Notes under the pieces: generated by a model | Seen by the model: only the letters and a program-made list of their open reading frames with translations | Databases searched by the model: none | What the model was told of the DNA's origin: nothing | Source: Girardia tigrina | Lineage: Eukaryota | Direction of reading: 5' to 3' | Assembly (NCBI GenBank): GCA_001938485.1 | Contig: MQRK01242767.1 | Span: 3,123-67,122, forward strand | DNA length: 64,000 nt | Shown: in pieces, positions 1 to 64,000 of the stretch | How the letters are laid out: each line of letters begins with the position of its first letter | How positions within the stretch are numbered: the first letter of the stretch is position 1 | Made by a program: the position numbers and the translations under genes

Positions 1-422
1 AAAAACGTCCCTTGGTTACCGTTACCCTGGGAACCATGACCTTGGTTACGTCACCAAGTGAACCGGAACGGTTCCTAAGGTGATCGTGACCGTTGCTATG
101 GTGATCACGACCGTTGCTAAGATGATCGCGACCGTTGCTATGGTGATCGCGACCGTTGCTAAGGTGATCGCGACCGTTGCTAGGGAACCGTGGACCAATC
201 AGAAGTGTTTTTAGGTAATCGCGACCGTTGCTAGGGAACCGGGGGGCCAATCAGAAGCGTTGCTAAGGTGATCGCGACCGTTGCCATGGTAACCGTGACC
301 GTTGCTAGGGTGATCGCGACCGTTGCCATGGCAACCCCGCGTGGTAACTGGTTACGTAACCATGGCAACGGCCTACCCCCCCCGGGGGGGGTCTGCCGGA
401 GAATCCCCATTTTTCCCCTACT
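1..422. repeat. GC-rich ~21-bp tandem array (unit ~GGTGATCGCGACCGTTGCTAA) ending in a C-run/G-run palindrome; probably an element terminus, open at the window edge
   Basis: About 10 imperfect units, two CCAATCAGAAG motifs, CCCCCCC-GGGGGGGG near 376-391, and a sharp drop to AT-rich DNA after 422. Confidence 0.8.
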
Positions 423-1844
423 GTTATTTAGCACAAATCTTTGGATCTTAAGACCAACATATCAACTGCACTCTTCAACTTTATTGACAGTGAATAAACG
501 ATGTACTGATGGCGTATTGGTTCAATAATCTCTATCTTCACTTACTGCACTCATTCTTTTAAAATATCATTTGTTCTGACAATGACCGCTAAAACATCAA
601 AATTAATAAAAAAATATCTAATAATTGTAATTCTCATTGATGAATGATTTCATTTGTAATGAATTACAATTCTTTTCAAATCCATTTATATAAATATTGA
701 CACATTAAAAGATTAAGAGACTTTCCGTAAACTCCGTCGTGTTATTGAGTCAAGCAAATCAAAATTTTGTATGAATTATAATTTAATGTTATTAAAATTC
801 CTGGCCCTAGGGGCAGCGAGGGTTGGTAAGTCAATTATTTTCGAGTATCTGAGACCATAATTTTCTGTCAATTATCATACGATCCTAATTAATTTGCTAT
901 GGAACTACTTTGCTCCAAATGAGCTGTAAAGTAAATTTATTTTATTTATGTCATGGTCTTTTTTCCGCTTTCTCTGTTCGATTATTATTTCACAAGCGGT
1001 TGCAGATAAGCGAAAATTCTAATTCCATTCTTATGAGCTCTGTCGAGAAAACAGAGGAGAGCTATCTCGGCGGAATCTGATTTTTGGTCAGACATTTGTA
1101 GAAATAATTTCTCATATTTGTTATCAGATTTCAGTAAATTTTAAAGAAGAGTGTCGTGATATAAATATATTAGACACAACTATAATAATTGAAGGCGGAG
1201 TGGTAAAAGAGAAGCTTTTCTTTGACAAAGGTAGAAGGGCTGATGAACTTTCGTTCTAAAAGAACTGATTGAAGTAATTAAAAATGAAATTAAAAATTTT
1301 GATGTATAAAATTAATTTAAATGAGATAAAGTAATGGCAAGAAAGATAAACGAATCGTCACATCCGTACCAGAATAGCAGAATATAATCAATTAAGTTAA
1401 AATAGCTCGATTATGGATTATATTTTGAAGTGTCATGTAAAGGAAAATTAAGTTTTGATAATTAAGTTTTTGAAACCTAGTTTATACGTGTAAAATGATT
1501 CATCCAATCATATTAAAGTATTTTAACATAAGACGTAAATTATATAATGGTCTTCTAATTATATACACAATCGCAGTTGATTTAAATGCAGAACTGAGTA
1601 TGCCAAGAAGGCGAAACATATTTTCTATAGATAAACATTCAAAATGGTGTTATTGTCTTTATTATCACATTTGCCATTAATTGATCAAAATGTCGAATTA
1701 AAAAAGTTGTAAAAGGTTTCCTTGAAATTTTAACAGAAAACTAAGCTAACTAAATTTTAAGAAGTTATTTCTATATAACCAAATATTAAATATTACATAG
1801 GTTTATTATTATTTATTTAAAAAGTTTGATCCTTTGATGTGCTG

Positions 1845-2345
1845 ATTTCCGGATCGTACTGTGGATACCATCACCTTTTCAATGTGCTGGAAATTCTCAC
1901 TCGGCCGGACGGATCAGCCGGTCTGATGCCGACCAGAATTTGATTGCATCCGGCTGGTATCGATCGGTGCACAGTTGAGTTATTGTCCCCATCCGGTACG
2001 CGTAGCTCTCCGTACCGCGTCCCCGTTCTTGCGACCGCTGATGGTGCTCGATGTAGTGGTTGGTTGTCTCGGTTCGCCGACCCGTTGCCCAGATGTGCCT
2101 TTGAGGTGGTCATGAGGATCCGCCGTGCGTCGTCGAATGGCGTGTGGCGATGGCGCACGAGATTCGATCGATCGGGATCGCCGTTGAGTAGGATGGTTTG
2201 AGACATGCTCGTGAGCTTCCACGGTGTAGTACAGTTTGGCCGCGGGGTTGAAATCAGTGAGAGTGAACGATGTTCAGCTGACTTGATTCGCCTCTGAACG
2301 ACACCTCTACGTGAGCGAGACATGATGATCGGTGCGGGGTGAACA
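1845..2345 (-). other. GC-rich coding-like island of unknown origin
   Basis: Markedly higher GC than the flanks, with overlapping ORFs (1871-2323, 1980-2222). No family recognised with confidence. Confidence 0.35.
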
Positions 2346-3055
2346 ACAGGGAAAATATTATTGTAAATGGAAAAGATTCACCCACTATAATAATATTTAT
2401 TCACATAACATCCGCCATTGTACATTGTTCATAACTGAATTTTTATATTGTGCAAATTTTCAATGTAATTTAAACAACCATAATTAGTTCATAATAATAA
2501 TTTCGAATTTTAATTTTTTTCTCAGTAAAATTTTTTTGTCAAAAACTTTGCGAGCACCACATCCATAAATATCGAAAAACAAAAACACAAAGAATTTTGT
2601 TTTATAATAATTATTTTTTTTAAATTTAAAATTCTTAAAATATTATATTTTTTATTTCTGATACTAAATTATTTTTCTTGGACATAACAATTGTTTTCTT
2701 CAAATGCAAAATCACGCTAATTGTGCAAAACTTACAAGATTCTCAAATTTGTTTTCTTGATTTTGTTTGAAACATACGATACTTTTATTATGTTTTTATT
2801 TTTAGTTTAATAAAATACTAGAAAGTTTATAGGCGGTAAGCCGCCCGTGGAAAAAAACTTCTAAAGATTTAGTAATTTAGTAAGTTTTTCACACTTCATT
2901 TGAAAGTTTGCAATAAAAACTCACTCAATTACTTTTAAATTTTTTATTTAATAAGTAATAATTTATAATTTTCTTATAATTTTCTTACTTATATCCACAC
3001 GGAGTTTGATTTATTATGATTTATTATTATTTATTAGGATTTAATAGGATGTATT

Positions 3056-5052
3056 TTGAATGAATGGAGAACAGTGGAAAATAAAAAAAGAACACCAAGA
3101 CCACAGAACAAGAAATTCATAGAACAAGAAACAAGAAAAAAATTTAAAGTTCGAAAAATTACCTGTTGGGCATGCAGCGAAGAAGAGCATGTTAGAAGAA
3201 AGTGCCCAAACGTGAAATGTAGTCATTGTAATAGAAAAGGGCATTAAGAACACAGTGTTATGAAAACCCTAATAGATTTAGGGAGCGTGATCAATGGAAA
3301 AGGGATAATGGAAATAATCGATGGAACAACAGGCAAAATTACTCGAATCAACGGTATAGAGAACGGCCAACATACACAAATAGGAAATACCCAGTAGTAG
3401 AAGTGGACGAACTAAATGATGAATTGTACATAAGAGAAGACTCTAGAAAAGAGGACTATTCTGAAGGAACGTATATAAGAGAAGATGGCAAAAGACTGGA
3501 ATATCCCGTAGGTAACAGAAAATTAAGAAATGATTAGGGAAACGAGGATGCACGATCACAGGAAGAAGTGATCAGTGTGCTACAATAGGAACTCAATGTA
3601 TGTGTATGATTGATTGTATGTATGAATGTGTTTGTGATTGTATGCTTGATGATGTGCTTGAAAATATTCCTCTGGAGATGTGTAGATTGGATAATGAACC
3701 TGAAGAAGATGAGGAAATATGTGCTAATATGGATATAGAAAATGAGAATAAAATAAAAAATAATGCTGAAGATGTATTGATATTACCGAAGTTTAACATA
3801 AAATATAAAGAATTAAAAGGTAGACCAAGTATAGAGTTCCGAATAAAGAATAAACATGTCAAATGCCTGTTAGATACAGGAGCTCGAGTCAACGTTATTA
3901 AAGTAGAGATAATTAAAGATATGAAAGTTGTCAAGATCAAAGAAACTAAAAGACGAATACATTGTGCGAATGATTCAGAACTTATAAACTATGGTATTGT
4001 TCAACTTAAATTGATAATTGAAAGAATGCAGAAAACAGTGGATTTCTTTGTGGTCAAAGATTTAGATCCAGAAATGATAGCAGGAATAGATTTCTTGGAC
4101 AAATTCAGGATTAACTTAAAGAGAGAACCATCAAATACTAATGAGTTACTGGTAATACGAGACAATCCATCAGACGAGGATAGACTGAGGAGAATAAAAT
4201 AGCTGTTTGCAAACAAAATTGACAACCAACTAATGGAAATTTTAACAGTATTTAAATCAATATTTATGACCGACAAATGGGATATTGGAAGGACGTCACT
4301 GATCAAACACAAGATCGAAACGCATGGAGAACCGTTTTTAGTGAAACCTTATCGACAACCAAAACATTTCGAGGAAAAACTTGACGATATTATTCAAAAT
4401 TATGAAGAAAACGATATTATAGAGAAATGCAGTTCACAGTGGAATTTCCCTCTAGTTTGTGTTTGGAAAAAGGAGAAACAGGACATTTGAGTGTGTGTAG
4501 ATTTTCGACAATTGAATAAAATCACCGTTAGACCTGCATTCCCAATGCCGAATGTTGAGGAAATGTTGAATACACTAAACGGAGCGAAGTATTTTAGTAC
4601 AATCGATTTAGGAAACACATACCATCAAGTGGAACTTGAAGATGGATCAAAAGTCAAAACAGCATTTTCAACAATGGATGGCAATCTGCTTCAAAAGAAT
4701 GACATTTGCAATTGCAGCAGCACCAGCAACGTTTCAAGAACTGATGGTAAGAGTTTTGGGTGAATTAAATTGGAAAGAGGCAGTTGTGTATTTAGACGAT
4801 ATATTAATTTTCGCAAAAGACAAGGAAGAACACCTCAAACGAATTGAACACGTATTTAGTAAAATAAAGCAATCGGATCTGAGAATTAATTCAGATAAAT
4901 GTAACTTTTTGATTGAAAAGACAAAGATTTTGGAATATGTGATCACCAGAGATGGCATAGAAACAGATCAGACAAAGATCGATGCGATTTGCAAGTTTCA
5001 GAATCCTTCATGTGTAGAACATTTGAGAAGCTTTTTAGGTTTAACGAACTAA
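3056..5052 (+). mobile_element. Ty3/Gypsy family A relic: gag (tandem CCHC knuckles), protease, RT; stops and frameshifts; truncated
   Basis: CWACSEEEHVRRKC..CSHCNRKGH; LLDTGA protease motif; CVDFRQLN, FSTIDL and YLDD RT motifs; LRSFLGL. Confidence 0.95.
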
Positions 5053-5059
5053 CGAAATT

Positions 5060-5387
5060 TTAATATTAAAAATTTAAATAAAGTAAATAGTTTTTAACTC
5101 AGTTTTAAATTAAATAAATGTTCTTTCTTTACATAAAATCATTTTTTTAATAAAATTAATATGTAGATAAATTAATATTACTAAAATTAAAAATAAAACT
5201 AACTTTAAAAATAAAATCTGAAAATAATGAAAATTTGTTTGAATAATTGTTTATTAAAAAACATTAACTAAAATTCATCAATTTAGAACGATGTCGAATT
5301 ACGAAAGCTTTGCTGAGAATTGTCCAAAAGACAATTCTAATTGTTTTGAAAATAAAAGTTCGAAAAGCCATGTTGGTGTTCTTAATA
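5060..5387 (+). mobile_element. Partial family A LTR (3' half)
   Basis: Ends GGTGTTCTTAATA like the LTR at 53946-54377 and carries the same 32-codon U5 ORF. The 5' boundary is approximate. Confidence 0.7.
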
Positions 5388-5602
5388 GCATAAATAGAAA
5401 AATTAATGAAAGCAAAGAGCAACAAAGAGAACTGCTGCTGGCGTTGCAGAAATGGAAAGAAGAATGTGCTAAGCTGAATGACGAATTGACAAAGAGGAAA
5501 ACCGAATTTGAGAACTACAGAAAACATTCAGTTCATCTATCAATTCATAAACCGGTTGTGGATAAATATTTGTTAGGACAACAAAGAATAAAGTCTTTAT
5601 AA
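5291..5602 (+). CDS. Chimeric ORF: 32-aa LTR-encoded Gag leader fused to an unrelated coiled-coil-like segment
   Basis: MSNYESFAENCPKDNSNCFENKSSKSHVGVLN is homologous to the other LTR leaders. The remainder (KEQQRELLLALQKWKEECAKLNDEL..) is not Gag. Expression unknown. Confidence 0.35.
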   Translation: MSNYESFAENCPKDNSNCFENKSSKSHVGVLNSINRKINESKEQQRELLLALQKWKEECAKLNDELTKRKTEFENYRKHSVHLSIHKPVVDKYLLGQQRIKSL

Positions 5603-7739
5603 AACGAGATCACTGAGATGAGTATTCGGCAAAATATGTCCAGCTACTAAAAGAAGGTGATCGAAAAAGTCTCAGAAGAGCAACCGGAGTTAATTATAGA
5701 CACAGCAAACAAAATTGGGTCAAATTTGGAAAAAAAACTATGGTGACGAACCTAAACATTTATGGGTCAATTATGAAAGAGTATATAGCATCATCTTCCT
5801 CTGGGGTGCTCAGCAAATCCTAGAAGCGGTGTCAGCAGAGGAAGCATAGAGCTCAAATGTTTCAACAGGCCAAGAGGGAGCTGCAAGCTGTTTTTAAAAC
5901 CAGTCGTATTGAGGTTGACGTCCATGATGGAAAGACTGTAATCAGAAATGACACCAGTCAAAGAGAGTCTTCTGATTTTGATACCTCTAATCAAATTTCG
6001 TTGTTTTTCCCAACAAATAATTTCCAAGAGACTATATAACAACAAGAATGACTAAACCTAAAGTCAAAACTTGAAATTCAGAAGGAGAATCGTGACTGCC
6101 TACAGTTCCGCTCTATCACAACTGGTAAAGGTGAAGAGTTTGTAAATCTATCAGATTTGGATGACTAAGGACGATGGGTGTATTGCTTTTCATTAGCATT
6201 TTCTTTTTTTCTTGTTATATTTTAATAAAACAATGTCTACATATAATTTGTTCATGTTCTTTTAGCTTTAATCTCTGTTATGAAAATGATAAAATCATGA
6301 TAAGAAACATAATAATCAAATCAAAAAGAAACATGTTGATGAAAAAATAAGATAATCATTAATTAAATAGAAGTAGCATAAGTCAATTTTCTTAGACCTA
6401 ATATATTTAAATATAATTTAGAACCCAATAGGTACTACTTCAACTTCACTGGCGAGATCAAAGGACCAGATGGGGTTTATTAGGGTACGATATGGATCTC
6501 TAATAAATGTGAGTTAAGGACACTTTCCAAAGAGACATATCCAAATAATATGTTGGGTCCAATGGTGAATTCTCACAGTACAATAATTAATAAAATTAAA
6601 ATAATAATATAAAACCCAACATGTGGAACGCCGAAATTGTATTATTCATTTCAAATATTCATTATTTTGGGAACATAAAATGACCCTCATTATAGCCTCA
6701 ATTTATGATTGGAAAATGAAAAACTTTTGACCGGAAAATCCGGATCAGTAGATATATTTTAATAAAGAAAAAAATAGAGTAATCACTAAAAGTTTTTAAA
6801 ATAAGAATTTTAAATAAATAATTAGCAAAATAAATTTTGTAATGTAAATTTATGATAAAAAGGCTACTACGAAATTATTTTTAAAAAATTTTAAATTATA
6901 TTAATAGTTTTAAAAAATAATTTGAAAATAAGTGTTTTGTATAAATTTAATAAATTAATTTTATTTGTCATTAAAATATATTTTATAAATAAATTTTAAA
7001 AATAAAGTTTGATTAAACAAAAATTTCAAAAAAATGTTAGGATATAATGAAGTGAATTGATAAAAATTAAAACTAGGATAATAATTTAAACGAAATTAAT
7101 TAATGATTTGACGATATGGAAAATTTAGTTAACGAAAATTTGCTTGAAAATCTGTGTTTGTTACATTAATAAATTTTTGTGTTGAATATGAATTGCGAAC
7201 TTACTGATAATGAAAATCGCTTAAACGCCACTAACAGTTGTTTTAATATTTCAAATCGTTTTTTGTGTGAGTTTGAATTTTAAATGCCTAAAAATTGAAT
7301 AAAAATTTATTCCTTATGAATAATAAATTTAAAAAATTTGAATTAAGTTATTTTGTTTATTTTAAGGTTTTCGGATCAACCACTTGAACTTATAATAGAT
7401 TTCAGACTTTAAACAGACAAGGAGCACCTCTGTTGTTAAGTACGTGTCCTTTCTTGTTACAGTGGTTGCACTTGATATTTAGACATTATTTAATCACATG
7501 TTCTTGATTGTGCAACGCTCAAAAAATAGTTCTTCTGGCCTTGAAATTTCTTCTCATTTCTATTCTTATTCCTGGCTCTTTTTATGGTCCATAGATTCAT
7601 TATCTTATTTTGAACTGTCCATCATTCAGTATCTTTCTTTGTTGTGTCGTCCATCCATGTACATCTACTTTTTAAATTGAATTGGTATATTTTATCCTAT
7701 TAAACTTTCGATATCTTTGGCTTTCGAGACACTTCTACA

Positions 7740-9372
7740 CTTCTTTATCATTCAATTAACGTTCAAAGCCTTGAATTTCATCATACAAATTGTGAATAAA
7801 CTGTCCTTTGCCTTGAAATTACACATTAAGATCATTGAAATGCTGAGTCATGTCGATAAGAAACCCAAAATCGCACATCCATTCTTTATTACTGAAATGA
7901 GGAAAGGCATAGCCCGTCATATCTAAGAACAATGGTCTTTCGTTTCTTAGGTTGTATACTTTTTTAGCATTGTACCTCTAAGCCAAAGTACTTCGATATT
8001 AAAAATCACGTCGCCATTTTCAATTTTAAAATTTTTCTAGAACTTTATAAATTCACGGTGATGTAACGCTCGCGACTTTATAAAATTGATTGTTTTATGA
8101 ATTGGTACTGTCACATTTGACAAACTCAATCTTTTTGCACAAAAACTTTCCTGGTGAATTTTGCAGTGTTTAATGAGTATTTACCTTCCAGTGACCTTCT
8201 TAACCTTCATCCGTCCCTCAAATCGACTGTACACTTCGGGCCGAAAAAGACCTGAGGGACGGATGAAGGTTAATGTCTTGAAAAAACATTCCTGATACAG
8301 CAATCTCAATGCTTGACATTTCTTGTGTTCCATATGTCGATATACCAATAATCTTTTTTAATAAAATTGGAATTTTTTCCAACACAGACTTTAGTTCATC
8401 GTATAGGTATTTGCTGGTTGTAGACCCTTGCATTAAAATTCTTGCATTAATTCTCATCAAGTGCCAAAGCACAATTTTCGAATTTATCAATGCGTTCACG
8501 AAGCATTGTTGCCATGTTCTCGGACAAGTATTCGATTTGCCTTGCAATGGCGAATGTTGATAAACTTATATTTGAAGTAATATTTATTTAATCAGGAAAG
8601 ACTATTCCTGCAACAGCAGTCAGATATTCGTTTATCATCTCTCCACCTGCTAAGGGTTTCATTTTCTAACAGTATTTGTCTGACAAAAAAACTAGTCTTT
8701 CCTGTGCAATTTTATACAATAGCTTGTTGTTTTCCCAATTTTTTTCTCCATTTCATTAAACTTATCTCTCCGGAGTTTTCCTGTTAAGTTTTGTATTTTT
8801 GTTCATGTATCTTATTTTTTCTGTTTTACTTTTTTAATGTTTACGCAGTCTCTGAGCATTTTAAGCATACAACTTTATCTGTACCGAAAGTTAAAAATAA
8901 TCAAATTTCCACTTTTCTTGGAAATACCTGTGCTCATCAGCAACCTTCCATTTTTTGCTTTCCTTTTCCAAGGTGCTATTATGGATTAAAAATTTGAAAG
9001 TTAAAAAAAATTGTAGGAAAGCATAATTTTGCAAAAAAAAACTAATATTATTTTTTTTACAATAATATTGCAATGTTGCCTTTCAAGAAACACAAGAACT
9101 GCTATAGTTGCCAGTTAACATTTTACCAGCCTGACTGATTGCGTGAAAGAAGCAAACACAAACAAGTACAAAAGCGACGCGTTCGTATTGCATGTTTGAA
9201 CAAGTTGACGACGAGGGAATAACTCGTCACAAAAATTGTTTTGGTTTAGTATGTACTACCTTTTATTATAATTTATCCTATAACAATATATTGGTGGGAG
9301 AAAGTCTTTAAAATGAATTCAAATTCAAAAATGCTTGTAACTGGCCCGCGGCCCATGTGTTACTCACCCCTG
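7740..9372 (-). mobile_element. hAT transposon relic (SPIN/Charlie, GTF2IRD2-like transposase)
   Basis: TIR-like start CAGGGGTGAGTAAC..GGGCCGCGGGCC at 9372. Fragments KVADEHRYFQEKW, QGSTTS..ISTYG, HCKIHQESFCAK, RALHHREF, EVLWLRG, EWMCDFGFLIDMTQHFNDLN. Confidence 0.88.
8204..8269. mobile_element. 66-bp piggyBac-like miniature element
   Basis: Perfect 17-bp TIRs (CCTTCATCCGTCCCTCA / TGAGGGACGGATGAAGG) with TTAA on both sides (8200-8203, 8270-8273). It interrupts the hAT transposase. Confidence 0.85.
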
Positions 9373-10023
9373 TGTTGGGATATACCAGTCGTGATAACTC
9401 TTTTCCATATTGTTTTCTATTATTTTCCTAACTAGTTCTTCTTCATACGTATGATTGAGGGGACATTTGACGGAAATTTCTTCACAACAAGTTTCCTCAT
9501 TTTCTAAAGAATGTTCTTTTCTTTGGTGTTGTCTGCTTTCATATTTGTTTCCCAGATTTCTTCTTGAACTAAAACAAGTAAGAGTCTCCTTACTTCCGTG
9601 AATCTCATGCTATTGATATATCTACTATAGCTCATAAGTAATGCATATATGATTTTCAACATTTTTATAAATGTCCCAATGTAAACTGTAACGAGGATAA
9701 CACTTGACAAACTTTTATCATTTGAAATCGAACTCAAATTAACTGATTTTAGAATAAATCATTTAAAAAAATTGTTTGAACAAATATTTCCAATTTACAC
9801 AATTAAATTCATTTTAATGATTTTATTTTAAAACTTAAAATTAATCTTAATAATAATTTCATCTAATATTTTACTTTTTTCAAAGATTTTTATTTAAGGA
9901 ACTTTTACTCAATCGGTTTTAAAAATTTAGTTTACACTTTTTTTATTTTAACACAATCAATAAGTTTTAATAATAAAAGTTGCTAAATATCTTTTGTTGC
10001 AATTTAAAATGTAAATCATACTC

Positions 10024-11439
10024 GGTGAGGCGACTTTACCGCGGCAACTTTACCGCGGCGACTTTACCACGGGCGAATTTACCGCGGACGACTTTACCGC
10101 GGACGTCTTTACCGCGGACGACTTTACCGCGGATTTTTTCAGAAAAAAATATTAAAAATTTATAATATTAAATAATTAAATAAATTCAATTTTCTTAAAA
10201 TTTTTAATTAAGATATTTTTTGCCATTATTACCGAATAATACTTTATTAAAATATAATATTTATAATAAAATTTTCCATTTACGTTAATATACCTTTAAA
10301 AATATACCTTAAAATATTATAAATTTCTAAAAAAATTTTTCTCTCACTTTTTTCAGCATGGATCTTCAATTCTTTACTTCAAAATCTGGAAATCCGTTTG
10401 GATTAAAGATTAAGAAAAAAAAATTAAAAACAATTAAGATTAAATTGTTTTTTTCATCTGAATCAATCAATTTGGAAAAAATAAAAGAAACATCAAATCT
10501 TCCAGATCTCTATTCAAACAATGATGAAATTAGAACCATTCTGAAATCAATAATGGCTATAGCGTTTGTTCCTGTGGATGATATTATCACTGCCTTTTTG
10601 ACTTTACTTGATCTTTCTAATGATTATCCAGAACTGGATGATGTCTTTGCATATTTTGAGGATACATATATTGGCCGTGGTCGTGGAGAACGAGGATTAC
10701 GTCCTTGATATTCAATTCAGTGTTGGAATGTATATGACCGCATTATTTCTCATCTACCAAGCACAAACAATGTAATAGAAAATTGGCATCGTGCGTTTCA
10801 AAATTCTATTGCTTGCAATCACCCAACTGTTTATAGTTTGATAAATCAATTTCGTACTGAACAAGATTTTGTTGAACTAATTTTGCAGCGCATTAAAATT
10901 CTCTTTAGAATAGAAGAATTCCCACAATTCTCATCGCAAATTTATGCCAAAGTAAGTGAGAGGATTGAACGTGTCGTTGAGCAATACAATAATTTACCAA
11001 TATTGGATTATCTTAGAGGCGTGGCTCATAATTTAAACTTTTTGGATTAAAGTATATATTTACTATTCCATTATTTTAATATATCAGTTTAATATTTTTG
11101 TATCTTTCTTCTATTTACATATCACATTTTTGGGGTGTTATTCATTTGTTCTAGAATGTTATTTGAATTTTTTTTTTAAATTAGGAATTTACTAATTTTT
11201 CGTATGTTCTTTGTTTATTTTTTACATTAATAAGAATAATTAAATGTCATGTCGATCTGTAATTTTTTATCCATTTATGTTTTAAAATTAAACCAGTGTA
11301 TGATTCATTGTTTTATCATAACATAATTAAAATTTTTATTCATATTTTTGATGAAATTGTTCACTTATTGACAATTTGTTGTAAATTTTCCGCTGTAAAG
11401 TCACCCGCGGTAAAGTCGCCGCTGTAAAGTCGGCGTACC
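10024..11439 (+). mobile_element. MULE (Mutator-like) element, internally deleted, with tandem subterminal repeats
   Basis: TIRs built of 14-15-bp GACTTTACCGCGG repeats; 9-bp TSD ATCATACTC/AACATACTC; transposase C-terminal motifs AIAFVP, YFEDTYIG, WNVY..TNNVIENWHR, HPTVYSLI. Confidence 0.92.
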
Positions 11440-12849
11440 AACATACTCGAATAATCAACCATCGCGAACAGACAAGATATCGATTTTCCATCTGGTAGAA
11501 CAAACACATTTCCGAGTACCAAATTCATAGAATGGTATACCAATAAATTTTATTATTTTTTTTATAAATTGAAATAAATGAATATCGCAAAATTAATCAT
11601 AATTTATTTGGAAAATTAATTTTAAGAAGTGAATATTATTTATTATAAGTTTTCATCTTAAATTGGAAGTAGATTCTGTCTTAGTGTTACTGCGTCATGA
11701 CCCCCTCCTCTCATGGACCGCTCTCCGACCACCCTCTATCAGTCGTTAGGGATGCTGATTAAGATCTGCCAGGATTCTGTCAAAAAACTTATTCGTTGTA
11801 ATATTATCGTTGGCATAGTTAACTTTCCCAACAACTCTCGTGCGATGTCTTCTATCATAATTAATTAATTTTCTCTTCAGTTTTCCAATCTCAGAAAGAG
11901 GAAAATATTTCCTCAATCCAAATAAAATGTCGTCAAAACGACGACATTTTGTAAACATTTTTTACTGCAAAAAAATAAATAAAAAATAATCTTTCTTCTT
12001 AATTTATAAATAATATTGTTGTTTAATAAGAAAATAAAATATTATTTAAAACAGACTGCGTCTTTGGGAAACTGGGAATATTTTAGTTCTATTTTATTCA
12101 TTTAAAATGAATCAGTTTTGTACTTTGGTACGTATTTTTGATACTGTAGGTTCGATACTTTTTATTTACAACAGTCATTCGTCACATTTTATATTATTTC
12201 GTCCGTGTATAATTCATATTTTTCATGTAACTAGAAATCTTCACGTTCGCTTACATTTTTTTGTGTCTTGAACCACATGTTCAGATTTATATGATCTTGG
12301 TTTAAAGGAGAATCGGAAATCGACATTATTCAAAATTTTATTTAAACAACATAATAACATATTTTAGAACAAATCTTCGAGGAACCGTTTTTCTTTTACA
12401 CAAACCATTTGTGCATCAGGACAATGAAATATAAATACGAATACTTATTTTATTATTTTTCTTGAATTTCCAAAATAAGTTTTACAACATTTTTTTATTA
12501 AAATTTTATCTTTTCAAAATTTTGGTAAAATTGTTTCATTTTAATTCATTTTAAAAAATTATCATATCAGAAATATTTCAATTATAAAGTTTTCATTTTG
12601 ATTTTATTATATTATAAAATTGGCAATTTTTTAATAATATTTCAAAATTAAAATTCTGATTTTAGAATTTAATAAATTTTCAAATTTAATAAATTTAAAT
12701 TTTCCAAATATTTTAATGTATACAGTTGGGCTCTTTGTTGACGACCAAGTCCGGTGAAGAAGGAGCTCGTTCCTTATTCATTATAATAAGCACTGAATGA
12801 AGCCATTATCACTAAAAACGTTCTTCTTTCTTTAAAAGTTTTTTCTTTG

Positions 12850-14190
12850 TTAACTTCAAGTTGAAAAAATCGATCTTAGGAAGATCGTCTTAAATGATAA
12901 CCGAAACAAAGAACAACAAGAAACGTCTTTATTTTTACTAATCATAAAACTCCGTATATTTCACCGAAGATCGTTTCGACAGGAAATTTTCTTTGAAGTT
13001 GTAAAAGTTAGAAATTTCTTTTTTTTGCGTTTTGAAAGTACCAAAACTCGTCGTCAGTGATACAACCTTCCATTGTGATCTTCACAATTCTTCTCAATTT
13101 CTGTTTCAATAATGTTATAAGACTTTCTATTTCCTTTTCCACAGTCATTCGTCACATTTAATATTTTTTCGTCCGTGTAAATTTGATATTTTTCATGTAG
13201 TTCAAAATCTTGACATTCGCTTATATTTGTCTTGTCTTGAACCACATTTTTAGGTTTTATACTATCAAGAGCTTTGTTCCAACAACTAATTATTACTTGT
13301 TCATCGAGTTCGAGCCATGATTGCTAATCATCATAAAGGTTCTCAACAAATTTACTCTTTTCATGGATACACTGCAGCGGCGTAGCCAGGATTGCAGAGG
13401 GGGGGTGGAAAAAAATTCCTGAAAGATCTAGCAATCTTAAATATAATTTTGGTGGCTAATTATGTTTTAATTTTTTCAGGGGTGGGGGTGTCTCCCGATT
13501 TTAACCCTCTAAACTTAAACGATCCTTAAGCTCCTTAAATGTTCCTCGGACCTCCTTTTTTCTCCCCGATTAAAATCCAATCAAGGGTTTCTATATTAAT
13601 CTTTGTTTTCAGCCTCGCCAGTAGGGCCGAAAACGTGGATTAAAATGGGAACGCCCAATTGGATTTTAATTGGGGAAAAAATGAGAGGTCCAGTTCCTCT
13701 AAGTTTTGTTTTTCGTAATAATTTTTTTAAACAATTTTTAGGGCATTTTATCAGAGGGTGGAAATCCACCCAATCACCCCCCCCTGGCTACGCGCCTGAT
13801 ACACTGTAATCATAAAGCGTACCATCATCAAACTTGGTTCACATACTTACGATACCGGTCTTTAAAAGGCATAATGGATGACTGACGTGGAATTGTTTGG
13901 AGAAAGAGTAGTTCTACATTTTGAAATTCTAAATCCACCAACTGGACAGACGTATTGTTTAAACAGAAAATGATTTTTCTATTCTGTGAAGCCATAAGAC
14001 TGTCAAGATCAAATAAAAGTCACCCAAGCTTTTTTAGATTATCCAAAATTTCTGTTGCATTTCTGAATATTTGCACATGATCGTTTTCATGAACGAGTGA
14101 TCTATTTCTTGTTGATTTGAAAAACAATCCAGTTTCATCGCAATTAAAAGCGTTTCGGTCGCGATAATTTTTGTTTTTTTCTCCTAAAAC
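12850..14190 (-). mobile_element. pogo/Tigger DDE transposase relic, interrupted by a hAT MITE
   Basis: FNCDETGLFFK, PNNSTSVI..AFKDRYRKY, IISCWNKA. A degenerate duplicate of its 3' part lies at ~12170-12290. Boundaries are approximate. Confidence 0.75.
13375..13798. mobile_element. hAT-type MITE
   Basis: TIRs CAGCGGCGTAGCCAGG / CCTGGCTACGCGCCTG and a perfect 8-bp TSD ATACACTG (13367-13374, 13799-13806). Confidence 0.92.
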
Positions 14191-16544
14191 TTGGAAAAAT
14201 TATTTGAAACTTGTTTAATCTTGAAATATGCTCCAAAAAAGCAGTGTCTATTAATAAGAGGGACGATTGCAAAACATATTTTTACTCTAAAATTTCTTCC
14301 TCTTTATGAGGAATATTATGAAAGGTATTTATTGCTTGTTGTTTGGTATGTTGTTTTAGGATTGTATTGCTCCACCCAGATGGAAGATTGATATCTTAAA
14401 TATTTTAAAATGTCAGACTTTATGATTTATTTATTCATAAAGAGAAACAATATATATTTTTCAATCGTTACGCAACCTTTTTCAAATATTCAATTTTAAT
14501 TGATTTGACTCAGATTCTACTTTCGTCTTCGATATGTAAATTTAACATAAATTTATTATTTTTTAAATGTATTTGAAGTTATAAATTATTTGTATCTCGA
14601 TCAGCGAAATTAAATCCCTTATTCTTAAAGAATTTTTTCAATTCCAAAAATTTGATTTCTCGTCCTTTTCAAAATCTCTCTAATAGTCGTCGTCTGAACT
14701 CTGCTCGCAATTGCCGTTTTCTCTTTGTCCTCCATGCATTCTCCAAGGTATTTGATCTTTGTACGATCTGAATTCTAAATGGTTAATGTCAGTTTTTTGT
14801 ACTTTGGTATTATGTACCGTGTTTTCCATTATACGTCAATTTATCAATTAGAAAAACTGTCATATGATTGGACAACTGACTTTGGGTGTATAAGCATGGT
14901 TTTAAATGCTTTATTAGTAATGCTCCTACTAATTCCGCACTTTTTGCCCAATATTTACTCAATTCGGTGAAAGTTAGAGATACTAATAAATAATTTGTAA
15001 ACTTATTTACAGCTTAAATACAAAATTTTATGTTTATATTGATAGAAATAAAATGTGTGTACATTTGTTAAGATAGAAAACGTTTTCTTTGTATTTAATC
15101 CACAATTTCATCAAAAATTCTTGACATAACTATTTACAAATATAAACATGGTGCACGATAAATATGGAATTTTATGCTTCTCAGGCAAGCGATATTGCGT
15201 TTCTCAAGCAGCAGGATGAATGTCAATAGACCGCTACTAGAAAGATTCAAAGTAACCGCCATACATTCGAACACAAGCTTTATCTCTCTAGTGGAAATTT
15301 GTACCAAGCCATAAGTTACTATGAGCTGATATCATCACATGCTTTCGTTTTATATATAACTAAAGAGAATCAATTTGTCTGTGCAGTATAGCAACCTCTC
15401 TGCTTGAAATTGGACCATATGCTGAAGTCAATTTTTAGCCATCGCGTGATGTCCGTTATGAATTCTAAGACCTGCGATGGGGTATAATCTTGTTGAAAGC
15501 TCTGTGGTCCACAGTGGAATTTGGAATTGGCCTATATCATAAATAGTCCACTTGATAATTTTTTCAAAATACATAACATTACTGAATTTGATCAAACAGA
15601 CTCCAGCAAGAAGCTCTACTATCTGTAGAAAGTAAGAGCCAACTATAAATTCAGTATTGACAGAAGATTAGAAACTTTAAGGCAATAGTGACTAGGTTTT
15701 CCGAGAATTGCGCGATCACTGCATTGGGAAAAATGACTTGATCAAAGCTTTTGCCCATACAAAAAGCATTTATGCTCTTTTAAGACGTTTATGCATCATT
15801 GACACATAAAACATGTGGGTTTTTCTGGTGCTGTAATGGAAAAGTTTCAGATCATTCCGGACAATGTACCGAAGGATTCAATAAGAGATACCCTGCTTAT
15901 TCACTATCTGACACATTAATCCGCTGCACCTTCTTTTTGATGTTGATTTTGAAGCTATGGGAAGTTTACTCATCATGGACGTCTACTTTTTAGGACGCCA
16001 TTGACTTGGAATTTCTCGTTGAACTGTTAGCAGATGCGACGAATAATTATTATTCTAATAGTCGACTAATTTTCTGTAACTGTATTTCTTATCTAATTCA
16101 GTTAACTATAATTTGGTGATGGATGCATTTCATAAAATAAAATCCAAGTAAAAGGCAACCGATCTTTAAATATTTCTATCAATGAGCAAAGGCATCCGAT
16201 CTCTACCTATATATATTCAAACTGCTCTCGATCCATGTCATTGTTTTTACAGGAACTTTTTAAAGTGCTGCAACCACTGACACCATAAAATTGCGTGGTC
16301 GTTTCCGCCTTCTTATTTTGGTTGGATAGAAATATCTTAAAACATTAAAAAGATTTATTAAAAAATACTAATATTTCAATTTATTTTTCAAAAAATTATA
16401 TTATTATATTTTTACAAAAAATATACTTTTAATAAATTTTGCCTTTCAAAGCATTTTCTAAGTACCAAAAAATTCAATTATATTAACTATTAAGCAAAAG
16501 TTTTAGTAATATAATCTAAATTAAAGTAAATTTTAATACAAATA

Positions 16545-18009
16545 CTTAGGCTGTCCCAAAAGTCCTCAGGTGGCCTTTAAAAACACAGTAATATTTTACC
16601 AAATTTAACCAAATTTGGACTGAATATTATTCAGACTGTCATAAATACTGTGTTAAAATTTCAAAGTATAAAATTAAAAAAAACTAAAATTTTGTTTTAT
16701 TAAAGTATTGAAATTTTAAAAGTGCAGCGAATTCAAATCAAGCGGTTTTTAACAATGAAACCAAATAAATGTTTCCAACGTTATTTTGTTCTAACTCAAA
16801 GTAAAAGAGGATTCTCTGCTTCAGAAATTCTTCAGCAACTTCAGCAGGCACGGGAAGACGCAAATCACCCAGCACTGAAAACTATTCAACAATGGTTTAC
16901 TGATTTTAAAAAAAGAACAGCGGACGTCCTTCGACGATTCATCAAGAAGTGGCAGGACGTCATTAATAGACGATGAAAAGATTAAAGCAGTCAAAGAAGT
17001 GATTGATGAAGCTCCAAATGCGTCTTTGTGTTATATTGAAAATGAACTTTCTTTAAGCAAAAATACAGTCCACAAAATTTTGCGTGAAAAACTTCATTAC
17101 AAAACAGTTTGCTCTGTTTGAGTCCCTCACGAACTTTCTGCTGCTAACAAACAACAATGCATTAACACTGCAAAGCATATACGCCATGTAATTTCACAGA
17201 TGGGTGATGAAGCATATTCCAACATAGCGATCGAGGATGAGACATGGGTCTTTTTCCAAGGTAGAGGAAAGAAAGAAGATCACAAAGTTTGGATTTCTTC
17301 TAATGCTGTTTCACAAAAAGTGATAAAGCCATCGCCAATGACTGATAAAAAATCTCTTGCTTTCGTAACCTTTACCTGCAACAAACGTTTTAATGTAAAA
17401 GCACTGTGAACTTTGTTCATGACACCGGTGAAAAATGGCGGACACTTAGATCTAACAGTATCAAGCTAACGGAACTTAAGTGGTGGCATGATAATGCAAG
17501 ATCTCATTCTAGCAAAGAAACAACTCTTTTTTTTTGAAAGAAGAAAAATTGAAAAAAATTATCAATGGCCCTATAGTCCAGATTTCAATCTGTGACAGAT
17601 TCTTGTTTTCAAAAATGAAGAAAAGTTTTAAAAATCATGTTTTCAAATCACATGAAGAAATTGAAGAAGCTTGTAAATTCTTTTTTAATTCCTTATCAAC
17701 AGTAACATTAAAAAATCAACTAGATAAACTTTTTAACTATTGTCAGTTGGCTATTGACAACAATTGTGAATATGTTGTTGCTTAAGAAATTTTTAAAATA
17801 TTTTTTTAAATAAATTTTTAAATTCGCTGCATCTATTTTTTTTGTTGGTTAATAATATTATTTTTTTGGCAAGTTTCAAATTTTATGCTTTGAAATTTTA
17901 ACACAGTATTTATGACAGTCTGAATAATATTCAGTCCAAATTTGGTTAAATTTGGTAAAATATTACTGTGTTTTTAAAGGCCACCTGAGGACTTTTGGGA
18001 CAGCCTAAG
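16545..18009 (+). mobile_element. Mariner-like (DD34D) transposon with long TIRs; transposase pseudogene
   Basis: TA TSD and 122-bp perfect TIRs. Motifs (W)VPHEL, EDETWV, HDNARSH, YSPD..CD. D-to-D spacing is 34 after correcting frameshifts. Confidence 0.95.
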
Positions 18010-19764
18010 TATGTTAATTTGTTATATGTTTAAAGTGAAGTATAATTTTTAATTTGATTTAATAAATAATAAATATATTTAAAAATAAAATATAATTTTC
18101 TTTTATAAAAGTTTGTTGAAATTTCAACTTTATACCTTATACTTTCTCAGCTGAAGAGTATTCCTGCTCGGATAAGTGGTCATTGAACGCATGAAGGAGT
18201 TCATCAAGGACTTCAGAATCGAAATTCTCAAGTTCCGCTTTTTCCTTCTCTATAATGTCTGGTTCTTTTATCATATTGAGTAACGTCGTCTTTAGACCTA
18301 GATCTTTATTGATAATAATTTAGTTTATTTTCTTGATTCATTGAACAAGAGATCGTTATTTGACAAATCATCTTTTTCTATGATCTTCAAACTGGCCAGG
18401 ATACAATTACTACTTTTGGCCATGTTCCGAGCTACGCTACTAGGAGAGCAATGAGTAGTACCGTTTTGTCCAGCATGACCTTTTCAAATCTTTGGCCAAT
18501 GACTTTTAATGATTCATTATAAGTGTTGTTGTTGACCCTGTTGTTCTTAGTGTCATAGGGACATTTTACATTCCTCAGATATCCTGTGTTTTGTCCTGGT
18601 GCCACAATTTTCTTAATGCGTTCAAATTTAAAATAAATTGCGATTCAATTTTCTTTTACCTAATATTTTAATTAATCTCGTTATTACATAAAACAAAAAT
18701 TTTAAGTTAACAAAACAAAATAATTGGCTCAAATTTTTTATCAGAAATATTTATTTTTAATTTTTTTTAAAATAAAAAAAATTATAAAAACAATTAATAC
18801 ATTAATAAAATTTATTAAAACAATTTTATTATTTTTTTACTGATTGTAATCAAAAAATCTCAACAGTGTTTCATAGCGTATTTCTGACATTGAAATGGGC
18901 TGAGCAAATTTATTCAGATTTTATTATCGAAATTTCAATAAAATTTTGTTTTATTTTCTCTTCATTAATCGATATATTTTCTGGAAAAAATGTTTTTTGT
19001 TCTTTCAATTTATTTATTACAAAAAAAATTTTTTTATTGATTTTTAAAATTTTTTTCTGAATATTTGTTAAAATATTTGTTTTCAAAAAAATAATTTTTG
19101 AATATTTTTATAGAATTTTTAATTAATTTAAATGAAAATTTACAACTAAAAATCTAATTAAAAATTCATAATAATAAAATTAAATTTAGATGAAAAAATA
19201 ATATTTCAGTTTCAAAATAAAAAAAATAAACTGATATTTTAGGATAATTTAGAAGCAGTAAAATTCAATAAGTAAATTTATCAAATGTGAAATATAAAAT
19301 AAGTAAATAAATATGCAAAATTAATATTATTATGAGCAGTTAATTGAAATTTTCACTTCGATAAAATAATTTATTATATTTTTTAAATTTGGAAGTTTTT
19401 AAAAATTAAATAAACACAAAAAGTTTTAAAATTAAAAAGGATCTTAAAAGGTGTGATATGAAATTAATGGATGATATTAAAAATAATAAAAACGTGATTA
19501 ATCATTTTTTTGTTTAAATATTCATTGTTATTTATGTTGTTTTTAAAATATATGTTTATTAGTTACCAATTATTGCATTTATAATTATTATCAATCTGAG
19601 CATATAACAAAAGGAAAGCCAAAAAGTGACATACTTATCAAATATAAAAAAATGTTTACAAATGTGTAACAATTGATAAAAATTTGGAAATAAGAATTTT
19701 AAAAATATTTTATAAAAATTTTTAGTTATAATTTTAAAAAATTAATTTTATAATTATAAACAAA

Positions 19765-20003
19765 AACACGCCATTTGTTAAATTTATTTTTTATGACAAT
19801 TAATTTCGACGGTATAACCGTCATCGTCAGGTCTCAAGAAAGAAATGAATTTTAAATCTACTTATATAGGCAAGCAGTGATTATGTCATCAATGGATTAT
19901 TATGTCATCTAAAAACGCTTAATAGGGTTTTCGAGAGACCCGTTTGCACATTAATCTTAGGATCTAAAGATCTGATATAAAGCGCTTCACAGGCCACCAA
20001 GTT
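19765..20003 (-). mobile_element. Penelope-like 3' fragment (GIY-YIG C-terminus + pLTR)
   Basis: CEALYIRSLDPKINVQTGLSKTLLSVFR*, followed by TATATAA, a hammerhead and AATAAA. Confidence 0.85.
19795..19833 (-). ncRNA. Minimal type I hammerhead ribozyme
   Basis: GAC-CUGACGA-U-GACGG(UUAUA)CCGUC-GAAA-UUAA-UU-GUC. Confidence 0.85.
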
Positions 20004-20045
20004 ATTAAACAAAAATAACACCATTTTAATTTTAAATTTTTATTG

Positions 20046-20083
20046 GAAAACATGTTTCGCCACTTTTGTGGCATCTTCAGTTC
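20046..20083 (-). ncRNA. Minimal type I hammerhead ribozyme
   Basis: GAA-CUGAAGA-U-GCCAC(AAAA)GUGGC-GAAA-CAUG-UU-UUC. Confidence 0.88.
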
Positions 20084-20146
20084 TGTATTTAATTACAAAG
20101 TTATTGTTTATATAGAAAGATGACCATTACGTCACAGTGTGTTACG

Positions 20147-20515
20147 TCAAAATACTCTAATATGATTTGACGAATCACTTTGCACATTTAGACTAGGTTT
20201 ACAAAACTTTATAAAGAGTGCTTCAGTAATTGTCCTTTCATAATTGTAATCAAAGTTACTAATAAAAACCCGAAAATCATTATCAAATACCCTCCATTGA
20301 GTTCCATGACATTTCACTATGTGGTTCAAAATTGAGATTTTTCTACTTGATTGGGTATGTTCTGCAATTCTAGTACGGAGGTGACGATTTGTCTCTCCAA
20401 TGTACAAGGATTCACACTTGTGACATTTATATTGGTAAACTAAATTTGCTTTCATACCCAATTGTGTTTTAGATTTATTTGAGAAGCAATTAGAAATTTT
20501 ATTAGTTAGAAACAA
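20147..20515 (-). pseudogene. GIY-YIG endonuclease domain, inverted copy
   Basis: LVYQYKCHKCESLYIGETNRHLRTRIAEH..EALFIK..PSLNVQ. Confidence 0.9.
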
Positions 20516-20869
20516 TACTTTAATTGTAACACCTACTGGGGCCTGTTTTTCTAAATTCGTTTAAAATCCCTAGCACCTTCGGAATATGGAATTTTTAAAT
20601 AAATTTTTTTGAATTAATCACTTCCTCAGTTGCATTCAAATTTTTATTAATTTTGTCTTTTGATTTTAAATAAATTGACTCCACAGTATTTTTAATGATA
20701 TTATTTAAATATTTCTTATTATAACCATTAATACTAAGTCTATTATGAAGAGTATCAATTTCTTTATCAAAAATTTCAAAAGAAGAAGTTAAACTCCAAA
20801 ATTGTTATTGATAACAAGAGGAAAAATGGTTTACCAATTCCCATTAAAGATGAAAAAAATATTAATTTA

Positions 20870-21916
20870 ATGATATACAATTTTATAAAAAGTAATGATT
20901 TAAATTCTACTCTTAAAAACAGTTTACTAGCTCAAGGGTCACAACCTTCTAAGTTATACGGTCTTCCAAAAGTACACAAAACAGACATCCCGATGAGGCC
21001 TGTGTTGTCAATGATTGGAAGTGCACAATATAATGTTGATAAGACTCTTGTTAAATTATTAAAACCATTAATAAATAATCCTTTAGAATGTAAGGAAAGT
21101 TTTGAATTCGTAGAAAAGATTATAAATTTAGAAGTTAATTCGGAAAGTGAAACTATGGTCTCATTTGATGTGGTAAATCTTTTCACTAATATCCCATTAG
21201 AGGAGACGATTCAGTTATGTGATGATCTTTGGGATGAATTGGTTGAAGATAAATCAAAATCAATGAGTACTAAAGCCCTGAAAGCCTTGCTTGAATTCAG
21301 CACTAAGAATGTTCCCTTCTCGTTTAATGATGATTGGTATATGCAAATTGATGGAGTTGCAATGGGTTCTCCATTGGTTTCGTCAATGGCTTCAATTTTC
21401 TTACAAAATTTGGAGCAAAAATTTAAAAATTTTACAGGGGAATTACCAATCTTCTATACCAGGTATGTAGATGATACTTTTCTGATATTTAAAAAGAAGG
21501 AAGATGTGAATAGTTTTTTAAACTTTATNNNNNNNNNNNNNNNNNNNNNNNNNNNNNNNNNNNNNNNNNNNNNNNNNNNNNNNNNNNNNNNNNNNNNNNN
21601 NNNNNNNNNNNNNNNNNNNNNNNNNNNNNNNNNNNNNNNNNNNNNNNNNNNNNNNNNNNNNNNNNNNNNNNNNNNNNNNNNNNNNNGTTTCTGTGACCCA
21701 AAATATAATAGAAATATGATTAAGGGTCTAGTGCATAGAGTTTGGAGTTTAACTTCTTCTTTTGAAATTTTTGATAAAGAAATTGATACTCTTCATAATA
21801 GACTTATTATTAATGGTTATAATAAGAAATATTTAAATAACATCATTAAAAATACTGTGGAGTCAATTTATTTAAAATCAAAAGACAAAATTAATAAAAA
21901 ATTTGAATGCAACTGA
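20870..21916 (+). pseudogene. Penelope-like reverse transcriptase (spans an N gap)
   Basis: LYGLPKVHK..RPVLS, SFDVVNLFTNIP, QIDGVAMGSP, YTRYVDD. Confidence 0.95.
21529..21686. other. Assembly gap
   Basis: N run. Confidence 1.
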
Positions 21917-22026
21917 GGAATTGATTAATTCAAAAAAATTTATTTAAAAATTCCATATTCCGAAGGTGCTAGGGATTTTAAACGAATTTAGAAAAACAGG
22001 CCCCAGTAGGTGTTACAATTAAAGTA

Positions 22027-22395
22027 TTGTTTCTAACTAATAAAATTTCTAATTGCTTCTCAAATAAATCTAAAACACAATTGGGTATGAAAGCAAATTT
22101 AGTTTACCAATATAAATGTCACAAGTGTGAATCCTTGTACATTGGAGAGACAAATCGTCACCTCCGTACTAGAATTGCAGAACATACCCAATCAAGTAGA
22201 AAAATCTCAATTTTGAACCACATAGTGAAATGTCATGGAACTCAATGGAGGGTATTTGATAATGATTTTCGGGTTTTGATTAGTAACTTTGATCACAATT
22301 ATGAAAAGACAATTACTGAAGCACTCTTTATAAAGTTTTGTAAACCTAGTCTAAATGTGCAAAGTGATTCGTCCAATCATATTAGAGTATTTTGA
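22027..22395 (+). pseudogene. Penelope GIY-YIG endonuclease domain
   Basis: VY..C..C..YIGET.R.L..R..EH. Separated from the RT by a frameshift/stop. Confidence 0.92.
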
Positions 22396-22458
22396 CGTAA
22401 CACACTGTGACATAATGACCATCTTTCTATATAAACAATAACTTTCTAATTAAATACA

Positions 22459-22496
22459 GAACTGAAGATGCCACAAAAGTGGCGAAACATGTTTTC
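22459..22496 (+). ncRNA. Minimal type I hammerhead ribozyme
   Basis: GAA-CUGAAGA-U-GCCAC(AAAA)GUGGC-GAAA-CAUG-UU-UUC; TATATAA at 22428; AATAAA at 22498. Confidence 0.88.
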
Positions 22497-23076
22497 CAAT
22501 AAAAATTTAAAATTAAAATGGTGTTATTTTTGTTTAATGACGAAATTACCATTTGATTTAAAGAAATTAAATTTAATTATAAGTTAAGTTTTACAAATTA
22601 AATTGCAAAAAAAATTTAATAGATGATTTTTTGCGAAATGATTGAATTAACAAGAAATTTGTTTATATATTTGTAATATTGTCATTAATAAAGTTTTGTG
22701 ATAAATATGACTTCTGAAATTTCGGATAATGAAAATGGCATATACGATTCTTCCAATTATAAATCCTTCAAAGATCACAATTGTTAAGTTCATACATAGT
22801 AAACCCAAAATTAGTTGTCCCTAATTTTGTAAGCTTAGCAAAGTAATGAGTAAATGATAACATGATGATTTTGCTGAAACTTTATGAAAATTTTATTAAG
22901 ATGAGTTTGATTTATCTTATCATTATAGTAATCTTACTACTCTATAATAAATAAAGAATACAGTTATGTTTTTGGTTTCTTTAAAATCCATTTTCAAAGT
23001 CAAATCAAAGCTATATTTTAAACCGCGTACAAAAACTATTTATTATTTAAACAAACAATATTTAGTAATTAATCAA

Positions 23077-24270
23077 TCACACATAACTCTCCCCCTCTTC
23101 AAGAACCCGGCCAGCGTTTGAGCCATTCAATGTGCTTCTTTTCACCCCATTTGAAAATTGAATTTCAATCTGATGTGGTGAAATGATCATGAGGATCTTG
23201 TACGGTCCTTCGTATTGGAAATCGTTCTTCTTTCTCTTTGCAGGATCCACCCGGACGAGTACCATCTCTCCCTCTCTGAAATATCTCTTCCCTCGACTTT
23301 CTTTTTGGTACATCATCATTTTCTCAGCTGCAGCATCTGCATTGTCTCGAACCTCTTCATTGATCTGATCCTTGTCGTAACGTTTCGTTCCAGACACCGA
23401 ATGGATGTTTATTTTCCGGCCGTAAACGATTTCGAAAGGTGAGAATTTAGTCGAATCTTGCACAGTTGCATTGATACTGAATTCAATCCGAGGCAACAAT
23501 TCATCCCAATTTTTCTTTGTACATTTACCTTTCAATGACGTTGCGATCATATTTCTTACTGTTCTTATCACTCGTTCCGCTAAACCATTCGACTGATGTT
23601 GATATGGTGAGCTAAATTCTTGTTTGATCTGTAATTGTTCCAAGCTCTGGCTCATAAATGCACTCTGAAATTGTCTACCCCGGTCTGTTAGAATACTAAA
23701 TGGCTTGCCGAATTTATAGATCCAATTGTGCAAAATACATTTAAACATAGTGCGCTCATCTTGCTTCGAAACCGCGTTCAAACTGACTAACTTACTAAAT
23801 CGGTCTATAATGACTACCAAATATTTTTTTGTTGAAACTTTGTCCATGTGGGCAACATCTATCACTATCTGATCTAAAAAGTTTTGGCTCTTCCGAGGGC
23901 ATAGAATGTCTTTCGTTCTGGATTGATCAATTTTTCGCTTTGCACAAACGTAACACTGATTGATACATTCCTTTATGCACTCATATATGGCGTGCCAATG
24001 AAAATTGTCCTGTAAATACTTGAATATTTTCTTAATTCCCAGATGACAAAGATCGATGTGAACACCTCTAACGAATTCTTGTGCATAATTCTCTGGAATG
24101 ATCGTTAGTAGACCATTATTTTGTTCAACCATGACGAGACGGTCTATTAATTTGTACAGATAGCTTCCTTTGAAAACGTCAGAAAATTTTCTATTTCTAT
24201 CTGCAGATACTTCCATTGCTTCCATGATGACTGCATCACTGCGTTGTTTGTTTTCTAAAATCCCCATCAT
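23077..24270 (-). CDS. Gypsy integrase (HHCC zinc finger, DDE core, GPY/F), open for 397 aa
   Basis: H..CHLG..CYVC, IVIDVAHM, ILTDRGRQF, SNGLAERVIR, YEGPYKI. Confidence 0.9.
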   Translation of the reverse strand: MMGILENKQRSDAVIMEAMEVSADRNRKFSDVFKGSYLYKLIDRLVMVEQNNGLLTIIPENYAQEFVRGVHIDLCHLGIKKIFKYLQDNFHWHAIYECIKECINQCYVCAKRKIDQSRTKDILCPRKSQNFLDQIVIDVAHMDKVSTKKYLVVIIDRFSKLVSLNAVSKQDERTMFKCILHNWIYKFGKPFSILTDRGRQFQSAFMSQSLEQLQIKQEFSSPYQHQSNGLAERVIRTVRNMIATSLKGKCTKKNWDELLPRIEFSINATVQDSTKFSPFEIVYGRKINIHSVSGTKRYDKDQINEEVRDNADAAAEKMMMYQKESRGKRYFREGEMVLVRVDPAKRKKNDFQYEGPYKILMIISPHQIEIQFSNGVKRSTLNGSNAGRVLEEGESYV

Positions 24271-24317
24271 GTTATTTATTCCATAAAGAGAATTCAGGTA
24301 TTTGATTTTTGAATTTT

Positions 24318-24587
24318 TTATTTGACTTCGATATGACTAGTTTCACATTGTGAGCAAAGTTTCTGCTTAATACGAGACAAGCCATATGCATTATTGTGTT
24401 CTTCACCTTTCCTGTATTGAAGAGTGAAGTCATATTCAGACAGATTTGCCAGCCATGTTTGAAATTGTGGGCTTATCGGTGTCTTCGTGGTGTTCATGAA
24501 GACCAAAGGCTTGTGGTCTGTGCGGGTAATGAACCGTTTCCCGTATAAATATTGATTAAAATGTAAGACGTATTCATGAAGAGCCAA
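24318..24587 (-). pseudogene. Gypsy RNase H C-terminal part
   Basis: HFNQYLYGKRFITRTDHKPL..WLANLSEYDFTLQYRKG..NAYGLSR. Confidence 0.9.
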
Positions 24588-24886
24588 ACTCTGACAAACA
24601 ATCCAACAGTAAATGAGTATCGGGCATCGGAAACGAAATCTTGTCTTTCACAGCATTTAACATACGACAGTCGACGCACATTCTTATGGAGCCATCTTTC
24701 TTACCCACGATTACCAGCGGTGAGTTCCATGGACTTTTGTATGGCCGAATAATGTTCGACTACCATAAATTATGTATCATTTCATCAATCTTACTCTCCA
24801 AATGCATCGGTTGTCGGCGGTGATGTTGGCTTATTGATACATTTCTTGTCACAATGTGATGTTGGATCTTCCGAGTATGTCCCAAA

Positions 24887-25384
24887 TCAAACTTTGAAGC
24901 CATGATATATATTTCCAAATTCACAGATAAGCTGTTGAAGAGCTTTCTGTTTGTGATTCTTGTACTGTTCCAGTGCTAAACTTGTCCGCTCCTCATCAGT
25001 ATGAGTATTCTTCAATAAATCTGCGTCAATATTATTAACTTCTAATAGTTGTACTCCAAACATCTGCATAGTGTCAATACCGCCAATGAATGGTGGATAT
25101 ATCTTTTTCACAACGACCACCTTGATTTTCCTCAACTTTTTGTTCCAACGAATATCTAATAAAACAACACCCATGGGCATTTCTGTACCGGTCGAAAACA
25201 CACCGCTTAATCGAACTTCTGATTCTGAAAGTCTCGGTTCTCCAATCTTCCACCAATAATCTTCATTTATCACCGTAACCGATGCTCCTGAATCCCACAA
25301 CATCTCTAAACAAACACCTTCCACCTCTACCATACTCCCCATTCTCCCATCAGTTGACTTCCGCATCTCGTCCCGCTTTTCCAC
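24887..25384 (-). pseudogene. Gypsy aspartic protease
   Basis: MLWDSGASVTVI..FIGGID. Confidence 0.85.
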
Positions 25385-25479
25385 ATTCCGATTTTGCTAT
25401 CATCATTTATTCCAATCCCATTGACGAAATGTAAGCAACGGGATCGCTCCGGTTTTTTCCGGTTCAACATCATGTAAAA

Positions 25480-26535
25480 TTAATTCATCCCCGTGTCGTA
25501 AATTTCATCATAAACACATAAAATCGTCCGTGGCCTCTGATAACTGCTGTTCTGCAAAAGACTACATTCCTTAAAACAATGACCAGATTTACCGCATATT
25601 AAATATTTATCCTTCAATTGGCATTGAAAACGTCTGTGATCATTTTCCCTGCAACAAAAGTACTGACCCGGTTTCAGTCGCTCCTCATGCAGTGGGGGTA
25701 GTCCCCGTATTCTATTATAGAATCTTCGAGCTATATGTTTCAGAGAAACCGAAGGCGGCTGTCTCACCGGCGTTTGTCGGAATTCAGAAATGACCGATTG
25801 TATATGACTAATCCGGTTGGAAAAGTCCCAATCTATGAATCTCTCATCCGTTGATCTTCTGAGACCAAAATTAGACTGCTGAAATTGCTTTGTTGGTTGG
25901 TATTTCACAGCTTGAGCATAATTTTGGGATTCTTCTGCTTGATATTTGTCTTATTATTAAAAGCGCTTACTTCCATTTTCTCATCTTCCGAGATCTCTCG
26001 GTTCTCGTAGACTTTCGCCAGTGTCCTCATATCTTCTCTCTTCATTTCCGGTTTCAGAGCCAGTGAATCCCTCAGACCGGTACTGAGTCTAAAACACTGT
26101 TAATTAGTTTCTTTACCCGAATTTCAAACGTGGCAAATCTCTCTTTTGGCTCTTGCTTAACATTCGCCAGTTCCATGAAAATATCTAAGATTGACTTCTT
26201 CATCATAAATGTGTCACGAAACCATTCTCGAGCTTCCACCTGAGTCATTTCATCCATTTTTGGATCCTTCCATAATTCCCCAGCTTCTTCAGACAATAAT
26301 AAATCAAATGCACTCACCAAAGGCAAGTCATTTAATGATATTCCTCGATATCCTTTAGCCATTTTTCCGCTTCTTGCGAATCTCTACCGTCAAACTTACG
26401 GACATTGAAATTGAGAATTTCTTGAGTCTTCTTCGGCAGCGACGCAAGCAAAATATTTCTTTGTTGGCTTCTCGTAATTGCGTTGATATTTTCGGCGTGG
26501 TCACCAGTTACGTTTTTGGTTTCTTTAAAATCCAT
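25480..26535 (-). pseudogene. Gypsy gag, frameshifted, starting inside the 5' LTR
   Basis: MDFKETKNVTGDHAEN.., RKFDG..AEKWLKDIE, KQEPKERF..FE, and degenerate zinc knuckles. Confidence 0.8.
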
Positions 26536-27499
26536 TTTCAAAGTCAAATCAAAACTATATTTCAAACCGCGTACAAAAACTATATATTATTTAAACAAAC
26601 AATATTTAATAATTAATCAATCACACATAACTAATACAGTAATAAATATTCTTTACCAGAACTTATATCAGGTGAACAATATTTATCACTACATATTTTT
26701 TAATAAAAAATGTTAAATATATTTTATACAAATCTAATTACAATAATTAAACAAAATTATTTAAAAGATTAGCAAACTATTAACAGAGAAGAGGAAATCA
26801 ACAAGATTAATCCAATATTGGATAAAGATATCTGATGAGGAAGAATAAGAATAAGTATAACTTACAAGATTGACAAAATCGTTACTCTTAAACAATTATA
26901 TCTTATAATCTAGGAGAGTATTTTTAATATTTTTCGATTATCATATAGAGTGAATTTAGAAACACTCTGTTGGGAAAATTTTTTTTTCGCATTTTTTCCC
27001 AAATTTGAGCTAAATGCTCTTCAATTGTATAATTTGGCATATTTCCCTGTAATTCATATTCTTTGGGCATTGACAACTTATTAATTTCTTCGTTAAAAAG
27101 ATTTTCTTGGATCCATTCGACTCATTCAACTCCAGCATTATCTTCAATTATTGCAAGTACTTCATAATCATTTTTGTGATGTAACAAATTTTTAGACTCC
27201 TGTCCCCCTTTTTCACAAAGTGTCACACTTTCACAGACCCCCAACTACCCCCCTATGCGTTATGTATTTTACGAACGAGCCCTAATATATTAATATATAA
27301 ACTACAAAAAAGTTAATTCAGTAATTCTTCATCAATAATTCTTCCTTTCACTTTTTCCAGTCGATTTTAACTAAAGAAACTTTTTTTTCACCAAAAAAGC
27401 AGATCATACCATCAAACTGCTACCCCCAAACTGTTGGCTTTATACATTTTCCGAGGCAGGAAATTTACCGTTTAGTCTAAATATTTTTATTTCCAAAAA

Positions 27500-27850
27500 A
27501 ATAGGAAAATCGACAGCATGTAATCGATGTGTGACAGTGGTATTGAAGATCGGCTTCGATAGTGTTTGATTAATCTCAGCTGAAATATTTGGTATTGTAC
27601 TGATCCTGGATTGCTTATTTAACACTTTTATATGTCTATCATCCCTTTTTGTTGTCCTTTTGTGTTGGTACAAGCAATTCTTGTCGAAAAACGATTTGGT
27701 TTCAAAGAATCTTTCCTAGTTTGTTCGGACTTTTTTTCTTTGAAAATCTAAGTTTTTGTGCGATTTGTAACTGCAAATGGCCAATTTTATTGAAAATTTA
27801 CTAATTAAGCACGTTTTCCCTTCGTTATTTGCTTTGATCTTGCCATTTTC
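27500..27850 (-). mobile_element. Tc1-like transposase N-terminal fragment
   Basis: MARSKQIT.., RTTKRDDRHI..TTVTHRLH (paired-like HTH region). Confidence 0.7.
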
Positions 27851-28085
27851 AAAACTTTGGACACAATTTTGAAGCAGCAATGCTGATAAGAATCTTCTCC
27901 AATGTTACATCGTAATGTAAGTATCAAAATGTCAATATTTAAAATTTTTTAAGAGAAAATTGACCGTTAAATACCATCGAGATCCTTTGAACACTTTAAA
28001 AAGTATAAATTTGTCAAGTTAAAACTGATTGAAGTTCAAAAAAGTACTTGAAGTAATTCAAAGTCCCAAATTTTAATATTAATAA

Positions 28086-28540
28086 TGTGTTGAATATTTG
28101 GAATGTTGATGTTTTGTGTGTTGTTTGAAACTGTAAATGTTGTGTGTTGATTTGGAAGTGTGTCTCCTACTCAGACAGCTGATTAATGTTCTAATTCTAT
28201 AATCTGAAACTAATTTATTCCAATTTATATTCGAATTTTTAATTTATTATTATTGTACATTTTAAATGAATTTATCACTTTTATTTCTTCATAATTTGTA
28301 AATAATTAAATCAAATTAATATTTTAAAACGATATTGAAAAATAATTTTATTGTAACTAATAACATTTGTAGTAAGTATTTTAAATAAAATTTATATTTT
28401 CAAATTAGTTCAGATTTTGGGGTGAAAAGTATGAAACACTGAATGATTAATATGAACGAAAGAACTACTACGAATAGTCAGAAAGATGATCCCAATTTTT
28501 ATTCTAATAAATGTTGTAACAAAATATATGAGTTCTCTTC
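28086..28540 (+). mobile_element. Family A solo LTR, diverged
   Basis: Colinear with 56963-57392 (TGTG start, GTCTCCTACTCAGA motif, U5 leader remnant). Confidence 0.8.
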
Positions 28541-30072
28541 GAAATTATTTTTTTCAATATTTTAAGTCATTATATTTTGACACTGTGAGATGTATTTGTG
28601 ACGTCAATATTGGAATTCATTTTACTCAAATTATATCTTTATTAAATAAAACAACTTTCAAACAAATTTACCAACTTTTTTTCTAATTAATAATTAATTA
28701 GCTGATCTCTATTTTCAAATAATTTTTCAAATATTTATAATTTTAATTAAGTCTAAACAACATTCAACTTTTTTACATTTTTAAGCAAAAATATTTAATG
28801 CTTAAATATTTTTTTATTTTAACCTTTTTATCCTGTTTTTATAATTTTTTTTTCAACTGAAATCTTATATGCTGTTTTTTAATTTTGCGTTGTGTTTTTT
28901 AATATTTTATTATTTTAGAAATTTTGAAAATACGTTATATTTAATATTCAATCTTGTATTTTTTTAAATATTTAATCTTTTAATCATATCATTAAATTAA
29001 TTCAAAATTAGAAAATATATTTTTAAAAAAATATTATTAAAATATTTTTTAATAAAGAATGTTTTTTTTAAATTCAAATTAATTTTTAAAATTTTCAATT
29101 TGATTTTAAATCAAAATAATCTTTAAAACTATTTAAATTTTGATCAGGGCACCAAAAATTAATTACCTCCTCATAGACCCAATAAATAAATGAGAAATAA
29201 AAGACAACACTCAAAAGTCATTAATAAAATTTCGTTTCATAAAACTATTTGAGAATGATAATCGAAGTGAAAAATACAAAAAGATGATTTTTCCAAGTGA
29301 GTCTAAACTTTTGCAGGTTGTTCTTGCATTTGTAACGTTTAAATATGATTTCCCTATTTAAGTTTCGCAGCTTTAATTGGAACTTTTCGTTATTCTTTTC
29401 TTTTATAAACAACTATTGTAAATAAAATAAACATGAAGACATTGAAAATATTTATAAATAAATAAAAGAGGAATATTGATTAATATTCTCTTTTATCTGT
29501 TACTTAGAGGCACTTCAAATTGGAGTCGCTTACCGCAGATATTTCCAGTGATTAATGGCGCTGTGGTCTCCCGGGAATTAGCGATATTTGTAAAAATAAA
29601 CTACGTAAGACGTATCCGGCAGCGACAGCGAACGAGCCAGCGATGCTAACATCCTTAATTTAATTATTTTTGATTGATGAAAATTTCAAATTATCTGATT
29701 TGAAATGGCAATAATCGTTTGGATAATTTGCTTGGGATGACTGTTGAATTTGAATGAGCTTATTATTGAGATTCGAAAGAAGTTCTAAATTCCGCTTTAC
29801 TGCAGCATTCGTATATCGTACAATTTCGTCAAAGGACTCAAACTCTAACAACGATTATTTACAAATAATTAATGTTTTTATCAATGGCAACTGACAACTC
29901 ATCCTAAATAATTCTTTATTCATTATACTAATTGTATAATCTCAATGAGGAGTTATTTAAAATTTTAACAAAATTAAATAATTCTTTAAAATGTAAACAT
30001 TATTATTAGTTAATATTAAATTATTATTTAATTATTTTTAAATTATTATTTATTATTATTATTAATTATTAT

Positions 30073-30491
30073 TGTGAAGGGAAATTCGTAAAGATGTAAG
30101 TTTGTTGTTCGTATGCTGTTTACATTTGTGACTCTCCTACTCAGATTGGATTGATATGTTATTTGATTAATTATTTGAATCTAATGAGATAAATTTAATA
30201 TTAAATATTAATTAATTAAAAGCTTTCGAATTTAAAATTTAATTAATACTTTAGGGTAAATAATTTAACTTATTAAATTTAATATAATTAAAAAAGCTAA
30301 TTTTCATTTTAAAAGTTACTTAATGCATTTTTACCCAAAAATATTTTAAGAAATTTAAAATTATTAATTGAATAATCTCATTCATTAATCGAAGATTTGA
30401 ATATACAAAAAGTATATCAATCAAAGAAAGAGGCTTACTGAAGATGGTCTTGCTGAAAATAGTTGTAAAGAATATGTTTGTGTTGTTAACA
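30073..30491 (+). mobile_element. Family A-related solo LTR, old
   Basis: TGTGA..CTCTCCTACTCAGA..GTTGTTAACA, ~420 bp, no clear TSD. Confidence 0.6.
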
Positions 30492-32554
30492 AATGTTTTC
30501 CCTCAAATTGTGACGTACCTAATAATTATTAGGTATAATATTTTAAAATTATCTAAATAATTTTATAAAATAATTAGTATACACTCCATCTTGTCCTCAA
30601 AGTACACATACAAAATGTCTGAGCTCAGGGAAATTAAGAGTTACATCGAATCTGAATGCCTGCATACATTTTACATTCTTCGGGACCGTTGTTTGTTTGA
30701 TTGCATCTTCTCAGGTTTAGGTTCGTAATTCTCATTCTCATCTTTCTCGACACGTTCAAGGTTTCGAATTCTCTCTGAATCTGTTGTTTCATTCCCGCTG
30801 TTCTCTAATTGTAATTCTACTGTCATCATCAGATTTCCCTGGCACACTTGGTTGATTTGATAATGTGTTCTGTTGATCTTCATTTAATGAGATAAAGACA
30901 TATAGATCACAGTCCAGTACCTAGTCATTCAGATTTATTGTGGCGTGGGCTTTACAATACATCATCTTCGATTCTTAGCTTTGGATTTACTACTGTTTAC
31001 AGAAAATATTTTTGGCCGCAGAAATCTTATCTTTTGAATAAAAATATTTAATATTGGGATCCTGACGTCTGAGTTTTGCGTCACATTGAACTAGGTAACC
31101 ATTTCACCCACTTTTATGTCGATCCGAGCGACCATCATTTTAATCTTATGGGGAATACGTACCACATTACCGTTTCCGCTGGGACGCTTATTGCATCGCA
31201 GGACGTTCTTTACGCATGCAATCTGTACTGCAATTGTACAGAATCAAATCCCCCGACGGTCTGAGTTCGTTTAATGTCTCTCAAGGCAGAGCATATATTG
31301 TGTTAATAACAAATTACTAGTTGCAAAAGAATTTTATTTGAATCAGATATTTACACTATTTACTTATTAAAACAAATTTATGTTAATTCACAATTATTAA
31401 AATAATTATTCCACAATTACTAAATATTCCACGTATATCAAACTCGTATTTTGAAGCTATTAAATACCCGGCCCATAGAACTTTGTCTGATAGGAATTTT
31501 GCTGTTCCCTATGCGTAAAGTCAGTCGCCAACAACTGCCACGTACTCAACCCACTGAGCTCTACTTTATTCCAAATGTCCGTTTGTTTTATAGACAAATT
31601 TGCGCTTGATTATTATTAAAACGTAGAGAAATTGAATTAATTTAAATTTATTAATAAATTTTTTAACATTAAGATTAAAAAGATGCTGAAACAGAGATAA
31701 ATATATTTGAGCTTTGAAGAAGTCAGGGGGAGAGGACAACGCTCTTCCGAAATAAATTAACTAAGATATTTTGCTAACATAAAAATAAAATAAATGATAA
31801 AATAAATATTTTGCTGAACCGTGTCCCCGGATATCGAGATTATGTGAGAGATAAGGGATAATGAGAAATAAATGAAACGTTCTCATTTCAAAAGACAAAA
31901 TGAGATTACGTTTGAAACAGAAAATAGAAAAGCAAATAAATGTTTTAAAATCAAAATAAAATTGTTAGTTTTATTTCGTTGATTTCCTTATGTAGCTGCA
32001 AATAATGAGACCCCTTATCAGCAATTTAGAAGGGAAAAATCTCGTTGTTGTCTTTTGTATTCACTGAATTACTCTCTCTACAAAATAGATGAATTCTGAG
32101 GAAGGTCTTTTGTTATTTGTAGATGCTTATCGGATGAGTCGATCAGGCTCGTGGGCCATCAGGACGCTGAGTCGACTCTTACCTTAGATCATGCCTCAAA
32201 TACCCAGACATTATTATGTTCCTACATGACCGACCTAGTGTCACTATTATCAAATGAGAACAATGAAATAATTTTGTTTTATTTATTTTTTGATTTGTAA
32301 TATTATGTAATTTATGAAAAATTAAGTAGTTGAACATGTTTCAATTTTTTCATACATCATCAGCAAATATAATTTGCACAATATTTCAATGTTAATTTAA
32401 GTCCCAATTATTTTATAAAATAAATAAAAATTTTGTAATTAATATGAGGGGTTAATTTTAATTTTTTATCTCGCCTGAATAGTTTATTATTTTTTAATTT
32501 AAAGGGTAAAATATTTTTATATTAATTTGCTTGTTAAATATTTTTAAAAATTAA

Positions 32555-32604
32555 NNNNNNNNNNNNNNNNNNNNNNNNNNNNNNNNNNNNNNNNNNNNNN
32601 NNNN
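32555..32604. other. Assembly gap
   Basis: N run. Confidence 1.
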
Positions 32605-33154
32605 AAAAATATCTTAGAATTAAAAATGTCAAGAAAACAAAAATATTAAATATTTATTTTTAAGCAATTTTAAATATTGATTTTGAAAATAGTTTAAATA
32701 ATTTTTGAAATAAATTTTCGAAATAAATTTTCGAAATAAATTTTAAGGATTTTGAAAATTAAATCGAAAAGAATTTAATAGATTAATTTGGGTCGAGATA
32801 ATTAAATTAAATTAACAGGAAAATTTGTTTTAGAAATGTGAATTGTTATAGAAATAAAATTTTGGTGTTTGAAAAAATGAATTCGGATATAGACGTTGCA
32901 ACCACTTCTCACAATTAATATTAATACAATCTTGAAAAAATAATATATAAATATATATTTATGCCGAATTCACGAATTCAGTAACTTTTATAAATTTTTT
33001 TAATTCAATTTTGAAATTGATACTAACATTTACTATGAAAAAATATGTATTTAATATGAAAATTTATGAAAAATTATCAATTTAATTTGCAATTCAGCTT
33101 TTCCTCAAGGAAGAAAATTTACATTTGGAGTCAAATAAATTGGAGAAGAATAAT

Positions 33155-35244
33155 ATCCATTATTCTTCTTAGTCTGTCCTCATCTGATGGGTTGTCTCTA
33201 ATCACCAATATTTCTCCACCTCGTGGTATCTGTCTTTTAAATTTTATTCCGAATTTATCCAAGAAATCTATACCTGCGATCATTTCGGGTTCTAGTTCTT
33301 TGACCATATAAAAATCTATTAACTTTTGTGTTCCCTCAATGGCCACATTTAATTGAACGATTCCATAATTGATCAGTTCTGAATCATTTGCGCAATGGAT
33401 ACGTTTTTTCGTTTCTCTTATTTTAATTTCTTTCGTGTTTTTAATTATCTCCGCTTTAATTACATTTACTCTTGCTCCAGTGTCAAAAAGGCAATGAACT
33501 TTTCTATCTTTCACGTAAAAATCCACACTTGGACGTCCTTTCAGTTCTTTATAAAATATCTTAAACTTTGATATCTTCAATATTTCCGTTTTACCATTTA
33601 GTTTCTTATCATCTTGATTTGTCATACTATTATACTGTTCTCGATTTACAATATCTTCGCATTCAAGTTCGCACATCTCTTGAGGAATATTTTCATACGT
33701 AAAATCAAACACATAATCACACACACATTCAAACACACAATCAAACATACATTTACATTGGTTTTCTAATGAAGCACACTGATCACCTCTCCTTGTGATC
33801 GTGCGTCTTCGTTTCCCTGTTCGTCTCCGGATTTTCTTTTACCTCTAGAATAATCTCTTGCTGTATTCTCTTCTCTTCTATCAGAAATTTCCGATCTCCT
33901 GTCCATTTCATCATCCATGTCGTCTAACTCCGCCAAGTGTTGTTTCTTATTCATATATACCGGTCGTTCTCTATATCTCTGATTAGAATAATCTCTCCTG
34001 TCATTCCAACGATTTTTATTATTGTTAGGTTAGGTCACGTTCTTTAAACCTATTTGGGTTTTCAAAACATTGTGTTCGTAGGTGTCCTCTTCTTTGACAG
34101 TGGCTACACTTAACGTATGGACATTCTCTACTAACATGACCTTCCACGTGGCATGCCCAACAAATTATTTTTCTGATTTTATAATTTCGACTTGTACCGT
34201 CTCTCTTTACTTTGTCTTTCCGTAGTTTTGGTGTTCTTCTTTTATTCTCCACAGTTTTCCAATCGTTTTATTTCCTTGTGTTATATGCTGCAATCGGTGA
34301 ATTTCTTTTCTTTTTCCCGTATTCATACATCCTCATTTGTATGTTTTCGATCTCCTCTGCCTTTGTTACATCTCGAATTGCTATCTCTTGGTCGACGTTA
34401 TCATCGTCAATCAAATTAGCATAGACCAAGTTTGATAGTTCTTTCTTACCAAACTTTTTCTCTACTAATTTTTCGATTATCTCATCTGCTTTGCGGAACG
34501 CAAGTGACGGGTCACCGCAACCTACTCTTAACTCTATGATATCTTTCATGAAATCCAAAATAGATTTCTCTTTTGAAAATGCTACTCGCATTTTCTCTTC
34601 GCAAGTACTCCCTGGGGCCTTCTCGTATCTCAGAATTGCATCTGTAGTCAATTATGGTTTTACCAGAAGGATTTTTCTCTCCTCTGATAATCTCATAATC
34701 TATGAATACCTGTTAAAACTTAACATGAATTCTTCTAATTTGTTCTCGGATCCATCGAATTTTTCTGGACCTTTGATGTTCGGAGTCACGTGGTGTGAAG
34801 TCGCCATGTTTGACAGAACATTTATTACATTCACATTTCTTATCATCTTTATGATGATCAACAGTAATGCTTTCACTTAAGTCCATCATTCAATTTTCAA
34901 TATCTCTCATTATAATCTGAACTATACTTGAGAAGATTATTTTATTTAAAAATATTTAATTTAAATTTTATTGACTAAAATAAAATATTTTATATTAAAC
35001 ATTAATTTGATTTAAATTATTTAAAAATTTACTAAAATAAAATCAATAAAATTATTTAAAAGTTGCAATAATAAAAATTAAAAATTTGAATATTAAATCT
35101 AAATTTAAATAAATTAGTTTCAGATTATAAGAATTAAAATATTTATCATCCATCTGGTTAGGAGAGGCACAATCCCAAATCAACACACAACATTTAAACA
35201 TGCAAACACTACAAAAAACAATTACACACCGCATATTCCTCACA
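33155..35244 (-). mobile_element. Family A 5' portion: LTR (34807-35244), PBS TGGCGAC, gag, frameshift site, protease; truncated
   Basis: LTR closely similar to 56963-57392; MATSHHVTP..KFDG; CWACHVEGHVSREC..CSHCQRRGHLRTQC; LFDTGA. Confidence 0.95.
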
Positions 35245-35699
35245 TTAATAAATCTATTTATTGTTTTATGTTCACATTAAAAATCAATTTTATATAAATT
35301 ACTTTTGTTACACTATTTTATAAACATCTCATTTTAACCTAATCTGTAAATAAAATGTAAAATATTGGATTATTAAATTGATTAGATTTCAAATTCGAAA
35401 ATTTTATGCACTCAACATTTTCTACTACTAACAATACTTATATGTCAGGCGTTTAGAATCAAGTGCCCCACATACAAGATATGCAGGTGCCCAAACTACG
35501 AAAGGTACAACATTATAGTTCAATATGTGCGAGGCCCAACGGCTAAGGTCTCAAAAACGTATGTTTCAGTATATTTTTATTAGCATCATGATGTTTTTCC
35601 ATAATTATAAATATTATATTGCTAATAAGTGTCGATGTATTACAAAAGTCTACGTTTGTCTTTTGTAATAATCTTGTAAAATAATGGTAAAATAATATA

Positions 35700-36620
35700 T
35701 GAAACTGAAACCTCAAAATAAACAGACATAAAGAATTCTGTATCTTTTAAGGCATTATTAGATATTTTGGCTTTTGAGGAGCATAAACTATCTGTCTAAT
35801 CTGAAATATACTGATGAGCAACAAAAATATTCTCTGTAGATTAAAGGTTTGGTAAATAGAGCTTGGTCTCTGTCTTCAACATATGTAAAAGCTGAAGCTA
35901 GTATTGATTGGTTTACTGAGCTTTGCATAAAAATGGCAATTCAAAATTGTTTCTGAAGAAATTAACCAATCAATTAATAGACAAATTAATTAATCAAGAA
36001 TTCGAAGGAAAAAATGATTTAAAACCTGATAAAGTATCTCATGGAAATTTGAATATTGGTGTACACTCTAATTGTTCCTTATTCAGAAGGTTTTAAAAAA
36101 TTTAAATCACCTATTTTAAAATCAATTTAAAAATCATCTCCAAAACTTCAAATTATTTTCAGTAATAAATCTCTAACTCCATTGAGTTTGTGCTCCAATC
36201 TCGTTTATCAGTTTTCTTGTTATGGGTGCAATGTCACATACATCTGAAAGACACCTTGTCTGTAAACGAATTCAGGAGCATGGACGATTAAGTAATGGCA
36301 GTATTGCTGGGCATATGGAAGTTTGTAGGTCGGATGTGAAAATTACTGAATTTAAATATTGTGTAGTTATTTTTAAAATTATTGGGAAAGAGTTTCTTGT
36401 GAAACATTATTGGTTAAATTACATAATCAATGTCCAATATAATTAATGTCCAAACAAGTGCTTCTTCCACTTTGTTAAGATTGTTTTATTAGCTATTACG
36501 TCATTTGATTACATAATCGTCATTTTAATATATAAGACAGCACAATTGTCGTTAATTAAGCCTGATGATTGTGGAAAATCCACCGAAATATATTGCAAGA
36601 ATAAAATTTAGTTTTTTTCA
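35700..36620 (+). mobile_element. Decayed Penelope-like 3' region with pLTR
   Basis: KGLVNRAWSLSS, NLVYQFSCYGCNVTYI, RIQEH, followed by TATATAA, a hammerhead and AATAAA. Confidence 0.85.
36559..36597 (+). ncRNA. Hammerhead ribozyme, partly decayed
   Basis: AGC-CUGAUGA-U-UGUGGA(AAA)UCCACC-GAAA-UAUA-UU-GCA; mismatches at the base of stem II and in stem I. Confidence 0.7.
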
Positions 36621-37924
36621 ATGATTTTATTATTTATGAAAATATTTTATTCATATTTTAAAATATTTTTCAAAATTTAAAATTTTAATAATGATTTGAA
36701 TTATTAATAAATAAAACTTTTTTCATTTTTGAAAATTAAAATTATTTAAATTTTTGTTCATAATGATTACTCCGCAAAATTTCACTTTTACCCTACTTGG
36801 GTAACCCTAACCCCGGTTCGCCGAACATTGATGTAATTTATAAGTTATAATATAATATTCGAAAATTAAAGTAGGAGAATTATGATTTTAAAATAGAGTG
36901 AAAAAATAGTTTTACTTTAAAATGTTTAGAATTTTAAAGGATAAGTAAACGTTTATTTAATTATAATGTTGTATTATAATTAATTTGCATGACTTATGGT
37001 TGTTGTTCTAATGTGGAGTTTGTGAATTAGTGCCTGGAATTTATTTGTTGACGAGTGGGATTCCAAAATAGCTAATTCGTGGCGTCCTTGATTCATCAGG
37101 ATAGAAATCGGCGAAATGATTATTAATTGATGAAAAGAAGTGGAAAGTTCGGTTGATTTTGTGTATAATAAAATTATAATTTTGCATATCTTTAATACTC
37201 TTTAAATCAATTATGTAAATATTGATGTAACTAATAGAAAGGCAATTATGACCCAGGTGAAGAACACATGATTGATGACTTATTTTAAGGGTCTCTGTCG
37301 CCTTTCTCAATGACGCGAATTCCATGACCCTACAAAACTTTAACGTTCAGTTTCAAGTCCTACAAGTCTTTTCTGTAGAATCGACAATCGGTTTTTTAAC
37401 TATAATGATTTCATAGAAATTTGAAAGACTAAAAATAAAATTTACAGGAGAAAATTGAGTCATTTTTATTGTAATATCTCTCGACAAAAGCAATTCAACC
37501 AGAAATCGCATACAAATAATTGATATTGTTCAGCTGTATCCCCAGCTCTGTCCCAATCCCGTCGCCATGGCGACCGTTTTTGGGAAATTGTTTCCATCGT
37601 TGACTGACAATTTATCGCTTGACAATTTTTGCTCAATTTCAAAACGATTTGGAAATTTATTCAAAAAATTATCCGCAATTTTCTGTTGCTGTTTGGTTTA
37701 ATTAAGATATTTTAATTCGGATTATATTATTTAAAAATAAATAAAATAAAATAAAAGATTTAAGATACTTGTTTTGGTAATTTTTTGTAATAATATGATC
37801 AGGATTTTTAATACCATTATTTGACTTAGTGCAAATATGATGAGCATTGTTGGCCGTAGGCATCAAACATTACCTGGCGCAGCGTTTCTCAAGCATAAGT
37901 TCTCATGGACAGCTCTCTTAAATT

Positions 37925-39100
37925 ACGTGAACGGACATTTGCTCACATGACATTTGGTCTCACGGACATTTGGTCTCACGGACATTTGCTCACATGAACA
38001 TTTTTTTCAATTTTTATTTAATCAAAATTTAAAATTTAAAAAAAGAATTATTTGTAAAGTTAATTTTATTTTTTTCTATTAATTAAACTCGGATTGGAGA
38101 ATAAAAATTATATTGCATTAATTTTGATATTTGGACTTCAATTAGAAATCGCAGTTACCTGAATACCAGTGTTTGTGTACAGAACGATTACTGGAACTTT
38201 GGCTTATCCCGATTAAAATGCACTTTTGGAGCATCACAATGTTTTGAAGAACTTAGAAAAAAGATTGAATCATTTGGTTTAACATGAAACTATATGAGCT
38301 GAGTAACCACTGATGGACCAAATGTTATACGGAAAGTAGGACGAGAATTATCTTGTCAACAAGTACTTTGCATGGCATATGGAATACATATAGCGGTGAC
38401 TAATGTAATTTACAAACAAAATATACACTTCAATATGACATTTTTGGATTCGGAAAACAAAACTGATGAATTCGATAATATTGATCTTTCTGAAAAACAA
38501 AACGGTTTCGAAGTGTCTGTGGATGATGATATTGGAAGTGCAACATGAGAGTTAACTGATGCCTGTAATTGGAATTCAACAAGCTCTAAATCAAGATAAA
38601 TTGTAAAATGTGTTACGCGATCTGCAAAAAAAAGAATGATTAACTTTTAAGAACACATAAAATCAGAAGAAAGAAAAGAACTTCATCAAGGTAGAATTAA
38701 CTTTATAATATGATGGGAAGGTTAATTGAAGTGAAAACGTCAGTAATAAAAGAACTAGTGAATCCTAATTTGGCGGACATACTAATTTGAATAGAAAAGA
38801 ATGGACAGTTGTGGAAGCATTTAAAAACTGTGTTATTCCAATTAGGACTCAGTTGAATCTTTTTGGTAAAAAGTTTTTGCCATCATGATGCTGCTTCATC
38901 GTTTTTGATCGATAATATTGCTCGCGATCGCGTTCAAATTGGTGATACATTAAAGACTAAATTAGCAGTACAAATAAAAAAGAAGATCAGTTCATTATGG
39001 CATTCTCTAGTATTTACATAATTGTAATAAGACAAAACTGAATATTTTTATTGAAAGATGGTTTACGTCAGAAGTATCCAAAAAATAAGAGACATAAGTC
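37925..39100 (+). mobile_element. Decayed hAT transposon with GGACATTTG(G/C)TC.. subterminal tandem repeats
   Basis: Repeats at 37934-38000; TTDGPNVIRKVG..LCMAYGIHIAV resembles the hAT TTDGA..CxxH region. Confidence 0.7.
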
Positions 39101-42100
39101 TGAACCTTTTAACAATTCAACCACAAACGGTTATTCATACCGAAAGCGACTCGGATGATGAACAAATGGAGTTAGACTCCCAACAATCATCAGCAACTGC
39201 AAAACAAAGAAAAATTCGCCAAGAATCATTTATTTGCTTTAAAAAACAAATTAAAATTCTGGGACGATGATCGCAAAAAAGGAGTTTTGTTGGAGCAGAT
39301 GCATAAAAACTTGAAAGCAATTCAAAAGCCGTTCAAAAGATTTGTTTCAACAGTGAAAGAGCACATCCGCGGAATCATATTGGGGGATGTCTCGGATCAC
39401 TATTTAGAACACAGTATCCAGAATCCATTGAAAGAACGAATGGCAGCAGAAGTCAGAAAGAGTATTGTACAGATACATGCCAGAAATGGCTACTTCTTGT
39501 CTCTAGTGCATGTACGTGTTTTATTTTATTCTAGTATTTAATTTTATGTATAAAAGTTCGCCCCAAAGAAGAGAAAAAAGAAAGATTAAAAGAAGACACA
39601 ATTATATAATAATTATTCAAAGAAATAAATCGATAAATCGATCGAACGGATTTAATAAACAGAGCGCTGAATTCTTTTGTCCAGTTTCTCCATGTTGTCC
39701 ACCAATTTCTCCTCCTCAATTATTTCATCCTCCGCGGATATTTATTCAATTCATCACCGCTATTGCTCCGCCTATTCCATCATTCCTTCAATTCGTAAAA
39801 TCCAGAAAAATAACTACGACATTAAATCGCTTCAATTAGCTCAGGTCCATTTTTAGTTCCTGCGGCATAAAGTAACTGACTATTGTGTTATTTTGATCAA
39901 GTGTTGTTCGCTTTGGTTATCAAATATATTTGTCTGATAAAACTACATTTATATATTTTTTTTCTTTATCTCTAATTTAGTGATAAAAGCGAGTCTATTG
40001 TCCAACTGTTTAATTGCTCAAATCTATAGACGCCTTTTTATCCACAAGGATAATCAGTAAATTCTTGACTAGCCACGAAGAACAAATGAGTCTTGTACGT
40101 TGCTTGATCAACTTAAAAATTATTGCTTGAAAATTTTGATTTTAAGTACCAGGGTCGCGATGACTGGACAAAGGAATTGTCAACACAAAGGTGTACAAGG
40201 TTGACTTCTTTACAAAATCAGCGTGCCTTCACCACAACAGGAGGGTTTCATAACCTTAAATTGGGAGACATGGTCAAATGCAAATGTTATGACATTTTTC
40301 GCATGATGCTCAGAATACATAACATATTGTCCAAGTTCAATGATGAATGGAAGATTCTCAAAGATAGGGTTCCCTATTTAATACCGAATTCAATTTTAGA
40401 AAAACTCTATCCGATAATTATAAGGCATATTTTGCATTTGGATTTTAATATTTGTCAAAAGATAAGTTTGGTTTTTTAGTTTATTCTTCACATTTCGATG
40501 TCGCTCTATCAAGGTGTTTTCCGAGAAATTGATCTTCTGGTGTGGCATGGCAGAATGGAAAACAAGTTAATAAAAAGTCTAGTGACAATTTAAGCGCAAT
40601 TTCCTTATGTTATTCGGTGCCCAAATATTAAAACGTTTATATCAGTATTTGACTATGATTAATTTTTTGTGACCGAACGAAAGGATATTTTTGAAAACTT
40701 TCTTCGGCAATATTGTTCTAAATTATTGCAGGAATCGATTGGTAAATGTTTCAAGACGAGATATAGGCCAAAAACTGCATTTTTTCGAGGTGTTTTGGCT
40801 TTTCCGGGAAATCCAGGAAGGAATTCCGGGAATTTTTTTGGCCCACTATCATCCTCCGAACTTGCTTAACATATTTGCTTTTGGAACTAGCCCTCGATAT
40901 TGCTTCGTTGAGGAGGAGATACGACTTAAAGCTGCGGACACACATCCATCCATCCATCCACACATAAATAACCAATTAATAATCGCAATTGTCAGTATGG
41001 AAATTGCGCTAAAAAGAAGAAAACAATGATCATAAATTGGAGGGAATTAGTCTTAGTAAAGAGTTGAGGAATTCTAAAAAATTAAGGTAATTGTCTCCTA
41101 TACGTTTAAATAATAATTCACAATTATTCTCAATTGGTTGGCAGGTCCTACGAAACCCCTTGAAGATGTAAAAACCCTTTGAAGTAAGGTGTTTTCAGTA
41201 AATTTTTTATTTGCTGAATTTTTAGACCTTGAAATTTAGAGTTCTTTAACCATTCTGTGTCCACTTTTTTGACCAAACAAATTTTATTTTAGACGCATTA
41301 ATAGCGCGTCATTTACCACAGACATCGCCATCTCGTTTGATATCATTCATGCATTGTCCATACTAATTTTAATGGCGAAAAAATTTTTAAAAAACCTTTA
41401 AACATTATTTTATATTATATATCACATATATTATTAAAACTACAGTTGAAATGTCTCAGAAAAAAACAGATCTTCTAAAATAACTTAGACATCATTTTTA
41501 CTTATTTGTATTTTCATAAAATTTAATTAAATTATAAAAATATTTTATTATTTAATTTAGATATTTATTGAATAAAAATGAAAATAATTAAAACAATAAT
41601 CAATTTTAATTTCGAATATTTCTAATTTTATCGTTAAAGTATGTCTGAGAGAATTTTATGGTTGAGAAAAGACGAATTCTCAAAGCTTACCGATGCGGAA
41701 AACTCATTGAGTTGCGTTTCGAGGGGGTCGGTATCGAGGGGAATCTGTCTCTAGCGGGATAACCACCGGAATGGGGTCCTGTGAACAGAGAATATTATTT
41801 GTATTATCATTATTGTGTAACTGCGACTAAGTAATTTCGATTTTATCAAAGAAAGAAAAAAGCGGCGCATTTATTTAAGAATTTGCCATTGTTACTTTTG
41901 TCTCTGAATGTTTTGAGGAAAATACTCAAAATTATTTTCGATATAAAATCAAATTTTCCTTTTTTATTTATATTTCCATTTCACAAAAGAAGAAATAAAG
42001 GAAGAATGGAAATTGTGATTGACCCATGCATCTCGAAACGCTAAGGAGAATTTCATGTTAACTCAATTACAGTTTAATCCGGGTAGAACTAAACACCGAT

Positions 42101-42375
42101 TCGTTCACAAGACAATTTTGGCTAGTAAGAACACAAATATGATCTCCAATACATTTACGGAAATAACGACTCAAATTGCAACTAGAACAATTCTCCGCAA
42201 AGCTTGCGTAGTTAAACATCGTTCATGATTGATAAATTAAAATTATATTTCTAAGCCTCTAATTATTTGAAATAATTTAAATTACAATTCCTTGAAAAAT
42301 TATTGATAAAATTTTTTTTTATTTTTAATACATTATCTATATTAAGAACATATATACAAGTCCCGTTTGAATTTT

Positions 42376-42824
42376 TGTTACAACCACATTATAATTCATT
42401 ATGGCTCTCAGAAACTCTGTCGTCGTTCCAATTGGTTTTCTTATTTCTGTTTTTAATCATGATTATTCAAACATTTTTTCTAAGTCATTTTTTTAAATAT
42501 TTTAATTAATATTAATTAAAAATAATAAATTTTACCATTTCTCAATAAATCCAAAAATAACAAAAATGTCATCAAATTATTAAAAATGCATTTAATTTAA
42601 ATTTTACCAAAAAATATTAAACTTAATTTTAATTCTGAAATTAAAGATATGAACTTATAAAATGATTATTTCAATTATGTTCAAATAGTCAATCACTTTA
42701 AATTTAATAAAAAAATACCAATTTTCATCTGGGTGGAGAATCGCCATTCTAAATTCAGCATACTTAAATCAACATACAACATCACTAGATTTACACATTC
42801 AAACAATTTAAAATATTCCTCACA
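42376..42824 (-). mobile_element. Family A-related solo LTR, old
   Basis: TGTGAGGAATATT start, CTCCACCCAGATG motif, GTTGTAACA end. Confidence 0.65.
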
Positions 42825-44699
42825 ATCTATGAATATATCTGTACGTTACAATCCACTATTAAAATATTTTAAATCACTTTCAAATAGATTTTATATATTT
42901 TGATTAAAATATTATTATGTATTTACATATATTAATATTTATTACTTAATTTTTAAGTTGATTAATTCGAATTTTTTATCTGGTACATGAAGCTAAAAAA
43001 ATAAATATTATTTTTGGAAAATTTTTGAAAATAGAAAATTTCATTTCAAAATAACGAAGAAAAGTTTTTTTTTAATTGAGTAATTTATTTGCAAAAAATA
43101 TCATCTGTTCACTGTTGCATCTCACATCTGAAAAGTGAAAGGATTTCATTAACCCTGGAAGTTTGAGCACCGCCAAACTTGCGTCGTTTAAAATAAAGCT
43201 GATTGATATTACTGCAGATTTCGACGTACATTTTAAGTCTCCTTATTTTCCTACTCATTGAAATTTGATTTTTCCCCTCTGCCAAACGTTTTCTTGCTGA
43301 TGATAATCTTTCAATCTCGGAAACGGCATATTTACTGTGGTTCACCTGAAGTCGTTCATCTCACATTCCAATCTATGACGAACAACTGAACACAAAAGCA
43401 ATATCTTTTGCAAAACAATTTGTAATTGAGGGAGTTTGACAATCATGGATTCAGAGTTAGGAACTTTGGGATAATATTTTATCTAGAGAGATTTGAGTAT
43501 TGGTCAATGATAACTTTGGTGACACCTAAAGCAAGCAACTATGTCACTAGTTCGACGCAATTTTTTTGTGATGACAAAAGTTATTTGTTCTGGTAAGTAA
43601 CTCCACACAACATTTTTACCTTGACAAATGATTATCTTCACAGAGAAAAGCATTATAAAGACGCATATCTATTCTTGATGATGCAAACATGGTAGGAAAA
43701 AAGTGATCATTGTTAGTAATAGAAAATTATTCGTTCAAGAGCATTTCGCAACCGGCATGTTCCAAACGAAGGAAAAAGGTAGCAAAAGAATAGGACTAGG
43801 AGCGGTGCTTTTTGGTGAGAATGTATTTAAACTTGATCTTCATTTGATATCGAAGAAAGTGTTCCAGCAACCCACAGATTCGAAATCTAATCTTTTGACT
43901 GCGACGTGGTACATATTCATAAAAGTTCCGAACGTAAAGAACTTTTATTAAGCAAGTTATTTCGATTATGATACCGTAAAGATTTCACATTAAATCTCCT
44001 TTTATCATTAAATGGACTCTCTAAGGATCGGTGGAGTGTCTCCAAGAACACAAAACTAAACTGCTTTCATTGACCTGAATTTACTGCTTTACTGACGGCT
44101 AGTGTCGACCTGACTCAATCATCGCCATCATGAGAAAAACTTGGTAGTATTTTTGAACTTATCTTTCATTTATTCAGTTTTCAAAATCATATGAGTAATA
44201 ATGACTTCATCTATGTATATTACGACGTCCTAATATCTGACGAAGGAAGAAAACGAAGAATATGGTGGTCAGGACGCAGAGGAGAAGTTGATAGCGAAGT
44301 TTTTGAGGTTTTTCAAAGTCCATTAGAAGCCATCAATATGGTAGAAATGTCCATTGACTCTTCATCAGTACATAAATTCTTTAACTAATTTCCGTGTGTA
44401 GATAAACTCTATTCTGTTCTTACAAACATTGTCATGTCATTTGTGAACCATAAAACTCTTCGTTACTATGTTAAATAAAATATTAAAATGTTTATAAAAG
44501 CGTGAATTTTGAAAAATTAAAACCCGTCTTTTTTAATAATACAAAATAAATATTTAAAACAAAATGACAATAAAAGTAATAAACAATTTTTATATTAAAA
44601 AATCTATTTAAGAAAACGATAAATATTTGTAAATTTGACAAGGGAAATTCGAAAGGGGAAGTAACATTGCAGGACATAGAAGACATTGTAAAGGAGACA

Positions 44700-44940
44700 A
44701 AAATTCACAACACGTTAAAATTCTATCCACTAAATTAATGAATTATTGGGAAAGAGACTCGTGTGAAGCGTTAAATGTAAGATCTTTGGATCCTAAAATT
44801 AACGCTTAAGCTGTACTCTGATGACATGTTGATTACATAATCATTAACTACACTATATAAGGTGATTTTGCTTGAAGAATCATTTGTTCTGACGATGACG
44901 GTTAAACCGTCGAAATTAATAAACTTTAGGTGGCTTCAGA
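44700..44940 (+). mobile_element. Penelope-like 3' fragment/pLTR
   Basis: NYWERDSCEALNVRSLDPKIN, followed by TATATAA and a hammerhead. Confidence 0.8.
44886..44924 (+). ncRNA. Minimal type I hammerhead ribozyme
   Basis: GUU-CUGACGA-U-GACGG(UUAAA)CCGUC-GAAA-UUAA-UA-AAC. Confidence 0.87.
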
Positions 44941-47369
44941 ATTTTTAATTGGATAAATTGCCAATTTTATTTAAATTTATTCACAAAATGTTGTTTTTGA
45001 TTTTCTGTAATTCTGTTTGAATTTCAATGTTTGTGCATTTTTATGCTATACAGAAGCCTTCGTTAGAACAGTATTCGTATGTCATACAGCTGATGTATTG
45101 TTGTACGTATTAAATCCGCTAGATCGTTTACTCAGAGATATCGAATATTACGATTATTTCCATTTTTTATTAACTTACTTTCTATATAGGTATATAATTA
45201 TATCCAAAGAATCGATTATTAATTGTTTCAAAAATGCATTTTCCAAAAAAGAAGAAACCAACCAAAATATGAAAATTCATATGCTTGAGTAAGATATAGA
45301 GGACGTTATTGTTGAGGTTTATGAAGAAAATTTATCAGAACCACTGGAGGATACCGGAACAACTGAAATTTGGGAAAAAGTTCGTTATGATAAACTAAAG
45401 CTGGGATGGAAAAAACTTAAAGAATTGGAAAATGTTATTGAATACCTTTTGATGTTCAAAAAGAATACATCAAGTTTAGAATGCAATTTACTAATTTTTT
45501 ATGGAAGGAATTTAAATTTGGGAAAACAATAACTGATTATTTTAAAAAATTGGAATAAATTTTATTTAGTTTTTCGATGTTTTTTGAATTTTTTGGGTGT
45601 TTTTTTGGTTTTTGGGGCAAAATTTAATATTTTTTGTCCCAAAACCGAGAGTGGACTGTATATATATATATATATATACATGGAATTTAGAAACCTGTTT
45701 TTGAAGGTCTTTTACTCAACCGATTTTCTTCAAACATTGTACACTCACTCATTCTCGATGACAATAAATGATTATATAAAAATTTGATCGAAAAAAACTT
45801 TTTAAGATCCCAAAATGGGAAAGAAACGGAAAATTTGGAGTTTCCAAACAATATTAAATGCATGATATCTATTTATAAATTATAAGTAGTTTATATTGAT
45901 TTTTTGTTTTTTTAATTTAAAATTTTTTAAATCTTAAATTTTCATATTTTAAAAACCTTGTTGGCAAGGTAGAGTTCTGTCTGCATACAGAATGGATATA
46001 AAAATTTTAATTTTGTTGATTTACTAGTTTTTCCATGTAGTTAGCAATTAGTTTCATGTGAACAACAACATATTTGAAGAGCGTTGTTTAGCGTTTAACA
46101 TTATTATTTGTGTTGATTTGCTGATGTAAATGTTATATCATAGAACATTATCCTTATAGAGATCTGAAAACGAAATATCTCATAAATCTCATGAACTCGT
46201 GGACAAAATAGCAATTTTGATTGAGGATTCTAATTTTCGATAATTCCATTATTTTCCAAATGGAATTCAATATATCGATTTCAAATTTTTAGTTCAATTT
46301 TATTTCAATTATTTTATGTTACTCATGTTGTCGTTGTCTGGCAACTGGGATTTAGGATTAGGGTTTCAGCAATTCAGTTGGGCTAAAGAAATGTTGCTTG
46401 TAGACAATATGTTTGACACCAAAGATGTACACGAATATGCTATTTTCTTGAAGGTATACAATGTAGGTGAGCCACATTTACGAAACAGACTGAAAAAAAG
46501 ATTCTGTCACAAATGTCTTCAGTCAAAGCCCCTCACCATCTTGCAGAAAAAAACCAATTCTATTTAATTTTCAGAATATTTCTCAAAAGCAAAAGTCTGC
46601 CAAATGTAAAGTCATAAATAAAACAATTTGTTGTGCTGAAAGAAAAGAGACAATTGAATGCATTTACAAAGAGTCCGACAGATTCAGAAAGAATGAAAGA
46701 GAAACTTCATAGCATTTTCTGTTTGCGGATACCGCATTTTTAATTGCGATGGATTCCGTGATTCTTTTTGTCTTTTATTCATCGACTGTCACAAATTTAT
46801 CCGTCATAAAATATAAAATGTCGTAACAATTCCTGATAAATGATTATACAAATATTTTATGTCTAATTAAAATAATTTTGAAACAATATTTAATTAAAAT
46901 TAATTTAAAAATTATAAAAATATTTAATTAAAAAATGTTAATTTAATTTAAGAAAAATAATTTAAAACGATTTTTGTCACTAAAACTATGTTTTAATTTT
47001 AAAATAAAATTGATTTTATTTATTGAATATTTTAAATTAGTATTTTTTTCTTATTTTTTGAAAATAAATAAAATTATTTTTTATTAAGTAATAATTTAAC
47101 ATATTTTTAAAAATTATTAATTATAAATATTTATCAAAAAATATTTTTGTAATAATTTTTTGGCCTAATATTATAATAAGATGATTTCATAAACTTTTAA
47201 TAAAGAATATTTTCACAATATTTATTAATTTGCTTTTAAAATTTACTTATTTTATTTAACTTACATTAACAAAATAATATGAATTTAATTTGAACATTTT
47301 GGATCCATTATTTTAGTATTATTGTAATATTAGGATAATATAAATAGCATTACGTTAGTTGCTTTCTGA

Positions 47370-47600
47370 TTTTCGGAGTCACGTGGTCGTATGTGGTCTT
47401 TATTAAGAACACCAATTGATTTTTAATATTTTTATCATTGCAACAAGTTTGATTGTCCAAAGGACAATCTTTGTCAAAGCTTTCAATATATTGCATCAAT
47501 CTATTAATTAATGACTTTAATCTCATTATCTGAGCAAATGGAAATTTAAATAAATTTTAAAATATTTACTCAAAATTTTATTGGTTAAAAATAAAAATAA
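47370..47600 (-). mobile_element. 3' half of a family A LTR plus the start of gag
   Basis: Matches 54190-54377, then CACGTGACTCCGAA as in the gag start at ~34790. Confidence 0.75.
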
Positions 47601-47649
47601 GTTAATATGGAAGTAAATAAACTAACATGGTCAGTAAAATAAAAATTAA

Positions 47650-48996
47650 ATTGACTGAATATTAATAGTTTAGTAAATAAATAACCAATTAATCAGTAAA
47701 AAACTTTATCTCTTAACTTCCGCGAATAAATCTAAATTAAGAGATAGTAAATTAATATATTTAAATTTATACTAATTAACCTATTAATATTAAGCCAATG
47801 AATACCTTTCAAGTTGAAGATTATCAAAACGATGAATAAACCGACATTGAGAGGCAAGAAGATAACATTGAACAAAAAAAGAAGACAAAGGCAAATATTA
47901 CGTACAACAACGAAGAAGCTATCAAAGCATTTCATTGGGTACACTCTGCGGACGTATGCACCAGAACAGAAGTTACGATGGACGAAAAGTCTACTTCGTT
48001 GCAAGAAGATTTAAAAGCGCAATGAAAAACAATGTTAATCCAAATTGTACTTATTGACGTTACAGTTTTCAAACTATAGCTGAACATGGCGAGTGCACCA
48101 AAATTCATGAATTGAGCGAAAAAATCAAGAAGCAAATATTACAAATTTTTGATGATTGTATCACGAAACCAAAGCAGATTATTTATGCATTACAATAAAA
48201 AATAGAAGTATCAAAAAAGAAACAATTACCTTTCTCAATATAAGAAGTAAAAATATGGTGATTCATCAATTAACATAATGATGTGAAGATCACTCAACGA
48301 TTCTAGCCAATGAGAATGAAGCTTTTGTTATCAACTATAATATTGTATATCAAGATGAAATTGACGAGGACGACGATGAATATGATCAAAATGTTTTTAG
48401 ATTTTTTTGTGTCAACCAAACTTCTTCTGAACATCGCTTTGCAAGCAAAACATATCAACCAAGATGCAACATACAAATTGGTATGGCATGAGTTTCCAAT
48501 ATTGATTAATATGATCCAATATATGATAACTCAAACATTTGAGTTCATTTTCCAAAGCTTGTAAATTGGTTTACACAAAGTAAACAAGGCTCTTTTTGGA
48601 CGGATAGCACTTCTACCATTAATGGCAAACTATTTGCCTCAGAACTTACTATATCTTTGAAACTATAGTCTAAGTCTTACCAATGGTCAAATCTTCAAAA
48701 GATATCATTGGTGAAGATATAGGTGCAAGACGAATGTAATACAATTTAAAAATTCTTTTAGCATTTGGCGAATAGAAGAAGTTACCAATTTGCATCTGTA
48801 AACAACAGATAAAAACGTTCCTTTAGGCGAAAAAAGAAACGAGGAAGGAACTCAAAAGTAATAATTACTCTTATTTACTCTTTATTACTCTTTTTTATTC
48901 GCTTTTTATTAATATTACATCTTTGTATACTGCTTGATTAAGTTTGTTTACTGATTAATTGGTTATTTATTTATAAAACTAATTATATTAAGCCTG
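47650..48996 (+). mobile_element. Decayed MULE-like transposon inserted in an LTR
   Basis: Inverted AAATAAATAACCAATTAATCAGTAAA at both ends; DATYKLVWHEFPILI motif. Confidence 0.7.
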
Positions 48997-51220
48997 TAAA
49001 AAATATTAATTCAGTTTATTTATTTAAAAATTGTAAATAAAATTAATTAACTTATTTAAAATTTTACAGTTATTTTAAATTAGATATAAATTTAAACATT
49101 ACATATTTTTAGATAATAAGAATCAAAATATTAATTTTCTGTGTAGGAGAGGCACAATTCCAAATCAACATACAACATTCAAACTCAAAACATCAAACAT
49201 TCAAAATATTCCTCACATTCTCCTCGATTTAAATGGCTTTACTCATTCAACATTTCAAATAAAACTTCTTCCATCTTCAAGCTGTAACTCGTAGCTTCTT
49301 TCATGGTTTCTTTTCACCACTGTTGCGGAACCCATGTAACGGTCATCTTCTGTTGAGACATTTTCCTTCTTAATCAATACTTTCTTTCCGACTTCAAAAA
49401 TTCTTCTTGTCTCTATTTTTAGCGTCCATTTTATTGTTTTGCCTTTACTAATATCATTGATTTTCGGTTTTTTTTTCATTATTGTTCTTTTGCCATTTAA
49501 AGCCATCTGATTCTTCGCCTAATGCCAGAATTCTTGTTTTAATCTTTCCTTTCTTGGACTCTTCATGCATTGTTTGACACAGATTGCACAATTTGCACGA
49601 ATTTCTTGACATTGCATCAGCATTTGAATGTTTTTTACCTTTTCGTTATTCCATTTTCATGTCAAGACTACTCAGAAAATTTATCCATGTTTGAGACTGT
49701 GGTGTGATAGGGTTCTTTGTAGTCATCATAAACGTAATAACTTTATGATCTGTTCGCAACAAAAATCTTTTTCCATACAATGTTTAAAATACTGTGGGAA
49801 ATAAGAAATTGCAAATAGTTCATTTCCTGTAATACAATATCCAAGTTCATGTTTATTCATTTTGTATGATCCATACGCAATCACCCTTTCTCTTCCACAT
49901 CCGGCTTTCTGTGATAACACCGCCCCTATCGTATCAAAACTTGCATCTGTATCAAGTATAAAGTCTTTGGCGAAATCAGATATGCCAAAATCGGGGTTTT
50001 AATTATTCTTTCCTTTAGTTTTTGAAAAACTCCATCACATTCTTTAGTCCAAATCAGTTTCTTATCCTTATTTTTACCATATAAACCTTCCAATACTTTT
50101 GCATATCTTGCGTAATCCTTTATAAATTTTCTGTAGTAATTTGTCAAGTAATGGCTCTGTAAATGGGAAATGCATGATGGGCTTTGAAACTTGCTTATCG
50201 CGTCAATCTTTGATTTATCTGTTTCAATACCATCTCTACTTATGATATATCCCAACAATTAAGTCTTTTCTACATAAAATTGACATTTCTCCGGATTTAT
50301 TCTTGGATTATTCTCTAATCTGATTGTTTAATCTTCTCAAATACGTTATTTACTCTTTGAATATGTTCCTTCTTATCTTTTTCTAAAAATCAATATATCA
50401 TCCAAATATACGACTGCTTCTTTCCAATTCAAATCTCTCAAAACTTTCGCCATTAGCTCCTGAAAAGTTGCTGGGGCCGCAGCAATTCCAAAAGGCATTC
50501 TCTTGAAACAGTATTGGCCGTACTTTGTTGAGAATACCGTCTTAATCTTTGACTCATCTTCTAATTCTACTTGATGGTAAGCGTTTCCCAAATCGATTGT
50601 ACTAAAGTATTTTGCCCCATTTAGTGTATTCAACATATCGTCTACATTTGGCATTGGAAACGCTGGTTGGACGGTTATTTTATTTAACTGACGAAAATCT
50701 ACACACACTCGAATATCTTGCTTTTCATTCTTTCAAACACATACCAAGGGAATGTTCCAAGGAGAACTACAATTTTTGATAATATAATTTTCTTCAAAGT
50801 GTTTTATAATATCATCTAGTTTCTCTTCAAAATGTTTCGGTTTTCTCTACGGTTTTACCAGTACTGGTTCTCCATGCGTTTCTATCTTGTGTTTGGTTAA
50901 CGAAGTTTTTCCAATATCCCATTTATCTGCCATTAATATTGATCTGTACTTTGTTAAAAGTTCCATTAGCTCATTTTCACTTGTAGTATTGTACAATTCT
51001 CTTATTCTTTTCAATCTATCTTCATCAGAAGGGCTATCTATAATAGCCAATATGCTATCGATATTTGATGCTTCTTTCTTCAGTTTTATTCCAAATTTAT
51101 CCAGAAAATCTATACCAGCAATCATTTCCGGATCTATTTCTTTGACAACATAAAACTCTATTGTTTTCTCTACCCTTTCTATTATCACATTTAATTGTAC
51201 AGTCCCATAGTTTACAAGTT
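48997..51220 (-). mobile_element. Family A pol relic (PR end, RT, RH; integrase core deleted), PPT and first half of the 3' LTR (48997-49217)
   Basis: CVDFRQLN, FKRMPFGI, YLDD, ERVIAYGS, EVGKKVLIK..RSYEL; PPT GAGGAGAA followed by TGTGAGG. Confidence 0.93.
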
Positions 51221-51387
51221 AAAATGTGAGTTTTGTAATTCTAATACTTCAGAAAATCAAGGATCTTGCGAGTTAACGACATAAATAGAAAGAAAACTTA
51301 TTTAAATGATATTATTAAGGAGCAAAATAGTTATTTGACAAGAATACTTCAATGAGTCGGATATATCTCTAGCGCGGTTATATAATA

Positions 51388-52010
51388 CTAGCGCGCTCGG
51401 CCCGCTTCGCGTCCCTCTCTTGCCGGGGGTTCAATTTTTTTTATATTATAAAAGCCCAAGTCACTCACTGCCTGCCTCACTGCCTCACTAATGCTGTAAG
51501 GTAAATTTTTGAAATAATAACAGAATTTTTCNNNNNNNNNNNNNNNNNNNNNNNNNNNNNNNNNNNNNNNNNNNNNNNNNNNNNNNNNNNNNNNNNNNNN
51601 NNNNNNNNNNNNNNNNNNNNNNNNNNNNNNNNNNNNNNNNNNNNNNNNNNNNNNNNNNNNNNNNNNNNNNNNNNNNNNNNNNNNNNNNNNNNNNNNNNNN
51701 NNNNNNNNNNNNNNNNNNNNNNNNNNNNNNNNNNNNNNNNNNNNNNNNNNNNNNNNNNNNNNNNNNNNNNNNNNNNNNNNNNNNNNNNNNNNNNNNNNNN
51801 NNNNNNNNNNNNNNNNNNNNNNNNNNNNNNNNNNNNNNNNNNNNNNNNNNNNNNNNNNNNNNNNNNNNNNNNNNNNNNNNNNNNNNNNNNNNNNNAATTA
51901 ATATTTTTTCACATTTATTTTTCAACAAATAATACTATTATTACGTCAACAATTATTACGTCAGCGTTAGTGAAGCAGGCAGTGAGTGACTTGGGCTTTT
52001 ATAATATAGA
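51388..52010 (-). mobile_element. Non-autonomous Helitron-like element (spans an N gap)
   Basis: 5' end A|TCTATATTATAAAAG; GC-rich 3' end GCGAAGCGGGCCGAGCGCGCTAG|T; an inverted copy of the 5' end at ~51442-51500. Confidence 0.65.
51532..51895. other. Assembly gap
   Basis: N run. Confidence 1.
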
Positions 52011-52611
52011 TTATTGGTAAATTAAGATTTACAGAGGAAAAACATAGAAATAAAATTAGGTTGAAAGATACAATTGCAATTCAAAATAAACAGTTTCTAG
52101 AATTCTTCGTCGTTATGCATCCTTGACACAAGAAGAGTTGTTTCAAGATTTAAGAATAAAAAATGTTTGAAAAGAATGAAATATTCAGGAAAACAATTGA
52201 TTTAAGTTTCAAAGGAGAGAGTTTCGGGGTTTTTTTTAGTGTATGACAAACTAAGTTATGTCTGATCACTTATTTCCTTACAAAAAAGTTGGTCTTTCTC
52301 GAACCAAACAAAAAATTATTACTCTTTTACAAAGAAATTAAAGATTTGTAATTGAAAGACTTAATGCAATAAATATTGGTCATCGACTCATACCCCTTCA
52401 TTCTCCTTCATTCGGTCTATACTCAAATACCAAAGCGTTAATGCGTAATACCGTATTACTTCGATTTAACGCTGTGTTGTTTATTTCAAATGCTGATTAG
52501 AAGATGCGGCGTTAAATCGAGGTTGGGATTATTTTATTAAAATTAGAAAAAATTAAAATTAAAAAGTTTTAGACTAAAATATTACACTATTTCTATTTTA
52601 AATTTTTATTT

Positions 52612-52649
52612 GAAAACATATTTCGCAACTTTTGTGATCTCTTCAGTTC
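52612..52649 (-). ncRNA. Decayed hammerhead in a pLTR remnant, same family as 22459
   Basis: GAA-CUGAAGA-GAUCAC(AAAA)GUUGC-GAAA-UAUG-UU-UUC; flanks match 22430-22510. Confidence 0.65.
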
Positions 52650-53699
52650 TGTATTTAAGTAAAAAGTTATTGTTTATATCATGGGTGGGCACACTTAAAA
52701 CTTGTATGATCGACCAGGATTTTTATTACTTAACTGCCATCGACTCTTTCAGAAATGAGAAAACATAACAGAGTATGTTTATTAATTTTATTATAAAATT
52801 ACATACTTATTGTGCAATATAATTGTTATTAATTTTTGGATGTTGATGCATGACATTTCATCGCAAAGTCTTGTAAAGTTAGGTTTGTATTCACGGATAC
52901 ACATTCTGATAGACACAATCAAGTGGTTTTCGATCAGAAAACTTCTAAGTTGCGATTTGATTATTTTTATTTACACAAATGTTGATTGGAATAAATAAAT
53001 TGAACCATAGGTGCCCTCAGGATTTTTACCAGGGGGGGGGGCAAAAAACTTTGCTGGGGTAGAATTTTTCTAGGGGGGCAAAATTTAAAAGTTCTGGGTA
53101 GATAGTGTTTTGAAAATAGCAATTTATTAAATTATTCAATTTTGTTCTCATCAAATTCAAAATTATAAAGAAATCACATTAATAAACAACAACATGCACA
53201 ATAAGCAATATTACAAAGAAAATATTCAAATTGGTTGTTATCAGAACAGGCATATTTTTTCAAAGATATTTGCCATAGGATATGGTTCCTTAATAAGTTT
53301 TTGTACACCATTTATTTTTCCGCCCATCAGAGAGTAAAAATCTTTATGAAAATAACCTTTAATTCCTTGTTATTCATTTATTTGATTGTTTTGCAATGTT
53401 TTGAATTCTCTTATAAAAAGAAGTCGAATTGTTAAAAAGTTCGAAAACAGTGATTTTTCCAAATGCAATTTCAAATTCTCAATCAAGCTGCATTATTGAT
53501 CATTAACAACAAATAAATGTTAAATCGATTTTTTTAACTCAGTAGTCTCTTTTGTAATAATATTTTCAAATCGGTTTCATTATTTGTTGGGAGTTGAATA
53601 ATAAACATTAACTAGATAATATAATAATTTATTTTTTACTTATCTTAGTCATAAAACTGTGTTCACCCAATACATATTATTCGGTTAGCACAGTTTTAA

Positions 53700-54377
53700 C
53701 AGATGGAAAAACAATTACGAAGATAACAAAAATTTGAAAGCAGTTGAACAAAAAACAGAGACAAGAAGCATTTTTGAAGTGGGAGACAAAGTATTAATTA
53801 AGAAGGAAAATATCTCAAAAGAAGATGACCGTTACATGGGTCCCGCAACAGTGGTGAAAAGAAATCATGAAAGAAGTTACGAGTTACAGCTTGAAGATGG
53901 AAGAAGTTTTATTAGAAATTTTGAATGGAATTAAATCGAGGAGAATGTGAGGAATATTTTAAATGTTTGATGTTTTGTGTTTGTATGTTGATTTGGAATT
54001 GTGTCTCTCCTACCCAGATAGATGATTAATATTTGAATTCTTATTATCTAAAAATATGCAATTTTTAAATTTATTTTTAATTTCAAATAATTTAAACATT
54101 TTAAATAAGTTAATTAGTTTTTACAATTTTTAATAAATAAATTAAATTAATATTTTTTAAATAATTAATAATCTTTTTAATTTTTATCTAATAAGTTTTG
54201 AGTAAATATTTTAATAAATTATTTGTTTCTCCGTTTGCTAAAAATAATAAGAATTAATTCATTAATTAATTTAGTTTAGAATGCAATCGTACGAAAACTT
54301 TGACAAAGATTGTCTTAAGGACAATCAAAATTGTTGTGTAAATAAAGATATGAAAAGTCAAATTGGTGTTCTTAATA
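53700..54377 (+). mobile_element. Family A 3' end: integrase C-terminus, PPT, 3' LTR (53946-54377)
   Basis: FEVGDKVLIKK..YMGPATV..RSYELQLEDG; GAGGAGAA|TGTGAGG. Confidence 0.9.
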
Positions 54378-54999
54378 AAGTTATAATGGCCCATATAATC
54401 AGTTAGAAAAAGTTAAATTTTGTAAAGAAACTAGATCTTCCAACTTTTCGCATTTTTCTCCCAACGAATTAATAATTGTCAACATTTTCAGGCAAAAGAT
54501 TTAAAAATCTTTCTATAAGGCTTCCTTGGCTGTGTGAATTATTATTATTATGGTTGTTAATTATTATTGAGATTATTATTATAAACTTATTATTATCATT
54601 ATTAGATGTATGTGGAAAATATGCGTGATTTTGAAGTATGAAATTGGTAACAGGATTGAGAGTTTGATTATATAATGTATGCATGTAATAGTGTGCGGTG
54701 TCAATCATGTGGTGCTAACTCAGTAGATCTCCCTAATCCAGTTATGCAACCGGATCGAGGTGTGCTTGTATATAAAATATGCCAATTGAATGATTAATTT
54801 ATTATTGTGTTGATAATATATCTTAGAAAAGAATCTTGTCTCTTAACAATTTGTACTTTCAATGTTGCGATACACTCTTTTATCTTTATTTAATTCAAAT
54901 TAATATAATAAACATGATGATTTTTAGGATCACTAAAATATTAGTTCTGATGATTCCAAAGATAAAAATGAAAAATGTACATTCAGCTGACTTTTAAAG

Positions 55000-55720
55000 A
55001 AAATTACTAACACGTCGTTTGTCCTAGATATGGCGCTAATGTGAAATGCTCTTTAAACACTAAGTGAGTTGAGTTTAGATTTGCAAAATCGTTATATAAG
55101 CCTAATAAGTGCTAATCAGAAAATTGAAAATGTGGTGCAAATATTTGGACGAAGAATAACTGAACCTAGAATGCACAATGAAAAGCCTTTGGAAGCGATA
55201 AATAAACTGTTATTTTTTGGAGTTGAGCTACACAACGAAAACGGAAGAAATATGCAGAAACCCATAAATACAGCGATGTTTAATTCTCAATTGACAGCTT
55301 CTATGAAAGATTCTTTACCAGAATCGAGTGATAAAAATATAGTTCAAGCCTGCGGTGAGCTCATTCCCTAAAAATGGACAAATAACGTTGAAAAAAATAC
55401 TACGTTTAGAGACGAGGAGATTTGTACGTTAAGAAACAAGTTCCATTTGAATAAAAGAAATATTATCCGGGCATTTTGCGATTATTTTGTAGACAAAAAG
55501 GTACCGAAAACTTTTACTCCGCTCATCAATGCGGTCCATATCATAGCAGTTTCAGCAAGCGAATGCGAGAGGGGATTTTTGCAGATGAACTGAGTAATGA
55601 CTCCACAAAATGTTTTTCTATTAACGAAAAAATGTTTCATCGCTATTGGTCATCAAGTACAACGGTCCACCACTAAATATATTTGATCCTTTGAAGATTC
55701 ATGATGAAAATTTGTTAAAA
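55000..55720 (+). mobile_element. hAT transposase C-terminal relic
   Basis: LSELSLDLQNR; IAVSASECERG.. resembles the hAT dimerisation motif. Confidence 0.7.
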
Positions 55721-56962
55721 TTTGAAGCACTGCTTTATAATTTATGTGCCTACCTTAGACTTAGTATATTGTTACTAACGTAAATATATGTTCACGTTTT
55801 ATTTCCAAAGATATTATATTTTTAAGCAATAAAAAACATAATTTGCTTCGATTCTTTCCTAAAAACAGTGGCAAGTGGTTGGGGGGTACAAAAATTATGG
55901 ACTTACGACTTTCTAGAATTAGGTACCCCAAAAAAAAGAAGTGATAAAAAAGCCCTGTATATAAAAAAGATAATTTGGGAATATACAAATATGAAAGAAT
56001 TAAATTACTTATGTTATATTTGTATAATAAATCTTCTAATTAATTGAATCTTTGATGTCTATACAATTTTGAACAGTCTCTTTTCATTCTGAAATGTATT
56101 TCCTTTCATACGACAGTTCTCTCTTCTTTGTAACCTTACTTCAATGATTCCTTCTTGAAGAATGTTCATATCTGTCAATTAAGACGACATTCGCTAGAAC
56201 GATATTCTTCTCATTTCCTTCTGCGTTCATTCTAATGAGTTTTCGTTTCTTTTGCTTGTGATAGGTGCACTTCATTTGTCTCATAAATTATTATCCTTAT
56301 TTACAATCTTCTGATAACGAGTTATGCTATAAATGAATGAGAAGGATGCATCGCATTTGAGCAAGAAGGTCAGTTACCCTTTTTGAAAATTCTCTGTTTT
56401 GACAAATTGGAGAAACGTTTTCTTCTAGAAGGAAATAAGCGTATTTTATAGTTCGAAAATATTCCGCACTCGCGTGAGAAGAAAAAAACTTGTTTATGGA
56501 TACTCTTAGGGAATAAATGTATTCCAATTTTGTTGAGATCACAGAAAGACCTTCCTTGTATCATAGCATATACAATTTTGTTTTTAAGGAAATAATCTCT
56601 AAACGATAAACATTCCAGGTCCAAACAAGTTGTATCATTCGATTCCATTTTCCTTAACATCTTTTCCTTCATCATAAACATTTATTTTAATTTATATTTT
56701 TGTTATTTTTCGTCCAATAATTTCAAAACACACCAATCAAATTATTTTCCTCTTTCAAGTTTTTATATTCTGTTAGCTCAAACATTCTTCCACATAATCA
56801 AGATGAATTAAAACTCACATTTATAAATATTTCAATGACCTTTTTCCTTTTTTTCTCGTTTGCCGTCCCAGAACAATAAATTTATCAATCACACTGTCAA
56901 AGTGAGCTAACTGAAAAATAATGATTCAATTCGCTTTCAACGAATAAAGAAACAATAATGAT

Positions 56963-57392
56963 TGTGAGGAATATGCGGTGTGTAATTGTTTTTGTGTAGT
57001 GTTTGCGTGTTTGAATGTTGTGTGTTGATTTGGGATTGTGCCTCTCCTAACCAGATGGATTGTCAATATTTTAGTTCTTATAATCTGAAACTAATTTATT
57101 TAAATTTAGATTTAATATTCAAATTTTTTAATTTTATTGATTTTATTTTTGTAAATTTTTAAATAATTAAAATCAAATTAATGTTTAATAGAAATATTTT
57201 ATTTTAGCCAATAAAATTTAAATTAAATATTTTTAAATAAAATAATCTTCTCAAGTATAGTTCAGATTATAATGAGAGATATTGAAAATTGATTGATGGA
57301 TTCTAGTGAAAGCAATAATATTGATCATCATAAAGATGATAAGAAATGTGAATGTAATAAATGTTCTGTCAAATGTGTGAGTTCTCTTAACA
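56963..57392 (+). mobile_element. Family A solo LTR, 430 bp
   Basis: TG..CA ends and a perfect 5-bp TSD ATGAT (56958-56962, 57393-57397). Confidence 0.95.
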
Positions 57393-57422
57393 ATGATAAC
57401 ACTAATCTTTAAAATAAATATA

Positions 57423-58452
57423 CAGAGCGTTCCAAAAGTCTGTTCGCACCCATAAAAATCATCACTTATACAAATTTCCTAATTAAAAAGACGATGAAGT
57501 GGAAGTAAATATTAAATTTACAAATAAAAATGTTATTTTTAATATTTTGTGTGGTATCCTTTCATCTTGATGATTGAAGACACCCTTCGCGGCATCGAAT
57601 CGACAAGTCGACGACATAAAGAACTTGGTATGTTGTACCATAACTTTTGTACTTCTATCCACATTTTCTCTGAATTCAAAGTATCCATATTATTTATTTT
57701 TCTCTTTATAATACCCCACAAATTCTCAATTGGGTTTACATCTGGTGAGTTGGCAGGCCAATCAAGAATATTTATCTTCTTTGTTTTCAAAAACGACACT
57801 GTTGATGCTGATCGATGGCAAGACGCATCAACATTCGACCACTTATCGATGTTCCAATTTTTTTTATCCCGAGCCCATTCAACTCTTCTTTTTCGTTGCA
57901 TTCCATTCAATAAATGCATTATGCAAACAGCATAATGACTTTTTAAGCCGTACTTTATCAAAATTCTATTCACTGTACTTCGTGGTGCATGTATCATTCC
58001 AGCTGCATTGAAAGCTCCTGTTATTTTACTTATCGACATGCACCTATTTTTCAAGCATATACGGCGAATAATTCTTTCAGAACGTTTTGGTAATTTTGAA
58101 GGTCGTCCACTACGTTTTTTATCTTCATATGTACCTAATGTCATGAACTTATGTACAATTTTTTGAATGCCCCCTTTGAAACAATAATACCATGTCTGAC
58201 CTTCATAATTTCTTGTATCCGACCCGTTGAATGACCCTCGTTCATTCATTCTACAATAATAATCCTAAACCTTATATCTATATTTCGAGTTGTCATTGAA
58301 TCTAAAAGATAGACATTTAATTAATTCATCTTAAAAAAAAGATGGTTTTGATATTTCAATTTTAAATTTACTAAAATTATTTAAATTAAAGCATTTAAAC
58401 AAATTAAAAAATTTAATAAATAGCACAAATCAAAATTTCAATGGGTGCGAAT
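57423..58452 (-). mobile_element. Tc1-like transposon, internally deleted (ORF 57539-58249)
   Basis: TA+CAGAGCGTTCCAAAAG TIR, with only a partial TIR at the other end. RSGRPSKL, WPANSPDVNPIENLW, LVDSMPRR..KGYHTKY. The first catalytic-D region is missing. Confidence 0.92.
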
Positions 58453-58739
58453 ATATTTTCTGCTTTCCATTCATCTATTGACAAAATCCTGACATCTTTT
58501 TCTGTACTATTTTCTTCAATTGTTCCCACTAAACTTCGTCCAAGCTTGTCCTCAAAACTTTCTTTCTTTAGAAATTTCCGTACTTTATCATTTACTCTTG
58601 CTTCGCTTATCTCAACATTCCTTTCATCGCCTATTACTACGTCTATAATATTTGATATATTACTTCTACTATAAATACCAATACTTTGGGAGTCACTGTT
58701 ATCTTTTAATTTATTTTAAAATGTTATTATATCAATTTA

Positions 58740-60585
58740 GTTGTCACTTTTTAAAAATGTTTAGATTTTATTTTAACCAATCATAAACTTGTTAATTAAT
58801 TAATATTAATAATTATTTTTCATTTTTTTCAAAAATTAGGATGAAGCTCAGAAATATATTAATCAAGAAAAATGTCGAATAATGAAAGTAGTTTGAATAA
58901 GTGTTGTCATGACAATTCTGCTTGTGATATTAATAAACGTTCAAAAAATCATATTGATGTTGTTAATATGGCGACCACAGCTCATGTGACAACGAAAATT
59001 ATGGTATATGAAAATATTCAATGTATCTGAGTCGAAATTAGATGATTTCATAAAAAACTTTGAACTTTATGCCGATATTATTGATATAACAGAAGATAGA
59101 AGATTAGTGATGGTGACGATTTTCATGACTCCATCAGCAATTACAAAATTTTCAGAAGCAGATGGAAACACGTACAAAGAAAAACTGAAAACTGCATTTG
59201 TGAAAGAAAAATCTCTGCTTGATACAATGTAGGATATTTTAAATCTCCGATGGTGATCTTCAGATCCGGAAGAAATGTTCAAAAAAGCGTAAGAATTGGT
59301 AACGATATTAACAGAAAGTAAACTTTCTAAGAAAATGCTGCTCAACCTTGTTTGCATGAATAAGCTTGACGATTATGAGGTCAAAAAAGAATTGAAATTG
59401 AGAGGAGCTACTGAAACGAAGGACATAAAAGATGTAGTTTCAAATATGTATGAACTATAACAAATGGAAAAAGAAGAAACAGTTGTGGTATACAATACGG
59501 TAGGTAAACATGATGAATGGAAAACGATAGGCAAACGTAAACCGCAATATAAAGAACGAACCAAACAAAACAATTTCGAAAATAATCAAAGAAATAATGA
59601 ATACAAACCGAGAAATAACTATTTAAAAGTTGTAAAATGCTGCACATGCCTCGAAGAAAGACACATCAGAAGAAAATGTCGAAATATAAAATGTTTTTAT
59701 TGCAACAGAAATGGCCATATCAGGACACAATGTAATATCAACAAGGATATATTTAAAGAAAGAGACCAAGACGTCAGAAAAAATGAATGGAAAAGAACAA
59801 ATAACCCACGAAATAAACAGAGGCATCAAAATCGAAGATATCATATTACAGAAATACATGATTGTAACGATTACAACGACTACGAAGAAACAAGATCAAA
59901 TGAAGGAAACTCGAGGCTAAGAATGCTTACTGATCAAAGACAAGTATACGACAAAGACCAGGGAAACGAAGATGTACGATCACAAGGATAGGTGATCAGT
60001 GTGCTTCATTAAAAAGTGAAAATGTTTGTGTATGTAATGGTATGTATGACTGTGTGTTGATTGTGTGTTGGAAGATACCCCTCTAGAAGCTTGAGAATTA
60101 GATTGTTGGAAAGAAGAATTTGACACCAATTGTTTTGATTTGGAGATAAAGATAAAATCGAAAAAGTTTAAAAAGGAAGAAATGTTGGAAATATCAAAGC
60201 TCAATATTAGATATGACAAATTGAATGAAAGACCAAGCATTGAATTTAATACAAAGAATATGAATGTTGAATGTCTTTTGGATACCGGTGCCAAAGTAAA
60301 TGTTGCTAAAGCAGATATACTTAGAAGTTTGAAAGATGTTCGGATAAAACGCATTCATTGCCAAATGATTCGGAACTTATAAATTATGGCATTGTTAAAA
60401 TAAATGTAATAATTGAAGGAGTACAAAAATTATAGAATTTTATGTAGTCAAGGAACTAAATCCAGAGATGATAGCACGAGTTGACTTTTTAGACAAATTT
60501 GGATTAAAACTAAAGAAGGAAACTATAGATTCAGTTGAGATATGGATGATTAGAGATGGTTCTATGGATGATGACAGACTAAAGG
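58740..60585 (+). mobile_element. Family A-related 5' relic: partial LTR, PBS TGGCGACC, gag, frameshift site, protease
   Basis: MSNNESS..VVN-MATTAHVT; CCTCLEERHIRRKC..CFYCNRNGHIRTQC; LLDTGA. Confidence 0.9.
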
Positions 60586-62904
60586 GTCTACTATTGAAAA
60601 AACTTTGAAAAAATTAAATACAATAAAAAATTTCGAAAATAATAAATTTACATCTGTTTTTTATTCATAATTATTTTGATTTTATTCGTTTGTGCAAGAA
60701 AATTTAAAAATCGTTCCTCAGAAATTTACTTAGGCAAAACTTGTTTAAATAATGTGTTTATTGCTGTTTAAATAAAAGTATCAAAAATGTCTTTGTCTGA
60801 ATTCTCATCAGAACATATTCCAAAGCCTAACAAAATGCATGCCCCAATTTTCATCACATGTGCTGCCATTTCCATGTTGAGGTTTTAACCTTGTCAAACA
60901 ACCCCCACGAATTATGAAGGATTATACATAATAAATTAATGTAAGCAAATATAAAATAATTTTTCCTTCGTTGTGAAAGTTTCCTTTTAATATTCGTAGC
61001 AGAAACTAATTAATAAATTTTGACATTATGACATGTTAATTAATGTGATTAATTTTATGGCATCAAGGCTTTACAAAATTATAATTATGATTAAATAATA
61101 GAAGAAATATTAATAAATATTTGATGATAAGATAAATAATATAGTTTTAATAGAAACGAAATGCATTCATTTTAAACGATTGTTCTATTAAATCAACATA
61201 TTTCGACGGATCAGTCGTCATCGTCGCAATACATTATGTACTCTGGAACTCGTCAAATCCGGACAAATTATCGGGGTCCCCAGAGACCCGGATTCCGCGA
61301 TCCAGACTGTACATTATTTGACTAATTTTATTAAAGACCTTATAGAAAAGATGCCTGATGTCTGAGTTACAATGTCTAGAAACAATTTTAAGAACCCAAA
61401 CTAAAAGAAAATACAATTAAATACATAGCAACATAAACAAAAGAAGTCCATTGAGCATCTCGTTAATTGTACATCAAGTGTTACCCTATATTCCTCGTCA
61501 GATGAAGGAACTTCCACTGGTCACAGAAGCATCTGGAAATAATTATTTTGAAGGATATTCGACCAATTTGTCAGAATACAATTTATAAACTTTGTTATTA
61601 ATACATTATTGTTTTCCGATTATGAGATATTATATCGTTAGACCGTGAAAAAATATATTATGTATTCTGATATAATTGAGATTGTATCGATATAAGACTA
61701 ATAAAGAAGGAAGAGCAGAATGATTAATGGGCCATAGCGAGAATACGCTAACGATTCCTATCCTCATGGTGTCCTGAGTCGACTGACGATAAATGTATTC
61801 CACTCGTCGGCCTACTCTAAACTGTTTCGGATCACTGTTCAAATGACAAATGTTTGCACATGAATTATTGAGAATTGTAATATTTACTAAAGGAAAAGGC
61901 CAGAAACAGAGGGCAGAATGTTTATGGTATTATCTCTATATTAATATGGTCTTGCTTCGGTGGACAATACAAATTGTAGTGATGGTCGCGTACACCTGGG
62001 TTGCCCGAGTGGATGGGCAGATATCAATTCGTCGATTCAGCCTTGGTCATCATGATCACCCCTTAGCGTCAATCATTCTATCACCTCAACAAGAACAACA
62101 TCAGTGAGAGAATTATAATTCAAAAACATAGATTTAAAATCAGAGAATGTTCCATCATTGTTAAGATCAGTCGGACGCAAGTTGATTTTCGGGCAGATAG
62201 AACTCTTCCGTCGGTAGTTCTATTTTGAAGTGGGTGATGCCATTCAGTTTCATGGTTAACAGGTCGATCGAAGATTCATCTTTAAGTTTGGTTTTTACAG
62301 AAGATGTCTCGGAAGACTGGGTAGGGCTGTATAAACCTAGGACGCTTCGACCGATATACTGGTCTTCGATTAATAAATGGTTTGTATGAGAAGTTAGTTG
62401 AGTCGCTAATTTTTTTACGAGTCACGAGTCGGGTCTCTAAAACATTTTACGAGTAAAGGTTCGAGTCAAGAAAATCTTCATATTTTACATTTCACAAGTA
62501 AGGACACTAAATATAGAAATGATCGATTGTTACTAAAAAGCAGTAAAGAGGAAATAGCAGTTACTAATAGCAGTAATTCAGAAATCCGCCCCACGTTTTT
62601 GGTTAGGTATAAAATTTCTCACATGTCTAGAAAAAAATTATTTTCCTCTTTTTAGTGCATTGGTAATGCTTGAAAAACGTGGTTGTTTTTATAAAAATTT
62701 TTTTGATTAATAATATTATTTTTTAATTAATTTATGAATATTTATTAATTATTTTGTTTCCTATTAGAAAGACCTGTTTTTACCACGTAAATATTAATGA
62801 TTTTGTTTACTGGTAATCTAAAAAAATCTTAACAAATAAATTATAAACATTTTAAAACTTTTTTTAATTTAAACAAATAAACGCCATTTAAAAATATATT
62901 TTAG

Positions 62905-62943
62905 GATAATATATTTCGACGGTTTGACCGTCATCATCAGATA
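62905..62943 (-). ncRNA. Minimal type I hammerhead ribozyme
   Basis: UAU-CUGAUGA-U-GACGG(UCAAA)CCGUC-GAAA-UAUA-UU-AUC; one stem I mismatch. Confidence 0.8.
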
Positions 62944-63416
62944 ACTGATTATGTTCTTTTTATTGGTTTTATATAAGAAATGAATGATTATACAATCACT
63001 TACGTAAGTCTAATCGAAAACTCTTAACAAATTAGTTGAGAGTGCTGTTTGAACATTTTATTTTTGGATCACATGATCTTATCAACAATGCTTCACATGA
63101 CACTCTCTCCCAATAATTTTTAAAATGCTTGCACAAAATCTTAAAATCATTTATGCTCATATTGCATTTACACGTTTTTTTATGCTCAGAAAAAAAACGT
63201 GTAAATGTAATATGAGCATAAATGATTTTAAGATTTTAAAAATTATTGGGAGAGAGTGTCATGTGAAGCATTGTTGATAAGATCATGTGATCCAAAAATA
63301 AAATGTTCAAACAGCACTCTCAACTAATTTGTTAAGAGTTTTCGATTAGACTTACGTAAGTGATTACATAATCATTCATTTCTTATATAAAAGCAATAAA
63401 AAAGAACATAATCAGT

Positions 63417-63455
63417 GATCTGATGATGACGGTTAAACAGTCGAAATATATTATC
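63417..63455 (+). ncRNA. Minimal type I hammerhead ribozyme
   Basis: GAU-CUGAUGA-U-GACGG(UUAAA)CAGUC-GAAA-UAUA-UU-AUC; one stem II mismatch. Confidence 0.8.
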
Positions 63456-64000
63456 CTAAAATATATTTTAAAATGGCGTTTATTTATTTATAATAAAAAT
63501 TGACATCTTTTTTCAAGTTTATTTTTCATTTAAAGTTCTAAAATATGTAATTAGATGAAACAACAAAGTTTTATAAAGTTAAATTAAAACATTATTCACT
63601 CAATTGACAATAATAATTTTTATTAATAATATTATAAATCTCATTTTAATTTTTACTAAATTTTAAAGTCAGTCAAGAAATCCGACTACATTTGAATCAG
63701 AAACATTTAGAATCCGAGTCATTTCTATTTTTCTTGAGTCCAGTCAATATTTTTTAACGAGTCACTTTAATAATTTTTCGAGTCGAGTCGGTTTGAGGAA
63801 TTTAAATCTCCAGGTTTCACTTCAGGATTCATAATATAAACAAGTAGAATTTATTTACTATTTAAAATCTTTTTAGAATACTTAAACAAATTAATAATCA
63901 CAACTTTCCCCTCTTTTATAATTCGTTATTTACTTTCCTAATCCACTATATTCTTCGACGAATTATGTTTCCATCTTTCAGATTCTGTAGTTCCAATTGG

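Follow-up and report, generated by a model that had tools for sequence, protein, structure and literature searches.

The 64-kb window (the whole stretch of DNA analysed) contains 12 copies of a minimal type I hammerhead motif, which almost certainly belong to the class known from Penelope pLTRs. These copies trace back to ten insertions of 5'-truncated Penelope/Poseidon-type retroelements from about six families, and all are truncated relics. The extra U that follows A9 forms the centre of an AUG (A9-U-G10.1), and, judged from the sequences, this AUG probably starts the RT-endonuclease ORF. The motif itself is ordinary; the overlap of hammerhead and start codon across several diverged families is newly noted here, and could matter, as cleavage would then be expected to act directly on translation. 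As a whole, we consider it probable that hammerheads in 3' pLTRs overlap the start codon and that dimer-dependent cleavage removes the cap and the AUG.

Hammerhead-like motifs were present at all nine sites listed in a preliminary description of this DNA, with the stem I pairs, three stem II types, palindromes (CAUG, UUAA, and UAUA), and cleavage triplets (GUU, AUU, and AUA) that it gave. Its tally of eight to nine missed three decayed copies at 573-611 (+), 1591-1625 (+), and 32330-32366 (–), and its statement that every copy follows the pattern was too strong: only four of the nine (19795, 20046, 22459, and 44886) are fully paired. Nor are all copies separate instances, as 20046/22459 and 62905/63417 are each the arms of one inverted duplication, so that the nine represent seven insertions. 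The extra U it described occurs in 11 of 12 copies, the exception being 52612, where the extra base is G. A strict descriptor matched the window four times but none of 200 dinucleotide-preserving shuffles (2-kb blocks); relaxed and loose descriptors gave seven and eight matches, versus shuffle means of 0.015 and 0.055. An Rfam scan of the window returned no hammerhead family among nine matches at E≤5. The CUGANGA ... GAAA ... UH core and type I topology are intact in nine of 12 copies, and an extra nucleotide lies between positions 9 and 10.1 in all 12. The 10.1–11.1 pair is G-C in nine (exceptions 36559, 52612, and 32330), and the stem III tetramer is an exact palindrome in nine.

Most hammerheads sit directly after the remnant of a GIY-YIG C-terminus. 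In family A, a 5'-truncated Penelope/Poseidon-type RT and GIY-YIG endonuclease remnant at 20804-22395 (+) was identified by Pfam (RVT_1, E=4e-11; GIY-YIG, E=4e-5) and by protein matches, with 96% identity to P0153/P0001 from 20804 onward; an N gap spans 21529-21686, and the RT and endonuclease frames differ. A predicted promoter at 22393-22434 (+), with bZIP-like sites at 22393 and 22408 and a TATA box at 22428, is followed by an intact hammerhead at 22459-22496 (+; AUG at 22468-22470, H17 at 22493, AATAAA at 22498) and by a U-rich tail at 22497-22541 (+) that likely continues the 5' end of the ORF, with an in-frame Trp codon. The inverted, 5'-truncated arm of this insertion, 20001-20800 (–), contains the RT end, endonuclease, pLTR, and tail by tblastn, is 98% identical to 21741-22541 over 801 bp by self-comparison, and carries an intact hammerhead at 20046-20083 (–) with stem I GAA/UUC, a 5-bp stem II, CAUG, GUU, and H17 at 20049. 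A decayed family A hammerhead at 52612-52649 (–), with two mismatches and a wobble in stem II and UAUG in stem III, lies in a 117-bp pLTR fragment 86% identical to 19999-20113. An A-like pair consists of a decayed GIY-YIG endonuclease 3' remnant at 1350-1523 (+; tblastn E=2e-13) and a decayed hammerhead at 1591-1625 (+), with a changed core, short stem II, CAUA, and a 73.5% match to the family A pLTR.

The 3' end of family B1, 19753-19997 (–), comprises an endonuclease C-terminal remnant (19997-19911), two bZIP-like sites, a TATA box at 19868, a hammerhead, and a tail. This intact hammerhead, at 19795-19833 (–), has stem I GAC/GUC, a 6-bp stem II, UUAA, AUU, an AUG at 19824-19822, and H17 at 19798. 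The intact B2 hammerhead at 44886-44924 (+) has GUU/AAC, UUAA, AUA, a TATA box at 44854, and an Inr-like TCATT 9 nt before C3; an endonuclease-like peptide upstream was seen by translation, with a tblastn E value of only 0.41. A decayed B2-type copy at 573-611 (+; covariance-model E=0.048), with UUAA, has lost G8 and G12, has a broken stem II, and is an 87% match to 44879-44923. Family C is represented by two short 5'-truncated endonuclease-pLTR ends in inverted orientation at 62861-63499, 91% self-inverted over 654 bp with a hairpin junction at 63140-63232 and a tblastn match to P0296 (E=2e-14); both of its hammerheads have UAUA and AUU, that at 62905-62943 (–) with a 6-bp stem II and two of three stem I pairs, and that at 63417-63455 (+) with GAU/AUC, one stem II mismatch, and an Inr-like TCAGT 8 nt before C3. 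Family D has a decayed RT-end and endonuclease remnant at 35789-36437 (+; tblastn to P0296, E=6e-21) and a hammerhead at 36559-36597 (+; UAUA, 2-bp stem I, TATA box at 36529), in which U replaces G10.1 and the AUG is thus lost. The further family E hammerhead at 32330-32366 (–; covariance-model E=0.0025) combines an intact core, UUG/CAA, CAUG, and GUU with a decayed stem II, and no endonuclease remnant was found upstream of it. A remnant at 61192-61230 (–; covariance-model E=5e-4) retains a B/C-type stem II and UAUG, but its core is broken, with loss of C3/U4. By tblastn, endonuclease remnants precede the A, A-like, C, and D copies; those of B1 and B2 are weak (E=0.086 and 0.41) or seen by translation. 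A pLTR position downstream of a PLE ORF is clear for 1591, 20046, 22459, 36559, 62905, and 63417, weak for 19795 and 44886, and assigned through pLTR homology for 573 and 52612; homology and tblastn searches did not show this context for 32330 or 61192.

Cervera and de la Pena (2014; PMC4209133) described this motif class, with several families per genome, compensatory changes, an extra nucleotide, palindromic stem III, GUU/AUU/AUA triplets, and opposite-strand pairs. Their consensus, CUGANGAH ... NUH, makes the extra U and non-GUC triplets ordinary. Like the window copies, the published hammerheads have type I topology, a CUGANGA core, an extra base between 9 and 10.1, G10.1-C11.1, a short helix I, a palindromic 15.2-16.2, H17 often U or A, and several covarying families per genome, and are mostly solitary copies from truncated elements, with opposite-strand pairs 100-700 bp apart. 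Together with the positions of the endonuclease remnants, this work supports the earlier description of minimal type I hammerheads in Penelope pLTRs that appear shaped for dimer cleavage. The elements have the order expected of Penelope/Poseidon EN+ PLEs, with RT followed by a C-terminal GIY-YIG domain with CCHH, comprising two Cys between GIY and YIG, VYQYKCHKCESLYIGET, and two His. In P0153, P0268, P0290, and P0296, the DKG motif is unmodified and the CX2-5CxxC linker zinc finger is absent (definitions from PMC8557442; the window copy is truncated before DKG). According to the accessible sections of Arkhipova et al. (2013; PMC3846280), Adineta vaga Pen2a and related Penelope families share TATA, Inr-like, and tail features, inverted pLTR arrangements, and palindromic junctions with the window elements, but these sections mention neither a hammerhead nor paired bZIP-like sites. 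The D. virilis element differs in having C at the extra-base position, an intron, and a TATA-less internal promoter. Non-LTR retrozymes, as summarized in the available portion of a preprint (bioRxiv 10.64898/2026.07.22.740005), also carry type I hammerheads and derive from PLE pLTRs, but form tandem arrays without coding remnants, whereas most window copies follow endonuclease remnants; no tandem array in the window holds a hammerhead.

The compensatory stem changes noted earlier hold in two data sets. In a five-copy alignment, 93% of 60 cells were paired, with two-sided change in six of 12 pairs, and 0/500 shuffles reached the covariation score, in a control that ignores relatedness. Among seven family representatives (a small set comprising the six window families and related element L001), 52 of 56 positions were paired versus a permutation mean of 30.5, a level reached by 0/20000 permutations. 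In hammerhead D at 36559, for example, stem II differs from the B/C version by three compensatory pairs. In free folding, the active dimer was the lowest-energy state for no copy, and stem III was not formed in the monomer MFE structures.

Several observations support the start-codon overlap. First, A-U-G occupies A9-U-G10.1 in 10 of 12 window copies and in L001, and both exceptions are decayed. In the published alignment (PMC4209133), by contrast, the extra base is U in only 12 of 56 rows and AUG occurs in 10 (hand count); U is thus fixed here beyond the class norm, as expected if it belongs to a start codon. Second, a TATA box is conserved 32-38 nt before C3, with TATATA columns invariant in 8/8 aligned pLTRs. 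Third, the AUG frame resembles the N-termini of two full-length relatives, as given by their predicted proteins. P0296 (841 aa) begins MAGNPPKLI..KWR and P0290 (821 aa) begins MMSMNSTKYIFRKW; the window peptides are in the same register (B1, MTVIPSKLI..KWR; C, MTVKPSKYII..KWR; D, IVENPPKYI). For the A, B1, B2, C, and D peptides, P0296 or P0290 ranked first or second among 72 full-length proteins, with scores of 35-43 versus library means of 17-20. For the endonuclease, too, C and D matched these two proteins best, and B1 matched P0290 best, though weakly. Fourth, the P0296 and P0290 N-termini back-translate to a G-C-closed stem II (5-6 Watson-Crick pairs), GAAA, a palindrome, and UH. A strict back-translation test was passed by 3/71 full-length N-termini versus 2/844 internal Met controls. 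Finally, an in-frame Trp codon (now a stop in D) is kept at four different spacings across five families.

The overlap is not general, as 68 of 71 full-length relatives failed the strict test; an earlier, looser version was passed by 3/67 N-termini versus 4/791 controls (p=0.013). In the well-supported clade of P0296 and P0290 (a quick RT tree of relatives only, without named reference elements), a hammerhead-coded start was not seen in P0281, P0162, or P0009, P0163 fails the palindrome test, P0165 is marginal, and the hammerhead is translated in a different frame in P0168 and P0008. No N-terminus for family A itself was found among the full-length relatives, the L001 sequence is out of frame and soon reaches a stop, and neither E nor the 61192 remnant yields a matching AUG-frame peptide. 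The hammerhead could instead lie in a 5' UTR, with its AUG opening only an upstream frame and the true start at the ATG of a conserved AAATGG 44-53 nt downstream of A9. That ATG has good context and would encode hydrophobic peptides (MVLFLF and MAFICL) like the N-termini of many distant relatives, and in P0168 the first Met is downstream of the hammerhead. We judge this improbable. In P0296 and P0290, the nearest full-length proteins, an uninterrupted frame leads from the hammerhead AUG into the RT and has K-W at the corresponding position, so that AAATGG reads Lys-Trp. In B1 and C, the downstream frame meets a stop after no more than 6-7 codons, though this may be where tails end.

A start within the hammerhead has partial precedents. 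In PAc, a Poseidon element of Anolis carolinensis, the ORF starts at stem II, the cut falls 26 nt further downstream, and cleavage requires the protein (Frangieh et al. 2024; PMC11167929). In a rotifer, the pLTR includes the initial 12 codons of the ORF in addition to a TATA box and Inr (PMC3846280). PAc was tested biochemically, whereas the overlap here is inferred from the sequences of five diverged co-resident families; the PAc text, where available, neither ties the extra nucleotide to an AUG nor proposes a translation switch. In a pLTR-ORF-pLTR partial tandem with a start codon at A9-U-G10.1, transcription would begin close to the 5' strand of stem I, and translation at this AUG. The transcript would carry two identical hammerheads, which would exchange strands by way of the stem III palindrome and the two stems I. 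Cutting after H17, at ORF nucleotide 26-27 (about codon 9), would leave an uncapped unit-length RNA unable to make full protein; because the hammerhead likely holds the start codon, cutting would switch off the protein. By analogy with published work on other families, cleavage would likely be slow and protein-assisted.

That cleavage acts in vivo as such an off-switch is plausible, though we put it at somewhat below even. It is about half as probable that the fold is kept for another reason, serving retrotransposition as a signal for protein binding or end processing, or persisting as a passenger, and rarely cleaves in vivo. Published in vitro activity is low (PMC4209133), PAc with a mutated hammerhead still inserts as usual in vitro and has no RNA-seq reads ending at the cut site (PMC11167929), Naiad elements thrive without hammerheads, and Craig et al. 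raised the possibility that hammerheads simply parasitize these elements. However, families with just 48-64% identity in their upstream flanks, and with different encoded residues 2-6, have all retained the catalytic core, consistent with selection on catalysis, and PAc does cleave when protein is present, with C3/G8 rescue (PMC11167929).

The two strands of a type I dimer are joined not only through stem III but also through both stem I helices. Stem I is family-unique (observed pairing reached by 1/5040 permutations), so discrimination between families is predicted to come from stems I and III, which only together are family-unique. The earlier proposal that the stem III palindrome alone is a code permitting only same-family dimers is very unlikely. 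Different palindromes do mispair (CAUG x UUAA, 3/6 pairs; UUAA x UAUA, 4/6), and L001 has a fourth, CGCG. But each window palindrome is common to two families with different stems I (CAUG to A and E, UUAA to B1 and B2, and UAUA to C and D), making the B1/B2 and C/D stem III heteropairs perfect. Contigs from three runs join the B core to the other family's stem I (with loose ends at 19830), only 16 tetramer palindromes are possible, and the published alignment has UAUA again in six of its Drosophila rows (PMC4209133; read by eye).

Selection of stems I and III together as a recognition code in trans, with abundance of one family's RNA triggering its own cleavage as copy-number feedback, also seems doubtful to us. 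In a rough 3-bp helix model, the energies of the interstrand helices sum to between -9.5 and -18.8 kcal/mol in homodimers of the family representatives (-6.1 for damaged 62905) and to -6.0 kcal/mol or weaker in all cross-family pairs, and the title of a 2016 paper reports dimer cleavage. Homodimer preference is nonetheless automatic for any diverged self-complementary sequence and no sign of selection; stems I have only 2-3 bp, even dimers in cis show low activity in published work (PMC4209133), and the accessible parts of the literature searched contained no heterodimer test. Drift under pairing constraint would explain the family differences in stems, with self-recognition from proximity in cis; a selected code is unnecessary, because the partners may be identical pLTRs of one transcript. 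A dual-coded switch, in which transcription starts at stem I, translation starts at A9-U-G10.1, and family-unique stem I and III pairing cuts off cap and AUG, is a tentative extension that we think is probably incorrect. If true, it would give family-specific negative feedback on protein output, and the ligated unit-length product would join codons 1-9 from the 3' pLTR to codon 10, restoring the whole ORF only in the circle. On the minus strand of the window, hammerheads A (20083-20046) and B1 (19833-19795), 250 nt apart in the same orientation, form a natural pair of mixed families.

The hammerheads in the window are real, and their identification in the preliminary description stands: inspection of the sequence confirmed the hammerhead-like motif at nine of the nine sites listed there. 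The window has a GC content of ~30%, three assembly gaps, and numerous transposon remnants. A strict descriptor, consisting of the core, a 5-bp stem II, and a 3-bp stem I, matched 4 sites in the window compared with 0 in each of 200 shuffles, and relaxed and loose descriptors matched 7 and 8 sites, compared with shuffle means of 0.015 and 0.055. Self-comparison of the window, together with a covariance model trained on five of its copies, added three decayed copies, at 573–611, 1591–1625, and 32330–32366; the same model recovered the family A copies, which were outside its input, at E=5e-5 (rough calibration). A further match at 30805–30837 (E=0.18) lacked GAAA and was taken as chance, and 13 weaker matches all had E>0.5. 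The hammerhead family was not among the Rfam matches to the window. Ten insertions account for the twelve copies, because 20046/22459 (family A, minus and plus strands) and 62905/63417 (family C, minus and plus) are arms of inverted duplications; inspection by eye found no evident target-site duplication at either structure. Four copies were fully paired and all others had mismatches or core changes. A near-perfect hairpin at 63140–63232 joins the two arms of the family C inversion, and Rfam miRNA matches there, which were under the gathering score, simply mark this hairpin.

Covariation claimed for the stems was borne out, and a pairing constraint on them is clear. In a five-copy alignment of 43 columns, 93% of 60 cells were paired, 6 of 12 pairs had changed on both sides, and the covariation score was equalled by 0 of 500 shuffles; slid controls gave paired shares of only 23–64%. 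Across the representatives of seven families (six in the window, plus L001 from related Penelope pLTR DNA outside it), 52 of 56 positions were paired compared with a permutation mean of 30.5 (0/20000), in tests that use few sequences and controls that take no account of relatedness. Identity of the upstream flanks of the covarying families was just 48–64%.

Nearly every feature in the preliminary description is already found in the available text of Cervera and de la Pena (2014; PMC4209133), including multiple covarying families in one genome, an additional base between positions 9 and 10.1, a G10.1-C11.1 pair, palindromic 15.2–16.2 segments, mainly single copies left by truncated elements, pairs on opposite strands 100–700 bp apart, and hammerheads with no activity as monomers and low activity as dimers. 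The extra base and the GUU, AUU, and AUA triplets are present in the window but are not unusual, as the consensus in that text is CUGANGAH ... NUH and H17 is U or A in many alignment rows, making these triplets ordinary. The cis-dimer model is restated in a review (PMC6765202, as far as its available text goes) that cites Lunse et al. (2016).

A feature with less precedent is a likely start codon inside the ribozyme. A9, the extra U, and G10.1 formed AUG in 10 of the 12 window copies and in L001; by hand count, 10 of 56 rows of the alignment in the available part of PMC4209133 have AUG at these positions. First, the AUG frame gave a peptide in each of several families (MTVIPSKLI..KWR in B1, 19795, minus strand; MTVKPSKYII..KWR in C; MPQKWRNMF..KWC in A), and the same frame in family D (36559, plus strand), which has lost the AUG, read IVENPPKYI. 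Second, two full-length predicted relatives had the same N-terminal register, P0296 (841 aa) beginning MAGNPPKLI..KWR and P0290 (821 aa) beginning MMSMNSTKYIFRKW, and when the AUG-frame peptides of A, B1, B2 (44886, plus strand), C, and D were scored against 72 full-length proteins, one or the other came first or second each time. Third, in an independent comparison of endonucleases, P0296 and P0290 matched C and D best. Finally, codons can be chosen for their N-termini that yield a G-C-closed stem II together with GAAA, a palindrome, and UH. The register of these N-termini speaks against an AAATGG downstream of the hammerhead as the ORF start.

This back-coding test was passed by 3 of 71 N-termini, compared with 2 of 844 internal methionines. 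With only 3 of 71 passing, the overlap is a lineage trait, and a hammerhead start is rejected as a general property of PLE ORFs. In the relatives P0168 and P0008 the motif is read in a frame other than that of the hammerhead AUG, L001 was out of frame, the N-termini of P0281, P0162, and P0009 had no hammerhead-coded start, and for family A no full-length N-terminus turned up. The predicted N-termini of P0168, P0008, and P0165 appear to read through a UAUA-palindrome hammerhead in two different frames. Comparison of the coding frames suggests that, inside a single clade, the ORF start shifts with respect to the ribozyme. Start-codon overlap has been published for one element, PAc, the Poseidon element of Anolis carolinensis (available text of PMC11167929), and a literature search on start codons or AUG in Penelope hammerheads returned only that paper and PMC8557442. 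Across several families, the putative overlap extends the single published case modestly and in a testable way. Viral hammerheads and translation (PMC13725137, 2026) and non-LTR retrozymes (bioRxiv 10.64898/2026.07.22.740005) are treated in the available text of two other works, cited as context only.

The pLTRs also contain promoter-like elements. A TATA box lay 32–38 nt upstream of C3 in 9 of the 12 window copies and in L001 and was invariant in 8 of 8 aligned pLTRs; with the usual TATA-to-start spacing, transcription is predicted to start 3–10 nt before C3, a region with Inr-like sequences in families B2 and C. Two sites, which we take to be bZIP-like, usually preceded the TATA box. This pair (TGACGTAA, TTACATAA, and TTACGTAA types) occurred 53–77 nt before C3 in pLTRs of families A–D and L001, with its placement conserved among families that share about 60% identity, and we found no mention of it in the available portions of the Penelope pLTR literature. 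According to the available text of each source, a rotifer element has its TATA box, Inr, and first 12 codons all within the pLTR (PMC3846280), whereas Penelope of D. virilis has a TATA-less internal promoter (PMC2377424). AATAAA came after 7 of the 12 hammerheads and was absent from family C; that it serves as a poly(A) signal is a guess, as the motif is common in AT-rich DNA. A sigma-70 promoter scan, a model not relevant to a eukaryote, gave no match.

These features could be combined as follows. Capped RNA from the upstream pLTR would begin at stem I, and translation would begin inside the ribozyme. Two identical hammerheads of one transcript would then pair via stems III and I, and cutting after ORF nucleotide 26–27 would take off the cap and start codon and trim the 3′ end. 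Against this mechanism, hammerhead mutants of PAc insert normally in vitro and no RNA ends were seen there (available text of PMC11167929), Naiads lack hammerheads, and the active dimer was not favoured in predicted free folding of the window copies.

The proposal that family-specific stem III palindromes limit dimers to one family fails as stated for the palindrome alone, as each window palindrome is common to two families differing in stem I: CAUG in A and E (32330, minus strand), UUAA in B1 and B2, and UAUA in C and D. Stem I is the family-unique part, and both stem I helices of a type I double hammerhead link different monomers. Loose ends in three sequencing runs paired the B core with the stem I of the other family. 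Homodimers of family representatives had rough helix sums between –9.5 and –18.8 kcal/mol, except the damaged 62905 copy at –6.1, and no cross-family pair was stronger than –6.0 kcal/mol; heterodimers are therefore predicted to be poor. Poor heterodimers would be expected of any diverged self-complementary sequence, and in a partial-tandem transcript two identical partners are at hand in cis. A literature search found no heterodimer or self-recognition tests of retroelement hammerheads; Lunse et al. (2016), outside that search, may contain mixed-dimer tests. On the minus strand at 20083–19795, hammerhead A is followed 250 nt on by B1 in the same orientation, since a B1 3′ end adjoins the A insertion; the two form a natural mixed-family pair that is predicted to be incompatible.

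Close relatives of the elements carrying these hammerheads have DKG and lack the linker zinc finger, which fits Penelope/Poseidon as defined in the available text of PMC8557442. All elements of these families in the window are 5′-truncated. Endonuclease C-terminal remnants upstream of the hammerheads were clear for A, A-like (1591, plus strand), C, and D, weak for B1 and B2, and not found upstream of the 32330 or 61192 (minus strand) hammerheads. Another such remnant at 14852–14971 (minus strand; E=1e-7 to P0003) is followed by one bZIP-like site and retains no hammerhead. The L001 hammerhead (904–938), which appears decayed, has a fourth palindrome, CGCG, a GUA triplet, and the TATA spacing of the window copies. 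Part of 19600–21500 was present in 20 of 24 sequencing-run rows, and 17461, 3398, 778, and 39 contigs in 4 of 24 runs matched 1051 bases of the window, indicating a high repeat number for these families. The 40 variant rows listed (86 more exist) all fell outside the two hammerheads of the aligned stretch, a sample too partial to speak to conservation. Contig depth fell more just 3′ of B1 in three RNA-type runs than in a DNA run and did not do so 3′ of A in run X19. These depth differences are given no weight: the runs come from other organisms, the RNA label of two is a guess, and ends are invisible in contigs. Related DNA was found at no fewer than one (at least one) locus among the 591 metagenome pattern matches listed and at none in prokaryote and viral collections.

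Other mobile elements share the window. An LTR-retrotransposon remnant at 22961–26632 (minus strand), with protease-like fragments and an integrase ORF at 23077–24336 (Pfam rve), is bounded by 128-bp direct repeats with 96% identity to each other. Four decayed fragments of LTR retrotransposons, with peptides resembling protease and RT and identified by eye at 3059–5052 (plus), 33131–34651 (minus), 49926–51220 (minus), and 59461–60582 (plus), are 67–76% related to one another. A Tc1/mariner-type transposase remnant (Pfam DDE_3, HTH_Tnp_Tc3_2) occupies 57539–58264 (minus). Two adjacent ORFs at 10331–11050, within 10031–11432, are flanked by inverted arrays of a 14–15-bp unit; they had no match in a Pfam search and presumably resemble the end of a MULE transposase. 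Inverted repeats of 134 bp at 16542–16675 and 17879–18012, 99% identical and 1.2 kb apart, are likely a young DNA-transposon derivative, and a 21-bp unit forms a GC-richer tandem array at 71–326.

Follow-up and report, generated by a model that had tools for sequence, protein, structure and literature searches.

Where does the RNA of a ribozyme-bearing retroelement begin, and what would the ribozyme remove from it? Both questions are raised by the element that ends at 22541 in the 64,000-nt stretch of DNA analysed here (the window). The initial annotation had read its 3' end, or pLTR, as a fixed layout of bZIP-like sites, a TATATAA box, a hammerhead ribozyme at the expected transcription start and, usually, AATAAA, with self-cleavage that could remove the capped leader and define the 3' end of a unit-length template. 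What we find is a promoter variant, genuine and shared at clade level, in an element of a known kind; half of that reading holds. Taken as a whole, the evidence makes it probable that the pLTR is an upstream Pol II promoter, that the RNA starts just before an AUG-bearing minimal hammerhead, and that a cut would strip both cap and AUG.

Penelope-like elements in the window

The window is AT-rich eukaryotic DNA (GC 22-39% per 2 kb) crowded with transposon relics. The element under study and its partner copy comprise the following parts.

20738..21526, plus strand: reverse transcriptase (RT) part of a 5'-truncated Penelope-like ORF (Pfam RVT_1, E 3.7e-11; 96% identity to metagenomic P0001/P0002)
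21982..22395, plus strand: C-terminal GIY-YIG endonuclease (Pfam GIY-YIG, E 4.4e-5)
20001..20654, minus strand: inverted 5'-truncated partner copy (654 nt, 98% identity; TATA box 20114, ribozyme C3 20080)

An N gap (21529-21686) follows the RT part, and the ORF is broken upstream of the endonuclease; metagenomic P0001 (93-96% identical) has RT and GIY-YIG in one uninterrupted protein, whereas the window copy is broken. An ORF of RT followed by GIY-YIG, with a pLTR, is the published layout of endonuclease-positive Penelope-like elements, or PLEs (PMC8557442). The insertion end lies at 22538-22541, and no target-site duplication is evident around 20001-22541. As in PLEs generally, 5'-truncated copies stand beside an inverted partner and a pLTR, here in the 654-nt, 98% identical pair and in the pair at 62861..63499. 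The window holds no full-length copy, every copy in it being truncated or broken; direct partial tandems (pLTR-ORF-pLTR), which put the promoter ahead of a full ORF, are seen in the distant loci L061, L038 and L041. The element at 22462 (copies are named here by the position of C3 or core) and its relatives are the 3' ends of endonuclease-bearing PLEs. A protein tree (quick method, 30 rows, midpoint root, built without named reference elements) places all window copies in one clade, and the RT-endonuclease linker, checked with the Penelope/Poseidon clade in mind, has no conserved cysteines in the alignment summary.

Ten ribozyme-bearing 3' ends from about five families are present in the window. 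Beyond the pair described above, these are as follows.

19753..19997, minus strand: 3' stub of a second family (bZIP-like sites 19907 and 19888, TATA box 19868, C3 19830)
44592..44927, plus strand: internally deleted relic of a third family (site 44833, TATA box 44854, C3 44889)
62861..63499, both strands: inverted pair of a fourth family (plus: sites 63352 and 63364, TATA box 63384, C3 63420; minus: TATA box 62975, C3 62940)
35789..36612, plus strand: decayed 3' part of a fifth family (sites 36496 and 36509, TATA box 36529, C3 36562)
1299..1665, plus strand: older sister of the 22462 family (about 73%); its degenerate core at 1594 is preceded by TATATAC at 34 nt, and it lacks AATAAA
52564..52679, minus strand: degenerate stub (86%) belonging to the 22462 family and truncated within the TATA box; core 52646
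559..610, plus strand: degenerate ribozyme akin to 44889, core 576, without TATA box or bZIP-like site

The stub at 19753..19997 sits directly behind the 20080 copy in the same orientation (19753-20149), with the promoter and AUG of that copy directed into a foreign endonuclease end. At 44592-44803 a protein motif of the N-terminal third is fused directly to the endonuclease end, most of the ORF having been deleted; a 5' pLTR upstream of this relic was considered and rejected.

The surroundings contain other mobile elements. A Ty3/Gypsy-type LTR retrotransposon relic on the minus strand (22961-26632; integrase 23077-24336, protease 24887-25396) has 128-nt direct repeats that are 96% alike, and related relics lie at about 3059-5052 (plus), 33131-34267 (minus) and 50517-51220 (minus). 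A Tc1/mariner-type transposase (DDE_3, HTH) occupies 57539-58264 on the minus strand, and long inverted-repeat pairs resembling DNA transposon ends occur at 16535-18019, at 49009-54151, and at 34809-35251 with 56990-57373. A tandem array of a 21-nt unit (41-352) is GC-richer than its AT-rich surroundings.

TATA-to-ribozyme spacing

Read from the endonuclease stop to the end of the insertion, the 22462 copy carries the following features, all on the plus strand.

22393..22400: distal bZIP-like site TGACGTAA, assigned by sequence
22408..22416: proximal bZIP/D-box-like site TGACATAAT, 20 nt before the TATA box
22428..22434: TATA box TATATAA, 34 nt before ribozyme C3
22456..22458: predicted transcription start, an A at +28 or +30 from the TATA box, each after a pyrimidine
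22459..22496: minimal type I hammerhead, supported by covariation (alignment A4)
22468..22470: AUG formed by core A9, an extra U and G10.1, the likely start codon of a downstream copy's ORF
22494..22541: 3' extension past the cut, with the first ORF codons including a conserved Lys-Trp (22516-22521)
22498..22503: AATAAA, in-frame Asn-Lys at codons 11-12, unsupported as a poly(A) signal

The five TATA-to-CUGA distances first reported are exact: 34 nt (22428/22462), 35 nt (44854/44889), 36 nt (63384/63420), 33 nt (36529/36562) and 38 nt (19868/19830). Inverted partners supply two more, 34 nt (20114/20080) and 35 nt (62975/62940), which are not independent of the same insertions. Among the 40 TATATAA sites on both strands of the window, seven have CTGANGA 28-47 nt downstream; all seven lie at 33-38 nt, and with the two inverted partners discounted they represent five independent insertions. 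The other 33 sites have neither a hammerhead core nor a strict bZIP 8-mer at those distances. By chance, TATATAA falls 33-38 nt upstream of a random position in 240 of 125,102 cases (0.19%; 0.35% in AT-rich stretches).

The spacers were also said to be unrelated, and they are: in 28 pairwise comparisons of eight spacers, z is at most 2.4 in 27, the exception being the sister pair 22462/1594 (z 4.3). Since the spacers cannot be aligned between families, the motifs and their distances have outlasted the intervening sequence. The TATA-hammerhead spacing in these families is real. The word "fixed" calls for a restriction: the degenerate copies 576 and 52646 lack a full TATA box, and most distant PLE families lack the module.

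D-box-like sites upstream of the TATA box

Motifs of bZIP type had been placed loosely between the ORF stop and the TATA box. They are there, and more tightly positioned than claimed: the 8-mer T[TG]AC[GA]T[AC]A occurs 18-23 nt upstream of six of the 40 TATATAA sites, in every case at 20-21 nt and in every case among the seven linked to a core. When variants and two relatives from outside the window are included, by a pattern drawn up after the copies had been inspected, a proximal site lies 19-22 nt before the TATA box in all ten TATA-bearing copies. These ten copies use seven spellings of the site. Nine of the ten match a spelling on a list of 18 functional mouse D-boxes derived from DBP/E4BP4 ChIP-seq, given in the part of PMC6687812 drawn on here, and the tenth is TGACGTAA; the reverse complement of the TGACATAAT site is D-box#4 in that source. 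At the distal site, the endonuclease stop TGA (22393-22395) supplies the first three bases, an overlap of ORF stop and site that the 19830 family shares. The likely factors for these putative D-boxes are of the PAR-bZIP, NFIL3 or C/EBP type.

Predicted transcription start

Pol II transcription starts about 30 nt downstream of a TATA box. A start at +30 would leave a leader of 6-14 nt, with only 3-8 nt before C3, a length that fits the 3-bp stem I. Initiator signals are weak. A pyrimidine-A step is found at +28 to +30 in nine of ten copies, which is commonplace by chance in AT-rich DNA; a TCAKT initiator is found in four of ten (none at 19830) and also at three of the 33 other TATATAA sites. 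Judged on these motifs and distances, the pLTR very probably carries a TATA-type Pol II promoter that starts a few bases before the core. The proposal that the RNA begins at the ribozyme thus survives in the form of a TATA promoter with a predicted start just ahead of the core, but its poly(A) counterpart does not.

Contigs matching the window occur in 24 sequencing runs from 13 studies, and four of them were compared with it; such contigs cannot show RNA starts, RNA ends or expression. In one RNA-library contig the match to the element stops at 22535 and a TA repeat follows, which looks like another insertion rather than an RNA end.

Extent among relatives

A metagenome scan confirmed 155 relatives; a hammerhead is present in 40 of the best 80 of these 155, which were kept. 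For cluster counts, the metagenome relatives were pooled with 20 genome-contig loci and 30 of the 75 hammerhead-pattern matches in G001 (membership in PLEs being established for only some of these), giving 85 cores in 48 clusters; L055, L056, L098-L100, exact duplicates and cores whose contig began less than 100 nt away were left out. Viral contigs gave 131 pattern matches and no relatives.

With TATAWAW sought at 33-38 nt, the window scores 2.5 of 4 clusters (0.03 in shuffles), the closest relatives 2 of 3 (0.12 expected; 1 of 500 shuffles as good), and G001, an unrelated host, together with one other MAG locus 2.5 of 23 (0.12 expected; 0 of 500). The 18 distant metagenome clusters are not enriched at this distance (1.0 versus 0.3; 133 of 500 shuffles); in a wider window of 30-46 nt, chosen after the data had been seen, they score 6.0 of 18 versus 0.8. 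No set shows significant enrichment in the control windows at 47-63 and 64-80 nt. Two metagenomic relatives, L001 and L003, repeat both spacings. The bZIP-like sites are confined to the window's clade, with 2.75 of 4 clusters in the window, 2 of 3 in the closest relatives, 0.5 of 18 in distant metagenome clusters and 0 of 23 in the G001 set. A genome-wide histogram of the spacing had been proposed initially as a check; across related loci, used in its place, the 33-38 nt position is kept in the window clade, L001 and L003, is enriched in the G001 set, and is unenriched in distant families. The complete module is thus a trait of the clade; a minority of the other families place a TATA box 30-46 nt upstream of the ribozyme.

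G001 (L083-L097, L101-L130) is labelled a bacterium, yet it contains Penelope-like ORFs and its 75 hammerhead-pattern matches compare with 8 in a reversed control; this content points to eukaryotic contamination of that assembly. At L085:4401-4437 and in L113/L114, opposite-strand cores overlap or lie less than 100 nt apart, as small palindromic insertions. A U3-A8 core variant, of a kind described in PMC4209133, occurs in L005, L011, L013, L037, L058, L081, L083, L084, L086, L088 and L096.

Upstream or internal promoter

The TATA box and bZIP motifs could instead have been inherited within the clade and serve some other function, or no function at all, with transcription driven from an internal promoter as in Drosophila virilis Penelope. 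The only experimentally mapped PLE promoter is indeed of that type: it lies internally, has Inr and DPE but no TATA box, and is accompanied by a 75-bp intron 46 nt past its start (Schostak et al. 2008, in the portion of PMC2377424 used here). In addition, the window copies all come from one clade and are not fully independent, and most distant families lack the module. Against this stand the persistence of the motifs and of both spacings across spacers diverged past alignment, the variants of the bZIP-like site that stay within the known binding repertoire, and the recurrence of a TATA box at similar distance in an unrelated host. A putative TATA box has also been noted in rotifer PLE pLTRs, 20 bp before an Inr-like TCACT (2013, in the part of PMC3846280 considered). 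We regard an internal promoter as improbable.

Compared with D. virilis Penelope, the elements described here lie upstream of the predicted start, a TATA box is present in seven of ten window copies, and the 33-38 nt to the core leave no room for an intron; in D. virilis Penelope, the ribozyme follows the intron (PMC4209133, part consulted). The two systems agree in that transcription starts in the pLTR and the 3' end of an upstream copy serves the downstream copy (PMC2377424, same portion).

A minimal hammerhead ribozyme

The 22462 ribozyme consists of a 3-bp stem I (22459-61/22494-96), the core CUGAAGA (22462-68), an extra U (22469), a 5-bp stem II (22470-83), GAAA (22484-87), a palindromic helix III (22487-92) and U17 (22493), after which the cut is predicted. 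In 11 aligned copies (10 distinct), 95.3% of cells are paired and nine of 11 pairs show two-sided changes; none of 500 shuffles paired as well, a rank that is not a probability given that the aligned hammerheads are related sequences, and slid controls reached 28-51%. Stem I has 3 bp and stem II 3-5 bp, and helix III is a 6-nt palindrome, shortened to 4 nt in L003. The extra base after A9 is T in 11 of 11 aligned copies. With CUGANGA and GAAA cores, that extra base, a G10.1-C11.1 pair and a palindromic helix III, the copies have the features of minimal hammerheads; an Rfam scan of them gave no match at the gathering threshold. Residue N17 is U or A here in place of the usual C, and cutting may be slow.

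The closest published counterparts are the minimal-hammerhead PLEs of Cervera and De la Pena (2014, PMC4209133). As described in the portion of that source used here, they share with our copies an RT plus C-terminal GIY-YIG ORF and a minimal type I ribozyme with an extra base between A9 and G10.1, a short stem I and a palindromic helix III; that portion describes no promoter and no promoter-ribozyme spacing, and our copies have a stem II of 3-5 bp and a stem I of 3 bp.

A probable start codon inside the ribozyme

The frame opened by the AUG at A9-U-G10.1 (or at A6-U7-G8) matches the N-termini of full-length relatives (821-841 aa) in the same protein clade. The core-AUG frame matches in seven of ten window copies, where 0-18 of 500 shuffles did equally well; part of this agreement between peptides is dictated by the ribozyme sequence, and the starts of the reference proteins were machine-called and judged from protein alone. 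The frame fails in the three copies with the most decay (1594, 576 and 52646), and at 36562 another frame did about as well. Beyond the ribozyme, nine of ten aligned rows keep Lys-Trp, the exception being 36562, which stops short of it. The most likely ORF start lies within the ribozyme, at the A9-U-G10.1 AUG. The AAATGG(C/T)G that follows the ribozyme was rejected both as a YY1 site and as a start codon; it encodes the in-frame Lys-Trp.

Other relatives give direct cases of a probable start elsewhere in the ribozyme. At L002:1807-1890, L038:830-900 and L041:288-360, the likely start is not the core ATG but one within helix III, which precedes the cut by 4 nt; it opens 135 and 125 codons in L038 and L041, and in L002 it matches the start of P0150. 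L061 is a counter-case, with the first ATG of its long ORF 212 nt after the core.

Cleavage had been expected to remove a capped leader. The leader would indeed go, but the cut would take the start codon and about eight codons with it.

An AUG-then-cut layout and an internal start of reverse transcription are also found in the Poseidon element PAc of Anolis carolinensis (Frangieh et al. 2024; the part of PMC11167929 used here), whose cut lies 26 nt after the start codon. Reverse transcription of PAc starts 111-118 nt into the ORF; the copies here end about 70-75 nt after the AUG. Rotifer PLE pLTRs likewise hold the first ORF codons and come with an inverted partner copy and tail (PMC3846280, in part).

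AATAAA and copy ends

The hammerhead was further proposed to lie just before the poly(A) site, so that cuts at both ends would yield a linear unit-length template. In three of the five window families, AATAAA does occur 5-10 nt after the cut and is followed by a U/GU-rich stretch. The description "usually" is nevertheless too strong: AATAAA lies within 40 nt after the cut in five of ten copies (three of five families), or 2.0 clusters versus 0.9 expected from shuffles, and 25-28% of AT-rich positions have one nearby. It is missing at 1594, the sister of 22462, and at 63420 and 62940; at 44889 it spans the cut site and belongs to the ribozyme itself. In four of the five copies that carry it, AATAAA is an in-frame Asn-Lys. 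A canonical poly(A) signal would be conserved beyond chance and outside the ORF, and this one is neither; near-chance occurrence, mostly as Asn-Lys codons of the ORF start, gives no support to a poly(A) site next to the ribozyme. Polyadenylation at this point would also cut the mRNA of a 5' pLTR within about 60 nt of its start.

Copy ends bear on the template directly. Both inverted pairs share sequence for 41-48 nt past the predicted cut, ending about 70-75 nt after the AUG. Because genomic copies run this far beyond the cut, their RNA template must have carried an intact ribozyme, either as read-through RNA or as a ligated circle. Cleavage did not form the 3' end of that template: for these copies, a linear RNA that stops at the cut is excluded. 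We judge the combination of a ribozyme just before the poly(A) site and a linear unit-length template to be highly improbable.

Does the ribozyme cut?

Genomic copies with an intact ribozyme and 41-48 nt beyond the cut are also what a rarely cutting hammerhead would leave. The same promoter and AUG could then operate with a ribozyme that serves mainly as a protein-bound structure, uncut read-through RNA being the template. PAc supports this: in that element, the one PLE reconstituted in vitro, catalytic mutants insert normally, cleavage is not needed for insertion, unprocessed RNA is the main substrate, and no RNA-seq ends fall at the cut, according to the portion of PMC11167929 considered. 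Minimal hammerheads are only weakly active in vitro, cutting as a dimer (PMC4209133, part used). Among single-strand folds of the window copies, stem I is unformed in two of six (44889, 63420), and the 6-nt palindrome of helix III cannot close alone. On the other side, the core and the palindromic helix III are kept across families with two-sided changes, as expected under selection for dimer cleavage, and protein-assisted cleavage was seen in vitro (PMC11167929, same portion). We consider rare cutting of this kind unlikely, and the odds of a real in vivo role for the cut only a little better than even.

Proposed mechanism

The favoured reading, an upstream promoter with a cut that strips cap and AUG, would run as follows. 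The pLTR presents, in order, the ORF stop codon, one or two D-box-like 8-mers, a TATA box 19-22 nt after the proximal one and a ribozyme core 33-38 nt after the TATA box. In a tandem, this promoter would drive the downstream copy from about +30, with room only for the 3-bp stem I and a 6-14 nt leader. Translation would, on strong indications, begin at the core AUG and run across stem II and helix III to enter the ORF. Reverse transcription of the observed copies began 41-48 nt downstream of the cut and copied both intact ribozyme and promoter. A start downstream of the 3' ribozyme copies the promoter, and the upstream promoter is thereby regenerated in a partial tandem. The pLTR would thus resemble a retroviral U3, with the promoter outside the RNA 5' end and the uncut RNA as mRNA. 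Least surely, the ribozyme might cut only as a dimer or with protein help; an RNA once cut would no longer be translated, and a pair of cuts followed by ligation might give a circle whose copying yields partial tandems. Self-cleavage, ligation to a circle and more-than-unit copying were proposed in the part of PMC4209133 used here. The lack of bZIP-like sites and of 33-38 nt enrichment in distant families counts against the favoured reading.

A more specific version is tentative. In it, the clade would have an LTR-like promoter under clock- or stress-type bZIP control through a D-box two helical turns before the TATA box, and the mRNA would be a one-piece switch with a 6-14 nt leader and an A9-U-G10.1 start; the extra base would be U because it belongs to the start codon, and cleavage of a pLTR dimer would remove cap and AUG and commit the RNA to be a circular template.

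Relation to known systems

The element class, the minimal hammerhead, a TATA box and Inr in a rotifer pLTR, an AUG within the ribozyme and an internal start of reverse transcription are each published separately. The rotifer study predates discovery of the ribozyme, and the part of PMC3846280 considered here contains no mention of ribozymes or bZIP-like sites and no spacing statistics; for PAc, the corresponding part of PMC11167929 assumes a pLTR promoter without mapping it. Neither the spacing of D-box, 20 nt, TATA box, 33-38 nt and ribozyme, nor bZIP sites in pLTRs, nor a contrast between an upstream TATA type and the internal TATA-less promoter of D. virilis Penelope was found in the literature searched, supplements aside.

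The plant LTR retrozyme NbRZ1 offers a parallel outside PLEs, with an upstream Pol II promoter in the repeat and a ribozyme in a short ORF that removes the capped 5' part; its start could be mapped only in a ribozyme-dead mutant, because the ribozyme cuts that part off (PMC12029980, portion used). It is a non-autonomous plant LTR element rather than a PLE, and the same portion mentions no TATA box. Self-cleavage can promote cap-independent translation in other systems (PMC13725137), whereas here the cut would remove the start codon.

Significance

The role of the hammerhead in PLEs is still described as open (PMC8557442; PMC11167929 in the part used). For this question, the gain is a sharper anatomy rather than a new system: the layout gives exact coordinates for the predicted RNA start, the AUG likely used and the cut that would inactivate it. 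It suggests that PLEs have two promoter types, one internal, as in Drosophila, and one upstream with a TATA box and host bZIP sites; the upstream type would tie the activity of this clade to a named family of host regulators.
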